This document shows, one piece after another, positions 1 through 55,559 of a DNA stretch of 55,559 nucleotides. Positions within the stretch are counted from its first letter, which is position 1. Each line of letters starts with the position of its first letter. A program made the position numbers and the translations under genes. The stretch is taken from positions 1-55,559 of the IMG/VR virus record IMGVR_UViG_3300042293_000428. One strand, given 5' to 3'. This DNA is from a virus. Lineage: Duplodnaviria > Caudoviricetes. The notes under the pieces are model-generated. The model did not search any database and was not told the origin of the DNA. It saw nothing but the letters and a program-made list of their open reading frames with translations.

Positions 1-88
1 CAGCGATCACACGTGATTTAAAATCATTGATTAGCGTATTTATACTAATACCATTTTGTCCTTGCCCACATGATAATAATGTTAACAT
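1..88 (-). CDS. N-terminal fragment of a gene running off the window edge (MLTLLSCGQGQNGISINTLINDFKSRVIA...), probably structural
   Basis: ATG at 88-86, 2 nt after the stop of the 91..609 gene; the frame is open to the window edge. Translated by hand. Confidence 0.6.
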   Translation of the reverse strand, partial: MLTLLSCGQGQNGISINTLINDFKSRVIA

Positions 89-90
89 AA

Positions 91-609
91 TTAAGCATAG
101 GTTAAGTTTACTACCACATCATTTGCCAATATGGCACCTGTATTATTGTCTGCTAATCCACTTGTTATTGCAAGTGCAATTCCTAAAGGGAAATTAACCC
201 CCATAGAAAAAGGAATAGCTATACCAGCTCCTTGTGTATTTGCAGGAATAGGAATAGTCATTAAAGGAACATCAGTTCCTACAGTGGGAGCAGTAGCCTT
301 GTTATACAGCTTCAAGTATCTAACTGTAGATGTTAAACCTATAGCAACAATAGAATACAAATTTCCTCCAGAAGCTTTGACAACATTTGCGTTAGTTGTA
401 GCAAGTGATATTAACTTGTAAGGAGTTGTTCCATTTGATCCAGTAGTGTTAGGCCTTGGACTAATAGGAACAGGATTTGCTCCAGTATTGTCAACTGTAA
501 CATTAGAATTATTTCCTGTAACTTTTGATAATTGTTCTAACTGTTTGGCAATTTGCCATAGTAAATTAGCTTCATAACTACTTCCTATTTGTTTTGCTGG
601 TATAGCCAT
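91..609 (-). CDS. Hypothetical, probably virion-associated beta-rich protein
   Basis: 172-aa ORF with an A-rich leader; short helical N-terminus (NLLWQIAKQLEQL) followed by a small-residue, beta-strand-like domain. Confidence 0.6.
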   Translation of the reverse strand: MAIPAKQIGSSYEANLLWQIAKQLEQLSKVTGNNSNVTVDNTGANPVPISPRPNTTGSNGTTPYKLISLATTNANVVKASGGNLYSIVAIGLTSTVRYLKLYNKATAPTVGTDVPLMTIPIPANTQGAGIAIPFSMGVNFPLGIALAITSGLADNNTGAILANDVVVNLTYA

Positions 610-649
610 TTTATTTTTTATTTTTTAATTTTTATTTAAATACTACATA

Positions 650-657
650 CAAATATA
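650..657 (-). promoter_or_regulatory. Bacteroidota-type -7 promoter element (TATATTTG)
   Basis: Matches TAnnTTTG, about 40 nt upstream of the ATG at 609; no clear -33 TTTG. Confidence 0.45.
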
Positions 658-692
658 TAAAGATTATTATAAATAATAGTCTTTATATAATA

Positions 693-812
693 TTATCTAC
701 CTTGTCCTCTGTATTTTTTAGGACGTTCTTCTTTAGGACCATAAGACTTACTATGTTTTCCTGTCTTTTTAGCTCCAAATACAATTTTACGTGAATCAAC
801 TTGTTTTGCCAT
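693..812 (-). CDS. 39-aa highly basic protein MAKQVDSRKIVFGAKKTGKHSKSYGPKEERPKKYRGQGR; not in the ORF track
   Basis: ATG at 812-810, TAA at 695-693; fills the gap between neighbouring genes; Lys/Arg-rich and ends in KKYRGQGR. Confidence 0.75.
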   Translation of the reverse strand: MAKQVDSRKIVFGAKKTGKHSKSYGPKEERPKKYRGQGR

Positions 813-825
813 TACTATAAGATTT

Positions 826-1056
826 TTAAAATATTAATTCCTTAATGAATAAAATAAAAGCTGGTAATAATGTAGCAACAACATCTAACGCTTCTACACT
901 TCCTTTGTGTTTTGAATCATATGCTTCTTTTCCTACAGCAACTATTAATACAATTCCAAGAGAAATTAAATTTGAAAAAATCAATGTTGCTAAAATATAA
1001 ATAACAAATCCATATATAAAATGGTTTGCTTTATCTTGTGGTATTTGTGGTAACAT
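826..1056 (-). CDS. Small membrane protein (VanZ/YfiM-like DKxxHF...KExxD pattern)
   Basis: 76 aa with hydrophobic helices and the motifs DKANHF and GKEAYD; sits at the end of the lysis cassette. Confidence 0.6.
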   Translation of the reverse strand: MLPQIPQDKANHFIYGFVIYILATLIFSNLISLGIVLIVAVGKEAYDSKHKGSVEALDVVATLLPAFILFIKELIF

Positions 1057-1057
1057 A

Positions 1058-1669
1058 TTAAATTGATTTTAATTGAAAGTGCATTTCTTTTTTAAAAGTA
1101 CCATCTGTATTTCTTAATCTTAACTTAGTTTTTTCAGATGGTGTTATTCTATTATCAAAAACATCAACATTTTGTAATATAAATCCTTTACAACTATATT
1201 GTTTTTGTTGAACAGTTCTTCTTATGTCACAAGGATTTGTTAATAATTCTTTAGAACACTCTTTTATAGAATTCCAAACTTTATAAATATCTCCTTTCAA
1301 AGTAAATCCATATACTCTTTTTTTATTTTTATCATGAGCTTTACTTTGTTTATCTTTAATTTCTTTTGTTCCTACACCACCTTCTCCACCATACGTAAGA
1401 TTGTAACCTTTAGAATCATTTGTAGAATCATAAAAAGAAATCCAATATTTTTCTCTATCATTTATTAAATGATCATCACATTCTTCTAATACATCAAATA
1501 TAAAAATATCTTTACCATATTTATTATATGAATATTGAAGATGTTTATTTATATGTTTTCCGTATTTTAATTTTCTTAAATGTTCTTTTTGTCTAACAAT
1601 AAGAGAAATAGTTTTACCAATATAAACTTTATCGGTTAAAGTGTTTTTTATAATGTATATACAACTCAT
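1058..1669 (-). mobile_element. Free-standing GIY-YIG homing endonuclease with NUMOD-type DNA-binding C-terminus
   Basis: CIYIIKN...VYIGKT, catalytic-type R, E(REKYWI) and GYN motifs; WNSIKECSKEL NUMOD1-like helix; ATGA overlap with the endolysin stop. Confidence 0.9.
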
Positions 1670-2082
1670 ATAGTATTTAACTCAAAATGCATTCCATCTT
1701 TTCTTTTGAAATTTCCTCCCCAATAAAATCCTGCATCTGTAAAACATTTTACAAATCCTGCAGACAATACAGGAGTTACATTAAGTCCATTCCAAGCAGC
1801 ATTAACGTCAATTGCTAATCCCCATGCATGCAATGACATAGAACTTAGTCCTCTTTTCTTTCTAATATTGAAACATCCATCAAAAGTTTTAAGCTCTTTA
1901 ACAAATCCTCTATCAATAAGATTAGTGAAAGCTTTTGTTAATGGACCCACCATATCTTTATTGCAATAAAGTCTTTTAGGTAGAACACCTATTTCTAATT
2001 CTGTTGGTACATCCCAAAGAACCATTCCTGATTCTTTTACAGGATCACCATATTTCTTTAATGCTTGTGCACTTGTCACCAT
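1666..2082 (-). CDS. Endolysin, M15-family Zn peptidase (L-Ala-D-Glu peptidase-like)
   Basis: R...SLHAWGLAID motif plus WGG...DGMHFE third Zn ligand; adjacent to membrane proteins. Confidence 0.9.
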   Translation of the reverse strand: MVTSAQALKKYGDPVKESGMVLWDVPTELEIGVLPKRLYCNKDMVGPLTKAFTNLIDRGFVKELKTFDGCFNIRKKRGLSSMSLHAWGLAIDVNAAWNGLNVTPVLSAGFVKCFTDAGFYWGGNFKRKDGMHFELNTI

Positions 2083-2084
2083 AA

Positions 2085-2357
2085 TTAGTCTGTTTCATTT
2101 GTTAATGAATCTTTTTTGCTTATAATAGATGTAGAATATGTTGTTAATGACAACAAAGCTGCTATTAAACCTGCTTCTACACCAAGAAGTATAGCTACAT
2201 CAGAATAAGTTTGTCCAGGTTTAATATTATTAATAGTCTTTGATATATTCAATACAAGATTAAAAGAAAAAACAAGAGATAGCACTCTACGAATAGACAC
2301 TTTCTTATTTGTTCCTAACCATATAGGTTCTATGTATTTGAATATTTTATATATCAT
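2085..2357 (-). CDS. Putative holin
   Basis: 90 aa with two hydrophobic segments and charged termini, directly upstream of the endolysin. Confidence 0.6.
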   Translation of the reverse strand: MIYKIFKYIEPIWLGTNKKVSIRRVLSLVFSFNLVLNISKTINNIKPGQTYSDVAILLGVEAGLIAALLSLTTYSTSIISKKDSLTNETD

Positions 2358-2974
2358 TTACGTAATTTTATTTTCCAATAAGTTTGTAAGCCTACTTGCA
2401 CTTGACCATTCATATCAAGTCCTGTATATACATTATATATATGATCTGTTTTTGTTTTAAGTAATACCCCTACATTAAATTGATTAATAAGTTGTTGTGG
2501 TCCTCCTTGTAAACCTCCTCCATAATAAATTTGATTATTTCTAAGAGGGGGAAGTGTAATTGTTTTAGTTATAGTTGGATATTTTAAATCCCAAGCTACT
2601 TTTCTATAAGTAATATTGTTATGGTTTACAGTGTCATTAATATATACATGTCCTATACTATCAAGTTTAATTGTATCTTTATATACATTAAGAGCTATGT
2701 GCTCTTCTACTAGCTTAGTGTATTGTAATACTAATTTAGCATAGTTTGGATCAGGGACATAGTTAGTTCCTGGTTTCCCTGGAATAGTCTTAACTAATGT
2801 TGGTTTAGTAATTACAGTGTTCTGTTTAACTACCCACACTGTATCTGTTTTAACAGAAGGTTTTTCTGCAGGAATATTATCTTTATTGCATTTCTGTAAA
2901 AGAATAACTGCTATTAGTATTAGTATAACAACATTAAAGAAATTCTTCTTAACCCATTCTAATATAATCATCAT
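2354..2974 (-). CDS. Putative spanin-like lysis protein (N-terminal anchor/lipoprotein signal, C-terminal amphipathic beta-strands)
   Basis: KK-hydrophobic stretch-LLQKC at the N-terminus; alternating beta pattern ending YWKIKLRK; ATGA-coupled within the lysis cassette. Confidence 0.55.
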   Translation of the reverse strand: MMIILEWVKKNFFNVVILILIAVILLQKCNKDNIPAEKPSVKTDTVWVVKQNTVITKPTLVKTIPGKPGTNYVPDPNYAKLVLQYTKLVEEHIALNVYKDTIKLDSIGHVYINDTVNHNNITYRKVAWDLKYPTITKTITLPPLRNNQIYYGGGLQGGPQQLINQFNVGVLLKTKTDHIYNVYTGLDMNGQVQVGLQTYWKIKLRK

Positions 2975-3294
2975 TGTAAATTTTTATAAATTCCTGTAGC
3001 AAATTGAATAAACGCAGCTATTGCTACAATTATACCAACTGTCCATAAAATTCTATTTTTAAAGTCTTCTTGTTGTTCTAGTTTAGATTTTAAAATGTCA
3101 ATTTCTACTTTCAATGTTTTAATATCACTCACCATTCCTCCTTCTTTAGTTAAAGGATTTCCTAAAATTCCATCAATCACTTGTGATAATTTCGTATCAA
3201 TAGAGGTCATTTTATCCTCTAGATCTTCTAATCTTTGATCCATGCTCTTTAACTCTTCTTTGATTTGTCTTTCGATATTTTCCATACTTTCCAT
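2971..3294 (-). CDS. Coiled-coil protein with C-terminal transmembrane helix (XhlA/holin-associated-like)
   Basis: Heptad pattern followed by ILWTVGIIVAIAAFIQF. Start at 3294 (MESMEN) preferred over 3327, which abuts the promoter. Confidence 0.6.
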   Translation of the reverse strand: MESMENIERQIKEELKSMDQRLEDLEDKMTSIDTKLSQVIDGILGNPLTKEGGMVSDIKTLKVEIDILKSKLEQQEDFKNRILWTVGIIVAIAAFIQFATGIYKNLQ

Positions 3295-3334
3295 AAATAG
3301 TAACAATATAATTAAATGGATTACCATTTATAAG

Positions 3335-3399
3335 CAAATATAAATTTTATTTATTACATATTAAAACAACTAAAAATTATATTCTTCATAATATAGCAT
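3335..3399 (-). promoter_or_regulatory. Lysis-cassette promoter (-7 TATATTTG at 3342-3335) with upstream GCTATATTAT box (3397-3388)
   Basis: TAnnTTTG match; the same box recurs at 4055 and 55348. Confidence 0.6.
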
Positions 3400-3450
3400 A
3401 AATGAAAATTATTTTTTAGTAATCAATTTCTATATTATTTGTTATTTAAT

Positions 3451-3975
3451 TTACCAAGCTGTTAATGCTGTTCTTCTCCAAGTGTTTGCTGCTATGCAAA
3501 CATATATGAAACCAGCTGTATATCTAATCTCTCCGAGTATTCCTGTTGATGTTGATGTTGCAGGAGCTGGGTTTAAATTAGAAATTGTGTATTGTCCTGC
3601 TTGAATATTATCCGCCAAAATTGGACAATTAAGATTAAAACTTCCAGCTTCAACAGTAATATCACCACTAAAATCATTTATTTCAATAGAAGTAGATCCA
3701 ACTGCTAATATAAGTACATCTCCATCACCACTTATATTAGATGTTATTATACCTCCAGTAAAGCTAATTGTTTTATTAGTAGTCGCTCCAACATCTGTAA
3801 CAGATTGTAAATCTGGAGCAGAAAAATTACTTAAAGAATAATTTATTTTTTCTAAAGCAGTTTGTATACTGTCATTTGTGTTTACTCCTATATATAATAA
3901 ATTAGCCCCTTCGTAAAATACGCAGGTAGAATTTAATATAACAGGACACGGTGTGGCTGAGCAAAGTACATTCAT
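3451..3975 (-). CDS. Short fibre-like protein sharing both terminal domains with the 42872..46951 tail spike
   Basis: N-terminal CVFYEGANL..G.NTNDSIQTALEKI and C-terminal GEIRYTAGFIYVC..NTW.R.ALT.W align with the termini of the spike. Confidence 0.75.
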   Translation of the reverse strand: MNVLCSATPCPVILNSTCVFYEGANLLYIGVNTNDSIQTALEKINYSLSNFSAPDLQSVTDVGATTNKTISFTGGIITSNISGDGDVLILAVGSTSIEINDFSGDITVEAGSFNLNCPILADNIQAGQYTISNLNPAPATSTSTGILGEIRYTAGFIYVCIAANTWRRTALTAW

Positions 3976-4001
3976 AATGTAAGTAGTGTATTAGTAATTT
4001 G

Positions 4002-4064
4002 TAAAAATAATATTTATAAGGTTGATATCAAACTGTTATAAAAAATAACTAACTATAATATAGC
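4002..4064 (-). promoter_or_regulatory. Promoter TTTG-N19-TATTTTTA with upstream GCTATATTAT box (4064-4055)
   Basis: Bacteroidota -33/-7 spacing with a variant -7 element; box lies at the same distance as at 3388. Confidence 0.5.
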
Positions 4065-4068
4065 GTTG

Positions 4069-7000
4069 TTATCTTCTACTTTCTTTTTGAATTGTTATGT
4101 CAAATTCTTTAGCAAACTCAGAATCAAGTATTGCTCCATATGTCAACAATGATTTTGTTACAGGTAACATCTTAGCTAAATATTTAATAGGTTTTGCTTT
4201 TTCTCTAACTTCTTCTGAAGATAATGATGGGTCAAATAATTCAAAGCCTAATACTTGGCTAGAAAAATGAGACATGAATTTTATTACATCTGAAAAAAGT
4301 CCTATAGCAGGAAACATTGATCCTTCTAAAATTTTCTCTGCTTCTAATGGATTATAAAAGAATGAAAGTTCCCCAACAAATTTATCTACAACTCTTTGAG
4401 AAAATCTATAAAAGTTTTTAGTTGCTATATCATCATCATCATCGTCAGGAGCTAATAGTCCCATAGATAATTTTAAACCAAACAAAACAAGTAACATTGT
4501 TAATTCCTGGACCTGATTTTTTAAATTTGTTTTAATCATGTCATTGAAATCTTCTTTTGTCATAGTAAATTTTTCACCTGTTCTTTTTTGATAAGCTTGT
4601 GCATAGTCTAAATACATTTTATCTAATAAAAGAATACCTTTATCATTAACTTGTAATATATTTAAAACATTAAAACTTTTATCTTGAACAGAAGAAATCA
4701 ATACTCCCCACCAAAGTCTAACTCTACCAATATCATATTTCTCTCCTTCAGTTAAACCATCGTCATCTATTGTTACAGAAAAATCATCTGATATTTTTCT
4801 CAATTCTCCAAAACGTGTATCAACAAGTTTAGGAATCCAGTTCTTAAATACCATCATAGATCTTCCCCAAACACTCATTGACATTCTATTTATGTCAGAA
4901 TCTGACATACCTCCAGTTGCATTTCTAGAAATACGTCTACTAAGTTTTGTAACTCTATCTATTTCTTTATAGTTGTTTAAATCAAAACCAGGAATGACAA
5001 GTTTATCATTTTCCAACTTCATTGTATTAGTTATAGAACTTGTATTTTTTAATTCTATAATTTCATCTTCTATCTTTTTAGAATCTCTTGCATAATCACT
5101 TGCAGAATTATATCTATCTTTATATTTATTTTTTACAAACTCTCTAATGTTAACAATTTTTCCATCAATAATCATTGAGTTATCTAATAATGTCATAAAA
5201 ATAGATTTCTCAACATGTTGTTCAGGTTCTCTCATAAACACCATTAACCAATCAGAAAAATTTTGTTGAGTTATTTTTGATAACCCTGCTTCTTTTAATT
5301 TATCATATGTAGGATCATCTTTAAGTGGCATGAAAGTATCTATTAATTGTAAAAACATTTTACGATCATCATTGTCCTTAAATTTACTACCTATTAAACC
5401 ATTAAAGTTTTTAAAATAATCCCATTTAGTAAAATAGTTACCTGCTTGTGTAATCACCTGAATGTTTGCACCAAATAAATTCACTGCTCCTGATATAATA
5501 TCTAACCCTAATGTTTTTAATTGAAAAGTTCTATTTAGAGTATCCATAGATTTGAACAAAGAAGTGGCACTAGGTTTATCTAAATCTGTAAAAACTTCTT
5601 TACCTGCAACACCATTTATAATTTTTTTCATTTGTTTCATGATACCTGTACTTATAGAAGTATCTGTATCAGAAAGAGGATATTTTTGTTCATATAGTAG
5701 AGCTCTTAGAAAATCATCAAACATTTTAGTGTTTTGTTCATTTCCTTCTAATTCTTCTGGCTTACCGTTAGGTTTTAGTATAACATCTCCTGATCTTGTT
5801 GTAGCTAAATGTTTTTTAAAGCCTTCTACAGTTTTAATAAGCTGTGCTTGTCCTTCTACTTCAGAAAGATATTTGTAGTTATGCATATGATTTATATATA
5901 AAATCATATTCTTGAAAAGATCTTCACTTACATCTGTGTAATCATGTATAGTATTACCTGCTTCATCTTTGCTCATTGAAAAATCTGAAGTGTAATACTT
6001 TGGTATACTATGTTCTATCTCTCCAGTTAATTCATTTACATTACCAAAACCAATATCATCTGCTTGTAAAGATAATCCATTACCAAAATTCATTACAGAA
6101 GAAAGAGAAAAATCCCAAGCAAGACTTTCAGCCATTGATTTTCTTACAAATGGTAAAAATGTAGAATGAACTTTATTCTCTAAGTATCCAATATCAGCTG
6201 ATTTCTTGTTTGTTTTAATTAGGAAGTTATATAAATCAAACAGCTCTTTATCATTTTGAATATTTTTATATTCATCTGTTAACCATGGAGAAGATTCAAT
6301 TCCATTTTTATCTATAGACTTTAGAGGATGTCTTTTAATAATATAATTATTCCATCCTGTAAAATCATTTCTAGTAACGTCAAGCATTCTCTTTTCTTGA
6401 AGAATAAGTTTGGCCATCATTTCTTTATCTTCAGAATAAATTCTTTTAATTCTTTCTATTCTTTTTTCTAAAACTTCTTTTGCTTCTTTTAGATAACCTT
6501 CTCTATCTAAATTATTGTATAACCATTCTTTACTAGGAGATTCTTCAGCAGCATTTTTATCAACTAAATCATAAAATTCTTTTTTATATTTATATATAAT
6601 TTTATTAACTAATTTATTCTTGTCATCTTTTTGATATAACTGTTGTACATACTTTCTAACATCTCCTCCTTTATCAGTTATTCTTTTTCTAATAGACATT
6701 AACTCTTCAACTTCTTTTAATGCATCTCTTCTAGCTCTACCTTTAGCATTTGTAACTAATTTAAATAATATACTAACAGAAGGTAGAGGAACTTCTGAAG
6801 CTCCTCTAAAAAAAGAACCTATTCCAGACCAAACAGCTTGTGGAGATAACAAACCTTGTACAAGATTTCTTTCTCCCATAAACTTATCTGCAAATTTTCC
6901 AGTAATGTCTTCTACTTTTTTAGAAGATAAACGAATAAGTTTTGCTTCACTATCTATACTTTCTAAATAAGTTTTACGTTTAGCTAAATCTTCTTTTTGT

Positions 7001-9507
7001 TTATCAGTTTTAGCATTCTTTATTTCAGATTTATCATATATTAAATTTCCTATCAAATCATTCATAGAACCAAACACTTTTGATATAGCCATATATTCCC
7101 TAAGACTATCTGCATATTCAGAAAGTTGTACATCATTTATATCATCAGTAGAAGCTGTTTTTTTATTGTAAATTGTTTCCCAATCATTAATAAGATTTTG
7201 TCCTTCCTTTCTCATCAATTTAATTACTTGAATCAATGGAACAAGATTATTAGCACTTTGTGCAGCACGAATAGCTTTAGAAATAGCATTCATCCTCTCA
7301 CCTTTAAATCTTTTATCATCTTCGTTGGTAACCTCTTCTTTTCCTACTTGCTTCAACACTGCATTTAATTGTGCAATGGCTTCATCTAATTCCTCATTCC
7401 CAGTTGATTCAGTTTCTTCTGAAACAGGAACTAATGTAAAATCTTTTATATTACCAACATTTACAGAACCAATTTCAATTCCTTTAACTATTAAATCAGA
7501 ATCTGGATTTCTCCAGTTCTTACGTTTAACATCCATTAATATAGGAATAGCTCGCATTTGTCCAAACTCTTTTACTCCATAAGAGTCTCTTAATATATCT
7601 TTATATCTACCAAGTTGTATATTATATGCTCCTTGTTTATACCAAGCTACATCTTCTGCAGTGGCAGATACAGTCATAAACTTCCAATCAAATATATTAG
7701 CCTTACCATTTTCCTCTATTATTAAAAGGTCAATAGTTCCAGCTTCTTGTTCTTTAGGATCATATACAACTACTTCTGAAAATACCAAAGGATTCTTCTT
7801 ACCTTCAGAAAACTTTTTAACTAAATCAACATAGTATTGTTCAAGTCTTTCATAAACTTCTTCATCAGGACCAATCAGATCTATAGTTCTAGAAATAGGA
7901 GTTTCTCTTCTAGTTCCATCTTCTTTAAAATATCTATTATGTACATCTTCGAAATAGAAATGATACTTTATACCATGATCTCTTTTAAAGTCATTGATGA
8001 ACTCTTCTTCTTTAGTAAACTTTTTATTCTTTCCAAATCTTTGTTCATACCAAGCCTTCACTCTATCAGTTACACGTTTGGTGATTCTTCTTTCGTTACC
8101 AGTAGTTTCTAATTCTACATAATAATTAGATGCTTCTTCGCTATCTGCTAATAGAGGATCAACTTTTTCAGAAGATTCTCTTTTTTTAATTCTATCTTTT
8201 GTATCAAGAATACTTTGTTGTAATTCTTTTTGTTTATCAGATAATTTAGATTCTCCTTTTTTAAAGAATACACCTTCTCCTTGAAATTCAACAGGAGCAG
8301 ATTCCATGAAAGTTTTAAATCCTTCTATATCTTGTTTACTGCCTAATACATATATTTGTGAAGTATCTCTAACTACATATTGTGTTTCTAGACCTCCTAA
8401 TGGATCTTTAATGTTTAATCCTATAATACCATCGCCTCCTCTGTTAGTTTCTGTTTCTGTGTAATTTACACCATCTAAAACAACAGGGTTCTCTAAGTTA
8501 ATAACAGCAGCAACTAATTGCGGATTAGCTTCTTCTTCAGGAGCATTTAGTAATCTATTAGTAGCATCCCAATCAGCATATCTAGAAGCAGTTAAATCAT
8601 CACTAAAATAAACTCTCCCATCTCTAGGAGTTAATGATTCTAGTTTAGTAGCAGAACCTGTTCCATGGTAAACAATTTGTTCAACTTTACTATTAGGGAA
8701 TATTCTATCTATGTACATAGAATATTGTTCCTGTGTTCCTATGTTTGCTAGTTCAGGATTTTGTTCAAATATAAAATCTAACCCTTCTTGTTTACGAGCA
8801 TAAGACATTCCTATATCTCCAGAGATAATTTTAGAAGTTGCTTTTTCAAATATATCTATGTTAGCTTTTCTATATCTTCCTGAGAAGAAATCAAGGATAG
8901 CATTCCATATTTTTTGAACCATTGTTCTAGGAAGTTCTTCCATTAGTTCAGGAAACTCTACAGAGCCTTCAGATTGATTGATAATAAGCTCAACTATAAG
9001 TTTATCTACAGCTTCTTTTTTAATCTTTCTAATATTAGGTTTTCCATTAGGTAATTGATAGTTCTTATCATCTCTATAAGCTTCAAGCACTTTGTTATAG
9101 ATAGCAAACCTATCTATTTTAGAAATCATTTCTGTTACAAACTTTGGTTCTAATTTTTCTATCATAGCTGTAGCAATGTGCACCATCTCCTCTGTAAGAG
9201 TAACATCTTCTTTTCCTTCAGCAATAGCAATAATTCCTTTTACAAGATCTGCTAAACCATTTAAATCAGTTGCTTTCACATCAGGATTCCCTTTTAGATA
9301 ATCTTGAAGATCTTGCATCTTGACACCCATTTTAGCAATGAGTGCCTTCACTTTATTTAAAGTTTCTTCTGATGCCTTAGATGATAGAAGTTCTTGTTTA
9401 GGAACATTTCCTTCATAGGTATCCCACAAGTAGTAAGCTAAATCCTCTCCTTTTGATGCTACTAATAATTTCCAAGCTTCTGTATTCTTATTTGGACATG
9501 TTGCCAT
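4069..9507 (-). CDS. Large virion cargo/polyvalent protein: zincin-like, ADP-ribosyltransferase-like and PD-(D/E)XK nuclease domains with a helical C-terminus
   Basis: EEMVH; IVYHGT...VYFS...Y...DGII...QYVV (ART pattern); SE...AGTIDLL...IFDWKF...QL..Y (PD-(D/E)XK); directly follows the vRNAP gene, as in crAss-like genomes. Confidence 0.8.
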   Translation of the reverse strand: MATCPNKNTEAWKLLVASKGEDLAYYLWDTYEGNVPKQELLSSKASEETLNKVKALIAKMGVKMQDLQDYLKGNPDVKATDLNGLADLVKGIIAIAEGKEDVTLTEEMVHIATAMIEKLEPKFVTEMISKIDRFAIYNKVLEAYRDDKNYQLPNGKPNIRKIKKEAVDKLIVELIINQSEGSVEFPELMEELPRTMVQKIWNAILDFFSGRYRKANIDIFEKATSKIISGDIGMSYARKQEGLDFIFEQNPELANIGTQEQYSMYIDRIFPNSKVEQIVYHGTGSATKLESLTPRDGRVYFSDDLTASRYADWDATNRLLNAPEEEANPQLVAAVINLENPVVLDGVNYTETETNRGGDGIIGLNIKDPLGGLETQYVVRDTSQIYVLGSKQDIEGFKTFMESAPVEFQGEGVFFKKGESKLSDKQKELQQSILDTKDRIKKRESSEKVDPLLADSEEASNYYVELETTGNERRITKRVTDRVKAWYEQRFGKNKKFTKEEEFINDFKRDHGIKYHFYFEDVHNRYFKEDGTRRETPISRTIDLIGPDEEVYERLEQYYVDLVKKFSEGKKNPLVFSEVVVYDPKEQEAGTIDLLIIEENGKANIFDWKFMTVSATAEDVAWYKQGAYNIQLGRYKDILRDSYGVKEFGQMRAIPILMDVKRKNWRNPDSDLIVKGIEIGSVNVGNIKDFTLVPVSEETESTGNEELDEAIAQLNAVLKQVGKEEVTNEDDKRFKGERMNAISKAIRAAQSANNLVPLIQVIKLMRKEGQNLINDWETIYNKKTASTDDINDVQLSEYADSLREYMAISKVFGSMNDLIGNLIYDKSEIKNAKTDKQKEDLAKRKTYLESIDSEAKLIRLSSKKVEDITGKFADKFMGERNLVQGLLSPQAVWSGIGSFFRGASEVPLPSVSILFKLVTNAKGRARRDALKEVEELMSIRKRITDKGGDVRKYVQQLYQKDDKNKLVNKIIYKYKKEFYDLVDKNAAEESPSKEWLYNNLDREGYLKEAKEVLEKRIERIKRIYSEDKEMMAKLILQEKRMLDVTRNDFTGWNNYIIKRHPLKSIDKNGIESSPWLTDEYKNIQNDKELFDLYNFLIKTNKKSADIGYLENKVHSTFLPFVRKSMAESLAWDFSLSSVMNFGNGLSLQADDIGFGNVNELTGEIEHSIPKYYTSDFSMSKDEAGNTIHDYTDVSEDLFKNMILYINHMHNYKYLSEVEGQAQLIKTVEGFKKHLATTRSGDVILKPNGKPEELEGNEQNTKMFDDFLRALLYEQKYPLSDTDTSISTGIMKQMKKIINGVAGKEVFTDLDKPSATSLFKSMDTLNRTFQLKTLGLDIISGAVNLFGANIQVITQAGNYFTKWDYFKNFNGLIGSKFKDNDDRKMFLQLIDTFMPLKDDPTYDKLKEAGLSKITQQNFSDWLMVFMREPEQHVEKSIFMTLLDNSMIIDGKIVNIREFVKNKYKDRYNSASDYARDSKKIEDEIIELKNTSSITNTMKLENDKLVIPGFDLNNYKEIDRVTKLSRRISRNATGGMSDSDINRMSMSVWGRSMMVFKNWIPKLVDTRFGELRKISDDFSVTIDDDGLTEGEKYDIGRVRLWWGVLISSVQDKSFNVLNILQVNDKGILLLDKMYLDYAQAYQKRTGEKFTMTKEDFNDMIKTNLKNQVQELTMLLVLFGLKLSMGLLAPDDDDDDIATKNFYRFSQRVVDKFVGELSFFYNPLEAEKILEGSMFPAIGLFSDVIKFMSHFSSQVLGFELFDPSLSSEEVREKAKPIKYLAKMLPVTKSLLTYGAILDSEFAKEFDITIQKESRR

Positions 9508-9510
9508 AAC

Positions 9511-12500
9511 TTAACATTTATATTTTTTTATGAATTTACCAATTTCTGAAGGTGTGTACCCCATATCTGACATCATTTGATTAGTTATTTCACTAACTAG
9601 ATATGTGTTTTGATCTTTCAGTTGTAAAGATAACACATTTACATTATTAATCTCTGAAAAAAGTTTATCATCTGAAGAATCATCTACATCTGATAATGGA
9701 ATATCATCTTTTTGTTCAAATAAATTTTCTTTTAGCTTACGTTTATTTTTAGAAGCATCACTTATCTTACTACTTAAAGTTTTCTTACCAGTTCTACCAA
9801 AAGTATTTATAACTGCAGTGTCTCCTGTCTCATCAACTTTAATGAATCCATTATCTATAACTGATTCACGAGCATCATCATAGAATTCTTGAGCTCTAAA
9901 GCCATCTCCCCAAGCATTAACAGCTTTATAAACAAAATAGTCTTTATCATTTGATGAATGAATATATTCTAAATCTCTTATGTCATAAACCTTTTTGAAC
10001 AATCCTTTTTTCAAGAAAGAAAAATCACCTTCTTCTCTCATAGTAGACTCCTTCATTCCTTTAGGTATTTCTTTCCATGTGTATACAATGTACTCACTTT
10101 TACCTTCTGGAGATAATGTAGAAACAGATAATACTGGAGGGATATTTCCTTCTGCAATTTCAGCTTTGACATTTTTTGGTAAATATTTCATCGCAGGATT
10201 ATATATTCCAGTAAATGTTTTAATGGCTGATTTAGTTGGAACAATATCATCATTATTCCAATTGTTTCTTTGAAACACTCCTAAGTTATAGAAATCTTCC
10301 ATTTTAGGAAGTTCTTCTAACTTATCTAACACTCTACTATATATTTCTGAAAAATCTTCATAAGGAATAAGATTAGTAAATGATATAGGAGAAGTAGATA
10401 ATCCAGATTGTAAAACTGCCAATAATTTTAATTTATCATATATATTAGATTCTGATTTGTTTTGTCCTTTTAAATAATCACGAAGTTCTCTAAAAGCAAA
10501 TATGATATTGTTTTGATCATACACTTTATTATCTAAGCCCTTAATTTTAATATTAGTAGGATGACCTTCTCCAGATAGTTTAGAAGGAACCACTTCAATA
10601 ATATTAATTATTTCATTATCATATAGTTCATGTTCTGGATTTCGTTTTACAGATTTTACAAAATTTGTAACTTCTTCACCAATTCCACCTTCTTCTAATA
10701 ATATTCTAGCAATATCTTTATTGATAGATTCATTTCCTCCTTTAGTTTGTACTGCCCAATCAAAGAAATCATTTACAGCTTTACGAGAAAGTTTAACAAA
10801 ATCATTATCACTCATATCCACGTAAGGCTCAAGAACTTTTTGTATAATAGTTCTAGTTCTACGTTTATCTGATTTTAATATTTCAGCAAGAGCATTTCTA
10901 AAATCTCCAATTTTGTTTTGTAAATCCCCTAAGAAAGAATTATCAAGAATTTCATCAACATCAGAGATCACTGTCTTACGAGCTTTTTCTAATTGTTTTA
11001 ATTTTTTCCAAACAAGATTAGGGTCATTAAAGTTAGCTGTATCAAAGTTTGTTCCTTGTGTTACATGAAATAACTGTTCTCCCAGTTTAGCATATTTCAT
11101 AAACTCTAATAACATCATTTGTTGATTATACTTTTCAGATCTAGTTAATTCACTTATACTTTTTCCTAACATTCCTTCAAGTTCAGATTCACTTGGAATT
11201 CTAAAACCTTTTCTATCATTGAATAATTTTTTAGCATCCACCTCTCCTTTAGGATTATATTCACTTAACATATTTGTAACAAACTTAGGCATGAATAAAT
11301 AAGAATATCCAGCTTTCTCAATTGATTTTAAGTAATCTCTTATTATAGGTTGATTCATGAAATAAGCAATGTCATTGATAGGAACTCCTATCTTAACTAG
11401 AAACAACCAAGTAGAAGTTACATTTGGTGTAGCACCAAGTTCCATAATCCATGGACCTGCAGATATATCTACATATCCATCAATAAACTGTCCAATGATA
11501 TCAGAAATATCCTGACCATTTGGAAACTTTTTACTTCTTTCAGCATTTCTGATTTTTGATAATGTAGCTACACTTCCTTTATCTTTTGCTACTACAGAAT
11601 TATAATTTCTAAAATGTATAGACGCATCAGCTAACCACAATGCATCTTTATCATCAACATTGGCTAATCTTGATCTATCTATATAAACTAACTGTCTTTG
11701 ATTTAATGAATGATTAGTTTGATTTACAGCAGCAATACCAATAGCATATTTACCTGTAACAAAAGCATGTCTTAAAGATGACATAAACATTCTATTTAAC
11801 ATATTCCCTGCGTCTTTATAATTGAATGTACTTCCTGAAACTTTTTTAGCAATTTTTTCAGAAAGAGATTTCATATCCTCTGCAGAGTTAGGTTGAATCA
11901 ATCTTTCGTAATTAGATTTATGTACTGTAATATCTTGTAATGATTTTATATATGCATTCTCAACAGCTTTTCTAGTGTTTTGTTCATACTCTGACAGTTT
12001 AGAAAATTCTTCTAATGTAGGTAATTCATCAGTTTCTGCTATCTCTTTAGCAACTTCTAAATTATTAGTTGTCGTTTCTATTCCATATTTTTCTTCAACC
12101 TCATCTCTAATGGTATTCATTTTTGATGTAATCTCTAATACTGAAATATTTTTATTCTGTCTGAACATCTCTAGTGCATCTTTTGTAATAGTATTTACAT
12201 ACTCTTGTTTTGCACCAATAGCTACTAATTGTTGTTTGTAATATTCAGCAAGATCATTTAATGTATCAATCACTTCAGCATCTTCAGAAGATTCTATTTT
12301 TAATAATGTAAGTCCTAAATAGTTTTCTAATTCTACAGGACCATCTAGTCCTCTTAAACGTAATTCAATTTTTAAATCAGTATAATCATCTATCTCTTCT
12401 TGAGGAAGATTAAAAAACACTGTAGAAGATTCAGCAAACAATTCTTTAATATACAATTCTTGATCTGTAAGTTTTTCTTTTGCTACAGATACATTTTCTT

Positions 12501-15500
12501 GATATGAATTATAAAGTTCTTCTCTTCTTGTTCTAACATCTCCTTTATATTTAGCTTTAATCTCGTTTCTTAGATCATTGAATTTTTCTTTGATTTCTTT
12601 TACTGAAGGTTTAGCTAACCATTGAATATACTTCTTTGTATCTCTATTAGAATTTTCTAATACCCAGTCATAATAACGACTAGTTAATTTTTCTTCACCT
12701 TTTGTAAACTTAATTAGTTCAGGATAACCTTTACTGTTAACTTTTACATTCTTAAAATACATAGAAAGTTTATCGATATCAAAATCCGATCCAACTTTAG
12801 CAACTAGTGCAGAAGGAACCACAACAGAGTCTTTAAACTCTACAGGAAGAAATTGTTTTATTTTAAATACATCAATAGAGTTTTGTTTTTGTGTAGGAAT
12901 ACGATATGCAAATCCTTTAAGCATCTCTTGTCCTTCTTCTGTATTGTTTAAATAATCTAAAAGATCTTTATCTGATAGTTTACTTTTAAACCATCTTCCA
13001 ACCATCATTTCACATACATTGATTTCTTTATCTCCTTCTTTCATAGAATAGAAATCTAAAATATCAGACTGAAACACTAATGTATTTTTACCTTTTACTT
13101 TTCTAGTGATAGGTTTAATTTTATTTTCCTCTAATAATGCTGAAGAAATTTGTACTTTCATACCACCTGAAATTTTTGAAGATATAACTTCTCTATCAGC
13201 AATAGAATATAAAATGTTTCTAATTTGTTGATATGCTGGCGTAGCTTCTAATACTGAGTCACCTTTAATAAAATCATTTAAAGCCATCATGATATTACTA
13301 TTAACATGTCTTTTTAAAATTTCATTACGTAAAGTTGTAGCAGCTGAAGAAAAATTAACAATCTTAAATGATTTGGTTTTTACACCTTCTTTAGATTTAT
13401 AAATTATTTCTTCTATCCCTAAAGATCTTAGTAAGTTATTATATCCTTTATTAATAATAGATTCAAGAAGAGCTTGATTGTTTTGTATTTCTTTAAATAA
13501 AGGAGATGCTTCTTTTTTAGCATTCTCATCTAAAGTGTACCAAGCTTCATATCTATCTTCAAAACTTCCATCAGTCATAAAGTCTGTTGGAACTCCTGCC
13601 TCTAATGCATCTAATGTAACAAGTTTCGTAACTTGTGTTCCTCTTTTGATTTCATCTTTTTCTTTAAAAGGAACTTCTGATTGAACAGACATTATTTCAA
13701 AAGGAACATTCACTATGTTTCTTTTCTTACCTTTAGTTACATAAGGAGCATCATTAAAGTTTCCTTCAGCATCATATGTTGGATGAGCATTTATTGCTCC
13801 CACCTTTCTTGCTGACTTAAATATTATATAGTCTACACTTTCACTTTGCATTTTATTATACAACTTAACAGCATTTGAGTTAGGATTTAACTCACTCATT
13901 AATCTATAAGACAATGGGTATAGTGCAAACTTATCTAACACTACATCATTAAATGTATTACCATCTGCTTTGTTACCAGATACAATAGGTTTTAAGTCTG
14001 TAAATGCTGATTGAACTTTAGGATTTCCTGCATCTAGTATTTGAGTCTCTTCATAAGATATAGAATTATACAATTTTTCAGCAAGTTTTTTATCACCTGA
14101 TTTCTCAGCCTTCATTGCCTTATCTTGTTTCTCCCAAGCTATGTCATACTTATATTGTTTTTCATCTCCATCAGACCATTGTCCTGCTCTAATTCTAAAA
14201 TTACGATAAGCAGGGTAAGATATAATACCTGCACCATCTGTTTCTTTATACGGTTCATATCCAGGAAGATCAATTTCTCCAACAACATCTTGATGTGTTA
14301 CTGTTCTAAAATAACCTCTTGTAAAATCTGTATAACCTATATCGCCTTTTTTAAATCCTTTGTTCCAAATTGCATTGAACAATTGATTGATAGAATCTTT
14401 TCCACCAACTATTAATTGTCTAGGAGAGTTAAAACTTTTAGTTCTTTTTAACTCATCTTCATATTGATATGGATCAGAATAAAGAAGCTTGTGCATCTCA
14501 ATATTAGCAACCATATAATTAGCAGTGACAACTTTTAATTGTAAGTCCATTTCTTTCTCAGACATTCCTTTAGGAAACATTGTATTCTGAATTGTCAATT
14601 TTCCAAAATCATTTACACCGATTAAGCCATAAGATTCTAATACTTCTTTTAAGTTTTCTGCATCAGCAGTCATATAACTATCAATTGCACTGTTTATTTG
14701 TTTATCAAATTTTGAATATGTTTCTTCAAAAGAATGTGTTTTAGCATATTCAATAATTGTATCGTGTAATTTGTTTCTTTTATCTTCTTCAGATTCTTTT
14801 GTATTAGCCAATATAGATTTAAAGAAACGTAAATCTGTACGTTTTCTTCCTTCAGCTTCTACGAAAGGTCTATCTTTTTCTTGAGATACAGCTAGTTCTG
14901 AAAGAAAATAATCTTTGAATACTTTATGAACAGCAGTCATTCCAGATGATAACATCTTATAATCAAACTCATTGCCCATATAAATCATATGTTCAATAGA
15001 AGCATCTCCAGGAACAAGATTTAAAAACCATCCTTTAATATTAAGATTAAGTTCTTGTAATAATCTATCTTTATAATTTAACTTAGAAGATTGTTTTTTC
15101 TTACCAGTCATGTTGTTTTCAAATCCTCCAACATAACCAACAGTAAATAATGGAGTTTCTGATTTAGATTCTTTTTTAACTCCTTGTGATGTAAACATTC
15201 TTTTAAGAAGAGCAGAACCTTTTGTAAATGTATCTGATAATAAATAAGAGAATTGAGGAGTGGTAGATAACTCTTCTGGTGTTAAAGCATCTATTTGATC
15301 TAATGTTTCAAACAATTGACTTGCTGCATTAGGACCAATGTAAGCTTGTGTCATTTCTCCATTGATGTTGTAAAATGTACTATCTGTTTCTGGATTACTA
15401 ACTAAACTTTTAATTTCTGCAAGTTCATAAAGTCTATTGCCTATAGATAAAGTGGACATATAAAATGATGAAACCTTACCTATTGAATACAGACTACTTT

Positions 15501-18500
15501 TTAATCCTCCTACAGCTGATTTAAATTTTTCATATTGTTTAGGATTTTCTATTTCCAATCTATTTAATTCAGTTACAGTAAAAGGAACACCTAATTTATT
15601 TAAAAAGTTAACCATCCCTGTTTTTGAAACTAGACTAGTTTTATCTAGTTCTTTTCTATTAACAAAATAACCTTTAGATTTTGTAGAATATTTAAAAAAT
15701 CCTTTTTCTGATTTAGCATTTGTTGTAATAGAATTAAGATAAGTTTGTCTCAACTGTTCTGCAGCATTAGATAAGAATGCATTCTTAAGAATAACTTCTC
15801 CATTCTCAAGAACACTTACAACTTTAACTGTGGAATTGTATTTTTTAAATAATGACCATATAGAAGTGATTAATTGTAAATTACCTCTTGTTGTAACTTT
15901 ATTTAAAGCAAGTCCATTTTCAGCAACATCTTTTTTAGTAATACGTTTATAAAGTGTTTTGTAATTAATGTCACTCTTTGCTAGAGTTTTTAATTTCTCT
16001 AACATTTCATCTATGTTTCTTGCATCTGCTAATGTATTCAATAATGTAATATTAACTTGACTTACAGGAATAAGTCTAGCTCCATTAATAGAAGATTCAT
16101 CTAATTTACCTTCATCATTCAAATAAGGAACTGTAGAAAGTAAAAGTTTAATAGCTCTGTTTGCTTTTTTAAATGCATCTATTTTAGTTGCATCAAACTT
16201 ATCACTTTCTTTAATGATGTTATCATCATTAAGTTGTATGTTATCATTTTCATCAAACTCTACACTATATCCTTTTAAATAGTCTTCATATTGATCTACA
16301 ATTGAATCCCATCCATCTTGGATTTCTGTAATTAGCCCATCAATTTTTTGTAATTCTTCATTTCTAACTCTCTTTCCTATTTTCTCTTCTTCATATAAGT
16401 CATTTATAATAAAAGTATCTTGAGTTATTCTATTTAAAATATCTTTCTTTAAACCATCATATAAATCTAATTTAGATATTTTAGGATCTTGAAATAAACT
16501 AGCATCATCTTCAGTTAATTTTAATAAGGTGGCATACGTCATATGCTCTATAACTTCATGACGTATCTTATCTGATAGTCTAACCACTTCACTAAACTGT
16601 GCACCTGTAGTATTTGTTACTTCATCTATTTCAATAAATCCTTTATTAGCAAAAGACAATTCTGCAGCATAAGGAGTTGATTTAGCAAAATACCCCGATG
16701 TTATTTTTTCAAATAGTTTATCTGTGTTACTTTGAGAGTTTGGCCCCAAGAACATTTCTTTAATGAACTTAACAAGATCATCAAATAATTTTGCTATAAA
16801 AGATCTTCCTTCAACTGGTTTACTAGGAGTTTTTCCTTCTTGTACATAATCTCTAAATTCTTCTGCTAAATGTTCTTCTAACTGAATATCTGTAGCATCA
16901 GAAAAAGAAATATCTGTTCTTGATGTTCTATCAAAAAAGGTTCCTTTTTTAGTTCTTAATTCGTTAAGTATTGCTTTTTGTTCTTGTGGAGATGTAAACA
17001 TTCTCCATACAGCATGAAATACTTCGTGATATGTTGTACCTACCTCTGCATTCTCATATACATAAACTGCAGCATCTTTAAACATACCATAAGCTTGTCT
17101 TCCATTAGTAGCTTGAATTAAATTTTTAACTCTATAAAAAGGAATTGTAGGAAGAACTTTTTTAATAAAGTCTTCTATACTATTCCAATCTTCTGTTTCA
17201 ATTCCTTCTACATAATTTAATATTTTTTCACGTAATGCCTCTTCCCCACCTTTATTCCTTTTAGCATTTTTCATTAAATTTTTCAAGTTGTCACTAATAG
17301 GAGCTTCATCTTCATCTTCTTTTAAAGATTTTTTTGATTTAGGAGTTGTTTTACCAACTGTAACTCCTTTAGTAAACATGCTATCAAAATCTTCGTCTTC
17401 TTCTTCAACTTGTTCTTCTTCTTCTTCTCTACTTTCAAGAACAGTTATTACATGTTTTGTAATAGTTGATTTTAAAAGTTGTTCAGCATTCTTACCTTTG
17501 TTTGCAGGATTGCTACCAATTTTCTCAACAACAGCATCATAATCTCCTTCATCTGTAACAATAATGACACCCTTACCTTTCATGTTTAAAACATTAGGGT
17601 GAACTACATAACTAATCTTCTTCCCATCAGGAAAGGTGAATGTATTAATAGTTTCCATATCTGGATCTATGTCAGTATTATCTATTTCTACATCTTCTTC
17701 TTTTGAAGGTTTTTTTCCTGGTTCTTTTTTAAATGATTTACCTTTTGCAAAATCTTTTGTTTTTGTAGATTTTTTTGTATTAACTGGAGCTCTTTTTTTA
17801 CTAGGTTTTTTAACAACTTTTTTAGTTTCAGCAAATGCATAATCATCAGCATTGTCTGTTGTATAAAAATAAATACCAGATCTATTTACATCTTCTACAT
17901 CATTCAAAGGACGCATTGCTGTAGATAATGGAGTGTTATTCATTTCTCTAGCTTCTCCTGAAGGTAATGTACTAGATAAAAGATATGATTGGTAGTTTTG
18001 CCATGTTACAGATTCAACTTGACCATCTTCAGAAATAGAAACTATTTGTTCATACTCACGATTAATATCATCGAGCATTTGGGAATTAACATTCCCATAA
18101 ATATCCATAATCTTTTCTATAACAGAATTTTTATTTCTTAAAAGTTCTGTTGGAGTAAATGTAAAATCTAATCCTTCTTTAGATATTGTTAGTTTAAGTG
18201 CGCCAGTCTTTTCATCAGTTTCAAAAAAGATACTATTATACCCAGCTGGTTTTTTATTTCCTTGAGCATCTATAGGAATACCCCAATACACAACAGATTT
18301 TAAATATTCTAGTATACGAGTAGGTTCAGGATCTTTCATATCCTGATATATATCATTAGCGTATTCTGCCAATTTAACTAATGCATCAAATATTGATGAA
18401 GCTTCTTGTTCTGTATGCTTTCTATTTTGTACAGGCACAAGAGCATTTGGTAATTGTACAAACACTTTACCTGTTGCACTATCATAAGATGTTAATCCTT

Positions 18501-21500
18501 GAGAACCTTCTGCTTCTGTTTTTGGAACTCTCAACACTATTTTTGTTTCAAGATCTTCTTGAGAAACTAATCCTGCATCTAGAACACTAGTTCTAGCATC
18601 GTAATCAGGTTCATTGTTTTCATCTAATACAAATTGAGGAATACCAAAAGAAGCTCCTACACTATGAAGATCTTCTACTTTAGTTTGTTTTAAAACTTTT
18701 TTCTTCCAATCAGCATATGCTTTTCTAACTGCTTTTTCAATTTCTTCAGAAGTATTTTTTCTGAACATACTTTCTTCAGTCTTACCATCTTTGCTCCATT
18801 TAGCATTCCATGTAAGTTTATCATCAGCAAATACTTGATACACACCTTTACTAATATATTCTGTTCTATTAGTAATTGGTTGCCCAAATTCATCTACTGG
18901 AATACCTTCTTCATTGACCATTAATAAAGCCACTGTAGAATCAGTATCTATACTATCATCTATGTTACCTCTTTCATTTATTTTTAAATGATCCATCAAT
19001 CCAGGAATCTTTTCATCCTGATTATTCTTTGTAATATAAACTCCATAGACAGATCCTTCAGGAAAACTATCTAGTCTTGCCCCAAAGTTATTTGCTCTTA
19101 CTTGATGTGGCTTTCCTGTATTAGGAGCCATTGTGGCTCTACCAATTACTTCACTTGATTTTTTAGCAACTGGTTCATATTTACCTCCCTGTCTTTTATT
19201 TTGTATAGCCTTTACATCTTTTGTTGCTTCAAGTTCTGCTTTACGCTCCTTGTTAGTAGCCATAGCTTTCTGTTCTTCTTCTATACGATTTTGTTCTTCT
19301 ACAAAAGATTCAAACTTACTTAGCACTTTACCAGTAGCAATGTATCTATTTACAAGATCATCCAATCCTTGAATAAGTTCTTCTAGTTCTTTAGGGAGAG
19401 TTTCAACTTTTCTTGTTAGCTCAGGAAGGCCATGTTCTTCTTGATATTCATATATAGAATCTTGTAGACTAGAAACAAGTTCAGTGAGACCTTCTCTATT
19501 AGCAATGTAATATTTAGCTCCCTCTTCTCCTAACATTTTTTCAACTCTAGATTGTAATTCATCTAAGTATAATGGAACAATTACATTGTCTGTTCTTTTT
19601 ACACTAGCTTTTAAATTATCAATATATTCGTTAAAACTTTCTAATGTTTTTTTGTATAACTCATCAATGAGTTCTGTCATCTTCTTATTATCACTAATAG
19701 CTTTATCAGTCACCTCATATAAATCACTTAGCACTTTAAGATCACTATTTAACTGATCAATAAAATCTTGACTACCTCCTTCAAAGTTTTTGTATTCTTC
19801 AATCAAAGATTCAAAGTAAGGAATGTCATATTCAAGATCAGCTTTTCTATCCAACAACACTTCATTTTCTAACTCAATATCTTCTCTAAGTTTTGATAAA
19901 GAGTCTAAAGTTTTCTGTAAAGTTTTACTAATTCTAGCTCTAGGCTTACCTGTTTTTGTTAACTTAAGATCATCTATCTCTTCAGCAATTTTTTGAATCT
20001 TTTCTTTATTGCTTTGAAGTTTATTATTAATAGATTCAACTTGTTCTACAGCATCTTCGTAAAGATCTTTTATAATTTTATTCCTTGCTTCAACACTTTC
20101 TCTATATTGACTAGCATTGTCTGTAGCCAAAGCTTCAAGAAGTTCTCTAATTGACATCTCTGTTTCAGAATCATATTTCTCAAGAGCTTCAATCATCGGT
20201 AAAGAAAATCCTTTTTGTTTTTCAAATTGCTTTGTTGTAACAGGTTTACTTCTTTCTTTACCTCTAGCATCAATGTAGTAAAATTCTAATGTATCTTTTT
20301 CAGCATTATATCTAACTCTACCTTGTCTAGGATTACCATCTTTATCTTTAAATCCTTTGTGTTGAAATAATTTGTTTCTATTTTTTATTGTAAATTTTGC
20401 AAGAGGATTTGCAAGAGTTTCTTCTAACCCTTGTAAATCATAAGATTCTAATTTCTCTGGAGATACATTAAATGTTTCTTTAGTTTTAACATCATACATT
20501 TGTATGGTGCCATCTTCATTCATTCCTAAAATCTTAACAGTAGGAGTTCTATATATAGGTTGTCCATCTTTTGTATATTCTATAACTTCTCCTAAAAAAT
20601 ACTTCTTTCCTATAACATAATCAGATTCACCAGTTTTAGTTTTAATCTTAACTGTTCCAAGATTTTCATCTTCTTCAGTTTTTGAATAATCAAAAGCTTT
20701 AGCTTTATATTTTTCAGGATTGTTTTTTATATCACTATATTGCTTTAAAAGAAAATCTCTTTTAGCAGTCATGAAAGCAGCATCATCTAATGCTTCAATA
20801 AGTTCTTCTTTATTGATAAGTTTACTTGCTTCAAGATTAGCAACAGCTATATTAAATGTATCTAATTTACCTTCAGAAACATCTTGTAAAATTTCATCTA
20901 TATTATTTACACTTCCTAATAATTGACTCTTTAAAGATGGAATTCTTTGTTCATAGTCTGAAATTTTAGTTGCGCCATATACCATTTTATCAATTACAGC
21001 AGAACTATATATAGGATTTTTTTCTTCATCTACTTGTCCACTATAACGTAAGTTTAAAGTTTGGTATAAAGATTTTACATTATTAGCAGTTTGTTCAAAA
21101 TTATTAAGTCTAGCTAAAAATGCTTCTCTAGTATCTGTAGGAAGAGCTTTTCCTTCTTTTACTAATTCATTAAATCCATCATCAGTACTAGCAAGAGTTC
21201 TATAATCATCTATTTCAGCTTTTACTAAATCAAATCTTCCAAATTTAATTCTAGGAGTAAGATAATTAATAATGTAATCTGTTTCTTTATCTTTACTTTC
21301 AGTAATATTTCCTTCTGTTAATAATTGTTCTCTTTCTTCTTGTAGAACAGTTCCTCTATTTACAGAATCTTTTGTTTCTTTAGTAAAATCAGATAACTGA
21401 TAGTTATTAAATTGTTTTACTGCTTCTGCTGTATTTAATGATTTTGCTCTTGCTTCTTGGAAGTTGCTTTTTCCCATCATTATTGCACCAGACAAACCAC

Positions 21501-22884
21501 CTATTAAAATATTTTTAGCCCCTTCATCTGATAAAAATCCTTCGGTAATTCCTGTTGACAAAGCATCTAACCAATCTGTAGGAGTGTTATTGTACTTTTT
21601 ATTATAATAATCATTTACTCCTACACCAATAGAAAACTGTGCTCCTTCTTCAAATCCTTCTGAAGCAGAGAAAGTGTAAGGTCTTATTTTATTTAAAGTA
21701 TTTAATATTTTACTTTTAGGAGTTTTTACAATAAATTTACCAGCAGCATCTGTGGTTATATCCCCTATTTCTCTAGTAACATTATTTATAATTCCTTTTT
21801 CTGCTTTATAAGAACTTCCTAGTATTTTAGGAAATTGTATATAATTGGTTGCACTAAGTAAAGCAACATTTCCTAAAAAAGAAGCATTACCTATACTATC
21901 AGCAGCTCTATTAATTTTTTCAAGATCGGATCCTGTAGGTTCAACTCCCCTATGAGTATCTTTATATTCTTGTATTTTTTGATTTCTAAAAGCATTAAGA
22001 TGTTGATATGCTTCAAACCCAGCCTCTCCACTAGTAGACAATCCTGCAACAACAGCTCTGTGTCCTTTATCTAAAACATTATATGTTCTTAAATAGGAAT
22101 CAGATAATGCTTTTATTTTACCATAAGCCTCTGTTCCTTTATCAAGTTTTAATAACATTTCTTCTGACTTAGCAACTGCCTCAGCAGCTCTACCCATAGA
22201 TAATAATCTGGATGCGCCTGGAAGAGCTGCAAGTCCTTTTAATCCTGCAGAATATAGACCACCTGTCAAATAAGCTCCAGCAGCAAATCCCATATTTTTA
22301 ACTACACCATCCCATAAAAAGTTTCCTGTCAAAAAGTAATCAGGAGAATACCATTTAGCATTTTTTTCTATATCAGTATAAAAGTTAGGAGCAACGTCTT
22401 CAGCTTTTTTTACTATTTCATCTAAGTTTCTATTAAAATCATTATCATAAAAAGAGGCAAACCTTCCATCTTTTCCCCATTGTATTAAACCATTAACAAG
22501 TCCAAAGGTACCTTGTACAAAAGTAGTACCTGTAAGTAATAATCCTTTACCTACACCGTTAACCATTTTAGCTCCCCAATCTTGTCCATAAGCAGCAAAA
22601 TCTTCATTACTTTTTAATAATGGATTATAAGCGTCATATCTTTTATTAGCTTCTAATTCAGAAAAACCTACTGATATACCTTTTTGTTTACCAGCAGGCA
22701 TGCTTGCAAATAATTCAGCTTTACTTTCCAAATCCCCATCATTAGGTGTTCCTGATATAATATTATTATCATAATCTGGAAACTGTATAGAAGGATATCT
22801 CTTTGATTCCTGAATATTAATTTCAGGAAGAGATAATTTACTTTCTTTAATAATAGGATTTAATAACTTATCAAAGTCTGGCAT
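9511..22884 (-). CDS. Virion-packaged RNA polymerase polyprotein (crAss-like two-barrel RNAP) with zincin domain
   Basis: RIPTQ...GSDFDIDKL catalytic motif (~12770-12905), TDGAG motif, TYHEVFHAVWR zincin (~17000-17040), Gly/Ala-rich hydrophobic N-terminus; 4457 aa. Confidence 0.92.
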   Translation of the reverse strand: MPDFDKLLNPIIKESKLSLPEINIQESKRYPSIQFPDYDNNIISGTPNDGDLESKAELFASMPAGKQKGISVGFSELEANKRYDAYNPLLKSNEDFAAYGQDWGAKMVNGVGKGLLLTGTTFVQGTFGLVNGLIQWGKDGRFASFYDNDFNRNLDEIVKKAEDVAPNFYTDIEKNAKWYSPDYFLTGNFLWDGVVKNMGFAAGAYLTGGLYSAGLKGLAALPGASRLLSMGRAAEAVAKSEEMLLKLDKGTEAYGKIKALSDSYLRTYNVLDKGHRAVVAGLSTSGEAGFEAYQHLNAFRNQKIQEYKDTHRGVEPTGSDLEKINRAADSIGNASFLGNVALLSATNYIQFPKILGSSYKAEKGIINNVTREIGDITTDAAGKFIVKTPKSKILNTLNKIRPYTFSASEGFEEGAQFSIGVGVNDYYNKKYNNTPTDWLDALSTGITEGFLSDEGAKNILIGGLSGAIMMGKSNFQEARAKSLNTAEAVKQFNNYQLSDFTKETKDSVNRGTVLQEEREQLLTEGNITESKDKETDYIINYLTPRIKFGRFDLVKAEIDDYRTLASTDDGFNELVKEGKALPTDTREAFLARLNNFEQTANNVKSLYQTLNLRYSGQVDEEKNPIYSSAVIDKMVYGATKISDYEQRIPSLKSQLLGSVNNIDEILQDVSEGKLDTFNIAVANLEASKLINKEELIEALDDAAFMTAKRDFLLKQYSDIKNNPEKYKAKAFDYSKTEEDENLGTVKIKTKTGESDYVIGKKYFLGEVIEYTKDGQPIYRTPTVKILGMNEDGTIQMYDVKTKETFNVSPEKLESYDLQGLEETLANPLAKFTIKNRNKLFQHKGFKDKDGNPRQGRVRYNAEKDTLEFYYIDARGKERSKPVTTKQFEKQKGFSLPMIEALEKYDSETEMSIRELLEALATDNASQYRESVEARNKIIKDLYEDAVEQVESINNKLQSNKEKIQKIAEEIDDLKLTKTGKPRARISKTLQKTLDSLSKLREDIELENEVLLDRKADLEYDIPYFESLIEEYKNFEGGSQDFIDQLNSDLKVLSDLYEVTDKAISDNKKMTELIDELYKKTLESFNEYIDNLKASVKRTDNVIVPLYLDELQSRVEKMLGEEGAKYYIANREGLTELVSSLQDSIYEYQEEHGLPELTRKVETLPKELEELIQGLDDLVNRYIATGKVLSKFESFVEEQNRIEEEQKAMATNKERKAELEATKDVKAIQNKRQGGKYEPVAKKSSEVIGRATMAPNTGKPHQVRANNFGARLDSFPEGSVYGVYITKNNQDEKIPGLMDHLKINERGNIDDSIDTDSTVALLMVNEEGIPVDEFGQPITNRTEYISKGVYQVFADDKLTWNAKWSKDGKTEESMFRKNTSEEIEKAVRKAYADWKKKVLKQTKVEDLHSVGASFGIPQFVLDENNEPDYDARTSVLDAGLVSQEDLETKIVLRVPKTEAEGSQGLTSYDSATGKVFVQLPNALVPVQNRKHTEQEASSIFDALVKLAEYANDIYQDMKDPEPTRILEYLKSVVYWGIPIDAQGNKKPAGYNSIFFETDEKTGALKLTISKEGLDFTFTPTELLRNKNSVIEKIMDIYGNVNSQMLDDINREYEQIVSISEDGQVESVTWQNYQSYLLSSTLPSGEAREMNNTPLSTAMRPLNDVEDVNRSGIYFYTTDNADDYAFAETKKVVKKPSKKRAPVNTKKSTKTKDFAKGKSFKKEPGKKPSKEEDVEIDNTDIDPDMETINTFTFPDGKKISYVVHPNVLNMKGKGVIIVTDEGDYDAVVEKIGSNPANKGKNAEQLLKSTITKHVITVLESREEEEEQVEEEDEDFDSMFTKGVTVGKTTPKSKKSLKEDEDEAPISDNLKNLMKNAKRNKGGEEALREKILNYVEGIETEDWNSIEDFIKKVLPTIPFYRVKNLIQATNGRQAYGMFKDAAVYVYENAEVGTTYHEVFHAVWRMFTSPQEQKAILNELRTKKGTFFDRTSRTDISFSDATDIQLEEHLAEEFRDYVQEGKTPSKPVEGRSFIAKLFDDLVKFIKEMFLGPNSQSNTDKLFEKITSGYFAKSTPYAAELSFANKGFIEIDEVTNTTGAQFSEVVRLSDKIRHEVIEHMTYATLLKLTEDDASLFQDPKISKLDLYDGLKKDILNRITQDTFIINDLYEEEKIGKRVRNEELQKIDGLITEIQDGWDSIVDQYEDYLKGYSVEFDENDNIQLNDDNIIKESDKFDATKIDAFKKANRAIKLLLSTVPYLNDEGKLDESSINGARLIPVSQVNITLLNTLADARNIDEMLEKLKTLAKSDINYKTLYKRITKKDVAENGLALNKVTTRGNLQLITSIWSLFKKYNSTVKVVSVLENGEVILKNAFLSNAAEQLRQTYLNSITTNAKSEKGFFKYSTKSKGYFVNRKELDKTSLVSKTGMVNFLNKLGVPFTVTELNRLEIENPKQYEKFKSAVGGLKSSLYSIGKVSSFYMSTLSIGNRLYELAEIKSLVSNPETDSTFYNINGEMTQAYIGPNAASQLFETLDQIDALTPEELSTTPQFSYLLSDTFTKGSALLKRMFTSQGVKKESKSETPLFTVGYVGGFENNMTGKKKQSSKLNYKDRLLQELNLNIKGWFLNLVPGDASIEHMIYMGNEFDYKMLSSGMTAVHKVFKDYFLSELAVSQEKDRPFVEAEGRKRTDLRFFKSILANTKESEEDKRNKLHDTIIEYAKTHSFEETYSKFDKQINSAIDSYMTADAENLKEVLESYGLIGVNDFGKLTIQNTMFPKGMSEKEMDLQLKVVTANYMVANIEMHKLLYSDPYQYEDELKRTKSFNSPRQLIVGGKDSINQLFNAIWNKGFKKGDIGYTDFTRGYFRTVTHQDVVGEIDLPGYEPYKETDGAGIISYPAYRNFRIRAGQWSDGDEKQYKYDIAWEKQDKAMKAEKSGDKKLAEKLYNSISYEETQILDAGNPKVQSAFTDLKPIVSGNKADGNTFNDVVLDKFALYPLSYRLMSELNPNSNAVKLYNKMQSESVDYIIFKSARKVGAINAHPTYDAEGNFNDAPYVTKGKKRNIVNVPFEIMSVQSEVPFKEKDEIKRGTQVTKLVTLDALEAGVPTDFMTDGSFEDRYEAWYTLDENAKKEASPLFKEIQNNQALLESIINKGYNNLLRSLGIEEIIYKSKEGVKTKSFKIVNFSSAATTLRNEILKRHVNSNIMMALNDFIKGDSVLEATPAYQQIRNILYSIADREVISSKISGGMKVQISSALLEENKIKPITRKVKGKNTLVFQSDILDFYSMKEGDKEINVCEMMVGRWFKSKLSDKDLLDYLNNTEEGQEMLKGFAYRIPTQKQNSIDVFKIKQFLPVEFKDSVVVPSALVAKVGSDFDIDKLSMYFKNVKVNSKGYPELIKFTKGEEKLTSRYYDWVLENSNRDTKKYIQWLAKPSVKEIKEKFNDLRNEIKAKYKGDVRTRREELYNSYQENVSVAKEKLTDQELYIKELFAESSTVFFNLPQEEIDDYTDLKIELRLRGLDGPVELENYLGLTLLKIESSEDAEVIDTLNDLAEYYKQQLVAIGAKQEYVNTITKDALEMFRQNKNISVLEITSKMNTIRDEVEEKYGIETTTNNLEVAKEIAETDELPTLEEFSKLSEYEQNTRKAVENAYIKSLQDITVHKSNYERLIQPNSAEDMKSLSEKIAKKVSGSTFNYKDAGNMLNRMFMSSLRHAFVTGKYAIGIAAVNQTNHSLNQRQLVYIDRSRLANVDDKDALWLADASIHFRNYNSVVAKDKGSVATLSKIRNAERSKKFPNGQDISDIIGQFIDGYVDISAGPWIMELGATPNVTSTWLFLVKIGVPINDIAYFMNQPIIRDYLKSIEKAGYSYLFMPKFVTNMLSEYNPKGEVDAKKLFNDRKGFRIPSESELEGMLGKSISELTRSEKYNQQMMLLEFMKYAKLGEQLFHVTQGTNFDTANFNDPNLVWKKLKQLEKARKTVISDVDEILDNSFLGDLQNKIGDFRNALAEILKSDKRRTRTIIQKVLEPYVDMSDNDFVKLSRKAVNDFFDWAVQTKGGNESINKDIARILLEEGGIGEEVTNFVKSVKRNPEHELYDNEIINIIEVVPSKLSGEGHPTNIKIKGLDNKVYDQNNIIFAFRELRDYLKGQNKSESNIYDKLKLLAVLQSGLSTSPISFTNLIPYEDFSEIYSRVLDKLEELPKMEDFYNLGVFQRNNWNNDDIVPTKSAIKTFTGIYNPAMKYLPKNVKAEIAEGNIPPVLSVSTLSPEGKSEYIVYTWKEIPKGMKESTMREEGDFSFLKKGLFKKVYDIRDLEYIHSSNDKDYFVYKAVNAWGDGFRAQEFYDDARESVIDNGFIKVDETGDTAVINTFGRTGKKTLSSKISDASKNKRKLKENLFEQKDDIPLSDVDDSSDDKLFSEINNVNVLSLQLKDQNTYLVSEITNQMMSDMGYTPSEIGKFIKKYKC

Positions 22885-22902
22885 AATAATATTTTTTTAA
22901 TT

Positions 22903-25452
22903 TTATTTAAACAATGCTTTTATTTCTGGAGAAACAACATCATTTGATGATTTTAATACTGTATTTATTAAATCTTGATCTGTAATATTTTTAAAAAATA
23001 GTTCAGCATTTTCAGCTGAGTCAAATTCAGACTCAAGAGGAATAACAGCTACTCCTGCAGGAGTATTAATTCTTAATGTAACAAATTGATTTTCACCATC
23101 TCCTGTTACTAGATCTGCTTTAATATTTAAAGTAGTTTTAGGAAAATTATTTTTTTTGTACCAAGAATTTTGAAAAAGTCCTGTATTATTTGTTGTTCCT
23201 CCTTGAGCTTTTTGTGCATTTCTAACATCTCTATATTTAGTATCTGTATCAATAGGAAGTTGACTATATGCTTGTTCTGACATTGGTAATTTATATACAT
23301 CTTTACCATTTATAACTATTAACACTTTATCATCTCCTTGTTCAAATAATTTATACTGTAAATTCTTTTTGTCTGTTGTACCAAAAACTTCTTGCAATTT
23401 TTCTCTTTCATCTTCAGTAGAATATTTATTTCCTCCTTTTATTCCTGCAAATTCTTCAAGATTTCCCATCAATAAATTAGTTGTGACACTTTCATAAAAT
23501 TGTCTAGAAGTATCATCTTCTCCACTACCTACATTAATGTCAGCTAATTTTGGCATCCATTTTTGATTAAGCTTATTGAACTCTTGATATTTTATTTTAT
23601 TTCTTGTAGTAATTAGATCAGAATTATTTTTTTCTATAACAGCTTTAAATTTGTTATATCTATCAGTTTCTGATGTTGTAAATTTATGAGAAGTTAATTT
23701 TTTTTCTTTATCAGATAATTTAGAAGTATATTCAGTATATCCAAACGCTTGTCCTCCATAACCACCTCCACCATATCCTACTCTTTTTTGTTTAGATAAA
23801 AAAGTAGCTATTTCTTCTGGCGTATAAGTTATAGATCCCGATGGTGTATTAATTGAATAAGCTCCTAAGTTTTTAGTTTCTGTATCAAACTTTGCTTTTA
23901 AATTTCTAACTTCTTTAGAATTATTTGCATTAACCTCTGCTGTTTTTAATGCTGATGTAGATATTCTTATACCTTCTCTTATATTAACAAGTTTTTCAAC
24001 TTGATTTCTATATTGTACAGGAATAACTTTTACAGCATCTGCATATTTCATTTTATCACCATACTGGTAAGCATTTACTGCATTTCTAATTTGTACATTA
24101 CTTGCTCCAGTTTTTTCTGAAAGAAAAGAATAAATGTCATCTCCACTTTGTTTTAAACTTTCTAAACTATTTGCAGCAGTTTTCATAGGATCTCCTAAAT
24201 CAGTATCAAGTCCCATAAAGGTTGCAAATTCTCCCACTTCTCCTTTTTCCTTAGCTAATGCTTTTTTATCAGCTGCAGATAATTCATCTTTCTTTAAATT
24301 ATAATTAAGTATATCCATCTTTTTATCCCAAGCAGCATTAGAGATATCAAGATTTAACTTAGTTTGAGCTTGTGCAAAATCTCTTTCCCAGTTATCTTGT
24401 GCTTTTACTGGATTAGCCATAACATTTTCTTTGTTATGTTCCCATGCATTTGCAGCAGCAAACTGTTCAATTGAGCTATTTTTATATAATAAAATTTTTG
24501 CATTTTCTGGATTAGAAAGTACATAATCATTTTCTTCTTTTAATTGTGTAGTTAGTTGTTTGTTATTTTCTTCTAACTCTCCAATTACTTTTAATGCTCT
24601 GTCTCTTTTAGCAGGCATAGAAGTGTTTAAATTTGCATACCCTCTTAGTTCTTTAATTTTTTCATTATTTTTTTCTATACCAATTGAATATTTTCTTGTA
24701 GCTTGATTTGCTAATTGTTCAGGGGTTGCATCTTTAAATGTATATCTACCACTTATAGATAATTGATTTAGTTCATCTGGAGATAAACTGGATCTTAATG
24801 CATTTTCTATTTTTGCAGTTGATACAGTTTCTTTACTTACACGTTGCATTGCTGCAGCAGTCTTATTATAATTAACTTTTCCATTTTCAACTACATAAGG
24901 AATATCTTGTTCTGTTAAATCAGAATGTAATCCTTTTAAAACTTCAAAATATTTTTTTTCAACATCTATATATGGAGTATATCTATCATTAAATTTATCA
25001 CCAATTTCAGTTGAGTTTAAATATCTATTTGTTTTTTCTGCAAAGTCCCATTGATTTTCTTGAGAAGATTTTCCTTCTGAAATAGCTTTTTCCATTTCAG
25101 CTTTTTGTTTTCTTAACCAAGCAGTAGAACTTACAGCATTAATTACATTCTCATCTTTACTAATTTGATTAGTCATTCCATTAACAGAATTAACTAATTG
25201 AAAATTAGAAAAATCTCCAGCAGCTACAGCAGTTAGATTATTACCTAGTTGATTAAGTTTAGACTGTAGGTATTTTTTATCTACATCTCTAGCAATATCC
25301 ATACCTGCAACATTATCAATATTAGATTGTATTTTTTGAACACCTTCATCATACTGCTGTTGTTTTTGCATACCAACTTTTACCATTGCCTCTACAGGCA
25401 ATTGTTGTACGTAAGGATTAAATTGGGGGATTTTGTCAGTATACGAGGCCAT
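22903..25452 (-). CDS. Putative internal virion (cargo/ejection) protein
   Basis: 849 aa, helical; lies between the cargo genes and vRNAP; N-terminal FNPYVQQLP...KQQQYD pattern. Confidence 0.65.
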   Translation of the reverse strand: MASYTDKIPQFNPYVQQLPVEAMVKVGMQKQQQYDEGVQKIQSNIDNVAGMDIARDVDKKYLQSKLNQLGNNLTAVAAGDFSNFQLVNSVNGMTNQISKDENVINAVSSTAWLRKQKAEMEKAISEGKSSQENQWDFAEKTNRYLNSTEIGDKFNDRYTPYIDVEKKYFEVLKGLHSDLTEQDIPYVVENGKVNYNKTAAAMQRVSKETVSTAKIENALRSSLSPDELNQLSISGRYTFKDATPEQLANQATRKYSIGIEKNNEKIKELRGYANLNTSMPAKRDRALKVIGELEENNKQLTTQLKEENDYVLSNPENAKILLYKNSSIEQFAAANAWEHNKENVMANPVKAQDNWERDFAQAQTKLNLDISNAAWDKKMDILNYNLKKDELSAADKKALAKEKGEVGEFATFMGLDTDLGDPMKTAANSLESLKQSGDDIYSFLSEKTGASNVQIRNAVNAYQYGDKMKYADAVKVIPVQYRNQVEKLVNIREGIRISTSALKTAEVNANNSKEVRNLKAKFDTETKNLGAYSINTPSGSITYTPEEIATFLSKQKRVGYGGGGYGGQAFGYTEYTSKLSDKEKKLTSHKFTTSETDRYNKFKAVIEKNNSDLITTRNKIKYQEFNKLNQKWMPKLADINVGSGEDDTSRQFYESVTTNLLMGNLEEFAGIKGGNKYSTEDEREKLQEVFGTTDKKNLQYKLFEQGDDKVLIVINGKDVYKLPMSEQAYSQLPIDTDTKYRDVRNAQKAQGGTTNNTGLFQNSWYKKNNFPKTTLNIKADLVTGDGENQFVTLRINTPAGVAVIPLESEFDSAENAELFFKNITDQDLINTVLKSSNDVVSPEIKALFK

Positions 25453-25491
25453 ATTCTTTTTTATATTTTACACACTATGTATGTCGATTAG

Positions 25492-25570
25492 CAAATGTAA
25501 TATGAATTATTAGAACTACCAAAATTAATAATCAATTCTGGTAATTCTTTATAATTAAATTAGTTATAAA
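25492..25570 (-). promoter_or_regulatory. Promoter TTTG-N20-TACATTTG with upstream 27-bp palindromic site (25544-25570)
   Basis: Perfect Bacteroidota consensus; the 27-bp site is 25/27 identical to 41983-42009. Confidence 0.75.
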
Positions 25571-28500
25571 TTTTTGTATGATTTAACAATAGAGCCATTC
25601 TTAGCGTCTGTTTTTTTCTTTTTCTTTAATATAGTTTCATATTCATATCCTTCTGGTGCAGTTTCTTCTTTATTTCCACTTTCATTTCCTGATATATTAA
25701 ATAGTTGTAAAGGATTCATATTAATAGCTCTTCCTTTTTTGTTAAATCTGTAATTATACATATTTTCCATTACTCCAAGAGTTCTATTTTCAAGTTTGTT
25801 CTTAGCATATTTATCAGCTATTGAATTAAGAGCAGCTTGTGTTGTAGCTTTAGTATTAGATAACGCTTCTGATTGTCTTGTATATTGTTGATCTGCAATA
25901 CCAAGATTTTTAAGCTTAGCATCGTTAAGAATATTTCTATTCTCTCCATACACTTTATCTTTCATAGCTTGGTTAGCTCTAAATTGATCTCCAAGTACTT
26001 GTTGATTAGCTTGATACTTCTGAGCATTTAGATTAGCTTGAGCTGCTGGGTTATAACCCATTGTTCTTTGTGCTGCTCTATAGTCTGCTTGATTAGCATT
26101 CAATTGATCTTGTAAAGAAATATCATAAGGTACTCCTAGTTCTGGTCTATAGAAGTTAGCTTGTACAGGTTCTAATTGATTAGTAGCCATAGCGTACATT
26201 TCTGGATACAATTGTGACGCATCTAAATCTTCTGCATCACTTGGTCTTATTAAAGGAATTAATGAATTAAGTGCAAGTATATACGGATTTATTTGATTAG
26301 TTTCTTTTTCTTCAACTTGTGGTGTAGAGTTTTTAGAAGTCCAATCAACGCCTGTTTGTACACCCTCTTGTTGTTCTGGAGCAGTAATTAAATTAAGAGT
26401 TTTTAGTTCAGGTGCAGCCCACCCAGCACCTAAATGTTCTGGATCCATATAAGCACTTTTGCCATATAAATTTTGATGTCTAGCTTCAATAATTTTTTTA
26501 GCTTCTGGATTATTAAGTAAAAATTCTTCAAATTCTTTATTTCCTTTTCCTTTAAATCCTAGTTTATCTGCAATTTGATCCCAGTCTGTTGTTGAAAACT
26601 CTGAAGCAGTCTTTTTACCTAAGCCTGTTTTATTACCTTGCCAAGGAAGTAAACCATATTTACTAATACCCTCTTGTGCTTTTGTAAACTTACCACCAAA
26701 CTTAGCATATTCTTTTTGAGCTTCTTTGTCTATCTTCACTTTACCTCTTGCAAGATCATCAGCAACTAATCCACGTTCTTCTGCTGTATCATTAATTGCA
26801 TTTTGAAGAGAAGCTGCATTTATTTTTTTATCAGCTATATCTTTAAGTTTCATATTAGCTCCTTGTATGTTAGCTTGTAATGCTGTCATTTTAAGTTTAT
26901 CAAATGATGTCAATGGTGTAAATCCATTTAACTCATTAATTGATTTCTCTATAAGTTTATTTTGTTTAGCTTCTGTTTTAGAAAGATCAGCTACATAGTT
27001 TTTAAACTTTTTACCCTTAGCAGATTTATCTCCTAGCATATCTATATATTGATTAGGTATTTTTAAATTACCGAACACCACACCAGATTTTTGTACTTCT
27101 CCTGTTTGAGGATCTACTACACCACCTTCTTCTAATTCAACCATAGGTTCTCCTCTTTCTACTTCTACTGGATTACCACCATAAGTTACACCTATTCCTG
27201 TTTCTCCGTTAGGAGAATATTCTTCATGTGATTTACCTCTAAACATAACTGTTTCTCCTGTACCAGGTAAATAAGGATTACGTGAAATAGTTTCAGCTCC
27301 TCCACCCCAATGTGTTTGTAACTCTCCACCTAATCCATAAGATTTAACATCTCCACCATCTCTATATGTTTCCATAGCTCTATCACTAGGAGGAGTGTAA
27401 TCTCTTAAATGTCCACCAGCTCTTAAACTATTCATTCCTTCATGAGCATAGTCATAAACTTCTTGTTCATCAAGACCACCAAATGAAGCTATAGTTTGTG
27501 GCTGCCAATCATTAGACACCCATCCACCATCTTCCATAAAAGATTGATTTTGAGATTGAATTCCTTTAGCCATATTAACACTAGCCATTCCCATCATGTT
27601 TTTTTGTGTAGCAGCATTATCTTTTTTTATTCTTTTAGCATAAGGATCTAATAAATTACCTGCCATACCACCAACAAATCCTCCTACAGCTCCTCCAATT
27701 CCTGGAGCAATAGCATTACCTAAAGATGTGCCTACTGTATTTCCTAGTTGTCCTCCAGCATTTTGCCCTCCCATTAATGATTGTCCTAATCCTGTAGCTT
27801 TTTGTGAAATCATTCCCCAAGGCATTCCTCCTCCATCTTGCATTTGATGAACTCTTCCTCCATGATAATATTGTTTTATATTACTATCATTTAATGGTTC
27901 ATATCCACTATCTGTATATATATCATATGGATCATATGTATTTTGTATTTCTGATGGGTTACCTCCTACATATCCACCATCTTGTAACATTCTACCATTT
28001 CTAGCAAGAACATTTGTACCAACACCATTAACAGGGAATAACTCTTCTCCTGTAGTAGGTTGCATCATAGCATTTCTTTGTTTAGAGAATGTATCTTGCA
28101 TTTGTCTACGTGCATCAACATCTGTACTTTGTGCTGCTTGTAAAGAAACATCACTTACTAGTTTTGTTTGTTTAGCTGCTTTAGCTGCTTCTTTCTCTTG
28201 TTTTAATGCTCCTATACCCCCAATAATAGATCCTATAGGACCAGCATATTTACCTAAACCTTTTCCTATTTTACTCCATGCATTTTCTCCTTCAAAAGGA
28301 CTAGCTCCTACAGGGTTTGCACCTTGAAAAATACCTTTAGCCATTGCTGTTCCTGCTTGATCTCCTTGAGGATTATATGCATTAAATTTAGGAGTAGGCA
28401 TTGAAAAACTATTCTGTGCTTGAGGGAATCCTTGTTGCATATTTAAACCTGAACTTGGAGCTTGTCCTAAACTATAATTACCCCCAAATTGAGCTTCAGG

Positions 28501-28839
28501 AATATCTTCATCTTCTTCATCCCCCATAAAACTTTCCATCAAATTACCTTCGCTTGATTTATTAGCCATTTCCTGTAAAGAAGCAGCAGCTTGTTGTTTT
28601 TCAAACATAGCTTGTCTTTCTTTATTTGTAGTACCAGTAATTAACTTATCTACCTTATTATATTCATTAGTAAAATTTATAGGTTTAAATCCTAATGAAC
28701 CACCAGTTACTGCAGCACCCATCTGTGCTTTCTTAAACTCTTTACCATGAACCTTCATGAAGGCTTCTTCCGATGGGTACTTCTTGTAAAATTCTTTCTG
28801 GGTCTTACACCCAGACATCTTTAAAATTTGTGCTTTCAT
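25564..28839 (-). CDS. Cargo/ejection protein with glycine-zipper segments and repeated xxxGG motifs
   Basis: AGPIGSIIGGIGAL and APGIGGAVGGFVGGMAG hydrophobic Gly-rich helices, VEVERGE motif, Gln/Ala-rich C-terminal coiled coil; position after the muzzle gene. Confidence 0.7.
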   Translation of the reverse strand: MKAQILKMSGCKTQKEFYKKYPSEEAFMKVHGKEFKKAQMGAAVTGGSLGFKPINFTNEYNKVDKLITGTTNKERQAMFEKQQAAASLQEMANKSSEGNLMESFMGDEEDEDIPEAQFGGNYSLGQAPSSGLNMQQGFPQAQNSFSMPTPKFNAYNPQGDQAGTAMAKGIFQGANPVGASPFEGENAWSKIGKGLGKYAGPIGSIIGGIGALKQEKEAAKAAKQTKLVSDVSLQAAQSTDVDARRQMQDTFSKQRNAMMQPTTGEELFPVNGVGTNVLARNGRMLQDGGYVGGNPSEIQNTYDPYDIYTDSGYEPLNDSNIKQYYHGGRVHQMQDGGGMPWGMISQKATGLGQSLMGGQNAGGQLGNTVGTSLGNAIAPGIGGAVGGFVGGMAGNLLDPYAKRIKKDNAATQKNMMGMASVNMAKGIQSQNQSFMEDGGWVSNDWQPQTIASFGGLDEQEVYDYAHEGMNSLRAGGHLRDYTPPSDRAMETYRDGGDVKSYGLGGELQTHWGGGAETISRNPYLPGTGETVMFRGKSHEEYSPNGETGIGVTYGGNPVEVERGEPMVELEEGGVVDPQTGEVQKSGVVFGNLKIPNQYIDMLGDKSAKGKKFKNYVADLSKTEAKQNKLIEKSINELNGFTPLTSFDKLKMTALQANIQGANMKLKDIADKKINAASLQNAINDTAEERGLVADDLARGKVKIDKEAQKEYAKFGGKFTKAQEGISKYGLLPWQGNKTGLGKKTASEFSTTDWDQIADKLGFKGKGNKEFEEFLLNNPEAKKIIEARHQNLYGKSAYMDPEHLGAGWAAPELKTLNLITAPEQQEGVQTGVDWTSKNSTPQVEEKETNQINPYILALNSLIPLIRPSDAEDLDASQLYPEMYAMATNQLEPVQANFYRPELGVPYDISLQDQLNANQADYRAAQRTMGYNPAAQANLNAQKYQANQQVLGDQFRANQAMKDKVYGENRNILNDAKLKNLGIADQQYTRQSEALSNTKATTQAALNSIADKYAKNKLENRTLGVMENMYNYRFNKKGRAINMNPLQLFNISGNESGNKEETAPEGYEYETILKKKKKTDAKNGSIVKSYKNL

Positions 28840-28841
28840 GA

Positions 28842-31739
28842 TTAGTTATATTTATTCAACCAGCCGCCTGATTGTGGTTTATTATAATTTGTAAAGTTAG
28901 TTAGATTATCTAGATTCTGCAAACCTTTCTGTTCTTGTCTTAATCCATTCTTAGCTAGTTTACCTTTTGGATATTCATCAACATATTTAGTACCTTTTTT
29001 AAATTTATGTTTCTCTCCTGGATACATCATTTTCTTTTCTCCTTTATCTGATATTCCTAATAAAGGTTCTGTTAGAGGTTCTCCTGTTAAAGGATCTGGA
29101 CCCATATCTATATATGATCCTGGTTCACTTTGATTAATTCTTGTTGGTTCTCCTTTATGTTCTCCCCATTGTCCTCTATCATCTTTAATGATTCCACCTT
29201 TTTTAAATTTAGGATAGTTTTCTAAATCTTTTAATGCTTCTTCATATCTTGAAAAATTTTTATAATTTAATAATTCTTCTGGAGTTAATGTAGAATTTAA
29301 ATGATTTAATTGTTTATTAATATCAAATTTTATTGTGTTAACATGGTCTGTAGAAGTATAAGGTAAATTACCATGTGACATAAAAGGTTTTCCAAAAACT
29401 TTACTTATAGGAACATTAATACCTTTTGGAGACATTACTCCAGTAGGAGTTTTTTCCCAAAAAAGTTTTTCTAACATAGGACTTCTACCAACTTTAGATG
29501 GCACAAGTGATTTAAGCATAACAGTAGGTTCTAGATCCCATATATCATTATATTGAGTTCCTTCTTTTGTTAAAACTCTGTTGTATCCCCCCATTATATT
29601 TGTATCTCTAGCTATACTAATAGGGTTTTCAAGAAATTTTAAATGTTGATCATTATAAGTAACAAAATCAGGAGGATCTGGAGGAATATATGTAGTTCCT
29701 TCTTTATTAATATTATAAATATCCATTCCTTTTAAAGAACCTGATTTATATGAAGGATGTAATACTGGTGCAGTATCTGCTAAACTAAAAGTATTATTTA
29801 CTTGAGGTTTGCCTAAATATAATTTCCAAGCATCTAATCTGGGTGACAGCTCATTTTCAACAGAATAGCCCCCATTTTTTATATTATTAATTATTTCTGA
29901 AAATTTAGTACCAAAATCACTAGATTGATATCCTCTAGGAGTAATATATTTTTCAGCAAACTCTGATATTCCAGGAGTGTAAGCTTTTCTTTGATTAGAA
30001 GTTATACCAACTTTCTCCATTTGCTTTTTAGCTATCTCATAATCACTTAGTCCTTGAAGCTGTCCTTCTTTTTTTATTTTACTTAGATTTCTATTTATAT
30101 TTACTTCTTGTGATACTTTTCCTATCAGTCCTTCTTCAGGACCTAATACTTTTCCTAATGTTTTTGCAGCAGGTATACCAATAGGTAAAGCCATAAGAGC
30201 ATCTATTGCAGCTCCTTTATAATTACCTTCATATAAATCAGGACCTAGTTTTGTTGCACCCTGTAATGCACCTATTGCAACTCCTTCAGGAGTGAAATAT
30301 CCTGGAGACATTAATGGAGACTTGTAAGCTTCTTCCATACTTTCTTGTACCCAATCTTTGCGTGCTTGTAATTCTGAAGCTTCTTGTGCTTGTTTATTTT
30401 CTTCTATAGCTCGTTGCTCTTTTTCTTTAGCTGTAGCTACTTTACCTATTTTAGGTGTAACAGTTCTTGTATTATCTTTTTTTGTAATAGTAGTTTCTTT
30501 ACCTTTTCCTTTACGTGTTTGAATCTTACGATTCATTGTATCATTAATAAGATCTCTAACTGAAGGAAGATTTATTCCTTCTTGTGCTATATCATATTGA
30601 TCTAACCATGCACCATCTCTACTAATAGTCTTTGGTTGCCAATCTAATCCTTCTCTATAGTATTGCATCTCTTGACCATTCTGTGCACTAGCCATTGTTT
30701 TCTTTGCATACTTTCCTTCACTAGGAATATTTCCTGTACGTGCGTATGAGAAACCTGTAGCTCCTGGAATATTTCCTCCCATTTGTAGATTTTTATTACC
30801 ACGTTTTAATTGATCTTCAATAAGTTTATATTCTTCTTCTTCTTCTTCTTTCGATTTTGGCCAAGAAGTATAATTTTCAATTTGATCTATTAATGATGGT
30901 TGTATTTTATTATGTGTATAATTTTCAACAGTGTTTGGATTATTGTAAACATTTTTTTCAATATTATCTTCAATGTCTCCTGAAGAAAGATAAGATTTTA
31001 TATATCCTGGAACATCATTTGTTAAAAATCTAGGAATAACTTCTGATAAAGGTTGACTGGCATGAGACACTTCGGTTAAATAATCATCTGCGTTATCATA
31101 AGAATTTTCTAAACCTTTAGGTATATTTACTTCATTAGTAAAAGGGTTATAATTTCTTCTAGCGTGAAATGGTAATCCTTTATCTGTTCCTACGTTTACA
31201 GAAGGATTACCTCGTTTATTTTGTACTTTAAGCAATGCTGTAAAATATTCTGGACCTAACTCTTTTTTAATCTTATTAAAAAAATCAACAGTTTCTTTTG
31301 TTGGTAAAGATTTTTCTATTTTGTTTGCTTCTGCTCTAGGATTTTTTATATTACCTGTTCTTGTTCTTTCTGTTTCATCTTTTATAATATTCTTTAATTC
31401 TTGTTTATTAAAAGGTTTTTTATAAACACTTGTTGATTCTGATACTATTTCTGTACCAGGTTGAGCTTTAGGAACATAGTTAACTGGATAGACTGAACCA
31501 CCCATTTGAAACTGTCCTCCCCATGTAGGAGAACTATTTCTTCCTACATTGCTGTATCCATCTCCTTGAAATCCTTCAGGAGCAGATACTTCATAATCAT
31601 TATAATTATCTAGCCAACCACCATTTTGCATGTTGTTGCTATTATCTCTACCACACTCATGACATACGTACATATCTTTCTTACTAGAATCAGATTTGTT
31701 CCATGACCATCCACATGTGCATTTTACTTTACTAGCCAT
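28842..31739 (-). CDS. Modular putative cargo protein (Zn-ribbon, zincin-like and unknown domains separated by xxxG(G) motifs)
   Basis: CxC...CHEC N-terminus; YNP....V...TEVSH; about 10 QxGG/AQxG/KxG motifs. Confidence 0.6.
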   Translation of the reverse strand: MASKVKCTCGWSWNKSDSSKKDMYVCHECGRDNSNNMQNGGWLDNYNDYEVSAPEGFQGDGYSNVGRNSSPTWGGQFQMGGSVYPVNYVPKAQPGTEIVSESTSVYKKPFNKQELKNIIKDETERTRTGNIKNPRAEANKIEKSLPTKETVDFFNKIKKELGPEYFTALLKVQNKRGNPSVNVGTDKGLPFHARRNYNPFTNEVNIPKGLENSYDNADDYLTEVSHASQPLSEVIPRFLTNDVPGYIKSYLSSGDIEDNIEKNVYNNPNTVENYTHNKIQPSLIDQIENYTSWPKSKEEEEEEYKLIEDQLKRGNKNLQMGGNIPGATGFSYARTGNIPSEGKYAKKTMASAQNGQEMQYYREGLDWQPKTISRDGAWLDQYDIAQEGINLPSVRDLINDTMNRKIQTRKGKGKETTITKKDNTRTVTPKIGKVATAKEKEQRAIEENKQAQEASELQARKDWVQESMEEAYKSPLMSPGYFTPEGVAIGALQGATKLGPDLYEGNYKGAAIDALMALPIGIPAAKTLGKVLGPEEGLIGKVSQEVNINRNLSKIKKEGQLQGLSDYEIAKKQMEKVGITSNQRKAYTPGISEFAEKYITPRGYQSSDFGTKFSEIINNIKNGGYSVENELSPRLDAWKLYLGKPQVNNTFSLADTAPVLHPSYKSGSLKGMDIYNINKEGTTYIPPDPPDFVTYNDQHLKFLENPISIARDTNIMGGYNRVLTKEGTQYNDIWDLEPTVMLKSLVPSKVGRSPMLEKLFWEKTPTGVMSPKGINVPISKVFGKPFMSHGNLPYTSTDHVNTIKFDINKQLNHLNSTLTPEELLNYKNFSRYEEALKDLENYPKFKKGGIIKDDRGQWGEHKGEPTRINQSEPGSYIDMGPDPLTGEPLTEPLLGISDKGEKKMMYPGEKHKFKKGTKYVDEYPKGKLAKNGLRQEQKGLQNLDNLTNFTNYNKPQSGGWLNKYN

Positions 31740-32605
31740 TACTTATAAGATATTTGTGCAGGGGTTAATATGAATTGACTCACTAGATGAACGTTTGAGT
31801 GATTATCGAGTATATGTCTCACTTTTAATTCTTTTGCTCTTAGAGTGGCTTTTTTGAAACTACGTGTATCATAATTCATGTTCTCTTGATTTATAACTTT
31901 ATCAATAGAAAGACTCTCACATCCTGTATTAAATAATGGAACTTGAGAAGATTTTTGAAGAGCCCAGAATGTATTATACTGATAGAAGTTATCACTCTTA
32001 GTATATAGAATTGTTTTGCTATCTGTATTGAACATTGGATACTTCATATACTCATGCATATTGTTTAGAGGTTTAGCAACAAGGTTTAATACTCCTGAAC
32101 TCTGTTGTCCATTGTATAGAATAGCTTTGTTAAACCATTTGTCATTTGTTTCTATTCTTGTATTGTAATTAAAGACACCATCTTGTATAGGAAGATATTC
32201 ATATGCTTTTGTATAATCTACTACATTTTGTAAAATTTCATCTTGAAATTGATATGCGAATGGATATTCAATTATATAAGAATGTATATTCCCATAATAA
32301 GAATTATATAACTGTATATTAGTTAAATGTTTCCATATACATCCAGTTATAGTTTGTGTTAACTTAATATTTGCATATTCTTCTTCAGTTATATCATTTA
32401 AAGATATTGTTTTTTCTGATTTACAGTCTCCTACAGATTTGATTGTAATCATAGATACGTTATCATTTACAATATAACTTATTCCTTTTGTTAAAACTTT
32501 TTTAGTTACACCCTCTGCTATTACATTCCCAAACTGATCAAAGATTGAGAATGGTCCAGCAGTAGAATTTACTTTTGTTAATTTTATTGTTATTACTTTT
32601 GACAT
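31739..32605 (-). CDS. Probable C-terminal part of the muzzle/tail-stabilisation protein, preceded by a ~70-aa adaptor domain
   Basis: ATG at 32605 overlaps the upstream stop (TAATG); IWKH...YNSYYG...FNKAILYN..QSSG; N-terminus similar to that of 42077..42859. Confidence 0.6.
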   Translation of the reverse strand: MSKVITIKLTKVNSTAGPFSIFDQFGNVIAEGVTKKVLTKGISYIVNDNVSMITIKSVGDCKSEKTISLNDITEEEYANIKLTQTITGCIWKHLTNIQLYNSYYGNIHSYIIEYPFAYQFQDEILQNVVDYTKAYEYLPIQDGVFNYNTRIETNDKWFNKAILYNGQQSSGVLNLVAKPLNNMHEYMKYPMFNTDSKTILYTKSDNFYQYNTFWALQKSSQVPLFNTGCESLSIDKVINQENMNYDTRSFKKATLRAKELKVRHILDNHSNVHLVSQFILTPAQISYK

Positions 32606-35600
32606 TAGCACAAACCATTAAAAGTTATTGTTACATCCCCTGAATATCCAGATATACTTATTGCACAGAATGTTACCACTGAAAGACCTCCTCCAGGATT
32701 ACCTACTTGTATAATTGCAGGAGTACCTGTACAATCTATAATATTAATATCAATTGTTCCTGTAGTTGCTTTACTTGCTGTATATGTATTACATGCTCCT
32801 GATATTGTTGTTGTTGTTGTAGTTGTTGTAACACAAGGTATTATTTCAGTTAATACTCCTGACACAACATGATAAACATCTGTAGTAGTATATGCACTCT
32901 CTTCTGTAAAATACCAACCATCTGCTATTACTGAACAATCTGTTGTACCATTATTAACATATATAGTTTGACCAACTGTCAAACTTATAGCATTTACATT
33001 AATTAATGTATAATCATAACCTACATTTGTTGTAACATAAGCAATTGCTGCACATGCATCAACTTGACTTCCTGTAGATACTACTGTTGATGGTGGTGCT
33101 ATTATATTATATCCTGTAATAAATTGATAGTTATTCATAGTTGTTGGTCTTTGACATGGTGGAGGTATTGTTATTATCCCTGTTCCTTCTAATACACAAT
33201 CTGTTAATATAACTTCACCATTCAATGTACAATCTAAAGGAATAGCAGTTGTAGTGGTTGTTGTTGTAGAACTAGTTAAAGAAGTAGTAGTAGTTGTTGT
33301 TGATGGATTAGGAATTAATTCTCCTGCAATAAAATCAAAATCACCACAACATCCATTAATACCAGAATAAAAGAAATTATTTTCTGCTATGTACCAATTA
33401 GGAATATAACTATGAAAACTTATCCAGCTTTTAGTATTTACATTATATGAAAGCGTCCAAGATTTGTTGCAAAAATAATCAGAATCTTTTAAATCAACAA
33501 CTGTTGTCAATACTAAATCATCAACAATTTCTTCAATGTAAAATTCTTTTGTTGTAGAATTATACTTAATATCAGTAATTAGAGGAATATAATCTAATTT
33601 AGTAATTATTACTCTATCAAATTTACTATCATATACAGCATGCAAACCAACACCATTAAAATGATTATCTATGTCTACATTTGGAAAATGTCTTAATATC
33701 TCAAATGCCAAGTGGTCTGTAAAAAATCTATTCATACCTGAACCAAATGCAGATAAGTCTTCTACTTGTGTCCCTTGTATAATAAATACTTGTCCTCTTT
33801 TAGCATCAATTGTTATTTGTCCTTGAGGAATTTTTAATAACATTTTATTTTGACTTCCTACATACCCAAGATCTGTTTCAGCAAAATCAATTGGAGGAGC
33901 ACTAAACATATTAGGGTTACCAACATATGCTGCTTGTGGATTACTTGTATCAATTGTTAAGAGATTGTTATACATTAATGTCTTGTTCTCAAATCTAGCT
34001 AATATAGCTCTGTTTTGAATACCATCTAATGATGTAAGTGCTCCATAGTTTTGAGGAAAATCAAAATAAGAAACTGCTCTATATGTTAACCAACTATTAA
34101 CTCTATTGTCTGCATCTGTATTTTGACTATCAGAATATATTGCTCTAAATGGATAATTTGTATAACAAGCTCTTCCATCCCAATCAGGAGGAAGATGCGT
34201 AAATGTATTTTCTTTATTTTGTTTAGAGAATGTTACATTATATGTATATGTATTATCATTAGCAATACTTACAAAATCTTCTTGCAACCAATCATCAGGA
34301 ATACTTGTGCTTACATGTGGCCAGAAATCACCTTCTCTATTATTAAAAGCTTGACGAAGATCTGTATTATAACTAGACTCACAATAAAAGTTAGGAATAC
34401 CATATGCAAACAAATAGAAATATCCATCATAGAATGTTCTATTAGGATTACTTGAAGCTGCAACTGGAGGTGTTGAGGTTGGTCCAGGCTCTTGACTATT
34501 AGGACAATCAAAATTGTGAGCTTTATAAGATATTATATTTGAAAGTATTCCTGAGTTATTTTTAGAATAGTCAGCTAGTACAGATCTAGCTGAATGCCAA
34601 TATTTTGGATAAGCTATATTACCAATTTCATCATAAAATATATCTGAATCATCAGGAGCATTCACTCTATTATCTATAAAGAATGGGAGTTTAGTTTTAA
34701 ATGCAAAACGAGAAATGAATGTATCTCCTCCAAATATTGTAGCACTTCCTGTACTATTAACAGTTCTTTGAAATCCTGTATCAATTGTTTCATAAGAATA
34801 AATTTGTCCCCATTGGTTAACAAATGTATTTTTTAATGAAGCATAATAAGATAATACTTGAATACCTTGTTCTCTTGCAGGAGTTGAACATGCACGACTT
34901 CCACCAATAGTTATTCTAGATTTATCCGTTATTCCTAATGCAGGGACATTAATACTATTATTAGGAAAAGGAAGTGGAGATAGATATTCTTCAGAATTGT
35001 TTAATTCTTTTGTTTTTATAAATACAGAAGTTTCTCTTTGATAATTATTTATAGGAATGTTATCATCTCCTATTGCTTGAACACCAGGTATTAAATATTT
35101 TGCTAAATCAATATTTCTTTGTTTAATTCCTAAACCATTAGGAATAGATACATTATAATCATAACTAGCAATTGAATTATATGAATATGCATAGTTCTTT
35201 CTAGTTATACCATTTATATATATTTGTAAATATGCTTGATATGCTGTAAACATGGAGGTAGCATTAAACGGAACAGTTCTATTACCTAAATCACTAGAAG
35301 CATCCAATGCATCCTGCTGTGCTTCTTTTGTAAGAAGTCTATATTTAGCATTACTTTTAACTGCTACAAAATGTGCTTTACCAGCACCAAACATTACATT
35401 TTCTAATTTAAGAACATCTCCAAGAAATGGTTGTCCAAATGATGTTTCAGGTGAATTAAATATTTGTCTATATGCAAGATTTGGATCACTTGTAATTGCA
35501 GGTTGCGGACTTTCGCTTTTACATTTTGTACTTACAACTTCTTCTATTGGACCAGTGATACGTTGCCCTGCTTTATCACAGTTGCTTATACAAACTGGTT

Positions 35601-37776
35601 CAGTTCCTTTAATAACTTTTACATCTTTATTTGTATTACCCCCTAAAGCACCATACCACCAATCATTTTTTGTTTCACCAGTCCAATCCTTCCACTCAAC
35701 TCTAAAGCCTATTCCAGGTTCAATTATAGATGGATTAATAACTCTTACATTCCATACATCATATGTATCTATTGTAATAGTTCCTTTAGCAGTTCCTTCT
35801 AATACAGGAAAACCAATTGAACACAATGAATATACTTTTACTTCAGTGTATTCTTGTGTTGCACTTTTATTTGTATTACAATCAATATATCTAACTGTAG
35901 CTTTTCCATCAGCTAATTCTGTAATTGTTACAGTGTATGAGTCACATTCCTTAGACCATGCATTATTAATTTCATTTAAAAATGGATCTTCACCTAAATC
36001 ATTATATGGATAATTAGGAAAATAAAAATCTTGATTTTCTCTTGAATATTTATTTACATTTCTAAGTATTCCTTTAGCTATAATAGATTTATTTGTTCCT
36101 CTATCTCCTCTTAATATTTTAAAACCAACAATAGCTGATTTTTCTTCTTGTGTTAAATTAGAAGACTCAATTAAGGATTTAATTTGTTCAACGTTTATCT
36201 TTACTCCAATAGGAAATACAGCATCATTACCCATCACCATTGATCCAGGACTAGAGAATAGTTTTGATTCAAACATTGGACTAACAAGGACATCTGGAAA
36301 TTTATGATGTCTTATTTTTTGTCCAGCAAGATCTCCCCACACATTTGTATTACATGGATATTCTTCTGTAGATTCCCAATATGCAAATTCTCCATATTTA
36401 TATGGAACAGCATTACCTATATTATTTCCTACAGCATCTCCTATTACAGAAGCTGTATTATATATTTTCCAATAAGGAGCACTTGTACCATCTCCTATAA
36501 AATCTTCATTATCATCTGTTACATCAGGGTATAATGTTTCACTTGGAGATAGTGCTCTACCAGGAATATGAAATCCATCCGTTTGTTTACCATTATCTAA
36601 AAGAAATGCAATTTCAAATGCATATACCTCATCACGTAAATAGCCTCGTAAGTTTGTAGCATTTAATTCATCTGAATAATTTTCATTAGCAGGAAGTTTA
36701 TATGTTTCCCATTTAAGAGTTATTTGTGAAGCTATTGACTGATAATTAATTCTATCAATAGAAATAAGTCCATCCCATATAAGAACATCTTGTGCAGTAG
36801 TTAAATCTTCTGCAATATCATAATATGGAAACTTTTCAAATATATCATTAATAGATAAACGTATAGAAGAAACATCTTGTCCTGTATAGGTTATTTGTCT
36901 TGCAACATTATCAATAAAATATGTTCCTACTAATTCTACTGAACTAATTGCATTTATTGTTTTAATTACTGCAAGATTGAAATATTGAAATCCTCCTGTG
37001 ACATCAAGATTATCAACGTTTACAATAATTGATTTACCTACATTATAATTATAATTAACTGTTGTTATATTTATATCTGCAATAGGTGTAGGGTTTGTAA
37101 CAGAATAATATGATGTATAAGGATTACCAGTCGCATCTGAATATTGAATAGCAAATTGATATGTTCCTGCAAGTAATGCTCCTCCTGTAGTAATATCTAC
37201 TATAGAAAGATCTGGAATATTAAAATTAGGTTGTATTTTTAATTGATTACAATCTAATTCTTTAGTATATGTAGGCTCACATAAATCTGAAGTAGGAGTT
37301 AATAAGAAAGGAATATTATTAATATCTAAATATCTTCTTTGATTAAAGCCATCTGTCCAATAAATCTCTGTTGTACAGTTTGTAATTTTATGTACAGCTT
37401 TATGTATAGGATGATCAATATTAAAATTAAGACATGGAGCATTAACTAATGTGCGATACACACAATCGTTATTATCCATATAACCTATTTCAGAATCTCC
37501 AGTTAATGGGTTAGTGATAAAAAATATATGTTTACTTTGTTCATTAATAAAATGTGTTCCTATTAATACATAACTTTCTGGAAAAGTTAAACAAAGTTCA
37601 TTCCCTTGTTCATTTTGATAATTAACAGAACTAGAATCAAAATTTTCTAAAGCAGCGTTCAACGCATATGTAAGAGTGCCTGGTTTAATCTGGTTCAAAG
37701 TTTGATCCATATTTAAACCAATGTTTGCACTATTATATGCTACTTTAATATTTCCTTGTTGTTGTTCTTCAGCCAT
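32605..37776 (-). CDS. Muzzle / tail stabilisation protein (P22 gp10-like) with Cys/Thr-rich insertions
   Basis: GLNMD...YALNA...NEQGN start, IYWTDG, IRHHKFPD, FGGDTFI, WTLSY...WISFHSY motifs; follows the ring/tail tubular gene. Confidence 0.8.
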   Translation of the reverse strand: MAEEQQQGNIKVAYNSANIGLNMDQTLNQIKPGTLTYALNAALENFDSSSVNYQNEQGNELCLTFPESYVLIGTHFINEQSKHIFFITNPLTGDSEIGYMDNNDCVYRTLVNAPCLNFNIDHPIHKAVHKITNCTTEIYWTDGFNQRRYLDINNIPFLLTPTSDLCEPTYTKELDCNQLKIQPNFNIPDLSIVDITTGGALLAGTYQFAIQYSDATGNPYTSYYSVTNPTPIADINITTVNYNYNVGKSIIVNVDNLDVTGGFQYFNLAVIKTINAISSVELVGTYFIDNVARQITYTGQDVSSIRLSINDIFEKFPYYDIAEDLTTAQDVLIWDGLISIDRINYQSIASQITLKWETYKLPANENYSDELNATNLRGYLRDEVYAFEIAFLLDNGKQTDGFHIPGRALSPSETLYPDVTDDNEDFIGDGTSAPYWKIYNTASVIGDAVGNNIGNAVPYKYGEFAYWESTEEYPCNTNVWGDLAGQKIRHHKFPDVLVSPMFESKLFSSPGSMVMGNDAVFPIGVKINVEQIKSLIESSNLTQEEKSAIVGFKILRGDRGTNKSIIAKGILRNVNKYSRENQDFYFPNYPYNDLGEDPFLNEINNAWSKECDSYTVTITELADGKATVRYIDCNTNKSATQEYTEVKVYSLCSIGFPVLEGTAKGTITIDTYDVWNVRVINPSIIEPGIGFRVEWKDWTGETKNDWWYGALGGNTNKDVKVIKGTEPVCISNCDKAGQRITGPIEEVVSTKCKSESPQPAITSDPNLAYRQIFNSPETSFGQPFLGDVLKLENVMFGAGKAHFVAVKSNAKYRLLTKEAQQDALDASSDLGNRTVPFNATSMFTAYQAYLQIYINGITRKNYAYSYNSIASYDYNVSIPNGLGIKQRNIDLAKYLIPGVQAIGDDNIPINNYQRETSVFIKTKELNNSEEYLSPLPFPNNSINVPALGITDKSRITIGGSRACSTPAREQGIQVLSYYASLKNTFVNQWGQIYSYETIDTGFQRTVNSTGSATIFGGDTFISRFAFKTKLPFFIDNRVNAPDDSDIFYDEIGNIAYPKYWHSARSVLADYSKNNSGILSNIISYKAHNFDCPNSQEPGPTSTPPVAASSNPNRTFYDGYFYLFAYGIPNFYCESSYNTDLRQAFNNREGDFWPHVSTSIPDDWLQEDFVSIANDNTYTYNVTFSKQNKENTFTHLPPDWDGRACYTNYPFRAIYSDSQNTDADNRVNSWLTYRAVSYFDFPQNYGALTSLDGIQNRAILARFENKTLMYNNLLTIDTSNPQAAYVGNPNMFSAPPIDFAETDLGYVGSQNKMLLKIPQGQITIDAKRGQVFIIQGTQVEDLSAFGSGMNRFFTDHLAFEILRHFPNVDIDNHFNGVGLHAVYDSKFDRVIITKLDYIPLITDIKYNSTTKEFYIEEIVDDLVLTTVVDLKDSDYFCNKSWTLSYNVNTKSWISFHSYIPNWYIAENNFFYSGINGCCGDFDFIAGELIPNPSTTTTTTSLTSSTTTTTTTAIPLDCTLNGEVILTDCVLEGTGIITIPPPCQRPTTMNNYQFITGYNIIAPPSTVVSTGSQVDACAAIAYVTTNVGYDYTLINVNAISLTVGQTIYVNNGTTDCSVIADGWYFTEESAYTTTDVYHVVSGVLTEIIPCVTTTTTTTTISGACNTYTASKATTGTIDINIIDCTGTPAIIQVGNPGGGLSVVTFCAISISGYSGDVTITFNGLC

Positions 37777-37781
37777 AATTA

Positions 37782-38756
37782 TTAATTGTTACGCCTTCTT
37801 CCATAGCTATTAGTTCTATTTGGAAGTTCATACATATTAAATCTATTAAGATCATTTTTAATTCTCCTTTGTTTTTCCCAAGGAGTTTGTTTCTTAATTT
37901 CAATACTAGCCATTATGAATGATTCTTCATATGCTTGTTTATGATAAAGAAGTTTTTGTTGTAACTGATTAAATGTTTCATCATTAGTTTGATTAGTAAG
38001 CATTTCAAATACTTTAAACTTAATGAATGCTTCTACATACTCTCTAATACGATAGTTATCAGGAATCAATTGATTTCCTATTTCATCATACTCTGTAGCA
38101 TAAAATATTAAATGTACAACCCCTTGTCTAAAATTAGTTACAAACTTATTATCTCGTATATCAAATGAATCAATACTTGCAGATCCAGGAGTAAAGTTAT
38201 TTACAGGAATAGGTTGTGCATTAAAATCCCAGTTACTTGTATACTCAACACCACATTGTTGTTTTGCTGATATACTTCCAGGTTTAAGTAAATATGTATG
38301 AGTGAATGCTCTAGATACACTATTGTTTGTTTTATATACAGCTTGTACTAATGTTGGCATACATGTACCATCACATTGTGGAACTTGACAAACAGGGTTA
38401 TTACAAGGAGTACCTCCAATAGTTAGTGGTGCTATTTGTATAGTTGTTGAACTAGCTGCTTGTGAATAAAATGAATTAGCTGATTGATAAGGATAGGCTG
38501 CTACTTCTGTAGTCATCCAAGCTTCTCTAACAGCATAAAAGTTATCAGGAAGTCTAGCTTGGAAGTCTTCAACAAACAAAACTTCTTCACTTATTACATA
38601 AGTTGTTCTTCCTAACTTCTTTAAAGCTTTGTCTAAATAAGTAGGGAATAATAAATTATCTACAGCCCCCGTATCCATATATGACTTAAGTTCCTCTGAT
38701 ACAATTGCATAAATTGGTTCAGGAGAAACAAAATTATATTTATAATAATAACTCAT
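37782..38756 (-). CDS. Tail tubular / ring protein (P22 gp4-like)
   Basis: 324 aa; LP.NF, TNF..G.V.L.F.A...DE.G..LIPD motif; lies between the IHF-like and muzzle genes. Confidence 0.7.
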   Translation of the reverse strand: MSYYYKYNFVSPEPIYAIVSEELKSYMDTGAVDNLLFPTYLDKALKKLGRTTYVISEEVLFVEDFQARLPDNFYAVREAWMTTEVAAYPYQSANSFYSQAASSTTIQIAPLTIGGTPCNNPVCQVPQCDGTCMPTLVQAVYKTNNSVSRAFTHTYLLKPGSISAKQQCGVEYTSNWDFNAQPIPVNNFTPGSASIDSFDIRDNKFVTNFRQGVVHLIFYATEYDEIGNQLIPDNYRIREYVEAFIKFKVFEMLTNQTNDETFNQLQQKLLYHKQAYEESFIMASIEIKKQTPWEKQRRIKNDLNRFNMYELPNRTNSYGRRRNN

Positions 38757-39394
38757 AATTTTTTTGTGTATTTATAGGGTTTTGTTAAAGCTTTTTCTAA
38801 TTCCATTCCTTTATTTAATCTGGATTTTAATGTTTGTTGATTGAGGTTAAACTTTTTAGCTAGATCAGTTAATATATATTTTTTATTTTTATATATTAAA
38901 TATACAGAATTTCTTTTATTTCTATCTTGAACATCTTTACTAGCCCATCTACAATTAGAAGGTTCATAGTTTCCATTTACATCTATTCTATCTATTGAAT
39001 AAGTAGAATCAGGTTTATTTCCCATATCTATATGGAATTTTTTAAAATCTAACCACTCCTCACAAACTTTTATTCCTCTTCCTCCATAATTATGATAAAA
39101 AATATTATTAGAATTTAAACATCTTGATTTCATTGCTTCCCAAGAAGCATACTCAGAAGACTTACTCATATTATGAGTTGTTATTCTTTTAAGTAATCCA
39201 TCTCTTCTAGTACAACCACATGAAATAGTTCTACCATTTCTTACTGACGAAAGTCTAGTAATAAATCTTCTTGTACAAAAACATTCCATTACTACCATTC
39301 TATATTTTTGAAAACCTGTAACTTCTTTTTGGTGAAAATCTTCTTTTATAAAAGTTAGTTTTCCTATTTTATCACCTTTTTCATATTGTATCAT
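38753..39394 (-). mobile_element. Free-standing HNH-type homing endonuclease
   Basis: CFC...SCGC Zn motif, YGGRGIKVCEEW, SIDRIDVNGNYEPSNCRWA, C-terminal HTH; has its own promoter; stop overlaps the next ATG. Confidence 0.88.
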
Positions 39395-39417
39395 ATTAAT
39401 TAATTTTAAATTATATA

Positions 39418-39449
39418 CAAATATAAATCATTTATAAGACAATACCAAA
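39418..39449 (-). promoter_or_regulatory. Promoter TTTG-N20-TATATTTG for the HNH gene and downstream tail genes
   Basis: Exact Bacteroidota -33/-7 consensus, about 24 nt upstream of the ATG at 39394. Confidence 0.75.
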
Positions 39450-39465
39450 AATAAAACTTTTTATT

Positions 39466-39942
39466 TTACTTCTTCCATTCTTTATATAAATGTTGGTACT
39501 TATCGTTGGTTTTTAAGTAATGTGACAATAGTCTTGATGTAAGTCTTGAAGGTTTAAAATACCAAAGGTCTGAGTTTTTGAATCGTGCTGATGGTTTAAA
39601 CCACATCCAACCAAAAAAGTATCCTTCTGTATGATAATTAAAGTTATATATAACCTTTCCTTTTTGTTTAGTTTTTTGCCAGTCAATAGGAAGATTGATA
39701 AACTCCTTCCCATCTATGCCTTTCATTTTTCTTCTTTTCTTTTTATTGATAGAGAACTCACCAAAACCATAAGGAAGTTTTGCTTTATCTCCTGTCTCTA
39801 AAATATATTCTTTAAACAATTCATTATATGTGTAGATTATATTTCTCCATACATCATATGTAAGTTGTGTAGATGGGTGTTTTTTACAAAACAAGTTGTA
39901 ATTATCTTTACTGGAAGATCTCCAATCTACTTTTACTCTCAT
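39466..39942 (-). CDS. IHF/HU-like basic DNA-binding protein of the crAss-like tail block
   Basis: G.KAKLPYGFGEFSI.KKKRR...IDW..T...YNFN.HT.GY...FKPSR; start MRVKVDW at 39942, 4 nt after the upstream stop. Confidence 0.7.
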   Translation of the reverse strand: MRVKVDWRSSSKDNYNLFCKKHPSTQLTYDVWRNIIYTYNELFKEYILETGDKAKLPYGFGEFSINKKKRRKMKGIDGKEFINLPIDWQKTKQKGKVIYNFNYHTEGYFFGWMWFKPSARFKNSDLWYFKPSRLTSRLLSHYLKTNDKYQHLYKEWKK

Positions 39943-39946
39943 GAAT

Positions 39947-40675
39947 TTAGTTAGTTGGTTTTGAATTAGGAGCTTGTCCATCTATTCCTTCTTGACTAAT
40001 ATCACTCTTAATATTGAAGTAGGTAGATAATAGTTTTTTAGATGTAAGTTCTAACACTTGTTGTTCAAGATAACCAGGAAGAGCAAACTCTTTGTCTAAA
40101 GGATTTTTACAAATCTCATCAATAGTATATTCTGGTGTACCACATCCACACTCAGGATACATAAGATCATTGCTTACATCTTCTTCAAAGAAAGCTACAA
40201 ATCTAATTGCTCTAAGCATTGGATTGTTTACATATAGATATCCATTAGTTATCCAGAAGTATTCTTCATTCTTAATTACAGGAAGTTTAAGTAAGTTTAA
40301 ATATCTATTGATACTAATTTCTTTTAACTTTTTTCCTTTACCACTCATGGCATTAATAGAATAAACTCCTTGTATTACATATTGATAGTTTCCTTCTGAT
40401 ATACGTGGAAGTTTAAACTTAGTTCTAGCTATAGAACATTCATCTACATAATCACAACATTCAGAAATAGATACTTCACACATCTCAAGACATGGTATAG
40501 TGGTAAAAAGTGTGTCGGTAGCCCAAAGCTTTCTAAGATTGGTTTCACGTTTAATAAGCAATAAAGAATTATTTCTTACTTCGCTAGCTATTGCACGGTC
40601 AGTTATTAAACTGTCCGTACTTAATATTTTATGCACTGAACGTACATCACTTACTAATTTCCTTAATGTTGCCAT
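39947..40675 (-). CDS. Putative tail ring protein
   Basis: 242 aa, Cys-containing; NGYLYV...FE...C..PLD.EF..P pattern; position before the IHF-like gene. Confidence 0.6.
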   Translation of the reverse strand: MATLRKLVSDVRSVHKILSTDSLITDRAIASEVRNNSLLLIKRETNLRKLWATDTLFTTIPCLEMCEVSISECCDYVDECSIARTKFKLPRISEGNYQYVIQGVYSINAMSGKGKKLKEISINRYLNLLKLPVIKNEEYFWITNGYLYVNNPMLRAIRFVAFFEEDVSNDLMYPECGCGTPEYTIDEICKNPLDKEFALPGYLEQQVLELTSKKLLSTYFNIKSDISQEGIDGQAPNSKPTN

Positions 40676-40678
40676 AAT

Positions 40679-41902
40679 TTATATTCTTTCTTCGAACTCA
40701 CATATCTTGCCTAGTTTAGTATCATATACTAAAGCTAATGCAGCTCTAACTGAGTGTACAAAATTATTATCTAAGTGCCAACGGTCTGTACCAGACAAAC
40801 TGGGCATTTGTTGTATTCTCACTCCTTTAATTTCTTTAGCCATATAGTGATGTTTATCTCCTGTATGGATTTCTCTGTATTTAGCATTACCAAAGAAATG
40901 ACTATATTCTGGATGTGTTGCAAACAATAATGGTAAATCATCTATTTTGCAATTACCATGATGCCATCCTATAAATGTATTACCTACAACTTTTGCTTTA
41001 ATTACACTGTGATGTCTTATAAAATCTACATCATAATCATCTTTAAAATATACATCTAACGCATGTGCTAAATAAAATGATTTAGTTCTATCGTGATTAC
41101 CTTGTACAAGAACAACTGTAACATTACTACAATGTTGTCTTAGCATATTAATTGTATCTACAAGTACTGAAAATCCTAATTCATATTCAGAATGATATTC
41201 AAGAATTGTATCTTGTGGAGTACCATTTGTAGTTTGGTTTTGAATATTATCAGTATGAAAAAAATCATTTGATATAGGAAGAATAATAGTGTCTATGTTG
41301 TAGTTAGCTCTCACCTTCCGAACTAATGATTGTGCTATATTAAAGTATCTTCTAGCTCTGTCTGCTGGGTCATTGTCTCCATCTATAGTTCTTTTAGCTA
41401 AATGATAATCAGCTATTGATATTTCTATATCTACATGATCTTTATTAGGATCAATTAATACTTCATTAACTGGTATATTATTTGGTGTGTAGTTTTCTAA
41501 AAACTTAGCAAAGTCTTCAGGAGAGTAATCTTTTGCTTCTTTTCTTTTTGAAAAGACTGAGGAAGTAAAGTTTCCTCCTGGTAGTAGTTTAGACCAATAG
41601 TTTGTAATAACATATTTGTCTAGATTTATTTTATGTAGCTTAGCTAACTCAATATCATCTTTAGGTTCAAATGTACTAGTGATGGTACTTTCTATTGTTC
41701 CTTTTTCAACATTCACTTTTCTAATTTCTCCTGTAGAAGTGTTAAGTTCTATTGGAGATTCATTATCTTTTTCTTTAAGTTCTTTAAGAAGCTCATTCAC
41801 TTCAAATTCACTTATTCCTAATCTTTCAGCATAAAACTTTTTACTTTTCTTTTGCCTTAATAACTCTTCTAACTTGAACAATAAATCTTGATTCTCAGCC
41901 AT
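40679..41902 (-). CDS. Calcineurin-like metallophosphoesterase with N-terminal HTH
   Basis: ADYH, NDFFH, QGNHD, HHG and GDKHH motifs; YAERLGISEFEV HTH. Confidence 0.88.
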   Translation of the reverse strand: MAENQDLLFKLEELLRQKKSKKFYAERLGISEFEVNELLKELKEKDNESPIELNTSTGEIRKVNVEKGTIESTITSTFEPKDDIELAKLHKINLDKYVITNYWSKLLPGGNFTSSVFSKRKEAKDYSPEDFAKFLENYTPNNIPVNEVLIDPNKDHVDIEISIADYHLAKRTIDGDNDPADRARRYFNIAQSLVRKVRANYNIDTIILPISNDFFHTDNIQNQTTNGTPQDTILEYHSEYELGFSVLVDTINMLRQHCSNVTVVLVQGNHDRTKSFYLAHALDVYFKDDYDVDFIRHHSVIKAKVVGNTFIGWHHGNCKIDDLPLLFATHPEYSHFFGNAKYREIHTGDKHHYMAKEIKGVRIQQMPSLSGTDRWHLDNNFVHSVRAALALVYDTKLGKICEFEERI

Positions 41903-41930
41903 ATGTAGTGTAATTTACTTAAAATTAGGG

Positions 41931-42009
41931 TAAAGATAAAAATAGTTTTCATACTATCCAAATAAATTTAATTAAATAGATTATTCTTTATAACTAAAAT
42001 AGTTATAAA
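41931..42009 (-). promoter_or_regulatory. Promoter TTTG-N20-TATCTTTA with upstream 27-bp palindromic site (41983-42009)
   Basis: -33/-7 spacing of 20; perfect inverted repeat TTTATAACTA-N3-TAGTTATAAA. Confidence 0.65.
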
Positions 42010-42039
42010 ACAAAAACCTCCTAAGAATATCTTAAGAGG
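42007..42039 (-). terminator. Intrinsic terminator after the tail accessory genes
   Basis: CCTCTTAAGA-tat-TCTTAGGAGG stem (one G-U pair) followed by TTTTTGTTTT. Confidence 0.75.
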
Positions 42040-42076
42040 AAAACATAGAAAACCAACAAACTATGATTTTTTTATA

Positions 42077-42859
42077 TTATAATATTATTGTTGTAGTAGT
42101 AGTTGTAGTGGGACATGCTCTAATTGAATACCACGCTGTACCAGCAGAACCCCCAGTAGCTCTGATTGTAGCTATAGGATTAATTAAATAATCTGCAGAT
42201 GTGTATTTCCACCATACAATTTGATCATAAGTCACACCACTTATAGTCATATTAGGAATATCATATCCTGTATCAATAGTAAATTCTGATTGTCTTGTAG
42301 GAGCAACTCCTTTATTAGTTCCTATAAATTGATCTACTGGTAAATTTGGATCATTTGGTAACAAATTATCAGGAGGAGTTCCCCAAATATTATCAAATAC
42401 ATTATTATTAGTTGTAGCAGTCATAGAAGTTGTAGACTTTTTGTTTACTCCTCCATTTTCTGGAAGTCCATGATAAATCTCTAGTTTATCAACTTGTCCT
42501 AGTGGATCAAAAAGAAAAGTAATAACTCCACCATCTGGATCTAAATTAACGTATTGATCTTTCAATTCAAGTCCTCCAGAATCAGTAGTTCCTTCACAAG
42601 GAACACTTGGAACAAGTGTTGTAGTGGTGGTAGTTGTAGTTCCTACTAATGTAATATCTATATAGTTTACACAATCCCCTGTAGACTTAACTCTAATAAT
42701 AGTTGCAAAATCTGGGACTGCGGAAGAAGCATACCCTGCAAGTAATGCAGATTTGCTTACTCCTGTTGCAAATGCTGATACATATCCATCAAGATTTGTA
42801 TATAAATCAAAGGGTCCTGAATCTGCCCCTGCTGTTGTTAATGTTATTAATACTGTCAT
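42077..42859 (-). CDS. Putative virion decoration protein: adaptor domain, poly-Thr, beta domain, poly-Thr
   Basis: N-terminal GPF...GVSK..L..G...I.VKS.GDC domain shared with 31739..32605; T8 and T7 runs. Confidence 0.6.
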   Translation of the reverse strand: MTVLITLTTAGADSGPFDLYTNLDGYVSAFATGVSKSALLAGYASSAVPDFATIIRVKSTGDCVNYIDITLVGTTTTTTTTLVPSVPCEGTTDSGGLELKDQYVNLDPDGGVITFLFDPLGQVDKLEIYHGLPENGGVNKKSTTSMTATTNNNVFDNIWGTPPDNLLPNDPNLPVDQFIGTNKGVAPTRQSEFTIDTGYDIPNMTISGVTYDQIVWWKYTSADYLINPIATIRATGGSAGTAWYSIRACPTTTTTTTIIL

Positions 42860-42871
42860 GTTGGTTTATTT

Positions 42872-45800
42872 TTAAGTCCAAGTTGTTAATGCTGATCTAA
42901 CCCAGGTGTCTGTTGCTACACAAACATAAATAAATCCTGAAGTTACCCTTATCTCTCCAAGGGTTCCTGTTGAGGTTGCACTTGCTGGAGCTATGTTTAA
43001 AGCACTTAATTTGTATTGTGTTGTAACAGCACTACCGTTTATCTGTAACTTGTCTACTCCATTATCAACTGATGTGTTTATACCAATGTTACCATTTGAA
43101 TTAATACGAAGAGCATCTGTACTAGATGAATTTATTAAAAACCTATGGAAAGTATTTGTGTTGTAAATTGCAGAACTACTAACTGCAGTATCTATACCCA
43201 TATTCAGGAACCCTGTTCCATCAAACGTTTGAAAAAATGGAGTATTTGCAGTTTGTAATAAAATATTTGTTCCATTGTCTCTGAGTATACCATTTTTTAT
43301 TGAGTTAGTACCCATTGCAACTGGCATTATTCCAGTGGTTAATGTTCCTGTAATTACATCTTTGTTGTTTTGTTTAACAAATTCACTCCAAGTATTTTCG
43401 TTAATTTTATGTCTTACAAATACAGTTTCATACCCATCACTAGTTATTAATTCCTGTAAAACAGTATCTTCTTCTGTACGCTTTGTTTTTAAAATAACGT
43501 TTCTTGAGCCATCATTATATTCATTTAACGAATCTCCATAAGGAAATCCTTTTGGTAAAATGCCTATTGTAATTATAGCTAAATTATTCATTCTGTCTAT
43601 ATTAGAAAGCATCGTGCCTACTAAATTACCAGTAACTCGGTTGTTGTTGCATTTGTTATTCCCTACTTCTTCGTGAGTTAGATTAAAATTCCCATTGAGG
43701 ACGTAACTTATATTTGAAGTATCAGAATCATCAAACCAGTTTCCTGTTAAGTCTACAATTCCACCTCTAGTAGTATCGGTTATACAGTGTTGTTGAGGAT
43801 TTATAAATTTGTTATCTTTAATAGTAATAAATTTAGAACTAGTTTCAATTTTAAGGCCGTCTACACCAGTCATGTTTTTAATCGTGTTCTCTCTAATTAT
43901 TATATTAGAAGCCCTGTTTATTTGCTCAAAACTAAAAATTACATTTTCATAATAATTATTTTCTATAATAACATCAGATACATTAACTATGTAACCAAAA
44001 CCAGAATTACTAATGTAATTATCTCTAAAAACTACAGATTTTATATTTTTACCGTTTGTTTGTAAATATGTAAGTTGCGAAATAACTGTGAATGATGCAA
44101 ATGTACAATCTACTATTGTATTATTTGAAACAGTAATTTTTGATTGTAACGGACTTGTTTCTGGATAATTTAAGGTGCTATTATTATTTGCTAAAGTAAT
44201 TGCTATTGCTCCTATATTTCCTCCAATATTATAAATTTTATTACCTTTTATTTCGCCTCCCCTTAAAATACTACTTATATAATCAGGTTCTATATCAATC
44301 GCTCCAGGCATATCAGACCTAGTCGTATTCTTTATTTTATTGTAATTAACAGAAAACCCATCGCATGCATAAATAGAAACAGCCTGCCTATTGTCTTTAT
44401 TTACGCCATCAAAAGAATTGTAAATTATATTTACATTTCTATTCATTCTAATGTTTGTAGAACCGACAAGAACATTTGTCACCGCAACTCCATCGCCTAA
44501 AAATCCTATAAATTCACAATTTTTAACCGTAAAATTGCTGACTCCGACTGCACAGATTTGATGGGTTAGCTCGTCAAACTCATCATTAACAACGTCATTT
44601 AAAAAAGTAATACCATCAATAGTTATATCTCTAACAGCTGTACTCTCAAAAGTAGTAACATTTGAAGGAGAGTTTACACCATCGTTAATTAATAAGAATC
44701 CATCAGCTCTTTCATACCTGGCAAAAGACGGAATTGGATACCCACCAACTATTTGCCTAGTTCCTAAAATTTGTTCAAACACAACACCTTTTGAGCCAAT
44801 TAGCGAAATACCGCTGTATTGAGAACCAATTAAATCTAAATGCGTAAACCTATAAGAGTTTTCGCTAGGACTAAACTTTATTTCTTTAATATTAGATGTG
44901 CTTGCAAAGTCAATAGCGTTTTGCAATGCTTCAGTGTTGTCTGTGACTCCGTCCGCTTTTACTCCAAAAATACAAGGATTTATTACATCTACGTTTCTTT
45001 TAAAATATTCAGTGCCCAATTGAAAATAGATAATACCGTCAACTACAGGAGTACCTGTTACTTTCGATAAAGTTATATCTTCTCCTGTGTATTGATCCAA
45101 AATGCCATATAAAACATCTCCTTTTCTTTTTGCCAGAGAAAGAGATTCGTTGGATTTTATCCAATTTTCACCAGAATCTACAGTGTAAGTAAAATCATTA
45201 CCGACTAACAAAAAAGTAATTTTGTATTCAGTTTTATTTGGTAATCCTGTAATCGTAATATCTTGATATGCGGTTCCTCCGTTTAATGTATTTGTTCCAT
45301 AAGGCGTAACTCTCAAGGTTCTTGTTTCGCCTACGGGAATATTTAACATGTTATATTCACCAGTGCATACGTAATTCACCCTTAAATCCCCCATATAGGA
45401 CATCATCGGTATTAAATCCCTAAGATTCAAGTATACAGTTGTTCCTGTTGTTAAATCTTTATATATTTTAAACGTTGGATCGTTTGGCTCTATTGCTGGA
45501 AAATCTTCATTTGGTTTTCCGTAATAATAGTTTGACGTTCTGTCTGTACCATAACCTGATTGGAATTTAACACCTGTTTGCGGAGCAGCGACTTGGATAC
45601 CATCACCCATTAAACAGCCGTTAAAGGTAATCATACTATTTTTTAAAGAATAAACAAACGGTTTATTAGCTGTATTTCCTTCTGTATGTAGCCCTTCAAA
45701 TAAACTTCTAATTGAATATATAGTTTCAGGATTTGATCCATTCATATAAATACCACCAACAACCACATTGGTTCCACATCCTTCTATTTCACCACCATTA

Positions 45801-46951
45801 ACTGTTACTCCATAAGAAGATTGAACTGTAATACTAGAGCCTGCTATAGACCATAAGCGTAATGTTTTATATTCTATAGCTCCATTGTCAGGATGTTTTC
45901 TGTGAAGAACTCCACCTCCTGTATAGTGGTATAATTGTCCTCCATTTGGTAAACTGTAAAAGTTTCCAACATAGTATGTATTTGTCGCTCCAGGTTTTGC
46001 AACGATTGGATATACATTTCCAGCAACAATGATAGTCCCCATATTTGTTAATATAGGCGTAGGCGTTGTTATTTCGCCTATATTATATAATGTTGTATTA
46101 CTAACAAATGCTCCCTTTGTAAACGTAGTTAAGGTTGAACTACTAGTAGAACGAATATCTAATAGATTCCATGCCACTATATTATTATTACCACTTGCTT
46201 CATAATCAACCCCAAGTCCTACATTTGATATATAAACTTTATCAAATGTAGAATTTAATACACCATTTTTTAGAACAATACCTCTTGCAAAACCATCTCT
46301 TTGTATCCCTCTTATAGTTAAACTTCCCGTATGCTTAATAAAAACACTTTGACCATATCCGCCTCCTTGAATAACTAATGCATCTACATTATTTATTGTT
46401 TGCAAAGTACAAACTGTTTCTAATTTTATGCTTTCAGATATTGTTATTGTATCTGATAAAAAATTACCTTCTAATTCTAAAATATCCCCTGAAGTTTGGC
46501 AAAAATTAATAGCAGATTGTATTGCAGATGTATCATTATTTATGCCATCTCCCTTTGCTCCAAATATATATGGATTAATTTTTACTATGTTTCTTCTAAA
46601 ATATTCAGTAACATTATAATTATTAATTAATTGAAAATACATTACTCCATCAACTACTGGCGTTCCTGTTACTTTTGATAAAGTCATTTCTTCGCCTGTA
46701 TACTGGTCTAATATACCATATAGTACATTACCATTTCTTTGGGCTAAAGAAAGAGGTTCATTAGATTTTATAAATTGGTTTGCTTCTGGTATTGCTGTTA
46801 TAGCAGCATCTAGTTTTTGTACTGCTACAGAAATAGTATCATTGTTTTGAATACCTGTATTAGGTAAGTTTGCTCCAACATAGCAAACAGAAGTTGACGG
46901 TGTACATTGTACACATCCACAAGAAGAATCATGATTTAAAGATGTAAACAT
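42872..46951 (-). CDS. Tail spike / depolymerase with two tandem right-handed beta-helix modules
   Basis: Two pectate-lyase-3-like starts (FGAKGDGINNDTSAIQSAI; FGVKADGVTDNTEALQNAI), Asn-ladder repeats, GAIDIEPD. Confidence 0.85.
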   Translation of the reverse strand: MFTSLNHDSSCGCVQCTPSTSVCYVGANLPNTGIQNNDTISVAVQKLDAAITAIPEANQFIKSNEPLSLAQRNGNVLYGILDQYTGEEMTLSKVTGTPVVDGVMYFQLINNYNVTEYFRRNIVKINPYIFGAKGDGINNDTSAIQSAINFCQTSGDILELEGNFLSDTITISESIKLETVCTLQTINNVDALVIQGGGYGQSVFIKHTGSLTIRGIQRDGFARGIVLKNGVLNSTFDKVYISNVGLGVDYEASGNNNIVAWNLLDIRSTSSSTLTTFTKGAFVSNTTLYNIGEITTPTPILTNMGTIIVAGNVYPIVAKPGATNTYYVGNFYSLPNGGQLYHYTGGGVLHRKHPDNGAIEYKTLRLWSIAGSSITVQSSYGVTVNGGEIEGCGTNVVVGGIYMNGSNPETIYSIRSLFEGLHTEGNTANKPFVYSLKNSMITFNGCLMGDGIQVAAPQTGVKFQSGYGTDRTSNYYYGKPNEDFPAIEPNDPTFKIYKDLTTGTTVYLNLRDLIPMMSYMGDLRVNYVCTGEYNMLNIPVGETRTLRVTPYGTNTLNGGTAYQDITITGLPNKTEYKITFLLVGNDFTYTVDSGENWIKSNESLSLAKRKGDVLYGILDQYTGEDITLSKVTGTPVVDGIIYFQLGTEYFKRNVDVINPCIFGVKADGVTDNTEALQNAIDFASTSNIKEIKFSPSENSYRFTHLDLIGSQYSGISLIGSKGVVFEQILGTRQIVGGYPIPSFARYERADGFLLINDGVNSPSNVTTFESTAVRDITIDGITFLNDVVNDEFDELTHQICAVGVSNFTVKNCEFIGFLGDGVAVTNVLVGSTNIRMNRNVNIIYNSFDGVNKDNRQAVSIYACDGFSVNYNKIKNTTRSDMPGAIDIEPDYISSILRGGEIKGNKIYNIGGNIGAIAITLANNNSTLNYPETSPLQSKITVSNNTIVDCTFASFTVISQLTYLQTNGKNIKSVVFRDNYISNSGFGYIVNVSDVIIENNYYENVIFSFEQINRASNIIIRENTIKNMTGVDGLKIETSSKFITIKDNKFINPQQHCITDTTRGGIVDLTGNWFDDSDTSNISYVLNGNFNLTHEEVGNNKCNNNRVTGNLVGTMLSNIDRMNNLAIITIGILPKGFPYGDSLNEYNDGSRNVILKTKRTEEDTVLQELITSDGYETVFVRHKINENTWSEFVKQNNKDVITGTLTTGIMPVAMGTNSIKNGILRDNGTNILLQTANTPFFQTFDGTGFLNMGIDTAVSSSAIYNTNTFHRFLINSSSTDALRINSNGNIGINTSVDNGVDKLQINGSAVTTQYKLSALNIAPASATSTGTLGEIRVTSGFIYVCVATDTWVRSALTTWT
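44905..46780 (-). repeat. Internal duplication of ~90 aa in the spike gene (~46780-46500 and ~45165-44905)
   Basis: IKSNE.LSLA.R.G.VLYGILDQYTGE..TLSKVTGTPVVDG..YFQL...EYF.RN occurs twice. Confidence 0.9.
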
Positions 46952-46952
46952 A

Positions 46953-48065
46953 TTATAAAGGTATATAAATTATGTAATAAAGAGAAATAACTGGTTGAAT
47001 ATTTGAATGAGGTAGTCCACCTCCTGTAGATGATATAGTTACAGGATGTGTATGTATACCATTAGCTGTGGTTAATCCTGCTGTTCCTTCAAGAGTATCA
47101 CTAATATATGGAGTTTCTGCATATAAAGTACCTGTACCAGCACTCCCATACTTTGTATTATGAGTATGTTCTCCTGCAGCAACTGTAGCTCCTAAATGAG
47201 TATGTGCAGGAAGTTGCGTTTCATTTAAAGTAACTTGATTTGCTCCAAATGTAGTAATACCTTTTGCATTATAATCAGGGTTACCATTAAGTCCTGGTTG
47301 AGTTTGTGATGGAAAACTTGCATTAAGCATTGATGTAACTCCTACAGGAACTCGTCCTCTTAAATCTGGTGTTGAATTTAATCCATTACATAAAAATATT
47401 CTGTCCCAATCTCCTGTTCCTGCACCTGTACCATTAAAATGTGATAAATCTCCATAATAAGGAAGAATAGAATAAGGAACCATTTTAGAACTAACTAATG
47501 TAGAAGTTCCTGTACTAGCTAAATATGCAGCAATGTAATTATTTAAAGGTTCTCCTTTAGGTACATAATTTGTTTCAAGGTCAAGTGCAAGAGCAACTAA
47601 ATCAACTTGTATTGCACAAACTTTATTTATTACAGCTTGTACAATAGCATGTGTATCTGAAGAAGCAGTTACACCTGTTAAGCATGGTGTAAATGTTGGA
47701 CTAGGACCTATTGGTATTGTATAATCAGCATTTAATATTGCAAGCTCTGCATCAATTGCATCAACTTGTTCTTGAAGATCACAAGCAGCTTGTACAAGTG
47801 CTTTTGATATATCTACAATTGTTAAATCTCCACAAGTTGGAAGATATTTCTGTACAACAGTACATACATCTATATTACCAAGATCTATTTTTATCCCAGT
47901 TCCATTCAATGTAGAAAGAAGAAAAGAAATCAAAGCTTGTTCTACAAATGATAATGTATCACCTGTTTGAATTCCTAATGTAGGAATATTTATTCCTGTA
48001 TATTTTACACATCTGTCAGAGACAATCTCTGTACATCCGTTGTAACAATTTGTGCAATTAGACAT
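46953..48065 (-). CDS. Tail fibre protein with phage tail-collar domain
   Basis: FLCNG..STPDLRGRVPVG, LPAHTH, AGEHTH, GIHTH, GGGLPHSNIQP...YYII; Cys-rich N-terminus. Confidence 0.85.
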   Translation of the reverse strand: MSNCTNCYNGCTEIVSDRCVKYTGINIPTLGIQTGDTLSFVEQALISFLLSTLNGTGIKIDLGNIDVCTVVQKYLPTCGDLTIVDISKALVQAACDLQEQVDAIDAELAILNADYTIPIGPSPTFTPCLTGVTASSDTHAIVQAVINKVCAIQVDLVALALDLETNYVPKGEPLNNYIAAYLASTGTSTLVSSKMVPYSILPYYGDLSHFNGTGAGTGDWDRIFLCNGLNSTPDLRGRVPVGVTSMLNASFPSQTQPGLNGNPDYNAKGITTFGANQVTLNETQLPAHTHLGATVAAGEHTHNTKYGSAGTGTLYAETPYISDTLEGTAGLTTANGIHTHPVTISSTGGGLPHSNIQPVISLYYIIYIPL

Positions 48066-48077
48066 ATTATATTTATT

Positions 48078-48425
48078 TTATAGTGTTGTTGTTGGACAAG
48101 GAGTAGTAGTAGTGGTTGTTGTCACTCTCACTTCAGGTGTAAATACAGGAGCAATTGTACAACCTGCAGTTAATATATTAACTCTACTTGTAATTTTTTT
48201 TATAGATACATCACACATGTAATCATGATTACATTGTTTATATGTAAGTATTCTTTTATATGTTATTAATCGAATCATTGCACCAGCTGGTACAGATTGA
48301 TTTAACATATATGTAATATTATTATATAGACCATTAGCATATTCTGCTAACTTACAATCTATTGATTTAAGTAAATTAGGAATATCTGTACAGTTGATAC
48401 AATTATTTAGTCTAGGTAATAGCAT
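48078..48425 (-). CDS. Small Cys-containing structural protein with poly-Thr tail
   Basis: Start MLLPRL at 48425 preferred, 4 nt after the stop of the 29-aa ORF; C-terminal TTTTTTTPCPTTTL. Confidence 0.65.
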   Translation of the reverse strand: MLLPRLNNCINCTDIPNLLKSIDCKLAEYANGLYNNITYMLNQSVPAGAMIRLITYKRILTYKQCNHDYMCDVSIKKITSRVNILTAGCTIAPVFTPEVRVTTTTTTTPCPTTTL

Positions 48426-48429
48426 ATTA

Positions 48430-48519
48430 TTATTTTTTAGCTGCGCATGCTGCACATAATCCATTTTTTAACTGACATCCACACCCCACATTTGCTCCAC
48501 ACCCATTACATTGTGCCAT
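48430..48519 (-). CDS. 29-aa six-cysteine peptide MAQCNGCGANVGCGCQLKNGLCAACAAKK; not in the ORF track
   Basis: ATG at 48519-48517, 2 nt after the upstream TAA; TAA at 48432-48430; fills the intergenic gap exactly. Confidence 0.75.
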   Translation of the reverse strand: MAQCNGCGANVGCGCQLKNGLCAACAAKK

Positions 48520-48521
48520 AA

Positions 48522-49085
48522 TTAATAAAAGTTTAATTGATAATTATTTCCTGAACATCCACAGTTAGATTTTAAAAAATTATCTAACATATTATTTGCT
48601 TGTGTATATAATTTATTTGATTCATATTCTGCACAATTATTAGCTGCAGCAATTGAACCTTGTATAAAGAAATTAATTGTATTTAATGTTACGCTAGATT
48701 GAGTTTTAATAGCCCTATCACATTCAATTAAATCTAATTGAAGGAAAGCTCTATCAAACTTTTCTTGTATTCTCTCCGTACGCATTATTGTTTTATCTAC
48801 ATAATTTATATATGCAGGTGTAATAGAATATCTTAACTTATATATTCCATCAGGTAATGGTTGATCAACCCCAACTTCTGTAATTCCTAAACTTGCTGAA
48901 TTAAATAAATTAAAATCATTAACAACAAAAGGAAGAATAGCTAAACCAAAATTTGGAACAGTTATTTCAATTGTAGGAGCAACAACAAGAGGTGGATCAT
49001 CAGGATAAGTAGACGCATCAGCTATCCCTAAAGTTAAAACATTATATGTTGGAAGTACTAATATATCTAATTTTAAATCTGCCAT
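48522..49085 (-). CDS. Putative tail hub / collar protein
   Basis: 187 aa; Ig-like N-terminal half with LPDGIY, helical Cys-bearing C-terminal half; position after the auxiliary capsid gene. Confidence 0.55.
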   Translation of the reverse strand: MADLKLDILVLPTYNVLTLGIADASTYPDDPPLVVAPTIEITVPNFGLAILPFVVNDFNLFNSASLGITEVGVDQPLPDGIYKLRYSITPAYINYVDKTIMRTERIQEKFDRAFLQLDLIECDRAIKTQSSVTLNTINFFIQGSIAAANNCAEYESNKLYTQANNMLDNFLKSNCGCSGNNYQLNFY

Positions 49086-49107
49086 TATTATTTTTTAAAA
49101 GATTAAT

Positions 49108-49141
49108 AAAAAAAAGGAGAGAGTTTTACTTCTCTCCTTTT
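49108..49141 (-). terminator. Intrinsic terminator after the auxiliary capsid gene
   Basis: AAAAGGAGAGA-N8-TCTCTCCTTTT followed by a T run. Confidence 0.8.
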
Positions 49142-49170
49142 AATATTAGGAATTTATATTTCTACTATTC

Positions 49171-50334
49171 TTACGGTATTTGTGTAGATGTAGTAGTTGT
49201 AGTTGAAGGAGCAACAGTACTAGTAGTGGTAGTTGTAGTGATACAAGCATTACCATTAACTAAAGTTCCTAAAGCAGCTTCTAATACATTTTCAATAAGT
49301 CCACCAATTGGATTAGAAGTACCACCAACTTGAGTTTGTGGAGCAGCAATGATCACTGTTGAATCTTCCATGATGTAATCACCCCACTGATAAGCAGACT
49401 TATCAAGTTCGTTGAACTTAATATAATAAGTATCATAAGTAACTCCACTTGAAACATAAGTTTCAAAGTTCTCATTATACCCATTCATTCTGTAAAGGTG
49501 TTTCAAGTAACCAGCTTGGTAGCTATAGAAGTTTTTCTCTAGTTGAGCAATTTCTCCTGATTGTCCTGTTGGATAAGAAGAACGTTGAGTGATTACAGAG
49601 TTAGCAACAATGTTACAGCTATCAGCAACAATAAAGTCAGCAGTAGTAGCTGGACCAGAATATACAAAAGTTCTGAAAGACATTCTGTCATATTCAAAAG
49701 GGAAAGCAGCAACATCACATGGTTGACCATATTTTGTTAAAGGTTTTCCAGTAATACGTAAAATAGTACCACCTACATTTTCAAATGTATAGAATGTGTT
49801 GAAGCTAATGTTATCAGGATTGATACCAGGAGCTTGTGCACGTAATTTTGTAATCAATTGATTAATTAATGCATTATCATCAACGTCAACACATACATCA
49901 CCACCACACTCACAACAAGGAGCTTGAATAGTTACTGAGCGAGTGAATCCATTGAAATACAATGTATCAATATAAGAAGAATGTGCACGCAATGTTAATG
50001 TAAGTGTGTCTCCACATTGTACAGAAAAATTAGTTACATCAGTAATTTGATTAGCTGCTGTTGGGCAACCAATTACTTTATACCATTCAGATACATTAGA
50101 TCCATTAGAAGCAATTCTATCAGATCTTTTAGATGCTTGAAGGTAAGTGTTTTCTCTACCTTGTGCAACGTAGAAATAAGGTTTAGCAGCAATATTAGCA
50201 ACAGTTGCTAATGAATAATCGCTTCTAAATACACCCACTCTACCTGCAGTCAGGTCTTGGGTTGAACCAGAGCTAGGAAGAGTAGTCTGTCCTACTGGAA
50301 CCACGAATAACGTGGTTAATGAAAAATCAGCCAT
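49171..50334 (-). CDS. Putative auxiliary capsid (decoration) protein with Thr-rich tail
   Basis: 387 aa; third gene after the MCP; followed by a terminator; C-ending codon preference like the MCP, suggesting high expression. Confidence 0.6.
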   Translation of the reverse strand: MADFSLTTLFVVPVGQTTLPSSGSTQDLTAGRVGVFRSDYSLATVANIAAKPYFYVAQGRENTYLQASKRSDRIASNGSNVSEWYKVIGCPTAANQITDVTNFSVQCGDTLTLTLRAHSSYIDTLYFNGFTRSVTIQAPCCECGGDVCVDVDDNALINQLITKLRAQAPGINPDNISFNTFYTFENVGGTILRITGKPLTKYGQPCDVAAFPFEYDRMSFRTFVYSGPATTADFIVADSCNIVANSVITQRSSYPTGQSGEIAQLEKNFYSYQAGYLKHLYRMNGYNENFETYVSSGVTYDTYYIKFNELDKSAYQWGDYIMEDSTVIIAAPQTQVGGTSNPIGGLIENVLEAALGTLVNGNACITTTTTTSTVAPSTTTTTSTQIP

Positions 50335-50358
50335 TTTTTATTTATTTAAATTAATAGT

Positions 50359-51090
50359 TTATTCGTTTGTTTGTATTCTGAATTGTGCATTTTGTACAGC
50401 AGATTGATTTTCAGTATACATTGCTAGATTTTGAACTGTTAAATCTAAAAGTTCATCTTCTAAGTATGTTTCAAGCTCACAGTCTTGATCAAATGATGGT
50501 TCACCATCTAACATTATATATCCTGTTTTATTAATGTAAAGAGGATATCGCATGTACATTATTTGTAAATTCTTAGGGGTAAAGGTACCATCAGTAAATA
50601 TACTTATTTCATCAGATGCAAGAAAGTTAAATGTTTCTTGATATTCAAATGATGGTTTGTAATGTTCATTATTTAATATGAATTGAAGATCACCGTGTTT
50701 AGCAAGATCTCTATTAATCCATATCTTTCTATCTTTACATCTTCCTTTGTCAGCTAATGCATAACTGTCAACGTAAAACATATATTTTGGTTCAAGCGTA
50801 TGAAGATTAGCAGCCCATTGATTCAAATCAGCATCCTTTAATGTTAAAGGAAGTGGTTGGTGATTATAGTTCATTACAAGACTTTGTAAATCTTCATAAC
50901 GCTTTTTAAATGAATCTTGTCCTAATCCACTAGCAGTACTTATACCATCAATTTTCTGTTTTATTAATTTGATCTGAGCTTCATTCAAAGCTAATATCTT
51001 ATCTTCTAATTGAATTTGTTGATGTGCATTAGTTGACAGTTTATTCAGTCTTTGATCTACTTTATACAATAAACTATCTACTGGTATCAT
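50359..51090 (-). CDS. Conserved crAss-like capsid-block protein, putative ring protein
   Basis: LNEAQ...KRYEDLQ.L...Y.RYP...CEL pattern; gene order. Confidence 0.6.
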   Translation of the reverse strand: MIPVDSLLYKVDQRLNKLSTNAHQQIQLEDKILALNEAQIKLIKQKIDGISTASGLGQDSFKKRYEDLQSLVMNYNHQPLPLTLKDADLNQWAANLHTLEPKYMFYVDSYALADKGRCKDRKIWINRDLAKHGDLQFILNNEHYKPSFEYQETFNFLASDEISIFTDGTFTPKNLQIMYMRYPLYINKTGYIMLDGEPSFDQDCELETYLEDELLDLTVQNLAMYTENQSAVQNAQFRIQTNE

Positions 51091-51117
51091 ATGCTTTTAT
51101 ATTATTAAACTAACTGC

Positions 51118-52086
51118 TTAAATAGCAGCTAGTTTTTTAGTTTTTAGTTTTCCTTCTAATATTAATAACTCATCTTGGTTATCATCATCAGCTAAGAATC
51201 TAATTAAATCATCTTCATCTTTTGCCACTTCATACTCACCTTCATAAACCTTACCGTTAGGTTTGATTCTATACACTGAATGTGCTGTAGCTTGTTTAAC
51301 TAAATCTTTAATATGGAGTAAGTCATCTTTCATTGTAGCAAATCTATTGAACACTTCAACTGGATTTAATCCTGAATATTTACCATTCTTAAATTCTGTT
51401 TGTTTCAATACGTTATCTACTTGATTGTAAACAACTTCTTCTTTGGTTTCTTCTGTTACTGGAAGACCTAAAAGTCTTGCAACTTTTTTCTTCTTATCAG
51501 GAGTCATTGAATCAAACATAACAATTGCTTTATTAATCAATTGTTTTTTCTTATATATTACAGCATTCTCAATCTCATCATCTACAACATAGAACTGTGT
51601 CTCTGCTGGATACTCACCTCTTTCCCAAGCTTGGTGAGAAGATGCAATTGTAGGATGTACTCTTAACCATGAAAAGGCTAGTTCTTGAAATGGAACTGAT
51701 AAATCATAATAATTATCACCATCCATTAGTTTAACAGATTGAACATGTGTTTGATCATCTGTAGAAGTAGAAAGTCCATAGTTCCAAAATTGTGAACGAG
51801 GTCCTAAATCAATATCACCTAACTCATACTCAAGTTTTTCTTTAAGTTTAGTAACTCTCTCGATTTCTAACTCTTTTTCTAGAGGATCTGAAATTCTTCT
51901 GATGTATGAAGCAGTAGGATCTAATCCTGTTCTGTACTTACCATCTAATTCTTTATAAGGATATTTGAATACTCCTGTTCCAGGGATTCTTGTCATTCCT
52001 TTTTGTGCTAGTCCACTATCCATTGTCTGAAGTTGTGTACTACTGAACTCTCTCTTTATAGTAGAGATTTTTCCTATTTTTGCCAT
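51118..52086 (-). CDS. Conserved crAss-like protein immediately downstream of the MCP, function unknown
   Basis: 322 aa, A-rich leader; gene order of the crAss capsid block. Confidence 0.6.
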   Translation of the reverse strand: MAKIGKISTIKREFSSTQLQTMDSGLAQKGMTRIPGTGVFKYPYKELDGKYRTGLDPTASYIRRISDPLEKELEIERVTKLKEKLEYELGDIDLGPRSQFWNYGLSTSTDDQTHVQSVKLMDGDNYYDLSVPFQELAFSWLRVHPTIASSHQAWERGEYPAETQFYVVDDEIENAVIYKKKQLINKAIVMFDSMTPDKKKKVARLLGLPVTEETKEEVVYNQVDNVLKQTEFKNGKYSGLNPVEVFNRFATMKDDLLHIKDLVKQATAHSVYRIKPNGKVYEGEYEVAKDEDDLIRFLADDDNQDELLILEGKLKTKKLAAI

Positions 52087-52121
52087 AATGTAGTTTAATT
52101 AATTGTTTTGGTTTATTTTAG

Positions 52122-52192
52122 TTGCGGATTAAGGACTCGAACCTTGCCATTGGGTTATGAGCCCGATATGCTACCAATTACACTAAACCGCC
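52122..52192 (-). tRNA. tRNA-Met(CAT), initiator-like, with several stem mismatches
   Basis: GGCGGTT-TA-GTGT AATTGGTA GCAT-A-TCGGG CTCATAA CCCAA-TGG-CAAGG TTCGAGT CCTTA-ATCCGCA-A; three G-C pairs in the anticodon stem; 1:72 mismatch; no encoded CCA. Confidence 0.8.
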
Positions 52193-52196
52193 TTGC

Positions 52197-52396
52197 AGAG
52201 TGTTCCAATTGAATGGAATGCGACTGTGGACACCACAATCCATCACTCTTAGACTGTCCAAACTAAATCCTGCTTTCGCTGTCTAGATATTGTTCTGTCT
52301 ATATTTGAGATCAATCCCCTCTAGGAGGGAGAGGAGTTGAGGGGATCTTTCTCGGAAAAAAGAGATGCATGCTGTTCTATAACGGGAAGCAATGCA
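52197..52396 (-). ncRNA. Candidate structured RNA (four consecutive stem-loop domains) between the MCP gene and the tRNA
   Basis: GC-enriched, no ORF; pairings found by eye at 52396-52366, 52353-52307, 52285-52250 and 52249-52197. Confidence 0.55.
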
Positions 52397-52409
52397 ACTA
52401 CTGTTATTT

Positions 52410-53975
52410 TTAGAATTGTGGGATTTCCTCAATCAACACAGTTCTTGACAAATCTTCGATAAATACATCACATCTGTCTTTCATCCAGATTTCGTATCCT
52501 GGGAATTTGTTAGCACTTGACATACCTTGAGATTTAGCAAAACCTAAGTGATGACGAGTTCCATCAATATAACCCCAAGTCATAGAAGGAGCACCTTTCA
52601 TACGTACTTCTCTAATGTTATTCACCATAGAACCATCACCCATTGGAGAAACATCAAACACCATAAATACAGGAGTAGATTTTTTGTTTTGTCCAAACTC
52701 TAGGTTAGTTTGTGGTAAATCTAATTCTTTTAAGTGAATCAATTCAACACGACCAGTCTCACGTGTAACCATTGCATCAAATGCAAAGTTGTAAGTGATG
52801 TGTTGTCCTTCACCTTGCATATATCTGTTTCCAGAATCTGCCATAAATGTAAGACCAGAGTTTAATGCATCTGTTTTCAAAGCTTGTTGGAATACATCGA
52901 ATCCAGCTTCATTAGTGTACATTTTAACACGTCTGTCTTTTACATCCACTCTTCTGTAGAACAAATCTCCAAAAACTGAACGAATCAAGTTAGCAGAGAA
53001 TTCACCTCTGTTGTATTGAACAAGGTTACCGTTGTTACGCATTCTGTGATAAACACCAGCAGATGTACGTTTAACTTCTTGTTTAGAACCATTAGTTTTA
53101 ACTGTACCTGGTTTAGCCCAAATCATACGTTTAACTTTAAGCTCAAGCATAGATTTACGCATCCAGAACTCAATGAACGGTTCCCATTTAACATCGTTAC
53201 GAGTAAGTGGCAATTGGTTACGTCTTTGTGGAGCATATACCAAGATGTCAAGAGATTTACCTGAAGCATCTTTCATCATTTTGTCATCAGCCCATTCAGT
53301 GATTTTGTGCTCATATCCATATGCAGAACCTAATGATTCAAACATTGTAATTTGCTCACCCAAACGAGGAAGACCTAATAAGTCTTGATCAAATTCTCCA
53401 ATTGCAGCATCAACTAATTCTAGTTCAATACCATGTTGCAAGAACAAAGGATTAACAAAATCAACAGTTGGGTTATCAGTCACAAGAGTGAATGAATACA
53501 AGAATCCCATGTTCCATGGTAAAGGATCTTTAACAACATAGAAACGTGGACCATACTGACGAGTACCTACAGATACGATAGCATTTTTAGAGAATTCATT
53601 AGTATCTAATACTAATTGAAATTCTTGACCATCAATACCAACTTTACCAGAACCAGAAAGGATGTCTGTTGTGAAGTTAGGAACATCAATAATTTTTGGG
53701 AATTTGTAAGGAACTGCTACTTGCCATTTCCATGCATCACTATTATTATCAATGTAATAAGGTGTGCTTTTGTTGATCATGTCCAAGAAGTCGTTACTAT
53801 ACAATGAGCTCTGTGTATATAAAGAGATGATCTTTTTATCATAATCAGCAGGCTCAGTAGAGTGAAAACTCTCTAAGTGATTTGAGTCTGTAAGTTTACC
53901 AACCGCACGTTTGTCCATAGACGCTACACGTGCATACGTAAAACCTGTTAACCCAGGGATTGTTTGTAATGCCAT
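52410..53975 (-). CDS. Major capsid protein (crAss-like, HK97 fold)
   Basis: 521 aa; LTDSNHL, MYTNEAG..VFQ, V.LIHL..LD motifs; strong codon bias; portal-scaffold-MCP gene order. Confidence 0.88.
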   Translation of the reverse strand: MALQTIPGLTGFTYARVASMDKRAVGKLTDSNHLESFHSTEPADYDKKIISLYTQSSLYSNDFLDMINKSTPYYIDNNSDAWKWQVAVPYKFPKIIDVPNFTTDILSGSGKVGIDGQEFQLVLDTNEFSKNAIVSVGTRQYGPRFYVVKDPLPWNMGFLYSFTLVTDNPTVDFVNPLFLQHGIELELVDAAIGEFDQDLLGLPRLGEQITMFESLGSAYGYEHKITEWADDKMMKDASGKSLDILVYAPQRRNQLPLTRNDVKWEPFIEFWMRKSMLELKVKRMIWAKPGTVKTNGSKQEVKRTSAGVYHRMRNNGNLVQYNRGEFSANLIRSVFGDLFYRRVDVKDRRVKMYTNEAGFDVFQQALKTDALNSGLTFMADSGNRYMQGEGQHITYNFAFDAMVTRETGRVELIHLKELDLPQTNLEFGQNKKSTPVFMVFDVSPMGDGSMVNNIREVRMKGAPSMTWGYIDGTRHHLGFAKSQGMSSANKFPGYEIWMKDRCDVFIEDLSRTVLIEEIPQF

Positions 53976-54003
53976 TTTATTTAAATTTATTAATTATTAA
54001 TTG

Positions 54004-55251
54004 TTATGAAAACCATGATTTTGGATTAGAACCACCAGTGGCTCCAGTTGTTTTAGCTTTAGTAACTTGTCTTGCAACTTCTCCAAACAGTTCATTAGAT
54101 TTTTTCGTAACACCTGTTCTTTGTATGGTTGATAATGTAGGATCTTTTTCTAACATTTTTAAAAGAAGACCTATTTTAACTTTCTGTGCGTGATTCTCTG
54201 GTCTTTTTAAATCCAATATGGCACGATCAAAATCAGTTAAAGTTTCTCCTGAAGGAGTTTTCCACTTATCAACTAATAAGAAGTCTTGTAGTTCTGTTGC
54301 TAATTTTGGATTGATAGGGATACCATCAAACTCTTTTGCTTTCACCTTATCTTGTAAGATGGTTTGCACATTATTTATGTACTGATTTCTGACTTGAGCT
54401 TTTTGTTGTAACTCAGCTTCAGACTTAGATTCTAGATCTTGTAACTTTGCTGCTTCTTTTTTAACCAATACTTTATGGTTTCTAGTAGCAACACTTTCTA
54501 AATCACCGTAATTTTTTAATCTTTCGATTTCTGTTTCTATATCTTCTGATTCAAATCCTTGATTAGTTAATGCTTGTTTCATTATTCTAACTTGGTTATT
54601 CTCATCAGATAAATCCATTTCAGCAAATCCAACAACATTATTATATGTAGTGAAATATTCTTTAGGATTAACTCCTTTTACAAATATGGCATCAAAAGCT
54701 TCTTGGTAATCTTCTCCAAATTGTCCTATGAAATTTTGAACAATTTCACTAGCACCTTTTTTCTTTTCATCATTGAATCTTTCTAGAAACTCTTCTGCAG
54801 TGTTTACTGGTTCTTGCTCATCATCATCAGATGTAAATACACCTAATTTATATAAGTCATTAGCAAGTGCAGTGAATTGTGTTCCTTGTGGTTCATCATC
54901 TGCTTCCTCAGTATTATTAATACTTGCAGATTTTGCAAGTTTTAATACTGGAGCATCTTCTTCTTCTTCATCATCACTATCACTTAGGAAATCAGAAATC
55001 ATTGATTGCCCTTCTAGTTTTTCTTCATCTGTTTTACCATCAACGTTTTTAGGAGGAACTATATCCTTACCTTTTGGTACATCTGGTTTAGCAGGTGCAG
55101 TAGGAGGAGTTGCTTCATCAATGATAGCGGTAACATCTTCTGGATTAGAAGTTGATGTTTCAGGAGAATATAAGTCATTTAATAGTTCCTGGTTGCCCAT
55201 TCCCATTTCCATAGTACCCTGGATACTAAAGTTATCTAAATTATCAGCCAT
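54004..55251 (-). CDS. Acidic protein upstream of the MCP, putative scaffold/assembly protein
   Basis: Disordered Asp/Glu/Pro-rich N-terminus, coiled-coil C-terminal half; lies between portal and MCP. Confidence 0.65.
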   Translation of the reverse strand: MADNLDNFSIQGTMEMGMGNQELLNDLYSPETSTSNPEDVTAIIDEATPPTAPAKPDVPKGKDIVPPKNVDGKTDEEKLEGQSMISDFLSDSDDEEEEDAPVLKLAKSASINNTEEADDEPQGTQFTALANDLYKLGVFTSDDDEQEPVNTAEEFLERFNDEKKKGASEIVQNFIGQFGEDYQEAFDAIFVKGVNPKEYFTTYNNVVGFAEMDLSDENNQVRIMKQALTNQGFESEDIETEIERLKNYGDLESVATRNHKVLVKKEAAKLQDLESKSEAELQQKAQVRNQYINNVQTILQDKVKAKEFDGIPINPKLATELQDFLLVDKWKTPSGETLTDFDRAILDLKRPENHAQKVKIGLLLKMLEKDPTLSTIQRTGVTKKSNELFGEVARQVTKAKTTGATGGSNPKSWFS

Positions 55252-55284
55252 ATGTAGTTGTATTTTTGTTTGGTTTATTTAGTG

Positions 55285-55359
55285 TAAATGTATAATAAGA
55301 GTTTCTAATATCAAAGTGTTATGAGTCAATGTGATCCAATTTTCTTGATAATATAGCAT
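55285..55359 (-). promoter_or_regulatory. Capsid operon promoter TTTG-N19-TACATTTA with upstream GCTATATTAT box (55357-55348)
   Basis: -33/-7 spacing; third copy of the box. Confidence 0.6.
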
Positions 55360-55369
55360 TAATATATTT

Positions 55370-55396
55370 TTCTCCTCCGAAGAGGAGAAGTTTTTT
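55370..55396. terminator. Stable hairpin TTCTCCTC-TTCG-GAGGAGAA after the portal stop
   Basis: Perfect 8-bp stem with a C(UUCG)G loop on the minus strand; the T-tract follows only on the plus strand. Confidence 0.55.
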
Positions 55397-55559
55397 AACC
55401 TTTTTTGTTATTACGTCCTTTAGCATTCTCACGAGCAACAGCTAAATCATTTGCCATATTTTCTCTTTGCACTGCTAATTTCTCTTTTTCTATAGACATT
55501 TTATCGCTAGCTTGTTTATTCTTAGATTGAATGTCAGCCATTTTTAATCCATAATCTTT
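55395..55559 (-). CDS. C-terminal fragment of an upstream gene, probably the portal protein
   Basis: Open frame from the window edge: KDYGLKMADIQSKNKQ...ARENAKGRNNKKG*; charged coiled-coil tail; expected position of the portal. Confidence 0.6.
   Translation of the reverse strand, partial: KDYGLKMADIQSKNKQASDKMSIEKEKLAVQRENMANDLAVARENAKGRNNKKG

Follow-up and report, generated by a model that had tools for sequence, protein, structure and literature searches.

The 3' end of a phage endolysin gene appears to host a mobile homing-endonuclease cassette that is carried by neither an intron nor an intein and that sits within the coding sequence. We assign a probability of about 0.87 to this reading, and the original prediction for the locus is supported overall. 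The cassette consists of two parts. The first is a substitute end for the endolysin gene of at least 20 codons, finishing in MHFELNTI and the stop codon TGA, by which the endolysin is kept whole. The second is a GIY-YIG homing endonuclease gene (HEG), the ATG start codon of which overlaps the substitute stop. The HEG reading frame brings no stop codon of its own, but runs into the displaced endolysin tail, MHFQLKSI, and terminates at the native stop. The locus is part of a viral contig of 55,559 nt, with a completeness estimate of 48%; this whole stretch of DNA was analyzed and is here referred to as the window. The nearest cultured relatives of the contig by sequence are Flavobacterium phages, and the public runs that contain it are mostly metagenomes from freshwater, lakes, soil and wetlands.

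Organization of the endolysin locus

The genes around the endolysin form a tightly packed run on the minus strand, on which all features described below are located. The run includes a 206-aa ORF (positions 2974–2354), a 90-aa membrane-type ORF (2357–2085), the endolysin (2082–1666), the HEG (1669–1058) and a 76-aa membrane-type gene (1056–826). The endolysin coding sequence is complete and encodes a protein of 138 aa, which was assigned to the Peptidase_M15_4 or L-Ala-D-Glu peptidase type based on the ORF and a match to Pfam PF13539 (E 8e-14), and which ends in GMHFELNTI followed by TGA. The HEG was recognized by Pfam GIY-YIG and PHROG matches and is an ORF of 203 aa, ending in EMHFQLKSI followed by TAA. 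The two ORFs are in different reading frames and overlap in the tetranucleotide ATGA (1669–1666), which combines the ATG of the endonuclease with the TGA of the endolysin, exactly as had been proposed for a coupled start. The HEG stop codon is separated by 1 nt from the start of the 76-aa gene. A search for introns and self-splicing elements over positions 600–2600 gave no Rfam match at E ≤ 1 and the endolysin stop codon precedes the HEG, which is consistent with the proposal of a splicing-free carriage. Over positions 600–3400, promoter-like sites were as frequent as expected (20 versus 20.4), and the single terminator-like site in this interval is located outside the endolysin/HEG locus.

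The resemblance of the ends of the two genes is more than chance. The last 27 nt of the endolysin (1692–1666, the left copy) and of the HEG (1084–1058, the right copy) align codon for codon up to the stop, with 19 of the 27 nt identical and five of the last nine residues in common between the two C-termini. This confirmed both the coordinates and the sequences of the alignment of GMHFELNTI with EMHFQLKSI from which the original prediction started. A degenerate 17-nt pattern, ATGCAYTTYSARTTAAA, has exactly two matches in the window, at 1068–1084 and 1676–1692, both on the minus strand, as compared to an expected 0.05 matches; two or more matches were obtained in none of 100 shuffles. Among the 107 ORFs of at least 50 aa, the endolysin and the HEG are also the sole pair on the same strand and at most 3 kb apart that has at least five of the last nine residues in common.

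The endolysin contains the sequences SLHAWGLAID and DGMHF, and thereby both the H-x6-D and the D-x-x-H motif of M15 (VanY or L-Ala-D-Glu) peptidases, which are metal and catalytic motifs with residues that presumably act as metal ligands. Residues H85, D92, D129 and H132 are invariant among 22 endolysins and all are kept in the endolysin of the window. A search of the PDB with this endolysin as the lone query gave no match. A profile of the 22 sequences aligned to the Listeria phage L-alanyl-D-glutamate peptidase 2vo9 (E 1.6e-4) and also to 8q2g, and the alignment spans both the SxH..D and the D..HF(E/Q)L motifs. It follows from this alignment that the last conserved His, in D..HF(Q/E)L, lies within the duplicated piece; based on the literature on LAS enzymes, this His is presumably a zinc ligand. 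Both variants of the motif occur in solved enzymes, HFEL in 2vo9 and HFQL in 8q2g, and the Glu variant is therefore plausibly functional in the endolysin.

The empty site and the native gene end

An empty site of this same phage was identified in a lake metagenome, public run X5, in which one short assembled contig (247 nt, depth ~5) carries the empty allele. The contig follows the window from 901 to 1084 with 0 differences, continues with 20 other letters, and resumes at 1713–1755, with one change at position 1725 and complete identity over 1726–1755. Read on the minus strand, the endolysin of the empty allele ends in GFDWGGTWTRKDGMHFQLKSI and a stop codon, and the 76-aa gene begins after a gap of 1 nt; this is the arrangement that the original prediction had anticipated for alleles without the endonuclease. 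The 76-aa gene, which directly follows the native tail in the empty allele, is therefore the gene originally located downstream of the endolysin. The right copy, which reads MHFQLKSI and TAA and now forms the last eight codons and the stop of the HEG ORF, shows 0 differences from the empty allele, in agreement with the idea that the endonuclease has taken over the original endolysin tail as its own C-terminus.

The occupied allele has 628 nt (1085–1712) in place of the 20 nt of the empty allele, a net insertion of 608 nt, located exactly before MHF, where it had been predicted. In addition, the change at position 1725 replaces Asp in the empty allele by Tyr in the occupied allele. The element had been thought to bring along a recoded copy of the last ~8 codons of the endolysin. 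The import holds, but its extent was underestimated, as import or conversion affected a minimum of 20 endolysin codons, extending upstream to window position 1725, and thus at least 12 codons beyond the tail. The replacement 3' end that accompanies the endonuclease, YWGGNFKRKDGMHFELNTI followed by the stop codon, accordingly spans 1666–1725, as delimited by the comparison with the empty allele, by a breakpoint relative to other loci and by the best matches of the 3' codons, the latter two of which are described below.

An assembly artefact caused by repeat collapse is unlikely, since the 20 extra letters of the empty-site contig encode canonical or consensus native residues and the tail copies have no long exact word in common. 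The HEG-bearing form is also present in run X5, in contigs that cover 1374–1524 and 1505–1755 with 0 differences, and the site is thus polymorphic for presence and absence of the insert in otherwise like genomes of a single run. Contigs of the shared upstream sequence start at 1726 in run X5 and at 1727 in run X6, and loose contig ends at 1713–1718 in runs X5, X6 and X10 read the native TW(T/K)R(K/R)DGMHF.

The native gene end was further analyzed in a scan of viral contigs, which yielded 80 loci with endolysins 70–84% identical to that of the window. Together with the window and two additional loci (L085 and L086) these make a set of 83 loci, 74 of which are without an endonuclease bearing the remnant tail. 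The endolysin ends in MHFQL..I at 69 of these 74 loci and in MHFELNTI at none of them, as had been predicted for endonuclease-free relatives, and GMHFQLKSI itself is the endolysin end at 13 of the 80 loci. Four native tails, those of L011, L012, L014 and L024, agree with the right copy at 26 of 27 nt; the left copy agrees with none of the native tails at more than 24 of 27 nt. Five of the 74 endonuclease-free loci (L019, L041, L042, L044 and L058) have Glu at the Gln position and read MHFEL. A Glu codon is present in all six left copies associated with the HEG subfamily of the window, hereafter type A, as compared to 4 of 61 distinct endonuclease-free sequences (Fisher p = 2e-6, with shared ancestry ignored). 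The best endolysin relative in the phage isolate collection, L001 at 54%, has a tail that extends past MHFQL and is uninformative on the junction. When viral contigs were searched with the 76-aa gene, the best match was 55% identical and none of the matches adjoins an endolysin in the native way.

Formally, the layout is that of a 27-nt direct repeat flanking the HEG, which could also result if the HEG had been inserted just past an intact endolysin stop and the tail had been duplicated locally, as a target-site or tandem duplication, so that no foreign end would be involved. This explanation is very improbable in our view, because the right copy is the one that equals the empty allele, whereas the left copy differs at 8 of 27 nt and the differences continue upstream to 1725. 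Moreover, the left copies of different cassette-bearing loci are alike, with similarities of 0.80–0.86 as compared to 0.69–0.80 for their own 5' parts, and duplication followed by drift would not yield left copies common to unrelated backbones.

The endonuclease and its relatives at the same site

The endonuclease proper corresponds to residues 1–195 (1669–1085), with a GIY-YIG domain at residues ~2–98 and a C-terminal region that is conserved through ..RN.DGTF. Pfam PF01541 (GIY-YIG) matches residues 2–82 (E 6.8e-8) and PHROG homing endonuclease families match residues 1–174. An AlphaFold model of the HEG has a mean pLDDT of 85, with residues 1–190 well modelled, and its catalytic domain superposes on that of I-TevI. 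Foldseek comparisons with the I-TevI catalytic domain (1mk0/1ln0) gave TM scores of 0.87–0.89, normalised to the target, at 38–40% identity, with 0.88 and 38% for 1mk0. Residues Y5, Y16, R26, H30, H39, E73 and N90 are invariant in an alignment of 27 HEG sequences and presumably map to the core of I-TevI (Tyr, Arg, His, Glu and Asn); G190 is likewise invariant and F192 nearly so. With an I-TevI-like fold in the model and an invariant GIY-YIG core, the HEG looks intact. Residues 119–190 are confidently modelled as strands and helices. The C-terminal region has a single structural match, a weak one to I-HmuI (E 0.023), and no Pfam DNA-binding family was found in the HEG at E ≤ 0.01. The phage isolate collection contained no close relative of the HEG, the best being 32% identical.

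The 26 HEG homologues (at least 48% identity) have a conserved body that ends at ..RN.DGTF, beyond which the tails vary. In addition to relatives with the full tail MHFQL..I, we observed a frameshifted tail, IRYALST, in P0006, P0011 and L086, an ORF that terminates immediately after DGTFK in P0009, P0014 and P0016, and an internal deletion, giving DGTFKQLSKI, in P0020. Longer native remnants are present in P0024 (..WKRKDGMHFQLSKIS), P0025 (..GGVWRRPDGMHFQLASI) and P0026 (..KDGMHFQLSKI), and more distant GIY-YIG proteins (P0027 onward) are without the tail. The DNA of L086 keeps the tail in the native frame despite the shifted frame of the endonuclease. The homologues show that the endonuclease protein does not need the MHFQLKSI tail. 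We also considered whether DGTF of the HEG is a piece of the endolysin GGTW, and rejected this, since DGTF-like residues are present in 27 of 27 members, including P0025, in which a GGVW... remnant follows.

The genomic distribution of the tail was analyzed in a metagenome scan with the HEG alignment, which used generic GIY-YIG motifs and returned 80 loci, L102 being the sole close relative and the other 79 serving as controls. The motif MH[FM][QE][LI] was found in no frame of the 79 control loci with more distant GIY-YIG genes, whereas all seven visible contexts of the HEG are endolysin 3' ends. Such tails are thus no general feature of GIY-YIG genes at other loci; had they been one, this would have spoken against the original prediction. 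That MHFQLKSI is a functional part of the HEG, or a chance likeness unrelated to the endolysin, agrees with the preservation of the motif in many subfamily members. However, we give this explanation next to no credence, because 26 of 27 nt match native tails, the tail is frameshifted, shortened or deleted in relatives, the distant GIY-YIG loci are devoid of it, the Pfam and PHROG matches stop at or before residue 174, and the model confidence is low for the tail itself (pLDDT <50 for residues 196–203).

The context of type A is visible in seven contigs: the window, L023, L033, L083, L085, L086 and L102. An endonuclease 71–80% identical to that of the window follows the endolysin in L023, L033, L083, L085 and L086, and a relative with 70% identity is found at the corresponding place in L102. 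In each of these six contigs MHFEL is present in the left copy, and the insert length is 608–609 nt in five of the five type-A loci measured. The right copies elsewhere read MHFQL followed by NRI, KTI, KQI or KTI, and the copy in L102 is shortened to QLNTI. Three further types of endonuclease, two GIY-YIG and one HNH, were found in the same position, each with a native-type remnant end. The GIY-YIG ORFs of L067 and L074 end in ..WQHQLKNI and ..NMHFQLKSIGL, respectively, and the HNH endonuclease ORFs of L035 and L043, each with HNH_3 plus NUMOD4, in ..NGMHFQLKSI. The ATGA overlap is also present in L023, L033, L085, L086, L067 and L074, and the left copy of L043 keeps Gln. The GIY-YIG endonuclease of L074 and the HNH endonuclease of L035 have a 72-aa C-terminal module in common, at 46% identity; the HEG of the window and the endonuclease of L067 have the catalytic domain alone in common. 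Of the 80 loci from the scan based on the endolysin alone, six are occupied (L023, L033, L035, L043, L067 and L074). The endolysin 3' site is used by at least four types of endonuclease and not by one.

Comparison of occupied loci with empty relatives that have the same downstream gene showed that homology starts exactly at the remnant. This was observed for L023 and the empty L009 (78% of 349 nt), for L067 and L102, both paired with the empty L060 (82% and 84%, respectively), and for L035 and the empty L041 (65%). The occupied L043 also pairs with the empty L041. Mosaic junctions are common at the endolysin end even without endonucleases, as seen in L035 versus L047, and part of the patchwork may come from ordinary recombination.

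In a tree of the 5' part of the endolysin (83 rows, 348 columns), the five type-A rows are distributed over at least three places. The window groups with the endonuclease-free L022, L023 is placed inside a starred clade of endonuclease-free loci, and L033 is the sister of L074, which has a different endonuclease. Constraining the five type-A rows to one clade gave a tree that was 132 log-likelihood units worse and that the AU test rejects (p = 0.0017). The last 23 codons of the cassette-bearing endolysins are each other's best matches, and informative sites are L022-like in the window to alignment nt ~366 and like those of the HEG-bearing L033 from nt ~377, which is ~70 nt before the stop. This breakpoint agrees with the boundary at 1725 obtained from the empty allele. 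The grouping of the 3' parts, which comprise only 69 nt, and the separation of the 5' parts suggest that the inserted endolysin end is of foreign origin. Downstream of the cassette, at least five different sequences were found among the seven contigs. The comparisons show a cassette that has spread over unrelated endolysin backbones and different downstream genes.

A different explanation is that the insertion is old and static, that the endonuclease is inactive or domesticated, and that the pattern was produced by ordinary homologous and illegitimate recombination of mosaic phages. Consistent with this, endonuclease-free relatives also switch neighbours exactly at the endolysin end and have many different downstream genes, L035 and L047 are nearly identical over ~400 columns but differ in the final 40 nt, and several members of the HEG family have decayed ends. 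Yet the catalytic core is invariant in 27 sequences down to 50% identity, which together with the I-TevI-like fold points to purifying selection on the nuclease. Furthermore, neutral recombination does not predict four endonuclease types within the same few codons, and the alleles in one lake metagenome differ only by the cassette and the converted flank, as expected of recent homing. We therefore regard a static insertion as improbable, although less so than the two alternatives discussed above.

Proposed homing and relation to known elements

If the locus is a mobile cassette, cleavage by the enzyme would take place in alleles without the endonuclease, within or close to the conserved codons for D-G-M-H-F-Q-L, and the break would be repaired from a co-infecting cassette-bearing genome, by analogy with what is established for GIY-YIG and HNH homing endonucleases (PMC2988022). 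Homology on the left would be provided by the endolysin body, and on the right by the 27-nt remnant plus whatever follows. The carrier allele would be immune through the split site and the altered left copy, for example by the change of CAA to GAG or GAA. Immunity through a change of CAA to GAR is not a simple matter, since the left copy of L043 keeps Gln and five endonuclease-free loci have Glu. Because the native stop also serves the HEG, only 1 nt separates that gene from the next, and the operon remains tightly spaced.

More boldly, the 27-nt remnant could be read as a working part of the element instead of a scar, acting as a portable downstream homology arm and as a translational adaptor. 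Homing could then proceed into any phage with this endolysin, whatever the gene downstream, with the crossover inside ~17–27 nt. We consider this reading tentative, at somewhat less than even odds. It fits with the observations that the closest endonucleases, P0001 (91% identical) and L023 (80%), end in ..NRI and that of the window in ..KSI, like its own empty allele, as a crossover inside the remnant would produce, and that the downstream sequences of the seven cassette contigs are of at least five kinds. It also fits with the retention of the remnant DNA where the endonuclease frame is shifted, and with the adoption of the layout by at least four endonuclease lineages, including GIY-YIG and HNH enzymes with one common DNA-binding module. 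Were the remnant such a homology arm, the rare endonuclease-free MHFEL alleles (L019, L041, L042, L044 and L058) could mark places where recombination between the copies has removed the cassette.

The closest known kind of element replaces gene ends in fungal mitochondria, to which the original prediction had also pointed. According to PMC3630166, mobile endonuclease ORFs (mORFs) carry a foreign gene 3' end in atp6, atp9, cox2 and nad3 of Glomus sp., and atp6 of Allomyces macrogynus is cited as a further example. The mORFs described there resemble the window locus in that the endonuclease ORF, a GIY-YIG type in atp9 and LAGLIDADG types in the others, is located in the 3' part of the host gene, a substitute C-terminal piece is supplied in frame, and the original C-terminus persists as a second copy downstream, which is more similar to the sequences of close relatives than the inserted piece is (PMC3630166). 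In the window, correspondingly, a substitute 3' end keeps the endolysin whole and the displaced native end is closer to the native ends of relatives. Unlike these mORFs, the window locus concerns a phage endolysin, with a duplicated piece of only 27 nt, and its HEG is a separate ATGA-coupled ORF that is not fused to the host protein and that ends on the displaced native tail and stop, at a site with at least four endonuclease types.

Phages are known to carry free-standing endonucleases of the T4 type, Seg (GIY-YIG) and Mob (HNH), for which a review describes 'intronless homing', in which double-strand breaks are repaired and flanking markers are co-converted (PMC2988022). Like these, the HEG is phage-borne, free-standing and of the same enzyme families, with an I-TevI-like catalytic domain. 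Seg and Mob genes sit between genes, whereas the HEG lies inside a coding sequence that is repaired with an imported end; the string 'duplicat' is absent from the text of the review (PMC2988022). Homing endonucleases of introns and inteins, such as I-TevI in the td intron, also target a conserved stretch that encodes the active site of an important gene product, and spare the host gene. In contrast to such carriage, the window locus is without a splicing element, its left copy ends in a stop, and harm would be avoided at the DNA level through replacement of the gene end. The synthetic 'Cleave and Rescue' elements are described as following (10.1101/2019.12.13.876169) the same logic of a nuclease against an essential gene combined with a recoded, cleavage-resistant part, and are a conceptual analogy; unlike the window cassette, they were designed artificially and work in trans through the death of non-carriers.

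In the literature searched, which was mostly without subscription journals, we found no published phage case of an endonuclease that replaces a gene 3' end, and one may exist. Relative to the fungal kind, what is new here is the phage host, the endolysin, the ORF that borrows the displaced tail, and the site common to several endonuclease types.

According to the usual view, essential coding sequences are open to homing endonuclease genes only by way of introns or inteins, and such genes otherwise stay between genes. The locus described here would represent a third route in phages, in which the element replaces the end of the gene that it enters, at the DNA level, and borrows the displaced end for its stop codon and perhaps for homology. 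As such, it would be a natural and compact (~0.6 kb) counterpart of 'cleave and rescue' designs. In the annotation of phage endonucleases, caution is needed, as a short 'C-terminal motif' may be left over from a neighbouring gene. The codon block for the endolysin active site appears to be a hot spot for several nuclease families, and with one phage known in occupied as well as empty form, the system is directly testable.

Contig starts and tail variants at the insertion site

In two independent public metagenome runs (X5 and X6), contigs matching the endolysin and its upstream genes start at window positions 1726 and 1727, the exact point where the occupied (cassette-bearing) and empty alleles begin to diverge. 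An assembly graph that forks where a site is polymorphic would be expected to give this pattern.

Endolysin 3' ends of the MHFEL or MHFEI type, resembling the left copy of the cassette, were observed in the endonuclease-free related loci L019, L041, L042, L044 and L058; the final codons of the L019 and L041 endolysins are of the native type. Such ends could have been left behind when one tail copy recombined with the other and the cassette was lost; alternatively, they could be resistant alleles. In L086, a cassette-bearing locus, a single inserted nucleotide has changed the reading frame of the endonuclease gene (L086:2501-3110) and the protein therefore ends in IRYALST, with the native tail GMHFQLKTI and its stop codon still readable in the DNA in the old frame. 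The shifted end IRYALST is common to two diverged homologues of the window's endonuclease, P0006 and P0011.

Small genes downstream of the endolysin

A common 3' neighbour of the endolysin is a family of lysine-rich proteins of 39-49 amino acids, which start with MAK and end with YRGQGR. The window's copy (693-812, minus strand) had no match in Pfam or PHROG. Small ORFs of this family directly follow the endolysin in L006, L009, L011, L030, L046, L052, L056, L060, L064, L072 and L081, and their start codons often overlap the endolysin stop codon.

In L047 (3420-3938), and at the same position in L048, a 173-aa Cys-rich ORF with CxxC pairs lies directly 3' of the endolysin, its start codon overlapping the endolysin stop. 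Neither a remnant tail nor a Pfam match was found for this ORF, which may be another inserted nuclease-like gene.

Recurring protein modules

Approximately 30 N-terminal residues of the window's 172-aa ORF (91-609, minus strand) recur at the starts of at least two neighbouring ORFs in several related contigs, for example L009:5230-5313 and L009:5898-5975, or L047:4635-4730 and L047:4789-4887. The sequences suggest a shared N-terminal module joined to otherwise different proteins.

The same endolysin site is occupied by a GIY-YIG endonuclease in L074 (3414-3968) and by an HNH endonuclease in L035 (1489-2004). Common to both is a 72-aa C-terminal DNA-binding module (46% identity, E 1e-18). The two endonucleases appear to carry one targeting module with the nuclease domain swapped on top.

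Follow-up and report, generated by a model that had tools for sequence, protein, structure and literature searches.

Three operons of a crAss-like phage carry the same ten-base word, GCTATATTAT (the class A box), ahead of their promoters, which raises the question of what this word does there. The stretch of DNA analysed (the window, 55,559 nt) shows crAss-like traits, with ORFs of 4457 and 1812 aa and a gene order as in phage phi14:2, and its complete relative G001 has Pfam matches to Crass_capsid, CrAss_Ring_1, CrAss_Ring_2 and crAss_MUZ. Searching both strands of the window, we found three exact matches of GCTATATTAT, all on the minus (coding) strand and all three in gaps between genes (3328-3450, 3976-4068 and 55252-55394). 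The box of site I (55348..55357, minus strand; extended TTAATGCTATATTATCAAGAA) lies 5' of the capsid operon, that of site II (4055..4064, minus strand) starts 4 bases past the stop codon of the 1812-aa gene (4069-9507), and that of site III (3388..3397, minus strand; TTTATGCTATATTATGAAGAA) lies 5' of the lysis cassette. These are the three intergenic positions reported in a preliminary description of the window, which also noted that two copies can be extended: those at 3388 and 55348 indeed carry the longer form ATGCTATATTAT[G/C]AAGAA, from which the copy at 4055 differs by reading AACGCTATATTATAGTTAG.

Judged post hoc and from the window by itself, the repeat is weak evidence. Dinucleotide shuffles (n = 100) held 0.45 copies of GCTATATTAT on average, and none of the 100 reached 3. 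When the 14 intergenic segments were simulated with a Markov-1 model, 244 of 2000 runs (12%) had some 10-mer in three or more segments, and three low-complexity A/T 10-mers likewise reach 3 in the real segments. With one mismatch allowed, the count rose to 19 against 11.07 expected (1 of 100 shuffles reached 19); the 16 one-mismatch copies were mostly in coding DNA, 12 of them on the non-coding-sense strand. What we regard as decisive, from sequence comparison, is the behaviour of the box in relatives: near-invariant conservation, fixed spacing and restriction to non-coding DNA.

Downstream of each box we located a core promoter of the Bacteroidota type. The published consensus, T-12 A-11 T-8 T-7 T-6 G-5 (PMC6847099, in the part available), is matched by the core elements of the window, which follow TAnnTTTG without G at -10/-9, two of the three ending in A rather than G. 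At site I, the T of the -7 element (55285..55292, minus strand; TACATTTA) is 65 nt past the first base of the box, and the -33 TTTG (55312..55315, minus strand) lies inside CACTTTGATATT. The -7 element of site II (4002..4009, minus strand; TATTTTTA) follows the first box base by 55 nt, with the -33 TTTG (4029..4032, minus strand) inside CAGTTTGATATC. That of site III (3335..3342, minus strand; TATATTTG) is also 55 nt past the first box base and only 7 nt from the ATG; here the -33 TTTG, expected some 18-21 nt ahead of the -7 element and present at the other two sites, is absent. Counted in coordinates from the last base of the box, the -7 elements lie 46, 46 and 56 away, the same values as described before, which leaves 45, 45 and 55 nt of spacer. 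With the T of TA set as T-12 and the transcriptional start site (TSS) placed accordingly, the boxes would be centred at -62.5 or -61.5 (sites II and III) and -72.5 (site I). The preliminary description had stressed that these core promoters deviate from the consensus; this is true but does not discriminate, because promoters of the window without the box depart from it as well, and a weak core is therefore not specific to box promoters. Of 30 window genes, just 1 carries a Shine-Dalgarno-like tetramer. Judged by eye, a G+C-rich hairpin (55370..55390, minus strand; CTTCTCCTC-TTCG-GAGGAGAA) without a T-run on the coding strand separates the box of site I from the gene before it; many relatives have compensatory variants of it, likewise judged by eye.

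The assignment of these promoters to lysis, a fibre and the capsid operon was supported by gene matches. The capsid operon begins with a 415-aa gene (54004..55251, minus strand) directly before the major capsid gene (52410-53975; PHROG major head protein), the position held by g092 in phi14:2. The equivalence is one of position only: BLASTP similarity to g092 was not significant, as was the case for the positional counterparts in phi14:2. Site II precedes a gene for a 174-aa tail or fibre-like protein (3451..3975, minus strand), the C-terminus of which matches phrog_17312 (tail protein). Downstream of site III (1666..3327, minus strand) lie ORFs of 118, 206 and 90 aa and then a 138-aa endolysin-like protein (1666-2082; matches to phrog_17001 and phrog_2649, endolysin). 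Box-bearing promoters thus serve the genes for capsid, fibre and lysis, to which complete relatives add the packaging operon; gene function, together with the gene order common to phi14:2, suggests that these operons are expressed late. Two promoters of the same module, 5' of the virion-polymerase block (25.5 kb) and 5' of the metallophosphatase and tail-ring genes (42.0 kb), lack the box; at 49-50 nt from the -7 element they have another sequence instead, a palindrome of 21 bp.

Relatives were homologous IMG/VR loci sampled from many different metagenomes. At site I, the 9-mer was kept in 80/80 loci, with 59-86% identity in the downstream protein, and CTTTGATATT was conserved at the -33 element; the box was kept in 26 of the 28 loci examined for site II and in 55 of 60 for site III. 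Over the relatives the consensus is ATGCTATATTATg, with GCTATATTAT as its core, and a logo of 164 unique sites showed an asymmetric box between freely diverging flanks and spacers. Between box start and the -7 TA, the distance at site I was 65 nt in 62 and 66 nt in 1 of 63 unique sequences; at site II it was 54 nt in 12 and 55 nt in 5 (17 unique sequences), and at site III 55 nt in 35 and 54 nt in 3, with no -7 element in the remaining 4 (42 unique). The 10-nt difference between sites, one helical turn as had been proposed, is therefore retained throughout the family. Leader lengths, counted from the -7 element to the ATG, ranged over 29-62 nt at site I and 33-113 nt at site III, whereas the spacing between box and -7 element is fixed; indels are therefore tolerated in the leader but not between box and -7 element. 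In the window and six complete relatives (740 kb, 8% of it non-coding, 4.46 copies expected overall), all 22 exact copies were in non-coding DNA, with none in about 681 kb of coding DNA. Two outcomes that the preliminary description had named as fatal to its proposal, a word equally frequent in coding DNA and a word not conserved in relatives, are rejected by these counts. The box is thus strongly conserved and constrained in position, kept in helical phase at a set distance 5' of sigma-A core promoters of the Bacteroidota type (-33 TTTG / -7 TAnnTTTG).

One clade (L182, L183, L184, L191 and G008) departs from this arrangement at site III. There a good sigma-A-type promoter precedes the box by 36-37 nt, and a hairpin with compensatory changes and then a terminator come directly after the box; a -7 element at 54-65 nt is absent. 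In this clade the box cannot serve to activate the lysis genes from upstream. In two further members, L166 and L207, it is missing entirely.

In complete relatives there is a fourth copy (site IV), inverted and 40-43 or 50-53 nt ahead of the promoter of the packaging operon, which runs from a winged-helix gene through terminase to portal; it was present in 61 of 69 loci. The gap between the inverted box and the -7 element is bimodal, 40-42 nt in 21 and 50-53 nt in 29 of 50 unique sequences, with modes one helical turn apart, and the box centre falls at about -59 or -68 to -70 in T-12 numbering. Forward (-62, -72) and inverted (-59, -68 to -70) centres agree only with a 3' shift of about 2 bp, which is an ad hoc assumption. 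In the leftward direction, site IV opens the early module, with 230-760 nt of conserved non-coding DNA beyond it. The first gene 3' of the inverted copy encodes a conserved 129-aa winged-helix protein.

Taken together, the patterns in these sequences indicate that the box is probably the operator of a trans-acting late activator that works with the host sigma-A polymerase. A protein made earlier in infection would bind the box sequence-specifically and aid host RNA polymerase at core promoters that are individually imperfect, contacting the polymerase from upstream as class I activators do from -61.5 or -71.5. The four box promoters would then fire together as a late regulon for packaging, capsid, fibre and lysis. 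The 129-aa winged-helix protein is one candidate for the activator; if it binds the box, it would be autoregulated. The positions of the TSSs, the binding of a protein, the sign of regulation and the identity of the protein are what we infer in this proposal.

The alternative that survives best, although an unlikely one, takes the box itself as a core promoter element with the TSS a few bases downstream, read by a phage-directed enzyme (a new or virion RNA polymerase, a phage sigma-like factor or a modified host polymerase), and takes the TAnnTTTG promoters 55 or 65 nt further on as separate tandem promoters of host type. The asymmetry of the box is consistent with this, as is its direction, the same as that of the downstream genes at sites I-III and in the G008-type clade. 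Two of the three window copies hold TGCTATATT, which resembles an extended -10 element, and in T, A, T and T the box agrees with 4 of the 6 fixed -7 positions. In the G008-type clade, a box without a downstream -7 element and next to a covarying hairpin is what a 5'-terminal stem-loop would look like, and the leftward reading of site IV, at the early module and its conserved non-coding DNA, also fits. However, independent tandem promoters give no reason for a fixed distance of 54-55 or 65 nt in more than 120 unique sequences, and the 10-nt bimodality of site IV relative to the rightward promoter is equally unexplained; by eye, no -33-like element was seen at the right distance 5' of the box. 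In phi14:2, according to the available part of a preprint (bioRxiv 10.1101/2020.03.07.982082), middle and late transcription is severely inhibited by rifampicin and early transcripts have no common upstream motif, both of which argue against such an enzyme; the in vitro tests with host polymerase in the same source covered only the middle promoters P070 and P075, which leaves this alternative some room.

With a smaller chance, the box binds something other than an activator: a repressor or timer that keeps late promoters silent, a phage IHF/HU-like architectural bender, or a conserved host factor co-opted by the phage. Its position and conservation fit this as they fit an activator, a fixed face of the helix is also compatible with a bending protein, and an IHF-like gene is annotated in this module of crAss-like phages (phi14:2 g073); a very conserved host factor would suit the invariance of the box across many metagenomes. 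Operators of repressors, however, typically overlap the core promoter rather than lying at -62 or -72, and by eye the box does not fit the IHF consensus (WATCAANNNNTTR).

Improbable, in our estimate, is a composite site in which the box is the promoter word of a phage-directed machine and the host-type -33/-7 elements downstream are part of the same site. The machine would be the crAss virion-type RNA polymerase, remade in mid-infection, or a phage sigma-like factor, and it would recognise the word both where the early module begins (site IV leftwards) and at the late operons. If true, this would give the first defined promoter for crAss-like virion polymerases and contradict the idea that unmodified host polymerase transcribes the late genes. 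Action after initiation, as a promoter-proximal pause or antiterminator loading site or as a leader RNA element for late read-through, is very improbable: the order in the G008-type clade (sigma-A-type promoter, box at about +25 to +34, covarying hairpin, T-run hairpin, lysis genes) recalls lambdoid late-gene control, and partial likeness to the -7 element is seen in sigma-dependent pause sites, but the box is upstream of the promoter in the great majority of loci, points, at site IV, against the operon to which its spacing is phased, and is followed by no terminator at sites I-III of the window.

Cellulophaga phage phi14:2 offers a parallel to the proposed activator site. In its 100 kb, TAAACGCTATTAAAA is present exactly twice, 5' of g092 and g093, each copy 68 nt before TATATTTG with unrelated spacers, and both genes are listed as late proteins in the available text (bioRxiv 10.1101/2020.03.07.982082). 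The phi14:2 box, ACGCTATTAAAA, is a possible counterpart of the class A box, and phi14:2 is the one cultured marine model. The same preprint, in the part available, covers 126 middle/late promoters of crAss-like phages and gives an 'extended tripartite' motif for phi14:2 middle promoters. These are promoters for host polymerase in which a third block joins the -35/-10-like ones; the two core blocks are present in the promoters here as well. Such promoters are also reported 5' of gp092 and gp093 homologues, in positions that match site I. The motif was defined on the middle promoters g070, g075, g108 and g110, in which we found neither GCTATATTAT nor ACGCTATTAAAA, and the available text describes no late-specific upstream box. 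A residual chance stays that the published third block and the class A box overlap. The remark in the preliminary description that such a site was not known for crAss-like phages holds for a late-specific box in that text, but a tripartite middle motif is in print. The published work on phi14:2 and crAss001, in the text available, attributes middle and late transcription to host polymerase and does not name the switch.

The box offers a testable handle on this middle-to-late switch of crAss-like phages. The promoters with the ten-base word are exactly those of packaging, capsid, fibre and lysis, and the neighbouring virion-polymerase and tail-ring promoters carry a putative second, palindromic class of operator. 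As an activator site, the box would be among the first position-defined upstream activating sites for Bacteroidota -33/-7 promoters, and it could possibly be used for calling late regulons in uncultured crAss-like genomes.

Mu C/Mor and P2 Ogr/P4 Delta are small phage proteins that activate several late operons through a common upstream sequence with host polymerase, and the analogy first drawn with Mu C and P2 Ogr stands at this functional level. It does not extend to the sites or the proteins: those sites are dyad-symmetric and lie at or beside the -35 region (about -30 to -55), whereas the class A box is asymmetric, without a dyad, and separated from the -7 element by 45 or 55 nt, and no Mor/C or Ogr/Delta domain was detected in 132 of the 137 ORFs of G001 (Pfam, E<=1e-3). 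The T4 MotA box is likewise a phage-specific asymmetric word with TGCT for one temporal class of promoters, and it replaces the -35 element, centred near -30. The class A box does not fit a MotA-type middle promoter, being centred at -62 or -72 with the -33 TTTG retained at sites I and II; the MotA structures 1bja and 6k4y were among the fold matches, and that fold match is generic. The marbox of MarA, SoxS and Rob is an asymmetric upstream site that works in either orientation at distance-dependent positions, and the class A box shares with it an asymmetric site upstream of the core in either orientation; no AraC-family protein was found in the G001 proteome (Pfam, 132/137 ORFs). CRP-type class I activators have sites at -61.5 or -71.5. 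Unlike these, the class A box is non-palindromic and its core is of the Bacteroidota -33/-7 type, but like them it lies near -62 and -72, one helical turn apart, with strict spacing, a free spacer sequence and an imperfect core.

The class A upstream box, the 10-mer GCTATATTAT, occurs three times in the window, always intergenic and on the coding strand (55348-55357, 4055-4064 and 3388-3397), respectively upstream of the capsid operon (site I), a fibre gene (site II) and the lysis cassette (site III). Shuffled sequences held 0.45 copies on average, and 0 of 100 reached three. The extended form of the box and the offsets of 46, 46 and 56 nt to the -7 elements, as given in the preliminary description, proved exact when the sequence was read again. 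The window by itself is not decisive for the box, since 244 of the 2000 intergenic sets simulated contained some 10-mer common to three segments, and three A/T-only words are also common to three segments in the real window. TTATnAAGAA was tried as a wider shared motif and set aside (6 matches against 3.77 expected, not significant).

Megablast of window positions 3000-9000 against GenBank phages gave no match, and tblastn with the capsid protein found a cyanophage at 25% identity as its sole match; all close relatives were therefore taken from IMG/VR. Upstream of the capsid operon, the first nine bases of the box were present in 80 of 80 loci, with downstream proteins 59-86% identical; the exact 10-mer was kept in 73 of these, and the other seven differed in the last base only. 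The 9-mer was also found in 55 of 60 loci upstream of the lysis cassette and in 26 of 28 upstream of the fibre gene, the latter being those of 61 returned loci that matched the conserved N-terminus. Spacing here means the distance between the box's first base and the T of the -7 element. At site I it was 65 nt in 62 of 63 unique sequences and 66 nt in the remaining one. At site III it was 55 nt in 35, 54 nt in 3 and absent in 4 of 42 unique sequences, and at site II, of 17 unique sequences, 12 had 54 nt and the other 5 had 55 nt. The sequence of this spacer often could not be aligned among relatives. The adjoining leader ranged over 29-62 nt at site I and 33-113 nt at site III while the distance from box to -7 element stayed fixed, so that length is conserved between these two elements only.

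In the window and six complete genomes (740 kb, non-coding share 8%), all 22 exact copies of the box were non-coding, with about 4.5 expected overall. None lay in the roughly 681 kb of coding DNA, where composition predicted about four, which hints that the word is avoided in coding DNA, where it would do harm. The box is real and strongly selected, and its geometry links it to the Bacteroidota-type core promoters that serve late functions.

All 30 long ORFs of the window are on the minus strand, among them those for the major head protein (52410-53975) and an endolysin-like protein (1666-2082); other virion structural and tail proteins are encoded as well, and two ORFs reach 4457 and 1812 aa. 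The gene order is that of Cellulophaga phage phi14:2. Genomes of the relatives measure about 113 kb, of which the record covers 55.6 kb, and one complete relative gave Pfam matches to Crass_capsid, CrAss_Ring_1, CrAss_Ring_2, crAss_MUZ and a P22-type portal. A Shine-Dalgarno-like tetramer precedes 1 of the 30 window genes, and TTTG...TAnnTTTG pairs are present in intergenic regions; scarcity of the former and presence of the latter are hallmarks of Bacteroidota expression signals, according to PMC6847099. The start context ACTACAT(T)ATG recurs at three genes (55249-55258, 52084-52094 and 41900-41909, minus strand), and AAACCAA and AACTACATATG are also kept in the site I leader across the 80 relatives. 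These words may form a translation-initiation context for a host without Shine-Dalgarno pairing. In distant genomes, GCCATATTAT was considered as a variant of the box and rejected, since most of its occurrences are the start context ATAATATGGC in reverse complement; the genomes bearing it keep GCTATATTAT at sites I and II. Homing-endonuclease genes lie within the lysis and tail gene strings (GIY-YIG, 1058-1669; HNH, 38753-39394), the HNH gene having its own -33/-7 promoter at 39418-39446. A tRNA-Met (52121-52192) was the sole match in an Rfam scan of the window; the G+C-richer non-coding stretch of about 217 nt upstream of it, between the capsid gene and the next gene (52193-52409), matched no Rfam family.

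The -7 element of Flavobacterium spans T-12 to G-5 (PMC6847099). On this numbering, with start sites inferred, forward boxes are centred at -62.5 or -61.5 (fibre, lysis) and -72.5 (capsid), and inverted boxes, found before the packaging operon of complete relatives, at about -59 and -68 to -70. Class I activators such as CRP act from positions like these. Forward and inverted centres lie 3-4 bp apart, and would agree only if the true site reaches a few bases 3' of the 10-mer. Two promoters of the window lack the box, one before the virion-polymerase block (25.5 kb) and one before the metallophosphatase and tail-ring genes (42.0 kb). Both carry the class B element, a 21-bp palindrome TTATAACTAnTTTAnTTATAA (minus strand; 25549-25569 and 41988-42008) that ends 49 nt ahead of the -7 element, and six complete relatives keep it at the homologous promoters with compensatory variants such as GTAATTA-ATT-TAATTAC. 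The palindrome probably serves as operator for a different temporal class. It marks genes whose positional counterparts in phi14:2 are middle genes; genes for packaging, capsid, fibre and lysis are marked by the box. Since the palindrome stands at the box-free promoters with its centre near -72, two operator classes seem to use the same promoter position within the module.

For phi14:2, bioRxiv 10.1101/2020.03.07.982082 reports that middle and late transcription is rifampicin-sensitive, that the middle genes g070, g075, g108 and g110 are preceded by an 'extended tripartite motif', and that similar motifs precede homologues of the late gp092 and gp093 in other crAss-like phages. In the 100-kb phi14:2 genome (NC_021806), TAAACGCTATTAAAA occurs exactly twice, directly after the stop codons that precede g092 and g093 (minus strand; 86787-86797 and 89244-89254); each copy is 68 nt before TATATTTG, across unrelated spacers, and none was found at the four middle promoters. 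Judged on these two copies, TAAACGCTATTAAAA may correspond to the box in a crAss-like phage that is in culture. An IMG/VR search for relatives of g092 returned three distant loci with matches beginning at residue 94, and distant blastn in GenBank found no close relative of phi14:2. BLASTP of the window's proteins at the g092 and g075 positions against phi14:2 was not significant (E 0.33 and 0.60); their equivalence is positional only.

Complete relatives hold four copies of the box. The fourth (site IV) is about 7.2 kb upstream of site I, outside the window, where the leftward early/replication module and a rightward operon diverge. This operon starts with a 129-aa gene, continues with small ORFs and extends to terminase and portal. 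The site IV box is inverted relative to it; among 72 loci retrieved, 61 of 69 usable ones had the inverted 9-mer. Of 50 unique sequences, 21 have 40-42 nt and 29 have 50-53 nt between the inverted box and the rightward TATCTTTG or TATATTTG element, two classes one helical turn apart, as among the forward sites. Leftward of site IV, at the head of the early module, 230-760 nt are free of ORFs (about 83640-83870 in the complete relative G001; also in G002, G005, G006 and G008), and contain TTTCTCTATAGATGTATA, which is conserved, and a C-rich run, CCCAACCACCACCCCAAAGGTA, that is unusual for a genome with about 30% G+C. The early module of phi14:2 has long, highly transcribed non-coding regions (bioRxiv 10.1101/2020.03.07.982082).

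Directly downstream of site IV, the 129-aa gene encodes a conserved protein (mean column identity 76% over 42 distinct sequences). Its predicted fold is a helical bundle with a beta-hairpin wing (mean pLDDT 81.6), HTH_Mga scored weakly and below the cut-off (E 2.8e-4), and Foldseek gave only weak matches (E at least 0.05) to MarR-, Fur- and MotA-type domains. It matched no PHROG family and no PDB sequence significantly, the best being a sigma region 4 fragment (E 0.24). It is a plausible candidate DNA binder and no more; a search for co-variation between box and protein found none. No sigma, Mor/C or Ogr/Delta family member appeared among 132 of the 137 ORFs of a complete relative.

One marine metatranscriptome (X1) contained relatives at 85-99% identity, covering those of the capsid region (window 40000-55559) with high word depth, as contigs only and so without transcript starts, ends or expression level. 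Three further runs yielded next to nothing.

In our moderately confident reading, the box most likely works as an upstream operator, bound by a trans-acting factor that would activate host polymerase at late promoters. The main reason for not rating the activator higher is one clade (L182, L183, L184, L191 and G008), in which, as read in the upstream 400 nt of the four loci, a good TTTG...TAGATT(T/C)G promoter precedes the site III box by 36-37 nt; the box is also 70 nt beyond a reverse-strand promoter. The latter overlaps the first promoter back to back. The order is consensus -33/-7 promoter, box (G008:C1:8815-8824), hairpin, second hairpin with T-run, lysis genes; the hairpin directly after the box shows compensatory changes, and the terminator comes next, ahead of the lysis genes. 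L166 and L207, of the same clade, lack the box. Such a layout suits two of the main rivals, in which the box would be a stand-alone promoter for a phage-directed enzyme or a post-initiation control element. Binding by a protein that does not activate is the other main rival. An IHF-type site is dismissed, as the box, compared by eye, does not fit the IHF consensus.

In the literature searched, we found no late-promoter box of this type described for crAss-like phages, and the papers listed for the literal 10-mer were unrelated. The lysis leader of the deviating clade recalls the layout of late genes under antitermination control. An operator for phage late genes, placed upstream of promoters of the host type as favoured here, is of a general kind that is already well known.
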